Below are positions 1-64,000 of a stretch of DNA of 64,000 nt, in pieces (the stretch's first letter is position 1; each line of letters opens with the position of its first letter). Source of the stretch: Mobula hypostoma (Eukaryota); assembly GCF_963921235.1 (NCBI RefSeq), contig NC_086101.1, positions 192,076,001 through 192,140,000 of the forward strand, written 5' to 3'. The notes under the pieces were generated by a model, which was given only the letters and a program-made list of their open reading frames with translations, searched no databases and was not told the DNA's origin. The position numbers and the translations under genes are program-made.

Positions 1-3000
1 TCGTGCAGGAGGGAGGGCTTCATGTTTCTAGACAATTGGGTTTTGTTCCAGGGAAGGTGGGACCTGTTCTGACAGGACGGTTTGCACCTGAACTGGAGGG
101 GGACTAACATCCTTGCGGGTAGATTTGCTAGTGCTGCTCCGGGGGTTTAAACTAGATTTGCAGGGGTAGGGGAATAAGAGTGTTAGAGCAGATAGTGAGG
201 TGGAGGAGGATAAAGGTCATGCAAGGACTGCATGTATAGACAGTAATCAAAGGTTTGTATGTGATAGAAATGTTCTCGGGTGCATCTACCGTATTTCAGT
301 GCAAGGAGTATTGTAGGTAAGGCAGGTGAGTTTAGGCCGTGGATTGACCCGTGGGATTGTGACATTATTGATATTAGTGAGACTTGGTTTATAGGAGGGG
401 CAGGACTGGCAACTTAATGTTCTGGGGTTCTGTTGTTTCAGATGTGATAGAGTGGGAGGGATGAAAGGGGGAGGAGTGGCATTACTAGTCAGGGAGAATA
501 TCACAGCTGTATGTAGACAGGACAGCCCAGAGGGCTTGTCTACAGAGGCCATATGCGTGAAGCTGAGGAATGGGAAAGGTGTGACCACACTAATAGGGTT
601 GTATTATAGACTGCCCAATAGTCAAGAGAGAATTGGAGGAGCAAATCTGTAGAGAGAGATAGCAGACCGATGTAAGAAACAGAGAGTTGTAATAGTTGGG
701 GATTTTAACTTTCCACATATTGACTGGGACTCCAACACTGCGAAAGGGTTAGATGGCGTGGATTTTGTCAAATGTGTTCAGGAAAGTTTTCTAAATCAAT
801 ATATAGAGGTACCAACAAGAGAGGATGCAATACTTGATCTCCTATTAGGGAAGCAGACAGATCAGGTGACAGAAGTATGCGTTAGCGAACATTTTGGGTC
901 CAGTGACCATAATGTCATTAGTTTCAAGTTAATTATGGATAAGGATAGGTCTGGTCCTCGAGTTGAGGTTCTAAATTGGAGAAGGGCCAATTTTGAGGAC
1001 ATGACAAAGGATCGAGGAAGAGTGGATTGGGAAAAGTTGTTTTCTGGCAAGAACGTGTTCAGTATGCGGAAGGCATTCAAAGGTGAAATTTTGAGATTCC
1101 AGTGTTTGCATGTTCCTGCCAGAATTAAAGGCAAAGTTAACAGGCTTAGGGAACCTTTGTTTTCAGGGGATATTGGCGATCTAGTTAAAGAAAAGAGAGA
1201 GGTGTATAGCAGGTATAGGCAACATGGAACAAATGAGGTACTTGAGGAGTATAGAGAATGTTAGATATGGCCCTTGTGGCTACGGGGATCAGGGGGTATG
1301 GAGGGAAGGCTGGTGCAGGGTTCTGAGTTGGATGATCAGCCATGATCATAATAAATGGCGGTGCAGGCTCGAAGGGCCGAATGGCCTACTCCTGCACCTG
1401 TTTTCTATGTTTCTATGTTTCTATGTTAGAAAATACGAAAGAAGGAAATCAGGAAGGCAAAAAGCAGACATGAGGTTGCTTTGGCAGATAATGTGAAGGT
1501 AAACCTGAAGGGTTTCTACAAGTATATTGAGAGTAAAAGGATAGTAAGGGACAAAATTGGTCCCCTAGAAGATCAAAGTGGGCATCTATGTGTGGAGTTT
1601 CACGAGATGGGGGCGATCTTAAACAGTTTTTTTGCATCAGTATTTACTCAGGAAACTAGCATAGCGTGTATGGAAGGAAGGAAAACAAGCAGCAGTGTCA
1701 TGGAACATACGGAGATTAAAGAGGAGGAGGTGTTTGCTGCCTTACAGTGAATAAAGGTAGATAAATCCCCCGGGCCTGACATGATATTTCCTCTGGCCTT
1801 GAGAGAGACTAGTGTAGAAATTACCGGGGCCCCAGCAGAAATATTTAAAATATCCTGAGCCACGGGTATGGTGCCGGAGGATTGGAGGGTAGCTCATGTT
1901 GTTCCGTTGTTTGAAAAAGGCTTCAAAAGTAAACCAGGTGATTACAGGCCGGTGAGCCTGACATCAGTAGTAGGTAAATTATTGGAAGGTGTTCTGAGAG
2001 ATTGGATATACGAGTATTTGGACAGCCAAGGGCTGATTAAGGATAGTCAGCATGGCTTTGTGCATGGTAGATCGTGTTTAATTAATCTTGTAGAGTCTTT
2101 TTGAGGAGGTTACCAAGAAAGCAGACAAACGAAGGGCTGTGGATGTTGTCTATGTGGACTTCAGTAAGGCCTTTGACAAGGTCCCACATGGGAGGTTAGT
2201 TCAGAAGGTTCAGACACTAGGTATCCATGGAGAGGTTGTAAACTGGATTTGAAATTGGCTGTGTGGGGGAAGACAGAGTGTGGTAGTGGATGATTGCTTC
2301 TCAGACTGGAGGCCTGTGACTGGTGGTGTTCCTCATGGATCTCTGCTGGCACCATTGTTGTTTGTTGTCTATATCAATGATCTAGATAATAACGTGGTAA
2401 ATTAGATTAGCAAGCTTGCTGATGACACTAAGATTGGAGGTGTTGTGGACAGCGAGGACAGCTTTGAAAGCTTGCAGAGGGATCTGGACCAACTGGAAAA
2501 ATGGGCCAGAAAATGACAGATAGAATTTACTGCAGACAAGTGTGAGATGTGGCATTTTGGAAGGACAAATCAAGGTAGGACATACACAGTAAATGGTAGG
2601 GCACTGAGGAGTGTGGAGGAACAAAGACATCTGGGAGTTCAGATACATAATTCCCTGAAAGTGGTGTCACAGGTAGACAGGGTTGCAAAGAAGGCTTTTG
2701 GCATCCTGGCATTCATAAATCAAAGTATTGAGTATAGGAGTTGAGATTTTATGGGGAGGTTGTATAAGACATTGGTGAGGCCAAATTTGGAGTATTGTGT
2801 ACAGTTCTGGTCACCTAACTATAGGAAGGATATCAGTAAGATTAAAAGAGTACAGAGAAGATTTACCAGGATGTTGGTGGGTCTTCAGGATTTGAGTTAC
2901 AGGGAAAGAGTGAACAGGTTAGGACTTTATTCCTTGGAGTGTAGAAGAATGGGGGGAGATTTGATAGAGGTTTACAAAATTATGAGGGGTATAGACAGAG

Positions 3001-3320
3001 TAAATGTGAATAGGCTCTTTCCACTTAGATTAGGAGAGATAAATACGAGAGGACATGGCTTTAGGGTGAAAGGGGAAAGGTTTAGGGGGAACTTCTTCAC
3101 TCAGAGAGTGGTTGGAGTGTGGAATGAGCTGCCATCTGACGTGGTAAATGTGGGCTCACTCTTAAGTTTTAAGAATAAATTGGATAGGAACATGGATGGG
3201 AGAGGTCTGGAGGGTTATGGACTGGATGCAGGTCAATGGGACGAGCGGAATAATGTTTCGGCATGGACTAGAAGGGCCGAATGGCCAGTTTTCTGTGCTG
3301 TAGTGTTGTATGGTTCTATG
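1..3320 (+). mobile_element. CR1-clade LINE, decayed (end of ORF1 esterase, ORF2 APE-endonuclease and RT, 3' tail)
   Basis: Start encodes the ORF1 end (DGLHLNWRGTNILAGRF). ORF fragments match CR1 ORF2 (GLYYRLPNS, HFGSSDHN, WRVAHVVPLF, YRPVSLTSVVGKLLE, LEYCVQFWSP) with many stops and frameshifts. Ends in a ctatg-type tail near 3320. Confidence 0.93.
1258..1430 (+). mobile_element. 165-bp 3' fragment of the young CR1 family nested in the older CR1
   Basis: Matches the 3' end of the 31079-32187 copy and ends in (TTCTATGT)n. Direct repeat ATGTTAGA at 1258-1265 and 1423-1430. Confidence 0.9.
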
Positions 3321-4680
3321 GATGCTATGTCTCCTATTCTAACTTCTAATGGTACACTCACATGTCCCACTTGTAAATGTCCTGCAAATCCACTTCGGAT
3401 AATTCTACCTTGTATCTCCCAATTTACGTTTCTTATATTAGTGGTTTTGATGGTAGTTTGGGATCCTCCAGTGTTCCATAAAAAGTTAACAGGGCAGCCT
3501 CTGACCCTACCACTCAAGGGGTTTCCAGTTTCATCCCACCTTGTGTCACACACCCATGTTGGTGAGGCCTGACACTATCATTCAGGCTCAGGGTACAATT
3601 CCCTGCATGGTGGTGTCTCCACCATGTTATTTCATGGGCTTGGTCTTTCTGACCCCTCCAAGGACGAACTGCATTGCTCTGCTCTTTGTTGTCTCAGGTT
3701 TGGATATTCTCTCTTCATGTGTCCCTCTCAGCCACAGATATAGCATTTAATTACTCCACCTTCAGTTCTCCCTGTTCCTGGCCCTGTTCCAATTCCTCTG
3801 TCCTTCCTTGTCCCTTGATAGCGTGACAGGGAGATCCTCGGGGTGGGATCCCTACCCTCATTTCTCCAGGCAGGTGCCTAACTTTTAATAGGCATCACCT
3901 TCCCATTCAGGGGTTTAGTTGGTCTTTGTATCTCCTCTTCCCTCGCTCCACGCATTTTCCTCAGTCCCATGCCTCAGTATGTGTGGGTTCAGAAGGATCA
4001 AACATTTCCAGTGCCTTTTTAGATTCATCGGTACAGTGAGACACCAGTGTCCACAACCATCTAAATGGCCCCACTCTAATGCTGTTCCATAAACCCCGAT
4101 GTTCACCTTTCCTCTGGTAACATTTGGCTAACGCGTTCACCGGGTCCCCTCTGTTAACACCCGTAACAGTCAATATTGCGTTCTTCAGTTCCTCACTTGT
4201 TCCCCCACCATGTCACTGTGTATCTGGCAAAGCGGAGGGCATATTTGGATGGAAACACATTATAATCAATCTCCTTTCCTCAAAGTTATCTCTGATGGCT
4301 GGTTGTTTGGAAAAGCTCTTGAGGATTGTCTCTGAGCACACGTGTCCTGATATCCTCAGCAATATCTTTAAGTTGCTGTACACTGAACAGTGTGGTGTAT
4401 GTTATATTCTCAGTTTGATTTGCTGCCCTGCTCCCCCTCTCTGATAGTAACGAGGGGTGCTAATCGTGCAGACGGTGGCACCGGCTCCCGTTGGGAGGCT
4501 GTCGGTGGGAGTTCCTCAGGAAATGGAGTTTTGTAATTATTGTAACCATATCTAGCAGCTTCATCTGCTAAATCATGCCAATCAATGTCTCCATATTCAC
4601 CTCCCCCACCACTTGGGACTGGATTGTTCTGAGGTGAGATCATAAAGAATGGCTTTGTTTTCAGGAGTGACTGAGGTGTG
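3321..4680 (-). mobile_element. Decayed retrovirus-like gag-pro (ERV or LTR retroelement)
   Basis: Hand translation of the minus strand gives a CCHC knuckle remnant (CYICG*EGHMKREYP, about 3705-3750). In the same frame it is followed by TGA TAG and a retropepsin-like segment (GRVRGCPVNFLWNTGGSQTTI; DTG read as NTG). Cut at about 3320 by the CR1 tail. Confidence 0.75.
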
Positions 4681-4756
4681 ATCAGAGAGTGGGTTTATCC
4701 TGAAAAGAGACAGTGGAGAGATCACAGAGACTGGGGTTTGTCTGAGGGGAGATCTG

Positions 4757-4796
4757 ACAGACCTGACGAAGGGTCTCGGCCCGAAACGTCGACTGT
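4757..4796 (+). ncRNA. Minimal type I hammerhead ribozyme motif
   Basis: CTGACGA (4763-4769), extra A, stem II GGGT-ctcg-GCCC, GAAA (4783-4786), palindromic ACGT helix III, GTC cleavage triplet (4788-4790), helix I ACAGAC/GACTGT with one mismatch. Confidence 0.7.
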
Positions 4797-4892
4797 ACCT
4801 CTTCCTAGAGATGCTGCCTGGCCTGCTGCGTTCACCAGCAACTTTGATGTGTGTTGCTTGAATTTCTAGCATCTGCAGAATTCCTCGTGTGA
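4762..4892 (+). mobile_element. Penelope-like element terminal fragment
   Basis: Nearly identical to the terminus of the GIY-YIG-encoding element at 49907-51082. Flanked by GACAGA at 4756-4761 and 4893-4898. Confidence 0.85.
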
Positions 4893-5461
4893 GACAGAAT
4901 AGGTTTGGTCTGAGGGGAGATGGGACGGACGGGGTTTGGTCTGAGGGGAGATCGGACGGATGGGGTTTGGTCTGAGGGGAGATCGGACAGACTGGGTTTG
5001 GTCTGAGGGGAGATCGGACGGTCTGGGTTTGGTCTGAGGTGAGAATGAACAGACTGGGTTTGGTCTGAGGGGAGATCGGACGGTCTGGGTTTGGTCTGAG
5101 GTGAGAATGAACAGACTGGGTTTGGTCTGAGGGGAGATCGGACGGTCTGGGTTTGGTCTGAGGGGAGATCGGACAGACTGGGTTTGGTCTGAGGGGAGAT
5201 ACTAATAATGCTTAATTAGTTTCACAGCTGAAAAGACTGACCTTGCCTTTTGGGGATGTGATAAATAAGGAAGTAGCTGAAAATATCTCCTCTTTCATTG
5301 TGGTAGGAAGAACAACACAGAGCTCTCAGTGACTTGAGCAAGATTAAGTTACAGATTGGCTTTATCTGTCCCACATCAACAAAATAAACAGTTTCTTGTT
5401 TCACAGACAGAGATGTGCACATCATGCTGAGATGCATCCAGACAGGGTGCTGTCTATGGTG

Positions 5462-6560
5462 TTTAATAACTCTGGTCTTGTACTCGCTGGAGTTTAGAAG
5501 AATGCTGGGGGTGCAGGGGTCTCATTGAAACCTCTGCATTACTGAGAGGCCTAGATAGAGTGGACATAGAAACATAGAAACATAGAAAATAGGTGCAGGA
5601 GTAGGCCATTCGGCCCTTCGAGCCTGCACCGCCATTTATTATGATCATGGCTGATCATCCAACTCAGAACCCAGCCTTCCCTCCATACCCCCTGACCCCT
5701 GTAGCCACAAGGGCCATATCTAACTTCCTTTTAAACATAGCTAATGAACTGGCCTCAACAGTTTGCTGTGGCAGAGAATTCCACAGATTCACCACTCTCT
5801 GTGTGAAGAAGTTTTTCCTAACCTCGGTCCTAAAAGGCTTCCCCTCTATCCTCAAACTGTGACCCCTCGTTCTAGACCTCCCCAACATCGGGAACAATCT
5901 TCCTGCATCTAGCCTGTCCAATCCCTTTAGGATCTTATACGTTTCAATCAGATCCCCCCTCAATCTTCTAAATTCCAACGAGTACAAGCCCAGTTCATCC
6001 AGTCTTTCTTCATATGAAAGACCTGCCATCCCAGGAATCAATCTGGTGAACCTTCTTTGTACTCCCTCTATGGCAAAGATGTCTTTCCTCAGATTAGGGG
6101 ACCAAAACTGCACACAATACTCCAGGTGTGGTCTCACCAAGGCCTTGTACAACTGCAGTAGTACCTCCCTGCTCCTGTACTCGAATCCTCTCGCTATAAA
6201 TGCCAGCATACCGTTCGCAAGACATGGAGAGGATGTTTCCGATTCTGGGCAAGTCTTGGATCTGAGGGCACAGCCTCAGAATAGAAGGATAGCCATTTAG
6301 AACAGAGATGAGGAGGAATTTCTTTAGCCAGAGAATGGTGAATCTGTGGAATTCATTGCAATACACAGCTGTGGAGGCCAAATCAGTGGGCGTATTTAAA
6401 GCAGAGCTTGGTAGGTTCCTGATTAGTCAGGGAGTTAAAGGTTGCAGGGAGAAGGGAGGAGAAGTGGCTTGAGATGGAAAATAAATCAGCCATGATGGAA
6501 TGGTGGAGCAGAATTGATGGGCTGAATGGCCTCATTCTGCTCCTATAACTTATGGTAATG
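5462..6560 (+). mobile_element. Old CR1 3' fragment split by a younger CR1
   Basis: GLYSLEFRR-type coding remnant and CR1 3' UTR. The sequence is contiguous across the insertion (GATAGAGTGGAC|ATGGAGAGGATGTTTCC). Confidence 0.8.
5568..6220 (-). mobile_element. Young CR1 family, 5'-truncated copy
   Basis: ORF 5664-6209 is the CR1 RT C-terminus, with (ACATAGAA)n tail on +. TSD GACAT at 5563-5567 and 6221-6225. Confidence 0.93.
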
Positions 6561-8654
6561 TAAAAAAGTTTATTCTTTTAAATTGTTTGTGCAATAAATT
6601 TAAAAAACCACATTTCTGTGGTCACCCAGCTCTTTGCAGAATGTGGATTTGCTAAGAGGATGTGGAGAAGATGCAAGAGCTCGTGTCACAGTTCATTCCT
6701 CGCAGCAGCTGTGTAACAGCGGACTGACTCTCTGATGTACGGGTGTACCGAGGCAGACTACAAGTGTGCTGGAAGATCAGCAACTCAGTGACGGAAGTAC
6801 TTTGTGTCAGGGAATGTCGAGGAGGCTTATCCCAAAAGCAGAGCTGTGGAGACGATTCAACCGTGAACAATAACTTTGATAATAGACTGTAAAATAACAA
6901 GCCACGAGGGGCCACAAAACAAGAGAGAAACAGAAACAGGCAACAAGGTAAAATTTAGACAGGGAGAGTGAAGGCTGGGAATAACTATTTCAGGTCAACT
7001 GGTTTGATGAGTGAACAAGGAGTGTGGATGAGATCTGGGTTTAAATAGGCTGCCGGTAATGAGTCTGGAACGATCGGCAGCTGAATCCTATTGGCTGGGT
7101 GGAGATGCGAGGTGCCTGAATGTGCAGGCTGGGGTTGTCAGTGTGAGCAAGCCTGACACTTTGATCTGCCCAAAACCTGTTGGTCACCCAGGGCAACGGG
7201 ATGTCCAGTACCTCAACTGGAGGGCTGAGTGCGGTGGGGAAGCCCCTTGAACAGACTAGCGGCCACTTAAATGTCAGTGGTGTTATAATTTTAAAAAATA
7301 GGTTGACACTAATTAATGACCTGAATATAAAGATTTTGTAGTTTCTTTGTATATATTTTTAATATGTACGAGGGTTATTTTTCAAATATAAAAAAGTGAT
7401 GAAAACTTGCAAGATTTATTTATTTCAAGTTCAAAGTACATTTGTTATCAAAGTACGTGTGCAGTATTCAACCCTGAGATTTGTCTTCCCACAGACAGCC
7501 ACGAAACAGTGAAACACTGTGGATCCTGTTCAAAGAAAAAGGTCAAACACCCAACGTGCAGAAAACAGAACAAATTGTGCAAACAACAAAACGAAACAAG
7601 CGAATAAAACACAGAATATAAAACATCAAACCGCAGAGTTCTTCAACCAGTGCAGGAATGTTCAGTTTAGTTCAGTTCGGCTCAATCTCACGCCGTCACT
7701 CGTTGCCTGCAAGCCGCAGAGTCCCATCCACAGCGATCAAACCTTGCCCAAGACCCAAGATTCCAGTCCCATCCTCTGGTGGCAGAGAGAGAGAGAGGTG
7801 GAGAGGGAGGGGGAGAGGTGGAGCAGGAGAGGGAGAACAAACATGAACTTCACTCCAGTGCAGAGGCCTCCGATTGCCGCACCCCCTGACTCAATGTTTT
7901 GTAACGCTTCAGTTGGCCACACTGCCATGGAATCTAGTCCACAGGGGCTGCGCAAGGCCGCACCCCAAAGATGCATGTCTTCCAGGCCACCCCGGAGATA
8001 TCAAAAATGGGCAGTCAGCAAGCTCTGGGAGCGGGAACCCACTGCTGTGAAGAACTGCAGTTTGAATGCAGTTGTAGATCACAGACTCCAACAGGACTCC
8101 TGTACCCTTGAATAGGGGAAAAAGGAGACATTAAAGAGAGGAATTTGAGCTGTTTCACAGATGAGCTCGAAGAAGTCATTCTCTGGCACCATCTACAAAC
8201 GTTTGTAAGTTCCTCTTTCTAGTTGTCACTATTGTAACCAATATTGTAATGTGAACCTATGATCTCTGGTGTGAGTAACTTCTGTAATGTTAAAAGACAG
8301 TGCTAAACTGCTGGAGAACAGTGCGGAAAGAACAGATGCTGTTTTCTCCCGGTAGGGATTAGTTTTAATTTCAAGTTCTCCTGCCACGTTTTGTCACCCT
8401 GCAACCTCATCCTTCAATCTCTTTGAATTACGGAGGACAGCATGTGTATAGATGTCTCTCTCCAGCAGACCATCAGGATCACCATGACTCCAGTATTTCT
8501 ACTATTCTTTAATGTTTTTTAATTTTACACATGATTTTTTGAATTCTATCACTGAGCAGCAGTGAATTATATGATTGGCCTATCAGAGTTCTCTTTGGGA
8601 ACTAGTCGACTTGATCAGCATTTCTGTTCTGGCTATTGTTCACGATTGCACTTC

Positions 8655-9200
8655 ATTTAAAAAAAATGCATCGTGGAGAGCTTGTGGACTGGTGGCATCA
8701 CGACCGGGTATGGAAATCCCAATGCCCAAGAAGAAAAAATCCTACAAAAAGCGGTGGGTACGGCCCAGTCCGTCACAGGAGATGCCCTCCCCACCATTGA
8801 GCACATCTACAAGGAGTGCAGTCACAAGAAAGTAGCATCTATCATCAAGGACCCCTGCCATCCAGGCCATGCTCTCTTCTCATTGCTGCCATCAGACAGG
8901 AGGTACAGGAGCCTCAGGACCCACACCACCAGGTTCAGGAACAGTTATTACCCCTCGACCATCAGGCAGGAGGTACAGGAGCCTCAGGACCCACACCACC
9001 AGGTTCAGGAACAGTTATAACCCTTCAACCATCAGGCTCCTGAACCAGTGTGGAAAACTTCACTCAGCTCAACTGTGAACTGATTCGACAACCGATGGAT
9101 TCACTCTCAAGGATTCTGTAACTCGTATTCTCAGTGTTACTTATCTCATTCTTTTTGCCCAGTTTGTCATCTTTTGTATATTGGTTGTATGTCTGTCTTT
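8655..9200 (+). mobile_element. Rex1/Babar-type LINE 3' fragment with an internal 70-bp tandem duplication
   Basis: C-terminal motif IIKDPCHPGHALFSLLPSDRRYRSLRTHTTRFRNSYYP. Duplicated unit starts at 8897 and 8967. Confidence 0.8.
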
Positions 9201-9224
9201 GTTTGTGTGTAGAGAGCAAAGACT

Positions 9225-10139
9225 AGAAAATAAGGCTATAAGACATAGGAGCAGAATGAGGCCATTCTGCCCATCAAGTCTGCTCCATCATTCAATCATG
9301 GTTGATCCTTTTTTTCCCTCTTCAGCACCACTATCCAGCCTTCTTCCGGTAATCTTTGATGTCGTGGACAATCAAGAACATATCAATCTCCGCCTTAAAT
9401 ACATCCAACAACCTGGTCACCACAGCTGCCTGTGGTAATAAATTTCACAAATTCACTACCTCTGGCAGAAGAAATTTCTCTGAATATCTGTTTTGGATGG
9501 TCACCCGTCTATCCTGAGGCTGTGACCTCTTGTCCTAGACTCCCCCACCATGGGAAACATCCTTTCCGCAACTACTCTATCTAGCCCTTTCAACATTCAA
9601 AAGGTTTCAGTAAGATCCCCCTCATCCTTCCAATTCCAGCAAGTACAGGCCCAGAGTTATCAAACGTTCCTCGTATGATAACCCTTTCATTCCCGGAATC
9701 ATCCTTTTGAACTGCCCCTGAACCCTCTCCAATGCCTGAACATCTTTTCTTAGATAGGGAGCCCAGAACAAGTCACAATTCTCAAGATGAGGCCTCACCA
9801 GTGCCTGATAAAGCCTCAGCATCACATCCCTGCTCCTGTATTTTAGACCTCTTGAAATGAATGCAAACATTGCATTTCCCTTCCTCACCACCAACTCTAC
9901 CTGCAAGTTAACCTTCAGGGTGTTCTGCACAACAACTCCCAAGTCCCTTTGCATCTCAGATTTTTGAATTTTCTCCGTTTAGAAAACAGTCCGCACATTT
10001 ATTTCTTCTACCATGACCATACATTTTCCAACATTGTGTTTCATTTGCCACTTTTTTGCCCATTCTCCTAATCTGTCTAAGTCCTTCTGCAGCCTACCTG
10101 TTTCCTCAACACTACATGCCCCTCCACTAATCTTCGTAT
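9225..10139 (-). mobile_element. CR1 3' portion (RT C-terminus and tail), interrupted by Gypsy at 10140
   Basis: ORF 9622-9954 (LVRPHLENC..WAPYLRKD). Homologous to 14835-15370. Confidence 0.85.
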
Positions 10140-10394
10140 TGTGGTTGCGGTAATACGCATCGAGTGAAAGCAACACACTGAGTCGAGCAGGGTCTGGTTG
10201 AACTCTTTACTGTTTCAATTCGCGCACGTTTAAGTGCCCGCTCCCAGCATCCCCCGCTCTTTGCGGGGTGGAAGTGACGTCGGCTTCCGGGCCAAGGTCT
10301 GCCCCGCACTCAGAGCCCTCTCGGTTGCCGCTGGCTGCGGACTCGCCCGCGACTGCTGGAGCCGGTTTGCTTGCCATGTGGGCGAGCCACCACA
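10140..10394 (-). repeat. 3' LTR of the Gypsy element (255 bp)
   Basis: TGTGG...CCACA terminal inverted repeat. It abuts the host CR1 breakpoint (CTTCGTAT|) and follows the integrase end and a G-rich tract. Confidence 0.8.
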
Positions 10395-13300
10395 TGACCG
10401 CCGCCCCCCGCAGAACCAGCGCTAGGAGGTGCAGAGTCCGCAGCCTGCACACTGTCAGTTCTTTTAGGTGGCCGGCCTCGTCGTCGTGGGGGTGGCACCG
10501 CAACCGGGCGTTCAAGGTCTAGATGCGCCGGTTTGAGACGGTCAATGGTAAAAGTCTCTTCACGACCACCAATGTCGAGAACGCAGGTCGTCCCATTATG
10601 GCGCCCCACCTTGTAGGGCCCTTCGTATGGTCGCTGCAGGGGTGGTCTGTGTGCGCCTCGGCGAACGAAAACATACTTGCTCTGTTGTAGGTCCTTGGGC
10701 ACGAAAGAAGGTGTTGTTCCATGATGGGATGTCGGGACTGGGGCAAGTGTTCCAAGCTGCTCCCGGAGTTTAGTTAGGTCCGCCGTAGGTGTGTCCTCCT
10801 GGCCACGGGGTGCTGGCACAAACTCACCGGGAACTGTGAGCGGGGCACCGTAAACGAGTTCGGCCGATGATGCGGCCAGGTCCTCCTTGGGTGCCGTGCA
10901 GATGCCAAGCAGCACCCAGGGGAGTTTGTCAACCCAGTCTGGCCCTTCGAGGAATGCCATCAGGGCTGACTTCAAGTGCCTGTGGAAACGTTCCACCAGG
11001 CCATTGGACTGCAGTCGTCCGGTGGAGCTGGGTTCCCAGGAGTTGTGCCAGTGCAGATCACAAAGCCGATGTGAACTGTGCACTCCTGTCTGAAGTGACG
11101 TGGGCTGAAAGTCCGAACCGTGCCACCCAGGTAGTAATCAGGGCTCTGGCGCACGTCTCCGTGGCTGTGTCAGCGAGTGGGACAGCTTCCGGCCACCTCG
11201 TGAACCTGTCCAGCATGGTGAACAGGTATCTCGCTCCTCTCGAAACCAGCAGTGGGCCGACGATGTCCACGTGGACATGTTCGAACCTCCTATGTATCGG
11301 CTAGAAGGGTTGCAGTGGGGCCCTCGCGTGACTCTGGATTTTGGAGGTTTGACAGTGCATGCCTGTCCTGGCCCAGTGCCCGACCTGTTTGCGTAGGCTG
11401 TGCCACACAAACCTGTCTGCGATCAGCCGGATGGTCGCCCGGATGGAAAGGTGGGTTAAACTGTGCAAGGCGTCGAAAACGCGGCGCCTCCAAGGGGTCG
11501 GAACAATGGGCCGAGGTTGCCCGGTGGACACATCGCAAAGGAGCTCATTACCTTCGGGCCCAATGGGTATGTCTTCGAGGCTGAGTCCTGAGACTGTGGT
11601 TCGGTACGCCAGCACCTCGCTGTCCAGTCGTTGCGTCTTAGCTAACGCAGCGTAATCCACCCCTGGAGACAGAGAGTACACTGATTGGACTGAGGTGCAT
11701 GACAGCGCGTCAGCTACCATGTTGTTCTTCCCGGAGATGTGCTTGATCGTGGTGGTAAACTCCGAGATGTACGATAGGTAGCGTTGCTGGCAGCTCGACC
11801 ACGGGTCTGACACTTTGGCAAACGCAAAAGTGAGGGGCTTGTGGTCTGAGAAGACCGTGAACTCTCTCCCTTGCAGGAAATACCTGAAGTGCCAGATGGC
11901 AAGGTACAGGGCCAGCAGCTCCCTGTCGAAAGCATTGTACTTAAGTTCTGGGGGTCGTAGGTGCTGGCTGGAAAAAGCAAGTGGCCTCCACTGGCCTTCG
12001 ATGAGCTGCTCGAGCACGCCGCCAGCTGCCGCATCGGAGGCATCCACAGTGAGGGCAGTGGGGACGTCGACCTGGGGGTGGACCTAGCGTGGTGTTTGCT
12101 AGTATGTTCTTGGCTTGTTCAAAAGCCGCCTACGCCTCCTCTGTCCAGGTGACCTCTTTGAGCTTGCTGGACATCAAGCCGAAAAGGGGCCGCATGATCC
12201 AGGCCACTGAGGGCAGGAAACGGTGGTAAAAGTTAACCATCCCAACAAATTCCTGCAGGCCTGTAACAGTGCTGGGTCTGGCGAATTGGCGGATGGCCTC
12301 AACTTTTGCTGGCAGGGGCACAGCTCCATGGGGGTCGATCCAGTGTCCCAAGAAGTCGATGGCGGGTAGGCCGAATTGGCGCGGGGTGGGGTTGATAGCC
12401 AGGACGTAGTCACTTAGGCGGCGGCAGAGCAGATGTAAATGTGCTAGATGTTCCTGGTGGGAGCGGCTGGCGATAAGTATGTCATCCAGGTAGATGAACA
12501 GAAAGTCCAGACCTCGCCCTACTGCGTCCATCAGGCGCTGGAACATTTGCATCGTGTTTTTGAGCCCGAACGGCGTCCTGAGGAACTCGAACAGGCCAAA
12601 GGGGGTAATGAGGGCCGTCTTGGGTACATCATCCGGGTGGACTGGGATCTGATAATATCCTCGGAACAGGTCAATCTTTGAAAAGATGCACGCCCCATGC
12701 AGGTTGGCCATAAAGTCCTGGATGTGTGGTACCGGATAGCGATCAGATGAGGTGGCGTCGTTCAGCCTCCAATAGTCGCCGCGTGATCTCCACCCTCCCG
12801 CGGACTTGGCACCATATGGAGTGGGGAGGCACACGGGCTGTCGGAACACCGCACAATCCCCATCTCCATCTTCTTGAATTCCTCCTTCGCGAGGCGGAGT
12901 TTGTCGGGTGGTAGTCTGCGGGCCCGGGCATGAAGGGGAGGTCCCTGTGTGGGGATGTGGTGCATCACGCCGTGCTTGGGGTTTGTTGAGGAAAACTGTG
13001 GCATGATGATAGATGGGAACTCTGATAATACTCTGGCGAACTCGTTGTCGGAATAAGTGATGGAGTCCAGGTGCAGGGCCGGTAACCTGGCCTCCCCGAG
13101 GGAGAAAGTCTGGAACGTCTTCGCATCCACCAATCGTCGTCCCTTCAAATCCACGAGCAGGCAGTGCGCGCGGAGGAAGTCCGCACCCAGCAATGGCTGT
13201 GATACTGCGGCCAGCGTAAATGTCCATGTAAAGTGGCTGGAACCGAACTGCAAGGGGATGGTTCTTGTGCCGTAGGTGCAGATGGTACAGCTGTTGGCTG

Positions 13301-13420
13301 CCATAAGTTCCGGTTCTGTTCTTCTAGTTCGGGTATTGTGGCTCGAGGCAGGTAGAAAACTGATTTCCGCCCCCGTGTCCACCAGGAACCTACGCCCGGA
13401 GAGCTTGTCCCAAACGTATT
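10140..13420 (-). mobile_element. Gypsy/Ty3 LTR retrotransposon, 5'-truncated (protease-RT-RNaseH-integrase and 3' LTR)
   Basis: Protease LVDTGA (about 13385), RT IYLDDILI, RNaseH YNAFDRELLALY and FSDHKPL, integrase DIVGPL and NGLVERFHR with a GPY motif. Domain order PR-RT-RH-IN. Frameshifted. Confidence 0.95.
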
Positions 13421-13452
13421 TTTAGTCCAGTCCAGTTTATTGTCCAGGTGAG

Positions 13453-14820
13453 TTCTCAGGTATTTGTAGTATTGGACGACTTCCACATCCGTTCCCTTGA
13501 TGGAGATGGGAATGCAGAGTGTTTTCACCTTCCTGAAGTCCACCACCAACTCCTTTGTTTTAGTGATGTTGAGCTGCAGGTAATTCAGTCTGCACCACTC
13601 AACAAAGTTGTCTCCACTCTTCTGTACTCAGCCTCTTGCCCTCTCTTTTGCTTTTACATTAGCTTTGACTTCCCTTGTCAACCACAGTTGCATTATTTTG
13701 CTGTTTGAGGTTTCCTTTGTTTCTGGAACGCATCTACCCTGCACCTTCCTCATTTTTCCTAGAAACTCAAACCATTGCTGCTCTGCTGTCATCCCTGCCA
13801 GCATCTCCTTCCAATTTACTTTAGCCCACTCCTCTCTCACACCACTGTAATTTCCTTTACTCCACTGAAATACTGCTACATCAGACTTTACTTTCTCCCT
13901 ATCAGATTTCAAGTTGAACACAGTCATATTGTGGTCACTATTTCCTCAGGGTTCTTTTACCTTAAGTTCCCTAATCACCTCCAGTTCATTACGTAACACC
14001 CAATCCAGTACAGCTGAACCCCCAGTAGGCTCAATGACAAATTTCCCTTTGTCATCTGCAGTCCAAATCCCAGCTACTGTTTGGAGGCCTGTATATAACT
14101 GCCATCAGGGTCCTTTTACCCTTGAAGTTTCTGAACTCAACCCACAAGGGTTCAATATCTTCTGATCCAATGTCAGATGTTTCTACCGATTTGATGCCAT
14201 TCTTTACCAGCAGAGCCACACCACCCCCTCTGCCTACCTTCCTATCCCTCTGATACAATGTGTAACCTGAGACATTCAGCTCCCAACTACAACCATCCTT
14301 CAGCCATGATTCAGTGATGGCCACAGCATCATACCTGACAATCTGTAATAGTGCAACAAGATCATCCACCTCATTTCCTATTCTCAGTACATTGTGATAT
14401 AACACACTGAGGACTGTATTTGATTTTCAGGCAGATGGGGCTCATCAGCCTTGGATGACAGCCCGTCTCGGAGAAGGAAAACTCTGATTTTAAGCCTTCA
14501 TTACTTGTGGCCATACCCACCCATGGGAAAGGCTTTGGGAGTAAACCCCGAGGAAGAAATCCAGAGCTGGGGTCCCTAAGGCAGTTTGATATTGTTTACA
14601 GCTTCATTCTGGCAACCTCTGTGACGACACTGGTGCCAAGCTGTATCGGTGTTTGCCCTTCCCTTGGACTACATCAGTGACGTGGAGAGGGGGAGCCCAC
14701 TGCACGGGAACAGCCGGTTCTTCAAATCTTCCCACCCAGGCTTGTGCCCTGGAGAGGACACAGTCCACCAGAGGCGCAAATCCATGATCCCCTGGGATTG
14801 ACTGTTGCCGACTATGTATG
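13453..14820. repeat. Segmental duplication copy A (partial)
   Basis: Same Rex1-fragment/CR1/RTE-like junctions in the same order as 16370-18610 and 22660-24140. Confidence 0.85.
14428..14820 (+). mobile_element. Non-coding interspersed repeat resembling an RTE-type 5' UTR (also 18213-18600 and 23762-24145)
   Basis: Homologous to the inverted copy at 27170-27745. Family assignment is inference. Confidence 0.55.
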
Positions 14821-14834
14821 TAGATTACCCAATA

Positions 14835-17800
14835 TTCAATATTTGAAAGATTTCAGTGAGATCCCCCTCATCCTTCTAAATTCCAGTGAGTACAAGCCCA
14901 GTGTTCCTCACATGATAACCACTTCATTCCAAGAATCATCCTTGTGAATCTCATCTGAACCCCCTCCAATGGCTGCACGTCTTTTCTTAGATAGGGAGCC
15001 CAGAACGATTCACAATACTCAAGATGAGGCCTCACCAGTGCCTTATAAAGCCTCAGCATCACATCCCTGCTCTTGTATTTCAGACCTCTCGAAATGAATG
15101 CTAACATTCCATTTGCCCTCCTCACCACCGACTCTGCCTGCAAGTTAACCTTTAGGGTGTTCTGCACAACAACTCCCAAGTCCCTTTGCATCTCAGATTT
15201 TTGAATTTTCTCCGTTTAGAAAATAGTCTGCACAGTTATTTCTTTTAACATGACCATACATTTTCCAACATTCTATTTCATTTGCCACTTTCTTGCCCAT
15301 TCTCCTAATCTAAGTCCTTCTGCAGCCTACCTGTTTCCTCAACATTACCTGCCCCTCCACCAATCTTCGTATCATCTGCAAATTTGGCAACAGAGCCACG
15401 ATTCCACCATCTAAGTCATTTATATACAGCATAAAAGGAAGTGGTCCCAAAACCGACCCCTGTGGAACACCACTGGTCACTGGTAGCCAACCAATAAAGA
15501 ATCTTTTATTTCCACTCACTTCCTCCTACCAATCAGCCAATGCTCTAACCATTGCCAGTAACTTCCCTGTAATACCATGGCTCTTAACTTGGTAAGCAGT
15601 CTCATGTGTGACACCTTGTCAAAGGCCTTCGGAAAATCCAAATATACAACATCCACTGCATCCACTTTATCTATCCCACATCTAATCCCCTCAAAGAATT
15701 CCAACAGGCTCGTCAGGCAGGATCTTCCCTGAAGGAAACTATGCTGACCTTGTCCTATCTTGTCCTGTGTCACCAAGTACTCCATAAGCTCATCCTTAAC
15801 AATTGACTCCAACATCTTCCCAACCACTGAGGTCAGACTAAATGGTCAATTATTTCCTTTCTGCTGGCTCCCTCCTTTCTTAAAGAGTGGAGTGAAATTT
15901 GCAATTTTCCAGTCCTCCGGAACCATGCCAGAAATATCATTACAAATGCCTCCGCAGTCTTTACCACGGCCTCTCAGAACACTTGGGTACGGTTCATCTG
16001 GTCCATGTGACTTATGTACCCTTAGGTCTCTCAGCTTTTTGAGCATCTTCTCCCTTGTAATAGTAATTGCACTCGCTTCTCTTCCCTCACACTGTTCAAC
16101 ACCCGACACACTGCTCGTGTCTTCCACAGTGAAGACTGATGCAAAATACTCATTTAGTTCATCTGCCATCTCCTTATTATTTCTCTGGCCTCATTTTCTA
16201 GCAGTCCTATATCTACTCTCATCTCTCTTGTATTTTTTGCATACTTGACAAAAGCTTTTTCTATCCACCTTGATACTGTTTGCTAGCTTTCTTTTTTATT
16301 CCATCTTTTCCCTCCTGATGATTCTTTCAGTTGATTTCTGCAGGTATTTAACAACTCCCCAATTTTCTATTGTAGTCTTGGACAACTTGCACATCTGTTC
16401 CCTTGATGGAGATGGGAACGCTGGGTGGTTCCACCTTCCTGAAGTCCACCACCAACTCTTTGTTTTAGTGATGTTCAGCTGCAGGTAATTCAGCCCACAC
16501 CACTTAACAAAGTTGTCTCCACTCTTCTGTACTCAGCCTCTTGCCCTCTCTTTTGCTTTTACATTAGCTTTCACTTCCTTTGTCAACCACAATTGCATTA
16601 TTTTGCCATTTGTGGTTTGCTTTGTTTTTGGAATGTATCCACCCTGCACCTTCCTCATTTTTCCCAGAAACTCAAGCCATTGTTGCTCTGCTGTCATAGA
16701 CATAGTTATAGTCATAGTCATACTCTATTGATCCCAGGGGAAATCGGTTTTCATTACATTTGCACCATAAATAATAAATAGTGATAGAACCATAAATAGT
16801 TAAATAGTAATATGTAAATTATACCAGTAAATTATGAAATAAGTCCAGGACCAGCCTATTGGTTCAGTGTGTCTGACCCTCCAAGGGAGGAGTTGTAAAG
16901 TTTGATGGCCACAGGCAGGAATGACTTCCTATGACACTCTGTGCTACATCTCGGTGGAATGAGTCTCTGGCTGTACATACCCCTGTGCCCAACCAGTACA
17001 TTATGTAGTGGATTGGAGACATTGTCCAAGATGACATGCAACTTAGACAGCATCCTCTTTTCAGACACCACCGTGAGAGAGTCCAGTTCCATCCCCACAT
17101 CACTGGCCTTACAAATGAGTTTGTTGATTCCGTTGGTGTCTGCTACCCTCAGTCTGCTGCCCCAGCACATGATCGCACTGGCCACCACAGACTCGTAGAA
17201 CATCCTCAGCATCGTCTGGCAGATGTTAAAGGACCTCAGTCTCCTTAGGAAATAGAGACGGCTCTGACCCTTCTTGTAGACAGCTTCAGTGTTCTTTGAC
17301 CAGTCCAGTTTATTGTCAATTCGTATCCCCAGGTATTTGTAATCCTCCACCATGTCCACACTGACCCCCTGGATGCAAACAGGGGTCACCGGTACCTTAG
17401 CTCTCCTCAGGTCTACCACCAGCTTCTTAGTCTTTTTCACATCATCCCTGCCAGCAACTCCTTCCAATTTACTTTAGCCCACTCCTCTCACATATCACTG
17501 CAATTTCCTTTACTCCACTGAAATACTGCTACATTAGACTTTACTTTCTCCCTATCAAATTTCAAGTTGAACTCTCATATTGTGATCACTGCTTCCTCAA
17601 GGTTCTTTTACCCTAAGTTCCCTAATCAGCTCCAGTTCATTACATAAACCAGTAGAGCTGATCCCCCAGTAGGCTCAATGACAAACTGCTCTAAAAAGTC
17701 ATCACGCAGGTATTCAACAAACTCACTCTCCTGAGATCCATTACCAACCTAATTTTCCCAATCAATCTTCATGTTAAAATTTCCCATGACTATCATAACA

Positions 17801-20800
17801 ATGCTCTTTTGACATGCCTTCACTATTTCCCTTTATCATCTGCAGTCCAAATCCCAACCACTGTTTGGAGGCCTGTATATAACTGCCATCAGGGTCCTTT
17901 TCCCCTTGCAGTTTCTGAACTCAACCCACAGGGATTCAATATCTTCTGATCCAGTGTCACATGTTTCTACTGATTTGATGCCATTCTTTACCAGCAGAGC
18001 CACACCACCCCCTCTGCCCACCTTCCTATCCCTCTGATACAATGTGTAACCTGAGACATTCAGCTCCCAACTACAACCATCCTTCAGCCATGATTCAGTG
18101 ATGGCCACAGCATCATACCTGACAATCTGTAACAGTGCAACAAGATCATCCACCTCATTTCCTATTCTCAGTACATTGTGATATAACACACTGAGGACTG
18201 TATTTGCTTTTCAGGCGATTGGGGCTCATCAGCCTTGGATGACAGCCCGTCTCGGAGAAGGAAAACTCTGATTTTAAGCCTTCATTACTTGCGGCCATAC
18301 CCACCCATGGGAAAGGCTTTGGGAGTAAACCCCGAGGAAGAAATCCAGAGCTGGGGTCCCTAAGGCAGTTTGATGTTGTTTACAACTTCACTCTGGCAAC
18401 CTCTGTGACGACACTGGTGCCAAGCTGTATCGGTGTTTGCCCTTCCCTTGGACTACATCAGTGACGTGGAGAGGGGGAGCCCACTGCACGGGAACAGCCG
18501 GTTCTTCAAACCTTCCCACCCAGGCTTGTGCCCTGGAGAGGACACAGTCCACCAGAGGCGCAAACCCATGATCCCCTGGGACTGACGGCTGCCGACTGTA
18601 TTTACTACCCTTTTTGATTCTGCATCCCTGATGCACTGACACTCACCCTGATGGCTGCCTGTCCTTCCTGACAGTCTGACTGCATGCTGTGTTTGCTTTT
18701 TCACCATCTGTCCTATCCTGAGTCCCTGCACTCCAGTTGCCATCCCCCGCCAAATAAGTTTAAACTCTCCCCAACTGCTCGAACAAACCTGCCCACAAGA
18801 ATATTGGTTTCCCCTGAGTTCATGTGTAACCCAACACTTTTGAACAGGGTCGTACCTCCCCCAGAAGAGACCCCAATAATCCAAAATCAAAGCCCTGCCC
18901 CCTGCACCAGCCTCTCAGCCACACATTTATCTACCAAATCATCCCATTTCTACCATCACTGCCACATGGCACAGGCAGCAATGCAGAGATTACTACCCTG
19001 GAGGCCCTGCTTCTCAGCTTTCTACCGAGCTGTCTAAATTCTCTCTTTGCTTTTCTTTCCTTTGTCATTGGTACCAATATGTATCAAAATGTCTGGCTGC
19101 TCTCCCTCCCTCTCCATAATGCTGTGGACGCGATCTGAGACGTCCCTGACCCTGGCACCTGGGAGTCAACGTCGCATCTGGGTATCCTGTTCACATCTAC
19201 AGAATCTCCTATTTGTTCCTCTGAATATCAGAAGCAGGTTTGGGTCCCTTTATCTTTGAAAGGATGTGCTGAATCTGGAGAGGGTTCAAAGGAGGTTCAC
19301 GAAAATGATTCCAGGATTGAATGGCTTGTCACATTAAGAGTGTTTGATTACTCTGATCCTGTATTCACTGGAATTCATTAGAGTGAGGAGTGACTTCATT
19401 GAAACCTATCGAATGGTGAAAGGCCTCGATGGAGTAGATGTGGAGAGGATGTTTCCTATGTTCGAGGAGTCTAAGACCAGAGGACACAGCCTCAGAATAG
19501 AGGGGCGTCCTTTTACCATAGAGGTGAGAAGGAATTTCTTTAGCCAGAGAGTGGTGAATCTGTGGAATTTGTTGCCATCGGCTGCTGTGAAGGCCAAAGC
19601 TTTATCTATATTTAAGACAGAGGTTGATAAATTCTTGATTGGTCATGATGAGATACGGGGAGAAGGCAGGAGATTGGGGCTGAGAGGAAAATTGGGTTGG
19701 CCATGATGAAATGGTGGAGCTGATTCGATGGGCCAAATGACCGAATTCTGCTCCTATATCTTACAGTCGTACGGTCACAGAGAGAAGGTACAAACTCCTT
19801 ACAGACCGTGGTGGTAATTGATCCCCGGTTGTCTGTGCTCGTCACTGCACTAGGTGCCACTCCATCTCAACTGGCCCTTTTTCTCACTAATGACAGAGAG
19901 ATATCACTCCTGCCACAGCAAGAGGTGAGGCCAACAGCTCGCTGTTTCAACGTTACTGTCTGCAGTGTCGCTTATTTCGAGTTCCCCTGACTCGAGAATC
20001 AGCAGACCCTCTCTCACTGTTGAGCTAGAGAGAGAGTCATGATAGTGTAAGAGGGAACAAGAAGATGGTTTGGACTCTGTATAGATTAAAAATTACATGA
20101 GAATATTGGAAAAATTCATTGAACTTAAACTGGGAAAAGTCACTGGAGAAAAGTTCCAAAGTAAGTTGTTTATCAAAGTATGCATGTATACCCTGAGATT
20201 CATTGTTTGCAGAGGTTTACAGGCGAAAAGAAATACCAGAGAACTTATGAAAAACTATACACAAGATGAGCTTCATTTGTCACATGTATATTGAAACATA
20301 CAGTGAAATGCAGCATTTGTGTTGAGGATGAGCTGGGGGCAGCCCGCAAGAGTTGCCACATAACAAGCTCACCATGCCCAGCAGAACAACACAGAACACA
20401 ACAGCAACTGAACGTCAACAGTGAGACAAGCCCCATTCCACCCTCACACCCACCCACCCACACACAGGGACTTTCATCCAACCCCAGGCCTCCAGTCTCC
20501 AGTCTCAGCCTGACCTCAGTGGAAAAAAGCCTGTCCATACCCCCCATAATTTTGTATACCTCGATCAAACCTCCTCTCATTCTCCTACACTCCAGGAAGA
20601 ACATCCTCAAGCATTCAAATGTTCCCTGTGCGTAGCAGACTGATTATTGCCGCAGGTAATACAAGAAACAATGTGACAGATAGAGCGGTTCACAGGAAGG
20701 GTCTCAACTCGACCAAAAACTTCAACTGTCCATCTCCTTCAAACCTCACCTGTCCATCTGTCTCCACAGATGCTGTCTGACCTGTTCTGATACGGCACAT

Positions 20801-20885
20801 TTCAAAAATTCGATTGCTGCCACATTGGACACCCACCAAAATGATTACAGACATAACTGCTCCAGAAATACTTTGCAGTGGGAGT
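14835..20885. repeat. Segmental duplication copy B
   Basis: Collinear with 21797-27168 at an initial offset of 6294 bp (identical ORF pair 15516-15827 vs 21810-22121). Confidence 0.9.
16697..17445 (-). mobile_element. Rex1/Babar-type LINE 3' fragment inserted only in copy B
   Basis: ORF 16856-17467 (YKYLGIRIDNKLDW, RLYFLRRLRSF), (TAGTCA)n-type tail, TCAT repeated at both junctions. Absent from copy C. Confidence 0.88.
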
Positions 20886-21796
20886 TGTGATTGTGGGAGA
20901 TTTTAATTTTCCACACATAGACTGGGAAGCCCATTCTGTAAAAGGGCTGGATGGTTTGGAGTCTGTCAAATGTGTGCAGGATAGTTTTTTGGAGCAATAC
21001 ATAGCGGTACCAACTAGAGAAGGGGCAGTGTTGGATCTCCTGTTAGGGAATGAAACAGGGCAGGTGATGGAGGTATGTGTTGGGGAGCACTTCGGTTCCA
21101 GTGATCACAATACCATTAGTTTCAGTGTAATTATGGAGAAGTATAGGACTGGACCTAGGACTGAGATTTTTGATTGGAGAAAGGCTAACTTTGAGGCGAT
21201 GTGAAAGGAGTTAGAAGGAGTGGATTGGGACAATTTGTTCTATGGGAAGGATATAACAGAGAAATGGAGGTCATTTAAAGGTGAAATTTTGAGGATTCAG
21301 AATCTTTATGTTCCTGTTAGGTTGAAAGGAAAGGTTATAAGTTTGAGAGAGCTATGGTTTTCAAGAGATATTGAAAACTTGGTTTGGAAAAAGAGAGGGA
21401 CCTTCAATAAATATAGGCATTTGGAGTTAATGAGGTACTCGAGGAATATAAAGAATGTAAAAAGAATCTTAAAGAAATTAGAAAAGCTTAAAGAAGATAC
21501 GAGGCTGCTTTGGCAAGTAAGGTGAAAATAAATCCAAAGGGTTTCTACAATCATGTTAGTGGCAAAAGGATAGTGAGGGATAAAATTGGTCCCTTAGAGA
21601 ATCAGAGTGGAAGGCTATGTGCGGAGCCAAAAGAGATCGGGGAGATTTTGAACAATTTCTTTTTTTCGGTATTCACTAAGGAGAAGGATATTGAATTGTG
21701 TAAGGTAAAGGAAACAAGAAGGGTAGTTATGCAAAGTATGACAATTAAAGAAGAGGAAGTACTGACGCTTTTAAGGAATATAAAAGTGGATAAGTC
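20886..21796 (+). mobile_element. CR1 endonuclease-region fragment between copies B and C
   Basis: VGDFNFPHIDW, HFGSSDHN, DKIGPLENQSG motifs. Confidence 0.88.
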
Positions 21797-24700
21797 TTTT
21801 TATTTCCACTCACTTCCTCCTACCAATCAGCCAATGCTCTAACCATTGCCAGTAACTTCCCTGTAATACCATGGCTCTTAACTTGGTAAGCAGTCTCATG
21901 TGTGACACCTTGTCAAAGGCCTTCGGAAAATCCAAATATACAACATCCACTGCATCCACTTTATCTATCCCACATCTAATCCCCTCAAAGAATTCCAACA
22001 GGCTTGTCAGGCAGGATCTTCCCTGAAGGAAACTATGCTGACCTTGTCCTATCTTGTCCTGTGTCACCAAGTACTCCATAAGCTCATCCTTAACAATTGA
22101 CTCCAACATCTTCCCAACCACTGAGGTCAGACTAAATGGTCAAATTATTCCTTTCTGCTGGCTCCCTCCTTTCTTAAAGAGTGGAGTGAAATTTGCAATT
22201 TTCCAGTCCTCCGGAACCATGCCAGAAATATCATTACAAATGCCTCCGCAGTCTTTACCACGGCTTCTCAGAACACTTGGGTGCAGTTCATCTGGTCCAC
22301 GTGACTTATGTACCCTTAGGTCTCTCAGCTTTTTGAGCATCTTCTCCCTTGTAATAGTAATTGCACTCGCTTCTCTTCCCTCACACTGTTCAACACCTGA
22401 CACACTGCTCGTGTCTTCCACAGTGAAGACTGATGCAAAATACTCATTTAGTTCATCTGCCATCTCATTATTTCTCTGGCCTCATTTTCTAGCCGTCCGA
22501 TATCTACTCTCATCTCTCTTGTATTTTTTGTATACTTGACAAAAGCTTTTTCTATCCACCTTGATACTGTTTGCTAGCTTGCTTATTTATTTCATCTTTT
22601 CCCTCCTGATGATTCTTTCAGTTGATTTCTGCAGGTATTTAACAACTTCCCAATTTTCTATTGTAGTCTTGGACGACTTCCACATCCGTTCCCTTGATGG
22701 AGATGGGAATGCAGAGTGTTTTCACCTTCCTGAAGTCCACCACCAACTCCTTTGTTTTAGTGATGTTGAGCTGCAGGTAATTCAGTCTGCACCACTCAAC
22801 AAAGTTGTCTCCACTCTTCTGTACTCAGCCTCTTGCCCTCTCTTTTGCTTTTACATTAGCTTTGACTTCCCTTGTCAACCACAGTTGCATTATTTTGCTG
22901 TTTGAGGTTTCCTTTGTTTTTGGAATGTATCCACCCTGCACCTTCCTCATTTTTCCTAGAAACTCAAACCATTGCTGCTCTGCTGTCATCCCTGCCAGCA
23001 TCTCCTTCCAATTTACTTTAGCCCACTCCTCTCTCACACCACTGTAACTTCCCTTACTCCACTGAAATACTGCTACATCAGACTTTACTTTCTCCCTATC
23101 GAATTTCAAGTTGAACTCTCATATTGTGGTCACTATTTCCTCAGGGATCTTTTATCTTAAGTTCCCTAATCAGCTCCGGTTCATTACATAACACCCAATC
23201 CAGTAGAGCTGATCCCCCAGTAGGCTCAATGACAAACTGCTCTAAAAAGTCATCACTCAGGTATTCAAAAAACTCACTCTCCTGAGATCCATTACCAACC
23301 TAATTTTCCCAATCAATCTTCATGTTAAAATTTCCCATGACTATCATAACAATGCTCTTTTGACATGCCTTCACTATTTCCCTTTGTCATCTGCAGTCCA
23401 AATCCCAACCACTGTTTGGAGGCCTGTATATAACTGCCATCAGGGTCCTTTTCCCCTTGCAGTTTCTGAACTCAACCCACAAGGATTCAATATCTTCTGA
23501 TCCAGTGTCACATGTTTCTACTGATTTGATGCCATTCTTTACCAGCAGAACCACACCACCCCCTCTGCCTACCTTCCTATCCCTCTGATACAATGTGTAA
23601 CCTGAGACATTCAGCTCCCAACTCCAACCATCTTTCAGCCATGATTCAGTGATGGCCACAGCATCATACCTGACAATCTGTAACAGTGCAACAAGATCAT
23701 CCACCTCATTTCCTATTCTCAGTACATTGTGATATAACACACTGAGGACTGTATTTGCTTTTCAGGCGATTGGGGCTCATCAGCCTTGGATGACAGCCCG
23801 TCTCGGAGAAGGAAAACTCTGATTTTAAGCCTTCATTACTTGTGAAAGTAATGGGAAAGGCTTTGAGAGTAAACCCTGAGGAAGAAATCCAGAGCTGGGG
23901 TCCCTAAGGCAGTTTGATGTTGTTTACAGCTTCACTCTGGCAACCTCTGTGACGACACTGGTGCCAAGCTGTATCGGTGTTTGCCCTTCCCTTGGACTAC
24001 ATCAGTGACGTGGAGAGGGGGAGCCCACTGCACGGGAACAGCCAGTTCTTCAAATCTTCCCACCCAGGCTTGTGCCCTGGAGAGGACACAGTCCACCAGA
24101 GGCACAAACCCATGATCCCCTGGGACTGACGGCTGCCGACTGTATTTACTACCCTTTTTGATTCTGCATCCCTGATGCACTGACACTCACCCTGATGGCT
24201 GCCTGTCCTTCCTGACAGTCTGACTGCATGCTGTGTTTGCTTTTTCACCATCTGTCCTATCCTGAGTCCCTGCACTCCAGTTGCCATCCCCCTGCCAAAT
24301 TAGTTTAAACTCTCCCCAACTGCTCGAACAAACCTGCCCACAAGAATATTGGTTTCCCCTGAGCTCAGGTGTAATCCATCACTTTTGAACAGGGTCATAC
24401 CTCCCAGAGAAGAGACCCCAATAATCCAAAACCAAAGCCCTGCCCCCTGCACCAGCCTCTCAGCCACGCATTTATCCACCTAATCACCCCATTTCTACCA
24501 TTACTGCCATGTGGTACAGGCAGTAATGCAGAGATTACGACCCTGGAGGTCCTGCTTCTCACCTTTACAATAGACAATAGGTGTAGGAGTAGGCCATTCG
24601 GCCCTTCGAGCCAGCACCGCCATTCACTGTGATCATGGCTGATCATCCACAATCAGTATCCAGTTCCTGCCTTATCCCCATAACCTTTGATTTCGCTATT

Positions 24701-27168
24701 TTTAAGAGCTCTATCCATCTCTTTCTTGAAAGCATCCAGAGACTTGGCCTCCACAGCCTTCTGGGGCAGAGCATTCCATATATCCTCCAATCTCTGGGTG
24801 AAAAAGTTTTCCCTCAACTCCATTCTAAATGGCCTACCCCTTATTCTTAAACTGTGGCCTCTGGTTCTGGACTCATCCATCAGTGGGAACATGCTTCCTG
24901 CCTCCAGCGTGTCCAATCCCTTAATAATCTTATATGTTTCAATAAGATCACCTCTCAGCCTTCTAAATTCCAGAGTACACAAGACCAGTCACTCCAAGCT
25001 TTCGACATATGACAGTCCTGCCATCCTGGGAATTAACCTTGTGAATCTACGCTGCACTCCCTCAATAGCAAGAATGTCCTTCCTCAAATTTGGAGAACAA
25101 AACTGCACACAGTACTCCAGGTGTGGTCTCAGCAGGGCCCTGTACAGCTGCAGAAGGACCTCTTTGCTCTTATACTCAATTCCCCTTGTTATGAAGGCCA
25201 GCATGCCATTAGCTTTCTTCACTGCCTGCTGTACTTGCATGCTTGCTTTCAGTGACTGATGTACAAGAACACCTAGATCTCGTTGTGCTTCCCTTTTCCT
25301 AACTTGACCCCATTTAGATAATAATCTGCCTTCCTGTTCTTACCACCAAAGTGGATAACCTCACATTTATCCACATTAAACTGCATCTGCCATGCATCTG
25401 CCCACTCACCCAGCCTGTCCAAGTCACCCTGCATTCTCATAACATCCTCCTCACATTTCACACTGCCACCCAGCTTTGTGTCATCGGCAAATTAGCTAAT
25501 GTTCCTTTTAATTCCCTCATCTAAATCATTCTACCGAGCCCTCTAAATTCTCTCTTTGTTTTCTTTCCTTTGTCATTGATACCAATATGTATCAAAATGT
25601 CTGGCTGCTCTCCCTCCCTCTCCATAATGCTGTGGACGCGATCTGAGACGTCCCTGACCCTGGCACCTGGGAGTCAACGTCGCATCTGGGTGTCCTGTTC
25701 ACATCTACAGAATCTCCTATTTGTTCCTCTGAATATCAGAAGCAGGTTTGGGTCCCTTTATCTTTGAAAGGATGTGCTGAATCTGGAGAGGGTTCAAAGG
25801 AGGTTCACGAAAATGATTCCAGGATTGAATGGCTTGTCACATTAAGAGTGTTTGATGGCTCTGATCCTGTATTCACTGGAATTCATTAGAGTGAGGAGTG
25901 ACTTCATTGAAACCTATCGAATGGTGAAAGGCCTCGACGTAGTAGATGTGGAGAGGATGTTTCCTATGGTGGGAGGGTCTAAGACCAGAGTTCTCAGCCC
26001 AGAAAAGAGGGGCATCCTTTTACAATAGAGATGAGGAGGAATTTCTTTAGCCAGAGAGTGGTGAATCTGTGGAATTTGTTACCACAGGCAGCTGTGGAGG
26101 CCAAGCCTTTATGTATATTTAAAACAGAGTTTGATAGATTCTTGATTGACATGAAGGGATAGGGGGATGAGGCAGGAGACTGGGGCTGAGTGGAAAATTG
26201 GATTGGCCATGATGAAATGGTGGAGCTGATTCGATGGGCCAAATGGCCGAATTCTGCAGTGTCGCTTATTTCAAGTTCCCCTGACTCGAGAATCAGCAGA
26301 CCCTCTCTTACTATTGAGCTAGAGAGAGAGTCATATCAGAGTAAGAGGGAACAAAAAGATGGTTTGGACTCTATATAGATTAAAAATTGCATGAGAATAT
26401 TAGAAAAATTTATTGAACTTAAACTGGAAAAAGTCACCAGGGCAAAGTTCCAAAGTAAATTGATTATCAAAGTATGAGATTCATTGTTTGCAGAGATTTA
26501 CAGGCGAAAAGAAATACCAGAGAACTTATGAAAAACTATACACAAGATGAGCTTCATTTGTCACATGTACATTGAAACATACAGTGAAATGCAGCATTTG
26601 TGTTGAGGATGAGCTGGGGGCAGCCCGCAAGAGTTGCCACATAACAAGCTCACCATGCCCAGCAGAACAACACAGAACACAACAGCAACTGAACGTCAAC
26701 AGTGAGACAAGCCCCATTCCACCCTCACACCCACCCACCCACACACACAGGGACTTTCATCCAACCCCAGGCCTCCAGTCTCCAGTCTCAGCCTGACCTC
26801 AGTGGAAAAAAGCCTGTCCATACCCCCCATAATTTTGTATACCTCGATCAAACCTCCTCTCATTCTCCTACACTCCAGGAAGAACATCCTCAAGCATTCA
26901 AACGTTCCCTGTGCATAGCAGACTGATTATTGCTGCAGGTAACACAAGAAACAATGTGACAGATAGAGCGGTTCACAGGAAGGGTCTCAACTTGACCAAA
27001 AACATCAACTGTCCATCTCCTTCAAACCTCACCTGTCCATCTGTCTCCACAGATGCTGTCTGACCTGTTTTGATACGGCACATATCAAAAATTTGATTCC
27101 TGCTGCATTGGACACCCACCAAAATGATTACAGACATAACTGCTCCAGGAACACTTTACAGTGGGAGT
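21797..27168. repeat. Segmental duplication copy C
   Basis: Shares chimeric TE junctions and non-TE spacer sequence (e.g. 19950-20880 vs 26245-27165) with copy B. Confidence 0.9.
24568..25529 (-). mobile_element. CR1 3' fragment inserted only in copy C
   Basis: ORFs 24653-24982 and 24989-25240 are CR1 RT C-terminus, with an ACAATAG tail. The empty site is seen at about 19015-19025. Confidence 0.9.
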
Positions 27169-27169
27169 G

Positions 27170-27745
27170 ATGAGAGAAGCCTCCATCAGTCAGGGTCAAC
27201 CATGGACGTTGTGTCTGCGCTGCCTAGATACGCAAGCCAGGGCAGTACCATATGGACAGAAGGTTGTTGCTCATGTAGCAAGCTCCCCCTCTCTAAGCAT
27301 CTGATGAACCCAAAGGAATGGCAGAGATCGGTACAGTTTGGCGCCAACTACATCACAGGAGTTGCCAGTCAGCGTTGAACTTAACGTAGGGCTGCCTGAG
27401 GGATTCCAGCTCCAGAATTTTCCCTCGGGGTTTACTCCCAAAGCCTTCCCATGAGTGGGTATACTCACAAGGCAGGGGAGATTTGAGATCAGTGTTTTCC
27501 TTCTCCTCGATAAACTGCCAACCATGACTGACGAGCCCCATCTGTCCAAAGCGACTGGTTTTAAAGTGCCAGTGACCCACATGTGCCCTTTCTCCTGTCA
27601 GTAGAAATGGTTCCTCCGGGCTTTGTAGCTGAGCCAGACGTGAAAGCCAGGAGCTGGACTTGGTTGTCAGAGGCTATTTCAGGTGCACGCCATTGGGATA
27701 GGGGATAGGTAGTGGATCTTGTACCTGTTACCACCCTCAGCTATA
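27170..27745 (-). mobile_element. RTE-type 5'-UTR-like repeat, longer copy
   Basis: Reverse-complement homolog of 14428-14820 with additional upstream sequence. Confidence 0.55.
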
Positions 27746-29082
27746 ACAACATTAACCCTTTACAACGAGTAGTCAAAACTGCCCAACGCATCGCTGGCAC
27801 CAGCCTACCCAGCATTAAACACAGAAAGGTGCCAATAAAGGGCAGGTGACATCATGAATGATCTCACTCCCAACCCCCCTTTTTGTCACGCACTGTTTGT
27901 CCCACTCCCATCAGGACCACACCAGGACAACCAGACTCAAAAACAGTTACTTTCCCTGAGCAGTAAGTCTAATCAACACCTCCACACACTAACCCACCCC
28001 TCCACACCCCCAACCACAACCACTTTATCATTTCTTGACAGGCACCTTATGTACAGACACTCCTGTGCCTAGTGTCACTTTATGGACACACAATCAATCT
28101 GTGTCTAGAAACTATCCTATGTGTTTACACTTATTTTGTGTATTCTTGTATTATTGTGTTCTTTATCTTTATTTTCTTTTAACCCAGAGTAACAATTATT
28201 TCATTCTCCTTTATACTTGTCTACTGGAAATGATATGGAACAATTTGAATGTTGAATGTTGAATTTCTGGTTCCTGCAGTGTGTTTTGTTTCCAGCATCT
28301 GCAGTCTCTTGTGCCCCCGTGATGATGGTCACACTGCCTTCGGTGAAACCCCGGACACCAGCTCCCCCTGTGTCCACTTAACTGCAGGACCTCTTCCTTC
28401 CGGTCAGTTCTCTCCCCCTCTAGTCCCGTACTTTATGATCTCTTTCTCTTTGACCTCACCCACTAATTGCAATTGCCGGATCTATGTATCTTATCCCTGT
28501 TCACTCTAGGAATTGAACCGTAAGATCACAAGATATAGGAGCAGAATTAGGCCATTCAGTCCATCGATTCTGTTCCACCATTCCATTATGGCTGATTTAG
28601 TTTCCCTCTCAACCCCATTCTCCTGCCCTCTCTCCGTAACCTTTGATACACTTACTAATCAGGAAACTATCAGACTCCGTTTTAAATATACGCAGTGACT
28701 TGGCTTCCCACAGTCATCAGTGGCAATGAATTTCACAGAATCACTACTGCCCGGCTGAAGAAGGGTGTCAATTCAGCTGGGAGGGAGTAAGTTCAAAGGG
28801 GGTGTGGGGGACAAATTTATCTTTACAGAGAAAGTGCTGGGTGTGCAGAACGCACTGCCGGGGTGGGGGGAGGCAGATTCGAGAGAGGCGTTTAAGACAC
28901 TCTTGGACAGATGCATGAATTCTGATTTGGAATATAGACTTGGTGTAGCAGAGGCAGTTAGTTAGTTTAGTTAAGCATTTAATTACGAGTTTAAGTAGTT
29001 TGTGGACCGAAATGTCTTTTCCTGTGCTATACTGTTCTATGACTTTTTATGTAGCCTCCTGCAGAATTCTCTGGAAATTCTA

Positions 29083-29105
29083 CAGTGCCGTGCAAAGCTT
29101 TTAGT

Positions 29106-29142
<37 letters not shown>

Positions 29143-29171
29143 CTGGGGTGTCAAAGACATTTGCAGTTCTG
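29083..29171. mobile_element. Minimal Tc1-like MITE: two degenerate TIRs around a (CA)n(TA)n microsatellite
   Basis: TA|CAGTGCCGTGCAAAGCTTTTAGTCAC ... GGTGTCAAAGACATTTGCAGTTCTG|TA. Confidence 0.5.
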
Positions 29172-29719
29172 TATTTGTCAACGTGGAGCGGAGAGCGAGT
29201 TTGTAAATGTGGTGGAAGCAAAGGCTGTTGGGAATGGTGAGGATGAAGTGCCACGGGAGGGGTGAGGGACAGGTGGCAGAAAAGTGCTGGGGCAGGGGGT
29301 GGTGCGGGTGCACCTGAGACGCCAGGCAAGATCATTTGATTCCAAACAACTGGTTTATTGATCATTACACAATGTCTCTCTGGTGTTTCCCGCTCCCTTC
29401 CCCTTTTCCTAACCATGATTGCCCTCTCCCTGTCCCCTTTCCCACTCAGTCCACAATCGAGCTCCATATCAGCACCAGGTTTATCATCACTCACAGAACA
29501 GAGAACATTGAAGAGTACAGGACAGGAACAGGGCATTCGGCCCATAATGATCGCTGAACCAACTCAATAAATCAAAAGCACCCAAACACTAATCCCCCCA
29601 CCTACACCATGTCCATATCTCTCTACCTTCCTTACATCCATGCGCCTATCCAAACGTCACTTAAAAGCCTCTATATATATGTATATGCCTCAGACTTAAC
29701 TCAGCTCGGTACTTGCATA

Positions 29720-29931
29720 AAATTTACTTCCAGTAAACGCAAAGGGTTTGTCACTATTGTCATGAGATAGTGCACTGTTTTTGAAATGACTTCCTACCAG
29801 CCACTAACTTCGACAGTTCCTGAGAGTTTTTTCAGGAAGTGAAGAAGCAAATCGAGCAGCTTCTGTATTTCAGCGACAGGGAATAAAGAAAGAACTGAAG
29901 TGTGAGCGGATTCCATACCGAAGTGCTGGAA
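29720..29931 (+). promoter_or_regulatory. Candidate TATA-less promoter/5' UTR with clustered Ets (GGAA) motifs
   Basis: ACTTCC 29726-29731, ACTTCCT 29789-29795 and AGGAAGTGAA 29834-29843, in non-repetitive sequence just upstream of the leader ATG. Confidence 0.4.
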
Positions 29932-29992
29932 ATGCTCTCTCTCCGGGTTTGTCTCTGCACGGTCCTGTTGTCCGTCTCAGTCCGGGGATACA
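29932..29992 (+). CDS. Exon 1: signal peptide of an IgSF receptor (MLSLRVCLCTVLLSVSVRGY)
   Basis: ATG with purine at -3, hydrophobic leader, donor A|GTAGGT in phase 1 matching the phase-1 acceptor at 56616. It lies in one of the few non-repetitive islands. Confidence 0.65.
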
Positions 29993-30249
29993 GTAGGTGT
30001 TTTCCATTGTCCGCCTATCTCCTCGTTGTCTCTCTCCTAAAGGCTCGTTTTACTTTCTGGTGAAGCGCGATCGATTTAGACGTTGGTTCTGCCAGTGCAG
30101 GTTTGGTGTTGGGACCCTGTCCTTCCCTGAGTGCTAGGGTGGACTGCCTGCTGGTGACGATGAACCCCAGTACTACTGGGGAGAGACGTCCAAGTCTGAT
30201 GCCCAGTTAAAGGCCGGGCACAATTCCAAGCCTGGGTGGTCTGGAATTT

Positions 30250-30330
30250 GGAGCGAAGCTGTAGCGTGGTGGTTAGCATGATGCTTCACAGTCCCTGTGA
30301 CCCAGGTTCAATTCTCTCCGCTGTCTGTGC
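30250..30330 (+). mobile_element. tRNA-derived SINE head
   Basis: A-box-like TAGCGTGGTGG and B-box-like GGTTCAATTC. Confidence 0.55.
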
Positions 30331-30537
30331 GTTCTTCAGTTCTGAATGCTATTTGCTTATTTTATTGTTTTCACGATCTTTCCCCTCCCTGCATTGGCTG
30401 TTCGACGGTCTTCAGAATCAGAATCAAACTTAATATCACCGGCATATGTCGTGAAACTTGTTAACTTTGTGGCGGCAGTACAATGCAATGCATATTAACA
30501 AAGAAAAACTGAATCACAGTAAGTGTATACGGATATT

Positions 30538-32258
30538 TGTGAGCCTCCGACTCGCTCAGCTCGTGTTCGTCCAGGGGAAGAACCCTCAGCCCGCCAACCT
30601 GGGTAATCGAGTCTGTGTGGATGCTGAGTAATGTACCCCAGTACAGACCCAGAATGCAAACATCAGACAGTACACAATAAGCGATTAAATGATTACACTT
30701 TATAAATCTAACTGTGACTATGTGGTTAGTGGGGAAACAAAATATAAAAGAAAAAGGCGCCACTCTATCAAAGTTAAACAGTTCGTGCACAATCGCTGGA
30801 GCTCAAGGAACAGGGTCTTCTCTCCACCATTCCATCTCCTCCGAACTCCGCGACCCTCGGACTGGGACCAACCACGGTGGTCCACCAGAGTGCTCCCAGC
30901 ACGTCCTTCGTCTTCGCCTCTCCTCCCGAAACGTCCCGCACACTCACTCAGGTTCCCACACATACAGATAGAGTAACATGACTTCCATTGGTTAGTTCCC
31001 CATTATCTCTATAGTTATAACCCAAACATTTCAGCTACAAAGAAACATTACCTCATCAGTTAACATTACAGAGAAACCATTGGTGTGGGTGGAGAATTGG
31101 TTAGCAGACAGGAAGCAAAGAGTGGGAATAAACGGGACCTTTTCAGAATGGCAGGCGGTGACTAGTGGGGTACCGCAAGGCTCAGTGCTGGGACCCCAGT
31201 TGTTTACAATATATATTAATGACTTGGATGAGGGAATTAAATGCAGCATCTCCAAGTTTGCGGATGACACGAAGCTGGGTGGCAGTGTTAGCAGTGAGGA
31301 GGATGCTAAGAGGATGCAGGGTGACTTGGATAGGTTGGGTGAGTGGGCAAACTCATGGCAGATGCAATTTAATGTGGATAAATGTGAAGTTATCCACTTT
31401 GGTGGCAAAAATAGGAAAACAGATTATTATCTGAATGGTGGCCGATTAGGAAAAGGGGAGGTGCAACGAGACCTGGGTGTCATTATACACCAGTCATTGA
31501 AAGTGGGCATGCAGGTACAGCAGGCGGTGAAAAAGGCGAACGGTATGCTGGCATTTATAGCGAGAGGATTCGAGTACAGGAGCAGGGAGGTACTACTGCA
31601 GTTGTACAAGGCCTTGGTGAGACCACACCTGGAGTATTGTGTGCAGTTTTGGTCCCCTAATCTGAGGAAAGACATCTTTGCCATAGAGGGAGTACAAAGA
31701 AGGTTCACCAGATTGATTCCTGGGATGGCAGGTCTTTCATATGAAGAAAGACTGGATGAACTGGGCTTGTACTCGTTGGAATTTAGAAGATTGAGGGGGG
31801 ATCTGATTGAAACGTATAAGATCCTAAAGGGATTGGACAGGCTAGATGCGGGAAGATTGTTCCCGATGTTGGGGAGGTCTAGAACGAGGGGTCACAGTTT
31901 GAGGATAGAGGGGAAGCCTTTTAGGACCGAGGTTAGGAAAAACTTCTTCACACAGAGAGTGGTGAATCTGTGGAATTCTCTGCCACAGCAAACTGTTGAG
32001 GCCAGTTCATTAGCTATGTTTAAAAGGAAGTTAGATATGGCCCTTGTGGCTACAGGGGTCAGGGGGTATGGAGGGAAGGCTGGGTTCTGAGTTGGATGAT
32101 CAGCCATGATCATAATAAATGGCGGTGCAGGCTCGAAGGGCCGAATGGCCTACTCCTGCACCTATTTTCTATGTTTCTATGTTTCTATTTCATTATAACG
32201 CTACAGAGAAGCCATTTTATTTTAGCAGTTAACAGTTAATATTACTGAGAACCCTACA
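30538..32258 (-). repeat. 3' LTR of the second Gypsy (about 610 bp), split by a CR1
   Basis: Begins TGTAGGG directly after the PPT. The distal CA end at 30538 is less certain. Confidence 0.6.
31079..32187 (+). mobile_element. Young CR1 family, 5'-truncated copy with open RT C-terminus
   Basis: ORF 31080-32090 ([17 protein letters not shown]) and (TTCTATGT)n tail. Confidence 0.95.
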
Positions 32259-34081
32259 TTCTCCCCCCACCGAATTTAGTCATGTCCTCATGACGTTCAG
32301 ATAATTTGCCAACTCTTCCTGCAAAAACAGAGCCCGATCCAAGTGCAGAAAGCAGTTACATAGCTCCCCAAAACAGGAGAGATCACATCCTGTTCTCCAG
32401 GTACTACATAGGCCAACCCCTCCGGGGGCGGGGGGGGTGGTGTCCTAATTCGCTGAGACGTCCGTAGTACCCCCTCTTCTAACTCTTCCGGCTCAGCCAC
32501 TACTGGAGACACTTCGGGGCGACCTGGCGAAACCTTCCGTGACCTGTCACTCAAACCCCTCTGCAACTCGGAGCCCCCTGTCCCGGGTTCGGGCCTCCCT
32601 CCCTCTCCTCCAGAGGCCGGCTGCACTCTCTGTTGCCCACCAATAGCCCCCCTCACCTCCCCTGACGCAGTGGGAGAAGGGCCTGGAGTCTCTTCCTCCC
32701 TCACGGGGAAGTTAGCGAACGGCAGCATGTACCACTCATCCGAATCATCGCCTTCCGAATCAGTATCCCTTTCCGGGGCTGGGCAGTCTGTTTTGCGGTG
32801 GGCTCTTCCATCGCCCCGAGGTCGGTCCGGGAGTGACGTTACTCGGTATAAAATTTGGTTCTTCAACTTCAACCGAGGCCATTCCCTCAGTAGTGGAGAC
32901 ACCCAAACGTGTTTCACCTTCTCCGCCCGCGCCATATCCCCCTTTTCCACCGTATAACAAATAGTGCCAATGCCCGGGTCATCTCGCTGAGCAGCTGCCA
33001 CTTCCCCAGGACTTAACTCCGGCAACTGCTTAGTCTTCAGAGCAGTCAGGTCACAGACAACTGAGGGCAGGGTGTCATCAGAAACCCCCAATGGTCCACT
33101 GTGCGATCCGGCCTCTCCTTTTCCTCGGCCTTCACGGTGATAGCAAACGGACACATGGCCTTCACCCCAGGGACAGGAACGCTCTCCCACTCCTCGACCC
33201 TCTCCAGTTCCTCATGCATTCATCGGGACAAAGTGTCTTCATGACTTCAGGCTGAAATCATAAACCGACAATGCCGCCAACCACCGATGGTCTGTAGCAT
33301 CCAGTTTCGCTGAGGTCAGGATGTAAGTGAACGGGTTGTTGTCCGTCCTCACCTCAAACTTGGCCCTGTAGAGGAGGCCGTTCCCATCAATAATAAGTAT
33401 ACAGTTTTGGATACTGTTGGTGGGGACAACGTACCAGGGACAAGTTGTAGTGGTCACATCTCTGGCACCGAGACTGGACCCTCAGCTCAGAAGGGAAGGA
33501 GGAAAAAGAGGAGAGCAGTGGTGATAGGGGATTCAACAGTTAGGGGAACAGATAAGAGGTTCTGTGGGAGAGATCGAGAATCCCGGATGGTCTGTTGCCT
33601 CCCCGGTGCTAGGGTCCACGACATCTCGGATCGAGTTCTCGGTATTCTCAGGAGGGAGGGTGAGCAGCCAGATGTCGTGGTCCATGCAGAGATCAATGAC
33701 ATGGATAGGAAGGAGGAGGAGGTCCTGCAAAGAGAGTTTAGGGAGTTAGGTGCAAAGTTGAAGGACAGGACCTCCAGGGTCGCAATCTCAGGATTGCTAC
33801 CCCTGCCACGTGCTAGTGAGGCTAGAAATAGGAAGATAATGCAGCTAATTACGTGGCTAAGGAGATGGTGCAGGAGGGAGGGCTTCATGTTTCTGGACAA
33901 TTGGGCCTTGTTCCAGGGAAGGTGGGACCTGTTCCGACGGGACGGTTTGCATCTGAACTGGAGGGGGATTAACATCCTTGCGGGAAGGTTTGCTAGTGCT
34001 GCTCCGGGGGGTTTAAACTAGATTTGCAGGGGTAGGGGAACCAGAGTGTTAGAGTAGATAGTGAGGTGGAGGAAGATAAAG

Positions 34082-34344
34082 AACAGTTTCTTTCCAACTC
34101 TGATAAGACTGCTGAACGGATCCTGACCCGGAACTGGGCCGTACCCTCCAAATATCCGGACCTGCCTCTCGTTTTTTTTTACACTACCTGACTTTCCCTT
34201 TTCTATTTTTTATTTATGATTTATAATTTAAATGTTTACTATTTACTATCGATTTGCACTCCAGGGAGAGCGAAGCGCAGAATCAAATATCGCTGTGATA
34301 ATTGTACGCTCTAGTATCAATTGTTCGGCGGCAATAAAGTAAAG
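34082..34344 (+). mobile_element. Short LINE 3' end (Rex1-like) nested in the host CR1
   Basis: NSFFP-type remnant and (TAAAG)n tail. The empty site GATAAAG|GTCATG is seen in the related CR1 at about 209-220. Confidence 0.7.
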
Positions 34345-35237
34345 GTCATGCGAGAACTGCAAGCATAGTGCATGGAGTAAAGCCAGATCTGACATATAAA
34401 GGGGCTTTGAGGAAAGAGAAGCAGAATAAACGGTGTAAAGACAGTAAGGTAGAAGGGCTAAAGTGTGTGTACTTCAATGCAAGAAGCATCAGGAACAAAG
34501 GTGATGAACTGAGAGCTTGGATACGTACATGGAATTATGATGTAGTGGCCATAACGGAGACTTGGCTGGCACCAGGGCAGGGATGGATTCTCAATATTCC
34601 TGGATTTCAGTGCTTTAAGAGGGATAGAGAGGGGGGAAAGCGGCGAAGGGTTGGTATTACTGGTCAGGGATACTATGACAGCTACAGAAAGAGTGGGTAA
34701 TGAAGCAGGATCCTCTTTTGAGTCAGTATGGGTGGAAGTCAGGAACAGGAAGGGAACAGTTACTCTATTGGGAGCATTCTATAGGCCCCCTGGTAGCAGC
34801 AGAGATACTGAGGAACAGATTGGGAGGCAGATTTTGGAGAAGTGCAAAAACAACAGGGTTTTTATCAAGGGTGACTTTAACTTCCCTAATATTGATTGGC
34901 ACCTGATTAGTTACAATGGTTTAGACGGGGCAGAGTTTGTTAAGTGTGTCCAGGACGGATTCCTGTCACAGTATGTTGACAGGTGGATTGGGGGGAATGC
35001 CATACTAGATCTAGTATTAGGTAATAAATGGGGTCAGGTCACAGATCTTTCAGTGGGAGAGCATCTGGGGGACAGTGACCACCGCTCCCTAGCCTTTAGC
35101 ATTATCATGGAAAAGGATAGAATCAGAAAGGACAGGAAAATTTTTAATTGGGGAAGGGCAAATTATGAGGCTATAAGGCTAGAACTTGTGGGTGTGAATT
35201 GGGATATTGTTATTGCAGGGAAATGTACTAAGGACAT

Positions 35238-36565
35238 AGATAGAAACATAGAAAATAGGTGCAGGAGTAGGCCATTCGGCCCTTCGAGCCTGCACCGCCA
35301 TTTATTATGATCATGGCTGATCATCCAACTCAGAACCCAGCCTTCCCTCCATACCCCGTGACCCCTGTAGCCACAAGGGCCATATCTAACTTCCTTTTAA
35401 ACATAGCTAATGAACTGGCCTCAACAGTTTGCTGTGGCAGAGAATTCCACAGATTCACCACTCTCTGTGTGAAGAAGTTTTTCCTAACCTCGGTCCTAAA
35501 AGGCTTCCCCTCTATCCTCAAACTGTGACCCCTCGTTCTAGACCTCCCCAACATCGGGAACAATCTTCCCGCATCTAGCCTGTCCAATCCCTTTAGGATC
35601 TTATACGTTTCAATCAGATCCCCCCTCAATCTTCTAAATTCCAACGAGTACAAGCCCAGTTCATCCAGTCTTTCTTCATATGAAAGACCTGCCATCCCAG
35701 GAATCAATCTGGTGAACCTTCTTTGTACTCCCTCTATGGCAAGGATGTCTTTCCTCAGATTAGGGGACCAAAACTGCACACAATACTCCAGGTGTGGTCT
35801 CACCAAGGCCTTGTACAACTGCAGTAGTACCTCCCTGCTCCTGTACTCAAATCCTCTCGCTATAAATGCCAGCATACCGTTCGCCTTTTTCACCGCCTGC
35901 TGTACCTGCATGCCCACTTTCAATGACTGGTGTATAATGACACCCAGGTCTCGTTGCACCTCCCCTTTTCCTAATCGGCCACCATTCAGATAATAATCTG
36001 TTTTCCTATTTTTGCCACCAAAGTGGATAACTTCACATTTATCCACATTAAATTGCATCTGCCATGAGTTTGCCCACTCACCCAACCTATCCAAGTCACC
36101 CTGCATCCTCTTAGCATCCTCCTCACTGCTAACACTGCCACCCAGCTTCGTGTCATCCGCAAACTTGGAGATGCTGCATTTAATTCCCTCATCCAAGTCA
36201 TTAATATATATTGTAAACAACTGGGGTCCCAGCACTGAGCCTTGCGGTACCCCACTAGTCACCGCCTGCCATTCTGAAAAGGTCCCGTTTATTCCCACTC
36301 TTTGCTTCCTGTCTGCTAACCAATTCTCCACCCACACCAATACCTTACCCCCAATACCATGTGCTTTAAGTTTGCACACTAATCTCCTGTGTGGGACCTT
36401 GTCAAAAGCCTTTTGAAAATCCAAATATACCACATCCACTGGTTCTCCCCTATCCACTCTACTAGTTACATCCTCAAAAAATTCTATGAGATTCGTCAGA
36501 CATGACATTCTATGAGATGACATTCTATGAGATGACATTCTCATGAAATTCTATGAGATTCGTCA
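35238..36565 (-). mobile_element. Young CR1 family copy with a stuttered 5' junction
   Basis: ORF 35330-36544. TSD GACAT at 35233-35237 and 36566-36570. Confidence 0.95.
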
Positions 36566-36883
36566 GACATGTGGTCGATGTTTAGGGATCTCTCGCAGGA
36601 TGTTAGGGATAAACTTATCCCGGTGAGGAAGATGAAGAATGGGAGGGTGAAGGAACCATGGGTGACAAGTGAGGTGGAAGATCTAGTCAGGTGCAAGAAG
36701 GCAGCATACATGAGGTTTAGGAAGCAAGGATCAGATGGGTCTATTGAGGAATATAGGGTAGCAAGAAAGGAGCTTAAGAAGGGGCTGAGGAGAGTGAGAA
36801 GGGGGCATGAGAAGGCCTTGGTGAGTAGGGTAAAGGAAAACCCCAAGGCGTTCTTCAATTATGCGAAGAAAAAAAGGATGACA

Positions 36884-39275
36884 TAGAAACATAGAAACAT
36901 AGAAAATAGGTGCAGGAGTAGGCCATTCGGCCCTTCGAGCCTGCACCACCATTTATTATGATCATGGCTGATCATCCAACTCAGAACCCCGCCCCAGCCT
37001 TCCCTCCATACCTCCTGACCCCTGTAGCCACAAGGGCCATATCTAACTCCCTCTTAAACATAGCCAATGAACTGGCCTCAACAGTTTCCTGTGGCAGAGA
37101 ATTCCACAGATTCACCACTCTCTGTGTGAAGAAGTTTTTCCTAATCTCGGTCCTAAAAGGCTTCCCCTCTATCCTCAAACTGTGACTACTCATTCTGGAC
37201 TTCCCCAACATCGGGAACAATCTTCCTGCATCTAGCCTGTCCAATCCCTTTAGGATCTTATACGTTTCAATCAGATCCCCCCTCAATCTTCTAAATTCCA
37301 ACGAGTACAAGCCCAGTTCATCCAGTCTTTCTTCATATGAAAGTCCTGCCATCCCAGGAATCAATCTGGTGAACCTTCTTTGTACTCCCTCTATGGCAAA
37401 GATGTCTTTCCTCAGATTAGGGGACCAAAACTGCACACAATACTCCAGGTGTGGTCTCACCAAGGCCTTGTACAACTGCAGTAGTACCTCCCAGCTCCTG
37501 TACTCAAATCCTCTCGCTATAAATGCCAGCATACCATTCGCCTTTTTCACTGCCTGCTGTACCTGCATGCCCACTTTCAATGACTGGTGTATAATGACAC
37601 CCAGGTCTCGTTGCACCTCCCCTTTTCCTAATCAGCCACCATTCAGATAATAATCTGTTTTCCTATTTTTGCCACCAAAGTGGATAACTTCACATTTATC
37701 CACATTAAATTGCATCTGCCATGAGTTTGCCCACACACCCAACCTATCCAAGTCACCCTGCATCCTCTTAGCATCCTCCTCACTGCTAACACTGCCACCC
37801 AGCTTCGTGTCATCCGCAAACTTGGAGATGCTGCATTTAATTCCCTCATCCAAGTCATTAATATATATTGTAAACAACTGGGGTCCCAGCACTGAGCCTT
37901 GCGGTACCCCACTAGTCACCGCCTGCCATTCTGAAAAGGTCCCGTTTATTCCCACTCTTTGCTTCCTGTCTGCTAACCAATTCTCCACCCACACCAATAC
38001 CTTACCCCCAATATCGTGTGCTTTAAGTTTGCACACTAATCTCCTGTGTGGGACCTTGTCAAAAGCCTTTTGAAAATCCAAATATACCACATCCACTGGT
38101 TCTCCCCTATCCACTCTACTAGTTACATCCTCAAAAAATTCTATGAGATTCGTCAGACATGATTTTCCTTTCACAAATCCATGCTGACTTTGTCCGATCA
38201 TTTCACCGCTTTCCAAATGTGCTGTTATCACATCCTTGATAACTGACTCCAGCAGTTTCCCCACCACCGACGTTAGGCTAACCAGTCTATAATTCCCCGG
38301 TTTCTCTCTCCCTCCTTTTTTAAAAAGTGGGGTTACATTAGCCACCCTCCAATCCTCAGGAACTAGTCCAGAATCTAACGAGTTTTGAAAAATTATCACT
38401 AATGCATCCACTATTTCTTGGGCTACTTCCCTAAGCACTCTGGGATGCAGACCATCTGGCCCTGGGGATTTATCTGCCTTCAATCCCTTCAATTTACCTA
38501 ACACCACTTCCCTACTAACATGTATTTCACTCAGTTCCTCCATCTCACTGGACCCTCTGTCCCTTACTATTTCTGGAAGATTATTTATGTCCTCCTTAGT
38601 GAAGACAGAACCAAAGTAATTATTCAATTGGTCTGCCATGTCCTTGCTCCCCATAATCAATTCACCTGTTTCTGTCTGCAGGGGACCTACATTTGTCTTT
38701 ACCAGTCTTTTCCTTTTTACATATCTATAAAAGCTTTTACAGTCCGTTTTTATGTTCCCCGCCAGTTTTCTCTCATAATCTTTTTTCCCCTTCCTAATTA
38801 AGCCCTTTGTCCTCCTCTGCTGAACTCTGAATTTCTCCCAGTCCTCAGGTGAGCCACTTTCTCTGGCTAATTTGTATGCTACTTCTTTGGAATTGATACT
38901 ATCCCTAATTTCTCTTGTCAGCCACGGGTGCACTACCTTCCTTGATTTATTCTTTTGCCAAACTGGGATGAACAATTGTTGTAGTTCATCCATGCAACCT
39001 TTAAATGCTTGCCATTGCATATCCACCGTCAATCCTTTAAGTGTCATTTGCCAGTCTATCTTAGCTAATTCACGTCTCATACCTTCAAAGTTACCCCTCT
39101 TTAAGTTCAGAACCTTCGTTTCTGAATTAACTATGTCACTCTCCATATTAATGAAGAATTCCACCATATTATGGTCACTCTTACCCAAGGGGCCTCTCAC
39201 GACAAGATCGCTAATTAACCCTTCCTCATTGCTCAAAACCCAGTCCAGAATAGCCTGCTCTCTAGTTGGTTCCTC
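36884..39275 (-). mobile_element. Young CR1 family copy, 2.4 kb, RT nearly intact
   Basis: ORFs 37632-39476 and 36981-37616 are separated by a CGA>TGA stop relative to sister copies. TSD GACA at 36880-36883 and 39276-39279. Confidence 0.95.
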
Positions 39276-39340
39276 GACAGGAGTGAAGGTTGGACCGATT
39301 AGAGATAAAGGTGGGAAGATGTGCCTGGAGGCTGTGGAAG

Positions 39341-42048
39341 GTGGGGGAATGAAAGGTCGGGGAGTAACATTGCTTGTTAGGGAAAATATTACAGCAGTGC
39401 TCAGGCAGGACAGATTAGAGGGCTTGTCTACTGAGTCCTTGTGGGTGGAGCTGAGAAACAGGAAAGGTATGGCCACATTAGTGGGATTGTATTACAGACC
39501 ACCCAATAGTCAACGAGACTTGGAAGAGCAAATCTGCAGAGAGATAGCAGGCAACTGCAGGAAACATAAAGTTGTGGTGGTAGGGGATTTTAATTTTCCA
39601 TACATTGATTGGGGCTTCCATACTGTTAGGGGTCTAGATGGTTTAGAGTTTGTAAAATGTGTTCAGGAAAGTTTTCTAAATCAATATATAGAGGGACCAA
39701 CTAGAGGGGATGCAATATTGGATCTCCTGTTAGGAAACGAGTTAGGGCAAGTGATGGAAGTCTGTGCAGGGGAGCACTTTGGTTCCAGTGATCATAACAC
39801 CATTAGTTTCAATTTGATCATGGACAAGGATAGATCTGGTCCTAGGGTTGAGGTTCTGAACTGGAAGAAGGCCAAATTTGAAGAAATGAGAAAAGATCTA
39901 AAAAACGTTGGTTGGGACAGGTTGTTCTCTGGCAAAGATGTGATTGGTAGGTGGGAAGCCTTCAAAGGGGAAATTTTGAGAGTGCAGAGTTTGTATGTTC
40001 CTGTCAGGATTAAAGGCAAATTAAATAGGAATAAGGAACCTTGGTTCTCAAGGGATATTGCAACTTGAATAAAGAAGAAGAGGGAGTTGTATGAAATGTA
40101 CAGGAAACAGGGAGTAAATCAGGTGCTTGAGGAGTATAAGAAGTGCAAGAATATACTTAAGAAAGAAATCAGGAGGGCTAAAAGAAGACATGAGGTTGCC
40201 TTGGCAGTCGAAGTGAAGGATAATCCAAAGAGCTTTTACAAGTATATTAAGAGCAAAAGGATTGTAAGGGATTAAATTGGTCCTCTTGAAGATCAGAGTG
40301 GTCGGCTATGTGCGGAACCAAAGGAAATGGGGGAGATCCTAAATAGGTTTTTTGCATCTGTATTTACTAAGGAAACTGGCATGAAATCTATGGAATTGAG
40401 GGAATCAAGTAGTGAGATCATGGAAACTGTACAGATTGAAAAGGAGGAGGTGCTTGCTGTCTTGAGGAAAATTAAAGTGGATAAATCCCCGGGACCTGAC
40501 AGAGTGTTCCCTCAGACCTTGAAGGAGACTAGTGTTGAAATTGCGGGGGCCCTGGCAGAAATATTTAAAATGTCGCTGTCTATGGATGAAGTGCCAGAGG
40601 ATTGGAGAGTGGCTCATGTTGTTCCGTTGTTTAAAAAAGGATCGAAAAGTAATCCGGGAAATTATAGGCCGGTGAGTTTAACGTCAGTAGTAGGTAAGTT
40701 ATTGGAGGGAGTACTAAGAGACAGAATCTACAAGCATTTGGATAGACAGGGGCTTATAAGGGAGAGTCAACATGGCTTTGTGCGTGGTAGGTCATGTTTG
40801 ACCAATCTATTGGAGTTTTTCGAGGAGGTTACCAGGAAAGTGGATGAAGGGAAGGCAGTGGATATTGTCTACATGGACTTCAGTAAGGCCTTTGACGAGG
40901 TCCTGCATGGGAGGTTAGTTAGGAAAAGTCAGTCACTAGGTATACATGGAGAGGTGGTAAATTGGATTAGACATTGGCTCGATGGAAGAAGCCAGAGAGT
41001 GGTGGTAGAGAATTGCTTCTCTGAGTGGAGGCCTGTGACTAGTGGTGTGCCACAGGGATCAGTGCTGGGTCCATTGTTATTTGTCATCTATATCAATGAT
41101 CTGGATGATAATGTGGTAAATTGGATCAGCAAGTTTGCGGGTGATACAAAGATTGGAGGTGTAGTAGACAGTGAGGAAGGTTTTTAGAGCCTGCAGAGGG
41201 ACTTGGACCAGCTGGAAAAATGGGCTAAAAATTGGCAGGTGGAGTTTAATACTGACAAGTGTGAGGTATTGCACATTGGAAGGACAAACCAACGTAGAAC
41301 ATACAGGGTTAATGGTAAGGCACTGAGCAGTGCAGTGGAACAGAGGGATCTGGGAATACAGATACAAAATTCCCTAAAAGTGGTGTCACAGGTAGATAGG
41401 GTCGTAAAGAGAGCTTTTGGTACATTGGCCTTTATTAATCAAAGTATTGAGTATAAGAGCTGGAATGTTATGATGAGGTTGTATGAGGCATTGGTGAGGC
41501 CGAATCTGGAGTATTGTGTTCAGTTTTGGTCACCAAATTACAGGAAAGATATAAATATGGTTGAAAGAGTGCAGAGAAGGTTTACAAGGATGTTGCCGGG
41601 ACTTGAGAAACTCAGTTACAGAGAAAGGTTGAATAGGTTAGGACTTTATTCCCTGGCGCGTAGAAGAATGAGGGCAGATTTGATAGAGGTATATAAAATT
41701 ATGATGGGTATAGACAGAGTGAATGCAAGCAGGCTTTTTCCACTAAGGCAAGGGGAGTAAAAAACCAGAGGACATGGGTGAGGGGGGAAAAGTTTAAAGG
41801 GACATTAGTGGGGGCTTCTTCACACAGAGAGTGATGGGAGTATGGAATGAGCTGCCAGACGAGGTGGTAAATGCGGGTTCTTTTTTAACATTTAAGAATA
41901 AATTGGACAGATACATGGATGGGAGGTGTATGGAGGGTTATGGTCCGTGTGCAGATCAGTGGGACTAGGCAGAAAATGGTTCGGCACAGCCAAGAAGGGC
42001 CAAAAGGCCTGTTTCTGTGCTGTAGTTTCTATGGTTTCTATGGTTTCT
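39341..42048 (+). mobile_element. CR1 (different subfamily), most of ORF2, nested in the host CR1
   Basis: Endonuclease and RT motifs, (CTATGGTTT)n tail, AAG at both junctions. Host reading LEAVE|VSEVLDEYFSSVF is restored on removal. Confidence 0.9.
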
Positions 42049-44340
42049 AAGTGAGTGAGGTCCTCGATGAATACTTCTCTTCAGTATTCACCAATGAGAG
42101 GGAACTTGATGATGGTGAGGACAATATGCGTGAGGATGATGTTCTGGAGCATGTTGATATTAAGGGAGAGGAGGTGTTGGAGTTGTTAAAATAGATTAGG
42201 ACAGTTAAGTCCCCGGGGCATGACGGAATATTCCCCAGGCTGCTCCGCGAGGCAACATAAGAGATTGCTGAGCCTCTGGCTATGATCTTTATGCCCTCGT
42301 CCACGGGAATGGTACCGGAGGATTGGAGGGAGGCGAATGTTGTCCCCTTGTTCAAAAATGGTAGTAGGGATAGTCCGGGTAAGTATAGACCTGTGAGCCT
42401 TAAGCTGTTGGAAAAGATTTTAAAAGATAGGACCTACGAGCATTTAGAGAATCATGGTCTGATCAGGGACAGTCAGCATGGCTTTGTAAAGGGCAGATCA
42501 TGTCTAACAAGCCTGATAGAGTTCTTTGAGAAGGTGAGCAGGCATATAGATGAGAGTACTGCAGTGGATGTGATCTACGTGGATTTTAGTAAGGCTTTTG
42601 ACAAGGTTTCACATGGTAGGCTTACTCAGAAAATCAGAAGACGTGGGATCCAGAGAGGTTTGGTCAGGTGGATTCAGAATTAGCATGCCTGCAGAAAGCA
42701 GAGGGTCATGGTGGAGGGAGTACATTTGGATTGGAGGATTGTGACTAGTGGTGTCCCACAAGGATCAGTTCTGGGACCCCTACTTGTCGTGATTTTTATT
42801 AATGACCTGGATGTGGGGGTAGAAGGGTGGGCTGGCAAGTTTGCAGATGACACAAAGGTTGGTGGTGTTGTAGATAGTGTCCAGGATTGTCGAAGATTGC
42901 AGAGAGACATTGATAGGATGCAGAAGTGGGCTGAGAAGTGGCAGATGGAGTTCAACCCGGAGAAGTGTGAGGTGGTACACTTTGGAAGGACAAACTCCAA
43001 GGCAGAGTACAAAGTAAATAGCAGGATACTTGGTAGTGTGGAGGAGCAGAGAGATCTGGGGGTACATGTCCACAGGTCCCTGTAAGTTGCCTTACAGGTA
43101 GATAGGGTAGTTAAGAAAGCTTATGGGGTGTTAGCTTTCATAAGTTGAGGGATGGAGTTTAAGAGTCGTGAGGTAATGATGCAGTTCTATAAAACTCTGG
43201 TTAGGCCACACTTGGAGTACTGTGTCTGTTTCTGGTTGCCTCACTATAGGAAGGATGTGGAAGCATTGGAAAAGGTACAGAGCAGATTTACTAGGATGCT
43301 GCCTGGTTCAGAGAGTATGGATTATGATCAGAGATTAAGGGAGCTAGGGCTTTACTCTTTGGAGAGAAGGAGGATGAGAAGAGACATGATAGAGGTATAC
43401 AAGATATGAAGAGGAATAGTTAGAGTGGACAGCCAGTGCCTCTTCCCCAGGGTACCACTGCTCAATACAAGAGGACATGGCTTTAAGGTAAGGGGTGGGA
43501 AGTTCAAGGGGGATATTAGAGGAAGGTTTTTTACTTAGAGAGTGGTTGGTGCGTGGAATGCACTGCCTGAGTCAGTGGTGGAGGCAGATACACTAGTGAA
43601 GTTTAAGAGACTACTAGACAGGTATATGGAGGAATTTAAGGTGGGGGATTATATGGGAGACAGGGTTTAAGGGTTGGTACAACATTGTGGGCTGAAGGGC
43701 CTGTACTGTGCTGTACTATTCTATGTTCTCTGTTCTACGTTTATCCACCACAACCCATTTCAATGCCAGGAAGTCCAACTTGTGGGTGGGATAGTTTCTC
43801 TCGGAGGGCGACAAACTCCGGCTGACAAACGCTACAGGCCTCAACCCGGTGCCCTAACCCTAATATAGGACGGCCCCTAATCCCTCTCAGCTGGCATCGG
43901 TGTGTAGTACATCGGGCAATCGGGGGTCTGCAAAAGCCAGCACCGGTGCCTGGGTTAGCGACTCTTTCAGCGATTGAAACGCCTCCTCACATTTTGCATC
44001 CCACCCCTGTCCGAAGGGCTCCGACAGGTTTAGATATTCTCCAACCTCCTGTCCTCTTTTTCCTTTCCCTTTCTTCCCCAAGGGAGGATAACCACGCAGA
44101 AGATGGTTCAAGGGGTGACTCACTTTGGTGTAGCCCTTCACGAATCTCTGATAATAACCACAGAACCCCAAGAATGAGTGCAGAGCGCTCACAGTCTGGG
44201 GCCTCGGCCACGTGGTCACCGCTTCTATCTTAGCTGGGTCGTAGTTACTCCATTCCGTGAGATTATGTGCCCAACATAGCTAACTGACGTCTTGCAGAAC
44301 TGTCACTTATCCAAGGAAAGTTTTAACCCTTCCTCCTTCA

Positions 44341-44838
44341 GTCATAGTCATAGTCATAGTCATACTTTATTGATCCCGGGGGAAATTGGTTTTCGTTACA
44401 GCTGCTCCATAAATAATAAATCGTAATAGAACCATAAATAGTTAAATAATAATATGTAAATTATGCCAGTAAATTACGAAATAAGTCCAGGACCAGCCTA
44501 TTGGCTCAGGATGTCTGACCCTCCAAGGGAGGAGTTGTAAAGTTTGATGGCCACAGGCAGGAATGACTTCCTATGACGCTCTGTGTTGCATCTCGGTGGA
44601 ATGAGTCTCTGGCTGAATGTACTCCTGTGCCCACCCAGTACATTATGTAGTGGATGGGAGACATTGTCCAAGATGGCATGCAACTTAGACAGCATCCTCT
44701 TTTCAGACACCACCGTGAGAGAGTCCAGTTCCATCCCCACAACATCACTGGCCTTATGAATGAGTTTGTTGATTCTGTTGGTGTCTGCTGCCCTCAGCCT
44801 GCTGCCCCAGCACACAACAGCAAACATGATAGCACTGT
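44341..44838 (-). mobile_element. Rex1/Babar-type 3' fragment nested in Gypsy RT
   Basis: Same family and (GTCATA)n tail as 16697-17445. ORF 44498-44827. Confidence 0.88.
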
Positions 44839-46579
44839 TGGCTTAGCACTTTCTGTAGCCTCGCTTCGTGTTCTTCTAAGGTGGATCCAAATATTATCAA
44901 GTCATCCAGGTATACCAACACTTCAAGCAAGTTCATATCTCCCACCATCTTCTCCATGACCCTCAGGAAAGTGGCAGGGCTTACGATATGCCCTGCACAT
45001 CCTTTCAAACTGGAAAAATCCCGGATGGCATATAAATGCCGTCTTCTCCTTATTGGCTTCACTCATCAGGATCTGGTAATATCTACTCCGCAAGTCCAGC
45101 AGACTAAACCACTTTTCCCCATTCAGACAGGCCAGCTCATCTTCGACCCTTGGAACCGTACACTGGTCAGGGACGGTGCACCTATTCAGGGTCCTATAGT
45201 CCACACACACGCGCACCTTCCTGTTTTTCTTCTGGGCCACTACTATTGGGGACGCATAAGGGCTTCAAGATTCAGTGATGATCACAGCTTCCTTCAACTT
45301 ACACAAATGCTGCTGCACGTCTTCCACGTCTGCAGGGGCCAGTCACCGCGACTTTTCTCAGTCATTCGGATGGTGTGTCGGGTGCTCTTGGAACAACCCA
45401 CATCAAACTCGCCAAGTGAAAAGACATCTTCCAGCTTCAACAATTTTCTCCACCAGCCTTTGCTTCCAACCCGGCGGCACAGGAGAGTCCCCAAAGTTAA
45501 AGGCCTCAGCAGTCAACTTTTCCTTGTTTACCAATAGTTTCCCCCAGCTGTGCCTCACGGGGGCGCCAGACATTACTGTCACCGGGAACAAATGCGCCAG
45601 GGGCATCCCTCTCTTAACGGTCATTTCTCTCTTCGTAGTGTTCCTGACAATCACAGCCACCCTCCTCGCCTGTACCACCAAGGGCCTCTGCACTTTGGGC
45701 CTCAGCAGCACCCCAGCCAGAAATCGTGACTCCTCCTCAAGGTCTTCTGGGGCGTCCACTAAAAGGGCCTCACCATCAGGCACTCCGGAAATCTGGGGAT
45801 CCCCGTCACTCTTGATATTTCCCCGGGCCATACTACCTTAGGCTTCGACTGAGCACACCACACAGTCCCTCGTTTAAACTCAGTGTCCAGCCCAGTGCGA
45901 CCCTGTACTTCCTCAAAAGCAGCTCGAAACACTGGGTGCATCGACAGGGTCTCCAAAAAGCTCTCACCCGCATCCTCCTTACAGGCCTCCATGAGCCTCT
46001 GTACTATAGGGGTGTTGGTCCCTGCCAGGACTGAAACACCCCCCGGCTCAACCGGGTGCAGGCAAACCAGCACCAAGGCCTCATAGGCCTCAGACACTCC
46101 CACATCGGCCTCCAAGATCTCCAGTTTCACTGACGAATAACCATCGTACAGGTAATCACCAGCACTGAAACCCCAAATCTCCAGTGCACTGAAGGGTATC
46201 AAGGGTAAATGCTCCAAATTCTGATTGTAGAACGAACAGTACAACAACGTGACCTGCCACCCAGTGTTGAGTATGGCTTTCGCCTAGCCACACAGTGATG
46301 GGTGCAGAGAGAGTAGAGCAGTGGGCTAAGCACACATCCGTGAGGTGCACCAGTGGTGATTGTCAGTGAGGAAGAGATGTTATTACCAATCTGCATAGAT
46401 TGCGGCCTTCTGGTTCGGAATTCGAGGATCCAGTTGCAGAGGGAGGTACAGAGGCCCAGGTTCTTATTGATCAGGACTGTAGTAATGATGGGTTCTTTTG
46501 GGTTTTTTGTTCTGTGGCTGCCTGTAAGGAGACAAATCTTAAGGTTGTACATTGAACTTTGAACTCTGAACTCCCTGTG

Positions 46580-46745
46580 ACCACATGGATTTCCTCCAGG
46601 TGCTCTGGTTTTCTCCCACGGTCTAATGGCTGGTAGGTCAGTTGGTCATTGTGAATTGTCCGTGATTAGGCTTGGGATGTTGGACGGCACAGCTCAAAAG
46701 GCCAGAGGGAGCCTATTCTGCATTGTGTCTCAGTAAGTAAATATA
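46580..46745 (+). mobile_element. HE1/V-type SINE fragment (another copy on - at about 51610-51790)
   Basis: GGATTTCCTCCAGGTGCTCTGGTTTTCTCCCAC core typical of V-domain SINEs. Confidence 0.6.
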
Positions 46746-47229
46746 CTTGGGAAGGGAGCCTGTGGGTGATGGTGTTCACGTACACCCGATATCCTGATGT
46801 GGAGAGATGGAGGCTGCTGGAATAGCAGGGGCGAGTAACTGCGTTGTGTATTGTAGACGGTGCACACCGCGGCCACTCTGCATTGGCGGTGGAAGGAGGG
46901 AGTATTGACTGGGTGCTCACGTGGTCACTGTTGTCCTGGGTTGTGTGATGTTGTGGTTGTACAAGACGTTGGTGAAGACATGTAGAGTACAGAAATTGGG
47001 ATGTTACATGGAAATTGTATAAGAATAACAGAATAATTTATAATACTAAGGAACACAAAAAATATTAGTACGTTAGACAGCTTATATACGTGGATTGATT
47101 GTACATACATAAAGTTCCATACAAATGACTACTTTATCATTTCCTGTCAGTCACCTGAAGTACAGACACTCCTGGGCCTAGAATCACCTTATGAACATAA
47201 AGTCTATCTGTCAATCTATATATCAATCT

Positions 47230-49725
47230 ATGTAAATAAATCCAGTTTCTCAAGTCCTGGTAACATCTTTGTAAACCTTCTCTGCACTCTTTCAAACTTA
47301 TTAATATCCTTCCTGTAATTTGGTGATCAAAACTGTACAGAATACTACAAATTTGGCCTCACTAATGCCTTATTCAGGGGGGAATGTCGACTCCGACCAT
47401 GTGTTGGGCATGTGTTGTGTTAGGCACGTGGCCAAGTGGTTAAGGCGTTCGTCTAGTGATTTGAAGGTCAATAGTTTGAGCCTCGGCTGTGGCAACGTGC
47501 TTGTGTCCTTGAGCAAGGCACTTCATCACACATTGCTCTAGTCTGGGCAAGGAGTGGCACCCCACACAGACTTCCAATCTGTGCCTTGTAAGGCGCCAAA
47601 ATGCCCAATGCAGACCTCTCATTGTCTGAGTCGACGTTCCCTTATTCAACCTCACCATAACATTCCAACTCTTATACTCAATACTTTGATTTTAAAGACC
47701 CATGTACCAAAAGCTCTCTTTATGACCCTATCTACATATTTACAATCAACGCCACTTTTAGGGAATTTTGTATCTGTATTCCCAGATCTCTCTGTTCTAC
47801 TGCACTCCTCAGTGCCTTACCATTTACCCTGTACGTTCTACCTTGGTCTGTCCTTCCAAAGTGCAATACCTCACACTTGTCTGTATTAAACTCCATCTGC
47901 CATCTTTCAACCCATTTTTCCAGCTGGCCCAAATCCCTCTGCAAGCTTTGAAAACCTTCCTCACTGTCCACTACATCTCCAAACTTTATGAACAAATTCA
48001 TCAACAAATTTGCTGATCCAATTTACCACATTATCATCCAGATCATTGATAAAGATGACAAATAACAATGGACCCAGCACTGATCCCTGTGGCACACCAC
48101 TAGTCACAGGCCTCCACTCTGAGAAGCAATCCTCTACTACCACTCTTTGGCTTCTTCCATTGAGCCAATGTCTAATCCAATTTACCACCTCCCCTTGTAC
48201 ACCTAGCGACTGAATCTTCCTAACTAACCTCCCATGCGGGACCTTGTCAAAGGCCTTACTGAAGTCTATGTAGACAATATCCACTGCCTTCCCTTCATCC
48301 ACTTTCCTGGTAACCTCCTCAAAAAACTCCAATAGATTGGTCAAACATGACCTACCACGCACAAAGCCATGTTGACTCTCCCTAATAAGTCCCTGTCTAT
48401 CCAAATACTTGTAGATCCTATCCCTTAGTACTCCTTCCAACAATTTACCTACTACTGATGTCAAATTTACTGGTCTATAATTTCCCGGATTATTTTTAGA
48501 GCCTTTTTTAAATAACGGAACAACATGAGCTATCCTCCAATCCTCCGGCACCTCACCCGTAGATACCGATATTTTAAATATATCTGCCAGAGCCCCTGCA
48601 ATTTCAACACTAGTCTCCTTCAAGGTCTGAGGGAAGACCCTGTCAGGTCCTAGGGATTTATCTACTCTGATTTGCCTCAAGATAGCAAGCACCTCCTCCT
48701 CCTCCTCCTCCTCAATCTGTACAGGTTCCATGACCTGACTACTTGTTTGCCTTATTTCCATTGACTCCATGCCAATTTCCTTCATAAATACAGATGCAAA
48801 AAACCCATTTAAGATCTCCCCCATTTCTTTTGGTTCCATACATAGCCAACCACTCTGATCTTCAAGAGGACCAATTTTATCCCTTACTATCCTTTTGCTC
48901 TTAATACACCTTAGCTCTTTGGATTATCTTTCACCTTGACTGCCAAAGCAAACTCATGTCTTCTTTTAGCCCTCCTGATTTCTTTCTTAAGTTTTTTTTT
49001 GCACTTTTTATACTCCTCAAGCACCTTATTTGCTCCCTGTTTCCTATACATGTTATACATCTCTCTCTTCTTCTTTATCAGAGTTCCAATATCCTTTGAG
49101 AACAAAGGTTCCTTATTCTTATTCAATTTGCATTTAATCCTGACAGGAACATACAAACTCTGCACCCTCAAAATTTCTCCTTTGAAGGCCTCCCACTTAC
49201 CAATCACATCCTTGCCAGAGAACAACCTGACCCAATCCACGCTTTTTAGATCCGTTCTCATTTCTGCAAATTTGGCCTTTTTCCAGTTTAGAACCTCAAC
49301 CGCAGAACCAGATCTATCTTTATCCATGATCAAGTTGAAACTAATGGTGTTATGATCACTGGAACCAAAGTGTTCCTGTACACACACTTCCGTCACCTGT
49401 CCTAACTCGTTTCCTAACAGGAGATCTAATATTACATCCTCTCTAGTTGGTTCCTCTATATATTGATTGAGAAAACTTTCCTGAACACATTTTACAAACT
49501 CTAAGCCGTCTAGACCTTTAACGGTATGGGAATCCCAATCCATATGTGGAATAATTAAAATCCCCTACTATCACAACTTTATGTTTCCTGCAGTTGTCTG
49601 CAATCTCTCTGTAGGTTTGCTCCTTCAATTCTCGCTGAGTATTGGGTGGTCTATAATACAACCCCATTAATGTGGTCATTCCATTCCTGTTTCTCAGCTC
49701 CACCCATATCGCCTCATTAGACAAG
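47230..49725 (-). mobile_element. CR1 ORF2 fragment (endonuclease to RT)
   Basis: ORFs 47961-48839 and 48911-49543 carry CR1 motifs. Confidence 0.92.
47377..47640 (+). mobile_element. tRNA-derived SINE bracketed by inverted ends and an 8-bp TSD
   Basis: A box TGGCCAAGTGG and B-box-like GTTTGAGCC. GGAATGTCGACTC (47381-47393) vs GAGTCGACGTTCC (47628-47640). CTTATTCA at 47369-47376 and 47641-47648. Confidence 0.75.
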
Positions 49726-49729
49726 CCCC

Positions 49730-51165
49730 ATATCCACTCTATCTCGGCCTATCAATATTCGAACTGACTATAGGAACAATCCTCTCCATATCCACTCTAT
49801 CTTGGACTATCAATATTCGAATTGATTATAGGAGAGATGCCGTCCAAAGTCACTCTATCTAGGCCTATCAATATTCAAACCGATTATAGGAACAATCCTC
49901 TCCATGCAACACACATCAAAGTTGCTGGTGAACGCAGCAGGCCAGGCAGCATCTCTAGGAAGAGGTACAGTCGACGCTTCGGGCCGAGACCCTTGGTCAG
50001 GACTAACTGAAGGAAGAGCTAGTAAGAGATTTGAAAGTGGGAGGGAGAGGGGGAGATCCAAAATGATAGGAGAAGACAGGAGGGGGAGGGATGGAGCCAA
50101 GAGCTGGACAGGTGATTGGCAAAAGGGATATGAGAGGATCATGGGACAGGAGGCCCAGGAAGAAGGAAAAGGGGGAGGGGGGGAAAACCCAGAGGATGGG
50201 CAAGGGGTATAGTCAGAGGGACAGAGGGAGAAAAAGGAGAGAGAGAGAAAGAATGTGTGTATATAAATAAATAACGGATGGGGTACAAGGGGGAGGTGGG
50301 GCATTAGCAGAAGTTTGAGAAGTCAATGTTCATGCCATCAGGTTGGAGGCTACCCAGATGGAATATAAGGTGTTGTTCCTCCAACCTGAGTGTGGCTTCG
50401 TCTTTACAGTAGAGGAGGCCATGGATAGACATATCAGAATGGAAATGGGACGTGGAATTAAAATGTGTAGCCACTGGGAGCTCCTGCTTTCTCTGGCGGA
50501 CAGAGCGTAGGTGTTCAGCGAAATGATCTCCCAGTCTGCGTCGGGTCTCGCCAATATATAGAAGGCCACATCGGGACCACCGAACGCAGTATATCACCCC
50601 AGCCGACTCACAGGTGAAGTGTTGCCTCACCTGGAAGGACTGTCTGCGGCCCTGAATAGTGGTGAGGGAGGAAGTGTGAGGGCATGTGTAGCACTTGTTC
50701 CACTTACAAGGATAAGTGCCAGGAGGGAGTTCGGTGGGGAGGGATGGGGGGGACGAATGGACAAGGGAGTCGCGTAGGGAGCGATCCCTGCAGAAAGCAG
50801 AGAGTGGGGGGGGAGGGAAAGATGTGCTTAGTGGTGAGATCCCGTTGGAGGTGGCGGAAGTTATGGAGAATAATATGTTGGACCCGGAGGCTGCTGGGGT
50901 GGTAAATGAGGACAAGGGGAACCCTATTCCTAGTTGGGTGGCAAGAGGATAGAGTGAGAGCAGATGTGCATGAAACGGGGAGATGCGTTTGAGAGCAGAG
51001 TTGATCGTGGAGGAAGGGAAGCCCCTTTCTTTAAAAAAGGAGGACATCTCCCTCATCCTGGAATGAAAAGCCTCATCCTGAGATATCTAGGCCTATCAAT
51101 ATTCGAACTGACTATAGGAAAGGTCCTCTCCATGTCCACTCTATCTAGGCCTATCAATATTCGAC
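49730..51165. repeat. 58-bp tandem repeat array (about 5 units) interrupted by Penelope
   Basis: Unit starts at 49730, 49788, 49846 and 49904, resumes at about 51084, and another unit starts at about 51131. Confidence 0.88.
49907..51082 (-). mobile_element. Penelope-like element 3' part: RT C-terminus, GIY-YIG endonuclease, terminal repeat with mutated hammerhead
   Basis: ORF 50304-51056 contains GVIYCVRWSRCGLLYIGETRRRLGDHFAEHL. Terminus CTGACCAA-GGGTCTCGGCCC-GAAGCGTC at about 49967-50005. Confidence 0.92.
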
Positions 51166-52934
51166 ACATTGCAATGAGATCCCCTCTCAATGACTATAAT
51201 CCCTTGATCCTTATTCTCGAGGTCTTTTCCCCTCCTCCACCCATGCAAAAGTCAGGAAGTTTTGTTACAGCTTTATAAAACTCTGGTGAGGCCACATCGG
51301 GAGTATTGTGTACAGTTCTAGTCACCTCACTACAGGAAGGATGTCGAGGCTCTGGAGAGGATGCAGAAGAGGTTCAGCAGGACGCTGCCTGGATTAGAGG
51401 GCGTGTGCTATAACGATAGGGTGGATAAACTTGGGTTGTGTGGTAATGTGAGCATTATTACAAGTAAGTTAATACTAATCAGGATAATGGGGGGGGGTTT
51501 ACTTCTGGTGGGCTTTGTATATAGTGTGCCTGCCATGCCGTACGGGTTGTGAAAGCCTCCATATATACATAACAGTTTTGAAGTTTGAGATAAAGTTGTT
51601 TCTTTGGCATGGAATTGTCGAGTGTGCCTTTGGGAATGTGGGAGGAAACCAGAGCACCCGGGAGAACTCTATGTGGTCACAGAGAGAATGTGGAAACAGA
51701 TCCTGAGGTCAGGATGGAACTTGGCATCTCTGGAGCTGTGAGCCATCAGCCCTACCCACTGCGCCATTGTGCTGCAGTGGAGGCCATGGTGGCGTAATGG
51801 AATAAATGGCCAGGATTCAAGAGACAGGCACTTGCTGCTCTTTTTTCAAAATAAATGTTGAGACTTTTGAGAGGGTGCAGAAGAGATTCACCAGGACGCT
51901 GCCTGGAATAGTGGGCGTGTGCTATAACGAGAGGGTGGATAAACACGGGTTGTTTTCTCTGGAGCGACGGAGGCTGAGGGGAGATCTGACACAGTTTGTA
52001 AGATTATGAGAGGCAGAGATAGAGTAGACAGTCAGTATCTTCCTCCCAGGGTTGAAATGTCTGACACCAAAGGCCTGCATTGAGGATGAAAGGGGACGCG
52101 AGGGCTAAATGTTTTACACCCAGAGTGCCAGGTGCCTGGAACACTCTGCCTGGGGAGGTGTTACAGACAGATACATCAGAGATTTTTAACAGACATTTAG
52201 ATCGGCTCATGGATGTGAGGAAAATGGAAGGGAATGGACATTGTGCAGGCAGAGGGGATTAGTTTAGTTGGTCATTGGATTACTAATTTCATTGGTTCAG
52301 CACAACATTGTGGGCCGAAGCGCCTGTTCCTGTGCTGGACTGTTCTGTGTTCTATGTTCTCGTGTTAAATACAGTAAATCTATGATCATCTGCTGTTGAG
52401 AAATCCTGGTTGTTCCCTATCCGGCTCACCAGGTGCCTGTGGCTCACGGCGTCACTCTGTTTCCCATTTCCAGGGAATAAAAATGACCTTCTGACATCAC
52501 GATCTACCACCACAGGAGAAACACACAGAATGCTGCAGGATCTGAGCAGGTCAGGCAGCGTCTATGGAGGGGAATAAACAGTCAATGTTTTGACCTGACA
52601 CCCTTCACCAGGACTGGAAAGGAAGGGGAAAGATGCCAGAATATGGTGGTGGGGGAGTGGGACTGACTGGGCTGTTCTTACACAGGGCCAGTATGAACTC
52701 AATGGGCTGAATGGCCTCCTGAATGCTGCAACTGTTCCGTCACTCCGAGGTAATTCCAAGAGCTCTCCTCCGTAACCGGTGCCCCCGATTCTCCAATCAC
52801 TTCCCTTCCTGAAAATGAAATGGCAGGATTGTAAAAGCCATCAGACCCAGGGAACAGATGACAATGACAAACCCCCGAAACCCTGACTCGACCCCAGCCT
52901 GTAACACAGTATGGTTCATTCAGAGTCTGAGGTG

Positions 52935-53450
52935 AACAGGTTTGTCACCAAAGACACTGGCAAATTTCGATAGATATACCTGGAGAGCATTCTGGTCTGG
53001 AGGGACCACTGCTCAGGATCAGAGAGAGCAGCAGAAAGTTGTAAACTCAGTCAGCTCCATCACGAGCACTAGTGTCCCCAACATCCAGGACACCTTCAAA
53101 ATGCAATGCCTCAAAAAGGCGGCATCCATCATTACGGACCCCCAGCACCCAGGACCTGCCCTCTTCTCATTGCTACCATCAGGGAGGAGGTACAGGAGCC
53201 CGAAGGCACACACTCAATGTTTCAGGAACAGCTTCTTCCCCTCTGCCATCAGATTTCTGAATGGTCAATGAATCCATGAGCACTTCCCCAGTACTTTTTC
53301 CACTCTTTTACCACAACTTATTTATTTACTTTCCTTATTTTATATGCACTTACTGTAATTTACAGATTTTATTATTATACATTGCCTTGTACTGCTGCTG
53401 CAAAATAACAAATTTCATGACATACGCCAGTAATGTAATCTTGTTGTCTA
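52935..53450 (+). mobile_element. Rex1/Babar-type 3' fragment
   Basis: IITDPQHPGPALFSLLPSGRRYRS...FRNSFFPSAIR. Confidence 0.8.
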
Positions 53451-54539
53451 TTCCATTGTTTTAGAAACACAGAAACATAGAAAACTAACAGCACAATACA
53501 GGCCCTTCAGCCCTCAAAGCTGTGCTGTATATGTCCTTACCTGAGCAATTATGGGTAACCATAACCCTCCATTTTTCTAAGCTCCATGTACCTATCCAAA
53601 AGTCTCTTAAACGACTCTATAATATCTGCCTCCACCACTGTCATTGGCAGCCCATTCCATGCACTCACCGCTCTCTGCGTAAAAAAACTTACCCCTGACA
53701 TCTCCTCTGTACCTACTTTCAAGCACCTTAAAACTATGTCCTCTTGTGCTAGCCATGTCAGCCCTGGAAAAAGGCTCTGACTATCCTTAACGACCCTCAC
53801 CCAGGGGCACTTACATCTACTGCCATGAAATGCCGTGAGAGGTCGCTCTCGGCTGGAATCCACTCCTGCCTCAGGAGGAACCTGGGCCCATGGCAATTTG
53901 CCTGTCACCACAACAGGTCTACAGCAGATGTAATCTCACTGGCTTCTCATGTGGCCTTGGGTCACCTGGACAACAGCAAAACCATTGCACTGCTTATTTC
54001 ATTCAGTTATTTATCGATATTTATTGTAAATAATCCTTTTTATTTTTGCGCTTTACACTGTACAGCTGCGGCAAAACAACAGATTTCACGACAGATGCCG
54101 GTGATATTAAACCTGATTCCGATTCCCCTCATCCCAGTTGCACCCCTCCCACGTCAGAGCCCAGCCTGTTACCCACTCCCCTGGTTTAATGGTCAAGTCA
54201 GGCCCACTGACATCTGAAGATTCACTCATGATGACACCGCACAGTAGTGAAACTCCATGTCTGTTCCCCAGATTTTTCACCCACTTTCCCCACCTTCCCC
54301 ACTCTTGACCCGGTTCCACCTGCCAGACGCATCTCCCCAACGGGTCCCATTCTCATCTCACATTATCAGGCTCCAGGACTGGGACCTGAGTGACCCTCCC
54401 TCAAGCAACTGATTACAATCATTTCTCTCCATCTGAATCTCCTTTCCTTCCCTCTTCTCCATCCATCACCACTGACCACATCTCCCATCTCCCTTCCCCC
54501 TTCCATACCCAACACAACCTGCCCTTAACCTTGTATCCC

Positions 54540-56290
54540 ACCTCAATCCATCAATCACCTCAGAGTCCGGTCTCACCCTTCTCAATCCATCAATCACCTC
54601 AGAGTCCGGTCTCACCCTCCTCAATCCATCAATCACCTCAGAGTCCTGTTCCACCCCTCCTCAATCCATCAGTCACCTCAGACTCCTGCCTTATTCCTCC
54701 TCAATCCTTCAATCACTTCAGACTCCTGTCTAAACCCTCCACAATCCATCAATCACCTCAGACACGTCTCACCCCTCCACAGTCCATCAATCACCTCAGA
54801 CATGTCTCACCCCTCCACAATCCGTCAATCACCTCAGATACTTCTCACCCATCCTCAGACCAACAATCACTTCAGACTCCAGTGTCCCCACTTGGCAAAT
54901 TATCAATCACTTCAAAATCCTGTTTTACCCCTCCTTAACCCATCAATCACTTCAGACTCCTGTCCATCAATCCATCAGTCACCTCGGAGTCAACTTTCAC
55001 CCTCCTCAATTCATCAATCACTTCAGACTCCTGTCCATCAATCCATCAGTCACCTTGGAGTCAACTTTCACCCTCCTCAATTCATCAATCACCTCAGACT
55101 CCTGCCTCACCTATCCTTGGTGCTTCAATTATTTTAGACTCCTGTCTCACACCACTTCAATCTGCCCTCGGTTACCACGACGACTCACCAGCTGTTCGTT
55201 GCTCTCTCTCTCTTTAAGTCAGTCGCACTCTCTCTCTCTCTCTCTCTCTTTAAAGGTACAGTTCATACGGGATAATTCAGGATCCCTTCACACCATCAAT
55301 CACCTCAGACAGTTGTCTCACCCCTCCTCAGTCACTGAATCACCTCAGACCCCACTCTCACACTCCTCATTCCATCTAGAACCACAGACTCGTGTCTCAG
55401 CCCTCCACAATCCATCAATCACATCAGACTCATCTCACTCCTCCTCAAACCATCAATCACCTCAGACTCATGTCTCAACCCTCCTCAATCCACCAATCAA
55501 CACAAACTTTGTCTCACACTCCCTCAATCTATCAATCACCTTGCACTCCTGTCTCACCCCTCCTCAATCCATAAATCCCCTCAGAAGCCCGTCTAATCCC
55601 TTCTCAATCCATCAATCATCTCAGACTCCTGTCTCACCTGTCCTCAATTCATCAATCAGCTGAGACTCCTGTCTCAACTGTCCTTAATCCATCAATCTCC
55701 TGAGACTCCTTTGTCACTCGGAAATCCATCAATCACCTCAGACCCCTGTCTCAACCCTCCTCTATCCATCAATCAAATCAGAATCCTGACTCTCCCCTCC
55801 TCAATGCATCAATCACTGAGATTCATTTCTCACCCTTTCTCAATCCATCAATCAGAGACTCCTGTCTCGCCCCCACCTCAATTCATCAATCACCTCAGAC
55901 AATTCAGACTGCATTTCATTCCATCAATCACCTCAGACTCATTTCAACAATCCCCTATCCATCAGTCACCTTAGATTCCTGTCTCACACCTCTTCAATCC
56001 ATCAAAAACTTTAGACCACTGCCTCATCCGTCCTCAATCCTCATACTCCTGTCTCATTCCTCTTCATTCATCAGTTACCTAACACTCCTATCTCACTCCT
56101 CCTCAACCCATCAATCTCCTTAGACTCCTGTCGCGTCTCTCCTCAATCCTTCAGTCAACTGAGACCACTGCCTCACCCCTCCGCTATCAATAAATCACCT
56201 CTGACTCCTGTCTCACCACTCCTTAATTATCAATCACCTCAGACTCCTGTCTCACCCCTCCTCAATCAGACAATCCCCTCAGACTGCTGT
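54540..56290. repeat. Degenerate 39-bp minisatellite, unit approx. CAATCCATCAATCACCTCAGACTCCTGTCTCACCCTCCT
   Basis: Period 39 (54544 vs 54583), roughly 40 or more degenerate units, strongly G-poor on +. Confidence 0.9.
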
Positions 56291-56399
56291 CTCTCCCCTT
56301 TCCTTTCACTCTGGCCATTCAACAGTCCTATATCAGTCCCGATGCAAGCCCAAAACTTCAGTGTTCTTTTACCCTCACAGATGTTCAAATATCGACCTC

Positions 56400-56615
56400 T
56401 GTCTACCCGTCCTCCCACTCACACACTCTCTCTCTCTCACTCAATCCCTGTCTCACTCACTCCCAGTATCTCTCTCTCTGTCACTCTCATTCTCTCACTC
56501 TCACTCACTCACTCACACACTCTCTCTCTCTCTCTCCCCCTCTCTCCCCCTCTCTCGCACTCACTCACTCAATCCCTGTCTCACTCACTCCCAGTATCTC
56601 TCTCTCTCTCTCCAG
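56400..56615 (+). repeat. (TC)n/(TCAC)n microsatellite forming the polypyrimidine tract of exon 2
   Basis: Pyrimidine-rich run ending TCTCTCCAG at 56615. Confidence 0.85.
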
Positions 56616-56999
56616 ACTTTTCGTTCAATAGTTGGTCAATGTCCGGCGCTGATGTTGCCTCTGCGGTGGAAGGAGCCTCCGCTGTGTTACCGTGTACTTT
56701 CACCCACCCACCCAAAAACCTCGTCCCTTCCGGCTCCGTGATCTGGTACAGGGAGAAACCAGGTGCTAACAAACCGGTATTTCGCTGCTCATATCCCGGT
56801 TCCGGCCGCTCCGTGTGCGATACAACAACACTGAAGACTGGAGGAGGGCGGTTCGGATTCGTGGGGAACCTCAGTCGGAGAGATGCCTCGATAATGGTGC
56901 AGCGTCTGAACCGGAGTGACCGTGGTCGGTATTGGTGCCGGGTGGAGCTCAATATTGATAAATTTCAAACGGAGCTTCTAACAAATCTGTCTGTGAGAG
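56616..56999 (+). CDS. SIGLEC15-like: Exon 2: Siglec-15-like V-set Ig domain
   Basis: 384 nt, phase 1-1, CAG| acceptor and G|GTGAGG donor, no stops. WSM..A.EG..AVLPCTFTHP, IWY, VFRC...C extra Cys pair, GRF.FVGN..R.DASI.V.RL...D.GRYWCRVE with the conserved Arg. Confidence 0.9.
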
Positions 57000-58343
57000 G
57001 TGAGGACGATGTTCAAACATTGAGTTGTAAAACCACACCATTCATTTCACATTTTATCTCCCTGAAAACATATTTTATTCATAATTTACAAGTACATTTT
57101 GCAGGAGAATCATGTCAAATTGCACGTGATTGTCATGTGCACATCACATAGAACACTACAGTACTGTACAGGCCCTTCGGCCCACAATGTTGTGCTGACC
57201 CTTAAACCTGCTCCAAGATCAATCTAACCCTTGCCTCCCACATACCCTCCATTTCTACAACATCCATGTACCTGTCTGAGAGTCCACCCTCCCCGTCTCT
57301 CCCCTCCCCCTCCTCCCCTCCTCTCCCTCCCACATACCCCTCCGTTTCCACAACCTCTCCCCTTCTCCGCTCTCTCTCCCCTCTCCCCCTCTTCTCCCTC
57401 TCTCCCTCTCTCCCTCTCCCTCCTATTTCAAAACTATACCCCTTTGTGTTAGCCATTTCAGCCTTGGGGAAAAAGCCTCTGATTATCCACACGATCAATG
57501 CCTCTTATCATCTTATACACCTCCATTAGATCACCTCTCATTCTCTGTCACTCAAACGAAAAAAGGCTGAGTTCACTCAACCAAATCTGATAAGGCATGC
57601 TCCCCAATCCAGGCAACATCCTGGTAAATCTGCTCTATACTCTCTCCATAATATCCACATCCTTCCTGTAATGAGGTGACCAGAAATGAACACAGTACTC
57701 TGACGGGGTGTCTGACCAAGGTCTTTTTTAGCTGTAACATGACCTCACAGCTCTTGAACCCAATTCCACGTTGATGAAGACCAACACGCCATACGCCTTC
57801 TCAACAACATTGTCAAGCTGCATAGCTGCTTTGAGTGTCCGATGGACTCAGACCCCAAGATCCCTCTGATCCTCCACACTGCCAAGTCTTACCATTAATA
57901 TTGTATTCTGTCTTCACACTGACCTACCAAAGTGAATCACTTCACACTTATCTGGGTTAAAGTCCATCTGCCACTTCTCAGCCCAGTTCTGCATCCTCTC
58001 GATGTCCCTCAGTAACCTTTGACAGCCCTCCAGACTATCCACAACACCCCCAACCTTTGTGTCTTCAGCACAAACCCACCCTTCTACTTCCTCCTCCGGG
58101 TCATTTATAAAAATCACATCAGAAAAGCTGCAATCAAGTTCAAGTTTATTGTCATCTGACTGTACACATATACAGAGCCAAACGAAACCACCTTCTTCCA
58201 GATCAATGTGCACTCACAAAACATATGTCGTACACAGCTCATAAAACACTGTATAACCAAAAAATAACTAATAAAGTATAATTCATGTAGTTTGCAGCAC
58301 AGGTAAACAGTAAACAGCTCGCTGTCCTATCTTTGTATAACAC

Positions 58344-58454
58344 AGGGTTCACTGTAGAATTCCTTCTCAAACACACCAGCTCAGGCTGTTGAACACTTTC
58401 AGTACAATAAGTATTGAGCTGGTGTGTTTGAGAATGAATTCTACAGTGAACCCT
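58344..58454. other. Near-perfect hairpin: 40-bp arms (1 mismatch), 31-nt spacer
   Basis: 58344-58383 is the reverse complement of 58415-58454 except one position. Confidence 0.9.
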
Positions 58455-58714
58455 CTCCAGTGTAAATACTTACTGTACTGAACGTGGTGGTGTGAGATTT
58501 AGGCTTCTCTACCTCCTGCCCGATGGGACTGTTTTATGTTCGAAAGAGTTTCTTTTGTTTGAATGGGTTGCAATTAGTAAGACATGTGGGGGTGTTTTTA
58601 TCCAGGAGGATGCCGTGGGGAGTTTTTATTATTTTGTAGACTGGAAATTTTGTCAGTGTTAAACATGTTTGGTGGTGGTTAACTGATTTATTCTGGCACC
58701 TGTCCTTCCCTCAG

Positions 58715-59104
58715 CTCCCGGCGAGAGTGTCTCTGTGATGACTGGAACCGAGGGAGCTTCGGCCACGTTACCCTGTGAGTTCACACGGCCTCCGCAGAGC
58801 CTCACCGCACACACGGTGACGTGGAGGAGGAAGGATCCCTACCGACACATCGTCACATTCAGGCGTTATGAAAATGGATCGTGGGCAGCGGAAAACGGAG
58901 TGACTCGGTACGAGCTCGTCCGGGACCCAGAGTGGGGAAACGTCTCGATCAGGATAAAGCGGCTGAGTGTGGAGGACAGTCACAGCTACCTGTGTCTGGC
59001 TGCGTTCAGGAAAAAGAGCCATGATTATTCGTCCAACAGAGGCCAAGTCACACCCCCATTTATCCATGTGTTCCAGAGTGAGATCCAGCTGCAGGTCAGA
59101 CCAG
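58715..59104 (+). CDS. Exon 3: second V-set Ig domain
   Basis: 390 nt, phase 1-1, CCCTCAG| acceptor and CAG|GTCAGA donor (weaker). B-strand Cys LPCEF, C-strand Trp VTWRR, RYELV.DP..GNVSIRI.RL..EDS.SYLC. Confidence 0.82.
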
Positions 59105-60064
59105 GTCAGAAACCATTGACACATTCTGCAGGGTATGGGGAGGGTTTTGGGAGTGGGGGGGCGGTGGGGGGGTGGGGGAGAAGGGAAGCCTGCTACCATT
59201 ATCCTTTCTCTAATCAACCCCCACCCCGGGTTTATCGTCTGTGCCCGAGTGAGATCTGACTGTAGATCAGACCCGGAAAAGAACCCGTCACCACATTCAA
59301 ATTCAAGTTTAATTGTCAATCAGCCACACATGCATACAGCACAACCAAACAGTGTTTCTCCAGGGACAAGGTGTAAAGCAGAGTAGCAACAGCACACAGT
59401 ACACATCGTTACGATAGCAGAAAAGCATACAGTCACAAAAACACATAATATAGCCCAAGTTCCTGAGTGTTCTGGCTTGTAGCTTGGTGGTAGATTGGAT
59501 ATTGTCCTGGTCCAGCTTGTCTCTCACTAAGTGAACACTGGAGGGCAGCACTGAGCAACAGAGGAAGACAGCACCAATGGGAGGGGCCTGTCCCCCACCC
59601 ACTACGGACTCCAGCACATCCACGGAGGCCTTTGCTCTCTCCCACACCATCTCGGCATCTTCTGCAGTGTTCAGGGATGGGTCGGGATCTCCAGCACCCG
59701 TTGTATTATGTGTCCAGACTCCGGGACTGAGTGTTATGTTGGCCACTCCCAGCCTCGGCTGGTGATGAGTTCCGTTTCCCCACCACATCTCCATCTCAGA
59801 CGGTCCTTCACACAGGGTGGCCCCCAGACCTTCAACGGGCCCCCCGGCGGAGCCTTGCCTGAGCCTGGGTGGAATGAGTGGAGTTCTAACGGAGGATCAG
59901 GAAGCTTCCCAGAGAAGATACACACCCAACGTTTCAGGAAGAGCTTCTTCCTTTCTGCCGTCGGGTTTCTGAATGGACAGTCAGAAAGTGAGGACCATCA
60001 ACTTTGTCTCCTTTTTCTCTCTTTTTTCACTACTTATTTAATGTAAAATTACACACGTAGGTAT

Positions 60065-62031
60065 ACAGAAACATGGAAAAAAACAGAAAAACTTACAGCA
60101 CAATACAGACCCTCCAGCCCACAAAGCTGTGCTGAACATGTCCTTGCCTTAGAAATTACCTCAGGTTACCCATGGCCCTCTATTTTTCTAAGCTCCATGT
60201 ACCCATCCAGGAGTCTCTTAAAAGACCCTATCGTTTCCAACACCACCACCGTCGCTGGGAGCCCATTCCACGCACTCACCATTCTCTGCATAAAAAACTT
60301 ATCTCCAACATCTCCTCGGTTCCTACAATGCTCCTTAAAAACTGTGCCCTCCCATGTTAGCCATTTCAGCCCTGGGAAAAAGTTTCTGACTATCCACACG
60401 ATCAATGCCTCTCATCATCTTCAACACCTCTATCAGGTCACCTCTCATCCTCCGTCGCTCCAAGGAGAAAAGGCCGAGTTCACTCAACCTTTTCTCATAA
60501 GGTATGCTCCCCAATCCAGGCAACATCTTTGTAAATCTCCTCTGCACCCTTTCTATAGTTTCCATATCCTTTCTGCAGTGAGGTGACCAGAAATGAGCAC
60601 AGTACTCTAAGTGGGGTCTGACCTGAGTCCTATATAGTAGTAACATTACCTCTCGGCTCTTGAACTCAATCTTCATGGGGATCATTCTGGAATATAACAT
60701 ATAATCAGGATGTTGGTCCTAAGAGGATTGTGCAGATTATAAATACCCTTTGATACTAACTACAAAGTAATCCCATATTTAAGAAGCCAATACACTGTAT
60801 GCCTTCTTAACCAGACAGTCATCCTGCGCAGCAGCTTTGAGTGTCCTATGGACTTGGACCCCTAGATCCCTCTGATCCTCCACACTGCCAAGAGTCTTAC
60901 CATTAATACTATATTCTGCCATCATATTTGACCTACCAAAATGAACCACCTCACACTTATCTGGGTTGAACTCCATCTGTCACTTCTCAGCCCATTTTTG
61001 CATCCTATCAATTTCCTGCTGTAACCTCTGACAGCCCTCCACACTATCCACAACACCCCCAACCTTTGTGTCATCAGCAAATTTACTAACCCATCCCTCC
61101 ACTTCCTCATACAAGTCATTTATAAAAATCACGAAGAGCAGGGGTCCCAGAACAGATCCCTGAGGCACACCACTGGTCACCAACCTCCATGCAGAATATG
61201 ACCCGTCTACAACCACTCTTTACCTTCTGTGGGCAAGCCAGTTCTGGATCCACAAAGAAATGTCCCCTTGGATCCCATGCCTCCTTACTTTCTCAATAAG
61301 CCTAGCATGGGGTACCTTGTCAAATGCCTTGCTGAAATCCATATACACTACATCTACTACTGTTCCTTCATCAATGTGTTTAGTCACATCCTCAAAAAAT
61401 TCAATCAGGCTCGTAAGGCATGTCCTGCCCTTGACAAAGCCATGCTGACTATTCCTAATCATATTATGCCTCTCCAAATATTCATAAATCCTGCCTCTCA
61501 GGATCTTCTCCATCAATTTACCAACCACTGAAGTAAGACTCACTGGTCTATAATTTCCTCTGCTGTCTCTACTCCCTTTCGTGAATAAGGGAACAACATC
61601 CACAACCCTCCAGTCCTCTGGAATCTCTCTCATTTGTGATGCAAAAATCATTGCCAGAGGCTTAGCAATCTCCTCTCTGGCCTCCCACAGAGCCTGGTCC
61701 CAGTGACTTATCCAACTTGATGCTGTCCAAAAACTCCAGCACATCCCCTTTCTTAATGTCTGTATGCTCAAGCTTTTCAGTCCGCTGTAAGTCATCCCTA
61801 CAAATGCCAAGGTCCTTTTCCATAGCAATGTATTCATTAAGTATCTCTGCTATATCCTTCGATTTCGTACACACTTTTCCACTGTCACATTTGATTGGTC
61901 CTATTCTCTCACGTCTTATCCTCTTGCTCTTCACATACTTGTAGAATGCCTTGGGGTTTTCCTTAATCCTGCTCACCAATGTCTTCTCATGGCCCCTTCT
62001 GGCTCTCCTAATTTCATTCCTCAACTCCTTC
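60065..62031 (-). mobile_element. CR1 ORF2 3' half, decayed
   Basis: ORFs 60166-62024 carry CR1 RT motifs. Tail near 60065. Confidence 0.9.
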
Positions 62032-62560
62032 TGTCACAAGTGCAGGTACGGATGGACCCAAAAGCAGGACACAAACACGTTTTGTAGCATTAACACGAAT
62101 AGAGTTTATTAATCGTTACTAGGAAAGCAGGAAAGCAAGGATTGTTCAGAGGGAGATCAAGGAGTGGGCATAGCAGAAGCAGGAATAAGCGTTGGTAAGT
62201 CTCGGGACATTGGACTCGGGACTCAGAACATCAGAGACCGGAACCGAAACATCAGAGCCGAGACTCAGAACATCAGAGCCCGGACTCGGAACATCAGAGA
62301 CCGGACCCGAAACATCAGAGCCCAGACTCAGAACATCAGAGCCCGGACTCGGAACATCAGAGACCGGACCCGAAACATCAGGGCCCGGAGTCGGAACATC
62401 AGGGACCGGACTCGGAACATCAGGGATCGGACTTGGAACATCAGAGCCCGGACCCGAAACATCAGAGCCCAGACTCAGAACATCAGAGCCCGGACTCAGA
62501 ACATCAGAGCCCGGACTCAGAACATCAGAGACCGGACTCGGAACATCAGAGACCTTGCTT
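62032..62560 (-). mobile_element. LTR-like fragment containing a 21-bp tandem array
   Basis: Starts TGTCACA, with minus-strand AATAAA at about 62104-62109. Cuts the CR1 abruptly. Confidence 0.45.
62215..62552. repeat. 21-bp tandem repeat, unit approx. CGGACTCGGAACATCAGAGCC, about 16 copies
   Basis: Directly visible. It explains the low-complexity ORFs RTRNIRA, TSEPGLG and DVPSPGS. Confidence 0.93.
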
Positions 62561-64000
62561 CGGTGATGGAAAGCTGCCAGTGAGTGAGTGAGCCAGTGAA
62601 GGAGTGGAGCTTTGAGGCTTTGACTCGAGAGATTCTGGCAGTTTTGGCAGTTGGTCTGTGCAATCAAGTCAATCAAGATTTGAATAGATCAGCAGAAAGC
62701 TGTTGATTAGATAATCAAGATTTGAATAGCTCAGACTCAGCAGAAAGCAGCTGATTGGGCAGTCGAGGTCAGGTGACCAAACATTTTGAAAAGCTCAAAC
62801 AGATAAATAGAGGGATAGCTCAAGCGAAGCGGCCAGTGCATGAGTGGGCCAGTGAAGGAGTGGAGTTTTGAGGCTTTGACTCAAGAGGCTTCAACCAGAA
62901 GAGGCGGAGGACAAGCCAGCTCGCAGTTAGTTTTTACAATGTCCCCTGAGATGGTGGTGTGCCTCTCATGTGAGATGTGGCAGTCTTGGGGGAACTCCCC
63001 TCTCCCGCAGAGTCACATCTGCCAGAAGTGCATACGGCTGGGTGATCTGGAAGACCGTGTAAGGAATCTGGAGCAGCAGCTGGATGACCTTCGACTCATA
63101 AGGGAGAATGAGGCAGTCATAGATGGGAGCTACAGGGAGGTAGTCACACCTAGGCCGTCGGAAGCAGGTCGTTGGGTGACAGTCAGAGGGGGGAAAGTGA
63201 AGGTGAGCAGACAGGCAGTGCAGAGCACCCCTGTAGCCATTCCCCTGAATAATAAGTTTACCATGCTGGATACTGTTGGCGGGGACGACCGACCAGGTGT
63301 GAACCACGGTGGCAGGGCCTCCGGCACTGAGTCTGATCCGGTGGTGCAGAAGTGTGGGACGGAGAAGAGGAGAGCTGTCGTCATTGGAGACTCTATAGTC
63401 AGAGGAGCAGACAGGAGATTTTATGGACGTGAGAAGGACACCCGCATGGTTTGTTGCCTCCCGGGTGCCAGGGTCCGGGATGTCTCTGACCGGGTGCACG
63501 ACATCCTGGTACGAGAGGGAAAGCAACCAGAAGTCATGATACATGTTGGGACCAATGACACAGGCAGGAAGAGGGTTGAGGTCCTGAAATGTGAGTTTCA
63601 GGAATTAGGCAGAAGGCTGAAGAACAGGACCTCAAGGGTGACGCTCTCAGGATTGCTGCCAGTGCTACGTGACAGAGATGGTAAGAATTGGAGGAGATGG
63701 CAGTTGAATGCGTGGCTGAGGAGTTGGTGCAGGGAGCAGGGTTTTAGATTTTTAGATCATTGGGATCTCTACTGGGGAAGGTGGGACCTGTACAGATTGG
63801 ATGGGTTGCACCTGAACTCGAAGGGGAGCAATATCCTTGCAGGTAGGTTTGGTAGCATGGTTCAGGAGGGTTTAAGATAATTTGCGAGGGGGCTGGGACC
63901 CAGAGCGATAGAGCAGTGAAAGAAGTGCATGGAGTAAAGCCAGATCTAACATACAGAGAGGCTTTGAGGAAAGAGAAGCAGAATAAACGGTGTAAAGACA
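62560..64000 (+). mobile_element. 5' end of a potentially full-length CR1 (5' UTR and ORF1), continuing beyond the window
   Basis: Duplicated 5' UTR motif GCCAGTGAAGGAGTGGAG followed by an open ORF1. Confidence 0.88.
62939..63880 (+). CDS. Intact CR1 ORF1p: CxxC/CxxC zinc finger, coiled coil, SGNH-type esterase
   Basis: CLSC...CQKC, heptad LEDRVRNLEQQLDDLRL, VIGDS, HVGTND, DGLHLN. No stops. Confidence 0.88.
   Translation: MSPEMVVCLSCEMWQSWGNSPLPQSHICQKCIRLGDLEDRVRNLEQQLDDLRLIRENEAVIDGSYREVVTPRPSEAGRWVTVRGGKVKVSRQAVQSTPVAIPLNNKFTMLDTVGGDDRPGVNHGGRASGTESDPVVQKCGTEKRRAVVIGDSIVRGADRRFYGREKDTRMVCCLPGARVRDVSDRVHDILVREGKQPEVMIHVGTNDTGRKRVEVLKCEFQELGRRLKNRTSRVTLSGLLPVLRDRDGKNWRRWQLNAWLRSWCREQGFRFLDHWDLYWGRWDLYRLDGLHLNSKGSNILAGRFGSMVQEGLR

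What the first reader, a model, noticed from the sequence alone, without database searches (positions are those of the whole stretch)
29932..59104. Siglec-15-like receptor gene with two tandem V-set domains, hidden in a retroelement field
Three phase-1-compatible exons assemble into leader-V1-V2. V1 has the Siglec-15 hallmarks: LPCTFTHP, the extra FRC...C cysteine pair, and YWCRVE with the sialic-acid-binding Arg (R143 in human Siglec-15). Siglec-15 itself is V-C2, whereas here V1 is followed by another V domain. That suggests a lineage-specific Siglec-15-related receptor family with a different architecture, not the ortholog. The leader/V1 junction creates an N-F-S sequon. Both V exons are stop-free amid decayed repeats, implying selection. 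Linking the leader across 26.6 kb is inference.
Basis: partly seen in the sequence, partly recalled or inferred. Interest (0 to 1): 0.8.

Follow-up and report, generated by a model that had tools for sequence, protein, structure and literature searches.

The report
Inhibitory Siglec-15-like ray receptor gene
The three exons are real and begin a roughly 112-kb devil-ray gene for a cell-surface immune receptor whose tip resembles the sugar-binding domain of Siglec-15 but which carries a second V-type domain and an inhibitory tail. It belongs to an expanded shark-and-ray family of paired activating and inhibitory receptors that I found described in no paper I could search.

Summary
Observation confirmed. 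Leader (29932-29992), V1 (56616-56999) and V2 (58715-59104) have AG/GT borders and phase 1, and they join in frame.

- **V1 identity.** Its best solved relative by sequence and by predicted fold is human Siglec-15. It keeps both disulfide pairs, the Trp and the sialic-acid Arg.
- **V2 identity.** V2 is a true V-set domain, not C2.
- **Gene extent.** The gene runs far past the window. Downstream lie three more V2 exons (one cut short at its 5' end), an uncharged transmembrane exon and eight tail exons ending in the ITIM VIYAAV. All are intact and in phase, giving 318, 448 or 708 aa depending on V2 use.
- **Annotation.** NCBI models only the 3' part (LOC134347359, Mobula hypostoma). No retrieved model holds the leader, V1 or V2a.
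- **Leader link.** Two sister genes each have a 98-99% identical leader 22-23 kb upstream of their V1. NCBI's model of one joins leader, V1 and V2.
- **Family.** At least nine V1 exons lie within 1.6 Mb. One subcluster has a Siglec-15-like transmembrane lysine; the other, including this gene, has ITIM tails. The family occurs across sharks and rays.
- **Weak point.** In four probable RNA runs only paralogs were seen, not this copy.

Earlier notes of this scan had flagged two of the downstream V2 exons separately.

The parts
29932..29992 (+). Exon 1: start codon and signal peptide (20 codons plus 1 nt), donor GT at 29993
   Evidence: The peptide is 100% identical to the leaders of Hemitrygon akajei family proteins P0003, P0004, P0176 and P0180. 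It is the only such leader in the window. Two 98-99% identical copies lie 22.6 and 23 kb upstream of the sister V1 exons, and one of them is used in NCBI model P0182.
29993..56615 (+). Intron 1, 26.6 kb, filled with LINE fragments; a 40-bp satellite array (54537-56297) lies just upstream of V1
   Evidence: RVT_1 and endonuclease domains in ORFs on both strands. Tandem array. tblastn found no other V or leader exon in this stretch.
56616..56999 (+). Exon 2: V1, a Siglec-15-type V-set domain with the W, C, C, C, C and R hallmarks
   Evidence: Pfam V-set 2.7e-13. Best solved relative by sequence is human Siglec-15 7ZOZ, E 2e-19, against 4e-7 for CD33. AlphaFold model pLDDT 84; best fold match 7ZOZ_A, TM 0.81. 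All named non-elasmobranch relatives are Siglec-15. In the tree it is sister to bony-vertebrate Siglec-15 V domains.
57000..58714 (+). Intron 2, 1.7 kb
   Evidence: The same V1-to-V2 spacing of 2-5 kb is seen in the eight or more paralog pairs.
58715..59104 (+). Exon 3: V2a, a second V-set domain without the sialic-acid Arg (CLA instead of CRV); first of four tandem V2 exons
   Evidence: Pfam V-set 4e-14. Fold matches are nectin-1, CRIg and CAR V domains, none of them C2. D2 domains form their own clade at 99/96. Copies lie at extended coordinates 73998-74387, about 86104-86447 (5'-truncated) and 93365-93754.
59105..64000 (+). Start of intron 3; the gene continues beyond the window end
   Evidence: tblastn found no transmembrane or tail exon here. 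Read-through of the donor would add about 51 codons, as in NCBI model P0182 of the sister gene. Downstream exons lie in L001-L008: transmembrane 105199-105285, tail exons to the stop at 141789 in extended window coordinates, which is G000:C12:192217789.

Best explanation
The three exons are the 5' end of one large gene. It spans about 112 kb, G000:C12:192105932-192217789, probably in Mobula hypostoma. It encodes a type-I membrane receptor with this order of parts: signal peptide; a Siglec-15-type lectin V domain (V1); one to three membrane-proximal V-set domains (V2a, V2b, V2d, made by tandem exon duplication, all phase 1-1 and so freely combinable); an uncharged transmembrane helix; and a cytoplasmic tail with repeated CTYASI-type motifs and a terminal canonical ITIM (VIYAAV).

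Inferred mechanism: V1 binds a sialylated ligand through the conserved Arg, Trp and aromatic site. The phosphorylated ITIM then recruits SH2 phosphatases and dampens leukocyte activation. The gene is the inhibitory half of a paired-receptor system. Its activating partners, 1.1-1.5 Mb away, share the leader-V1-V2 module but carry a Siglec-15-like transmembrane lysine and a short tail.

Shown here: exon structure, domain identities, the family and its two tail types.

Inferred: splicing of this particular copy, the ligand and the signalling.
For: - **Exons and phases:**. All 14 exons have AG/GT borders. The single stop is at the end. Products are 318, 448 or 708 aa.
- **V1 is Siglec-15-like:**. 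W44, C64, C95, C104, C142 and R143 are conserved, and Y154 is replaced by Phe (residue roles).
- **V2 is V-set:**
- **Tail exons:** the transmembrane and tail exons are the only ones downstream, and the only leader upstream is at 29932.
- **NCBI model of the 3' part:** P0229 (LOC134347359) joins V2c, V2d, the transmembrane exon and the tail at 100% identity.
- **Sister gene:** its NCBI model P0182 joins a leader 23 kb upstream to V1 and V2.
- **Relatives:** Mobula birostris P0185 and P0175, Leucoraja P0010, Narcine P0005 and Mustelus P0007 join V1, V2, the transmembrane helix and the ITIM tail in one protein.
- **Two subclusters:** Lys-transmembrane exons occur only at 190.68-191.05 Mb and ITIM-tail exons only at 191.93-192.30 Mb.
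- **Shared module:** homology between this gene and the one activating gene compared (at 190.68 Mb) ends about 40 bp after the V2 donor.
- **Concerted evolution:** activating and inhibitory D1 domains cluster by species, for example the Heterodontus pair at 100/99.
- **No excess decay:** end-branch lengths of this copy are like those of its modelled paralogs.
Against: - **No transcript of this copy was seen.** In four probable RNA runs, depth was limited to the exons. Every contig differed from the window at the V2a-private sites 58826, 58933 and 58961 and at V1 sites 56716/56717. No 56999>58715 joint appeared among the 15 joints listed (174 more were not shown).
- **No protein model found for the 5' part.** Two searches retrieved no model holding leader, V1 or V2a.
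- **The sister gene's model stops early.** It ends by reading through the V2 donor instead of splicing to its transmembrane exon.
- **Weak constraint since duplication.** V2 copies evolve at about the neutral rate. V1 dN/dS is 2.6-2.9, but this rests on 2-3 synonymous changes (p 0.05-0.15).
- **Private changes at conserved sites.** V1 has V14A, and V2a has Met to Arg after the invariant Trp.
- **Binding site incomplete.** Siglec-15 ligand contact Y87 is Gly here.
- **Non-canonical motifs.** One tail exon has lost its Tyr (CTSASI), and the CTYASI motifs have Cys at position -2, so they are not canonical ITIMs.
Confidence: 0.65

Rival explanations
1. The window copy is a young duplicate that is silent, decaying or truncated. 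Either leader-V1-V2a is not transcribed, or its transcript reads through the V2a donor and gives a short secreted V1-V2 protein. In that case the downstream V2c-V2d-transmembrane-tail exons form a separate unit, as annotated (LOC134347359).
For: - Only paralog sequences appear in the four probable RNA runs. One contig runs through a V2 donor into the intron.
- NCBI starts LOC134347359 inside V2c and has no model for the 5' exons.
- The sister gene's model P0182 ends by read-through.
- Evolution of the V2 copies looks neutral, and there are private changes at conserved sites.
Against: - All 14 exons and their splice sites are intact.
- LOC134347359 begins at an internal Met of a 5'-truncated V exon with no signal peptide, so it looks like an incomplete model, not a gene start.
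- No other leader lies between 29932 and the transmembrane exon.
- Branch lengths of this copy equal those of the modelled paralogs.
- Four small runs from one study are a thin sample of tissues.
Confidence: 0.27
2. It is simply the ray ortholog of Siglec-15, an activating DAP12-coupled V-C2 receptor, poorly assembled or misread.
For: - V1 is closest to Siglec-15.
- Activating paralogs carry a PLG-L/I-K transmembrane motif like bird Siglec-15.
Against: - The second domain is V-set in every member.
- The only transmembrane exon downstream of this gene has no charged residue and is followed by an ITIM tail.
- There are nine or more V1 copies.
- The window has no N and the exons are clean.
Confidence: 0.03
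3. The receptor is real but V1 no longer binds sialic acid. On this reading the family uses the Siglec-15 scaffold for a protein or pathogen ligand, as happens in Arg-mutated CD33-related Siglecs.
For: - Y87 is lost, and the F-G loop is shorter than in tetrapod Siglec-15.
- dN/dS in V1 is nominally high.
- Some family members have replaced the Arg: P0188 has K, P0008 has S, P0011 has H.
- PMC7226832 reports that zebrafish Siglec-15 bound the tested glycans only weakly.
Against: - Arg, Trp and an aromatic at the Y154 position are kept in this copy and in most members from sharks to rays.
- The short DKF-type F-G loop is shared with paddlefish and carp Siglec-15, so it is not a derived loss.
Confidence: 0.2

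Closest known systems
Siglec-15 (human, PDB 7ZOZ; orthologs in mammals, birds, frogs, sturgeon, teleosts)
   Same: The N-terminal V domain is 39-45% identical. LPCTFTHP, the B-F disulfide C64-C142, the unusual C95-C104 pair, W44 and the essential R143 are all kept. It is the best match by sequence (E 2e-19) and by predicted fold (TM 0.81). Activating paralogs keep a similar Lys-bearing transmembrane helix.
   Different: The second domain is V-set, not C2. This gene has an uncharged transmembrane helix and a long ITIM tail instead of a Lys for DAP12. The locus is multi-copy rather than single-copy, V2 is amplified within the gene, and Y87 is not conserved.
Primate paired CD33-related Siglecs (Siglec-5/14, Siglec-11/16)
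   Same: Inhibitory ITIM genes and activating charged-transmembrane genes share a nearly identical ectodomain module kept similar within a species. The tail motifs have a YASI/YASL core plus a distal ITIM, recalling the LHYASL and TEYSEV motifs of CD33-related Siglecs (the motifs and the existence of these pairs are from my own knowledge).
   Different: This is a different Siglec lineage, Siglec-15-like, with the canonical B-F disulfide. The ectodomain is V-V rather than V-C2n. It is an elasmobranch family, not a mammalian one. Conversion tracts were not mapped here.
NCBI automatic gene models of the same family (for example M. hypostoma LOC134347359, LOC134346388, 'Siglec-15' XP_062903800-2; M. 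birostris, Hemitrygon akajei, Hypanus sabinus, Leucoraja, Narcine, Heterodontus, Rhincodon)
   Same: They share the same exon types. LOC134347359 is the 3' part of this very gene at 100% identity. LOC134346388 is the sister gene's leader-V1-V2.
   Different: None retrieved contains this window's leader, V1 or V2a. Their names are inconsistent (uncharacterized, CD33-like, sialoadhesin-like, JAM-like, pIgR-like, HAVCR1-like, Siglec-12, Siglec-15). I found no paper describing the family.

Membership tests
Siglec-15 (orthologous group) | N-terminal V-set domain most similar to Siglec-15 V | tested here: met
   PDB phmmer gives 7ZOZ at E 2e-19 and the next hit, CD33, at 4e-7. Foldseek's top hit is 7ZOZ_A, TM 0.81. 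All named non-elasmobranch hits are Siglec-15. The tree shows a sister relation.
Siglec-15 (orthologous group) | Essential Arg on strand F (human R143) and the C64-C142 plus C95-C104 cysteines | tested here: met
   Alignments; residue roles from PMC10264397. W44 is also kept, Y154 is Phe and Y87 is Gly.
Siglec-15 (orthologous group) | A single C2-set second domain | tested here: not met
   V2 is Pfam V-set at 4e-14 over profile positions 5-106 of 109. Its fold matches only V domains. Tetrapod Siglec-15 proteins score Ig_3/I-set at that position.
Siglec-15 (orthologous group) | Lysine in the transmembrane helix for DAP12/DAP10 | tested here: not met
   The transmembrane exon at extended coordinates 105199-105285 has no charged residue in the helix. 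Lys-transmembrane exons occur only in the 190.68-191.05 Mb paralogs.
Siglecs (sialic-acid-binding Ig-type lectins) | Demonstrated sialic-acid binding that depends on the Arg | not testable with these tools
   Only conservation of the site is shown.
ITIM-bearing inhibitory immunoreceptors | Cytoplasmic [S/I/V/L]xYxx[I/V/L] motif behind an uncharged transmembrane helix | tested here: met
   VIYAAV lies in the last exon. The same terminal motif occurs in ray, skate and shark relatives P0004, P0010, P0007 and P0012. The extra CTYASI and PLYDNI motifs are non-canonical.
ITIM-bearing inhibitory immunoreceptors | Recruitment of SHP-1/SHP-2 after tyrosine phosphorylation | not testable with these tools
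   Inference from the motif only.
Paired activating/inhibitory receptor families | Linked genes with similar ectodomains but opposite transmembrane and tail types | tested here: met
   V1 is 87% and V2 92% identical to activating P0183. Homology with the one activating gene compared ends about 40 bp after the V2 donor. The two tail types sit in two subclusters. Domains group by species, not by type.
Expressed, spliced gene (this copy) | Reads joining 29992>56616, 56999>58715 and V2 to the transmembrane exon | tested here: inconclusive
   Four probable RNA runs, held as contigs only, show paralog sequences and no such joint among the 15 listed (174 more not shown). The leader and the transmembrane exon lay outside the 6-kb stretch that could be laid.

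The most novel reading that the evidence does not exclude
Sharks and rays turned the otherwise single-copy, purely activating Siglec-15 into a multigene paired-receptor system. A sialic-acid-binding V1 is mounted on one to several V-set stalk domains and coupled either to a DAP12-type lysine or to ITIM tails. On this reading the window gene would be a functional inhibitory counterpart of Siglec-15, whose ectodomain length is tuned by tandem V2 exon duplication and alternative splicing.
Probability: 0.45. Interest if true: 0.65.

Novelty: new variant of a known kind. Interest (0 to 1): 0.52.

Why it matters
In the papers read here, Siglec-15 is grouped with the highly conserved Siglecs and described as an activating, DAP12-coupled receptor (PMC7226832; PMC10264397). 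It is also a drug target in bone disease and cancer.

An old vertebrate lineage holds ten or so Siglec-15-derived genes, with both lysine-transmembrane and ITIM members and a V-V ectodomain. This would show that the Siglec-15 lectin domain can serve inhibitory signalling. It would also show that the paired-receptor logic seen in primate CD33-related Siglecs arose independently in cartilaginous fish. It gives natural variants of the Siglec-15 binding site for structure-function work. Finally, it shows that current automatic annotation splits and mislabels these genes.

Tried and rejected
- **Tail exons inside the window.** I searched the window and the next 40 kb for transmembrane and tail exons with relatives' tails. 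Nothing was found except a chance match at 59673-59714. The real exons lie 41-78 kb past the window end.
- **RNA evidence.** The first run search was dominated by repeats. The second, with V1 alone, found DNA runs and 'RNA?' runs. Laying four of them showed family expression but not this copy, and many repeat-derived false joints.
- **A candidate true Siglec-15 ortholog.** I looked at a V-C2 gene at 190.45-190.47 Mb, which is frog Siglec-15's best hit. It lacks the C95-C104 pair and the transmembrane Lys and sits on a long branch, so orthology stays open.
- **Positive selection on V1.** dN/dS is 2.6-2.9, but it is not significant and synonymous divergence is far below intron divergence. I make no claim.
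- **Literature.** Searches for Siglec with shark, cartilaginous fish, elasmobranch and similar terms found no description of the family.
Full report
**The observation**

The leader runs from the ATG at 29932 to 29992 and is followed by GT. V1 (56616-56999) and V2 (58715-59104) each follow a polypyrimidine tract and AG, and each is followed by GT. Lengths of 61, 384 and 390 nt put every junction in phase 1. The joined frame is open, and the split codon gives N-F-S. The window contains no N. Both V exons are Pfam V-set, at 2.7e-13 and 4e-14. The surrounding sequence is indeed a field of LINE reverse-transcriptase and endonuclease fragments.

**What V1 and V2 are**

- V1's best solved relative is human Siglec-15 (7ZOZ) at E 2e-19. 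CD33 follows at 4e-7.
- The alignment keeps W44, C64, C95, C104, C142 and R143. The Siglec-15 structure paper describes these as the two disulfides, one of them unique to Siglec-15, and the sialic-acid salt-bridge arginine.
- In a 35-sequence alignment the Y154 position is Phe and Y87 is Gly. The short DKF-type F-G loop is shared with paddlefish and carp Siglec-15.
- An AlphaFold model of V1 (pLDDT 84) matches 7ZOZ_A best, at TM 0.81, followed by sialoadhesin and Siglec-7.
- Every named non-elasmobranch relative of V1 among 1.8 billion representatives is a Siglec-15.
- V2 lacks the Arg (CLA). By sequence it resembles CD276 and the Siglec-15 V domain. By fold it matches only V domains such as nectin-1, CRIg and CAR.
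- Tetrapod Siglec-15 proteins score as V plus a C2-like domain (Pfam Ig_3/I-set), while the shark and ray proteins score as V plus V.

**The rest of the gene**

The window is G000:C12:192076001-192140000. The contig length of 199,023,498 equals that recorded for Mobula hypostoma proteins, so that species is the likely source.

- Downstream DNA (L001-L008) holds three further V2 exons: 73998-74387, a 5'-truncated copy at about 86104-86447, and 93365-93754, in window coordinates continued past 64000.
- These exons were created by tandem duplication of a block of about 3.5 kb that is 93-94% identical between copies.
- Next come an uncharged transmembrane exon (105199-105285) and eight small tail exons. 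The last encodes EVIYAAVVKKQ and the stop at 141789.
- All have AG/GT borders and compatible phases. Because the V2 exons are symmetric, products of 318, 448 or 708 aa are all in frame.
- NCBI's LOC134347359 (P0229) matches V2c, V2d, the transmembrane exon and the tail at 100%. It starts at an internal Met of the truncated V2c and has no signal peptide, so it is an incomplete model of this gene.
- Two database searches retrieved no protein with this leader, V1 or V2a.

**The leader link**

The leader and its flanks occur three times at 98-99% identity. Each copy lies 22.6-26.6 kb upstream of a V1 on the same strand. The sister gene's leader differs by one residue, and that variant is the one present in NCBI model P0182. 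That model joins leader, V1 and V2 of the sister gene. No other leader or V exon lies in intron 1.

**The family**

- At least nine V1 exons lie between 190.68 and 192.28 Mb, each followed by V2 exons.
- Members have one of two ends. One is a transmembrane helix with a lysine in a PLGLK motif like bird Siglec-15, followed by a short tail. The other is an uncharged helix with the ITIM tail.
- Lys-transmembrane exons are confined to 190.68-191.05 Mb. ITIM-tail exons are confined to 191.93-192.30 Mb, where this gene lies.
- Homology between this gene and the one activating gene compared (at 190.68 Mb) covers V1 and V2 and stops about 40 bp after the V2 donor.
- The family is found in rays, skates and sharks.
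- In a domain tree, D2 domains form one clade (99/96). D1 domains are sister to bony-vertebrate Siglec-15 V domains. Activating and inhibitory members group by species, which suggests concerted evolution of the shared ectodomain.
- A V-V-C2-transmembrane(K) relative (P0031) and a V-C2 gene at 190.45-190.47 Mb also lie on this chromosome. Which of these, if any, is the strict Siglec-15 ortholog remains open.

**Weak points**

- Four probable RNA runs, held only as contigs, show exon-limited depth over V1 and V2. Every contig differs from the window at sites private to this copy. No V1-to-V2 joint appeared among the 15 joints listed (174 more were not shown), and one contig runs through a V2 donor.
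- Since duplication, the V2 copies have diverged at about the rate of their flanks, with dN/dS near 1.
- V1 paralogs are more alike (about 95%) than their introns (81-93%). Their dN/dS of 2.6-2.9 rests on very few synonymous changes.
- This copy has a few private changes at conserved positions. Its branch lengths, however, match those of the modelled paralogs.

**Verdict**

This is the unannotated 5' half of an inhibitory, ITIM-bearing, Siglec-15-like V-V receptor gene within a paired-receptor cluster specific to cartilaginous fish.

Automatic models of the family exist under inconsistent names. I found no paper on it. Whether this particular copy is expressed, what it binds and how it signals are all inferences.

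Noticed in passing
window 54537-56297: A 40-bp satellite array of about 45 copies at 67% match lies directly upstream of the V1 exon. CT- and CACT-rich simple repeats follow it, up to the acceptor.
   Followed up: partly
window 62840-63877 (+): A 346-aa ORF with a GDSL-lipase/esterase domain. Such esterase ORFs are, from my own knowledge, typical of CR1/L2-type LINE ORF1. It sits in intron 3 among RVT_1 and endonuclease ORFs.
   Followed up: partly
L001-L003 (extended coordinates 73759-77319, 86104-87400, 93125-94253): Tandem duplication of the V2 exon with up to 3.5 kb of flank, 93-94% identical. One copy (V2c) lost its first 46 nt and its acceptor to an insertion, yet NCBI's model starts inside it.
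   Followed up: partly
L007 (extended coordinates 125190-125243 / 128133-128186 and 130975-131052 / 131802-131879): Cytoplasmic exons are duplicated in pairs. One copy of the CTYASI exon has Tyr replaced by Ser (CTSASI), and NCBI's model skips it.
   Followed up: partly
P0003 (Hemitrygon akajei, 'CD33-like'): After 20 residues of V2, this model continues in a shifted reading frame of the V2 exon. The cause is either a frameshift in that species' gene or an annotation error.
   Followed up: no
G000:C12:190454409-190471993 (-), L015/L016: A V-C2-transmembrane gene that is frog Siglec-15's best hit in this genome. It has the YFCRVE Arg but lacks the C95-C104 cysteine pair and the transmembrane lysine.
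   Followed up: partly
G000:C12:192042288-192042371 (+): An isolated CTYASI-type tail exon about 34 kb upstream of the window, with no V exon nearby in my searches. It may be a remnant of another family member.
   Followed up: no
P0002 (Narcine bancroftii): A model with the pattern leader-V1-V2-V1-V2. This suggests that whole V1-V2 modules are also duplicated within genes in other rays.
   Followed up: no
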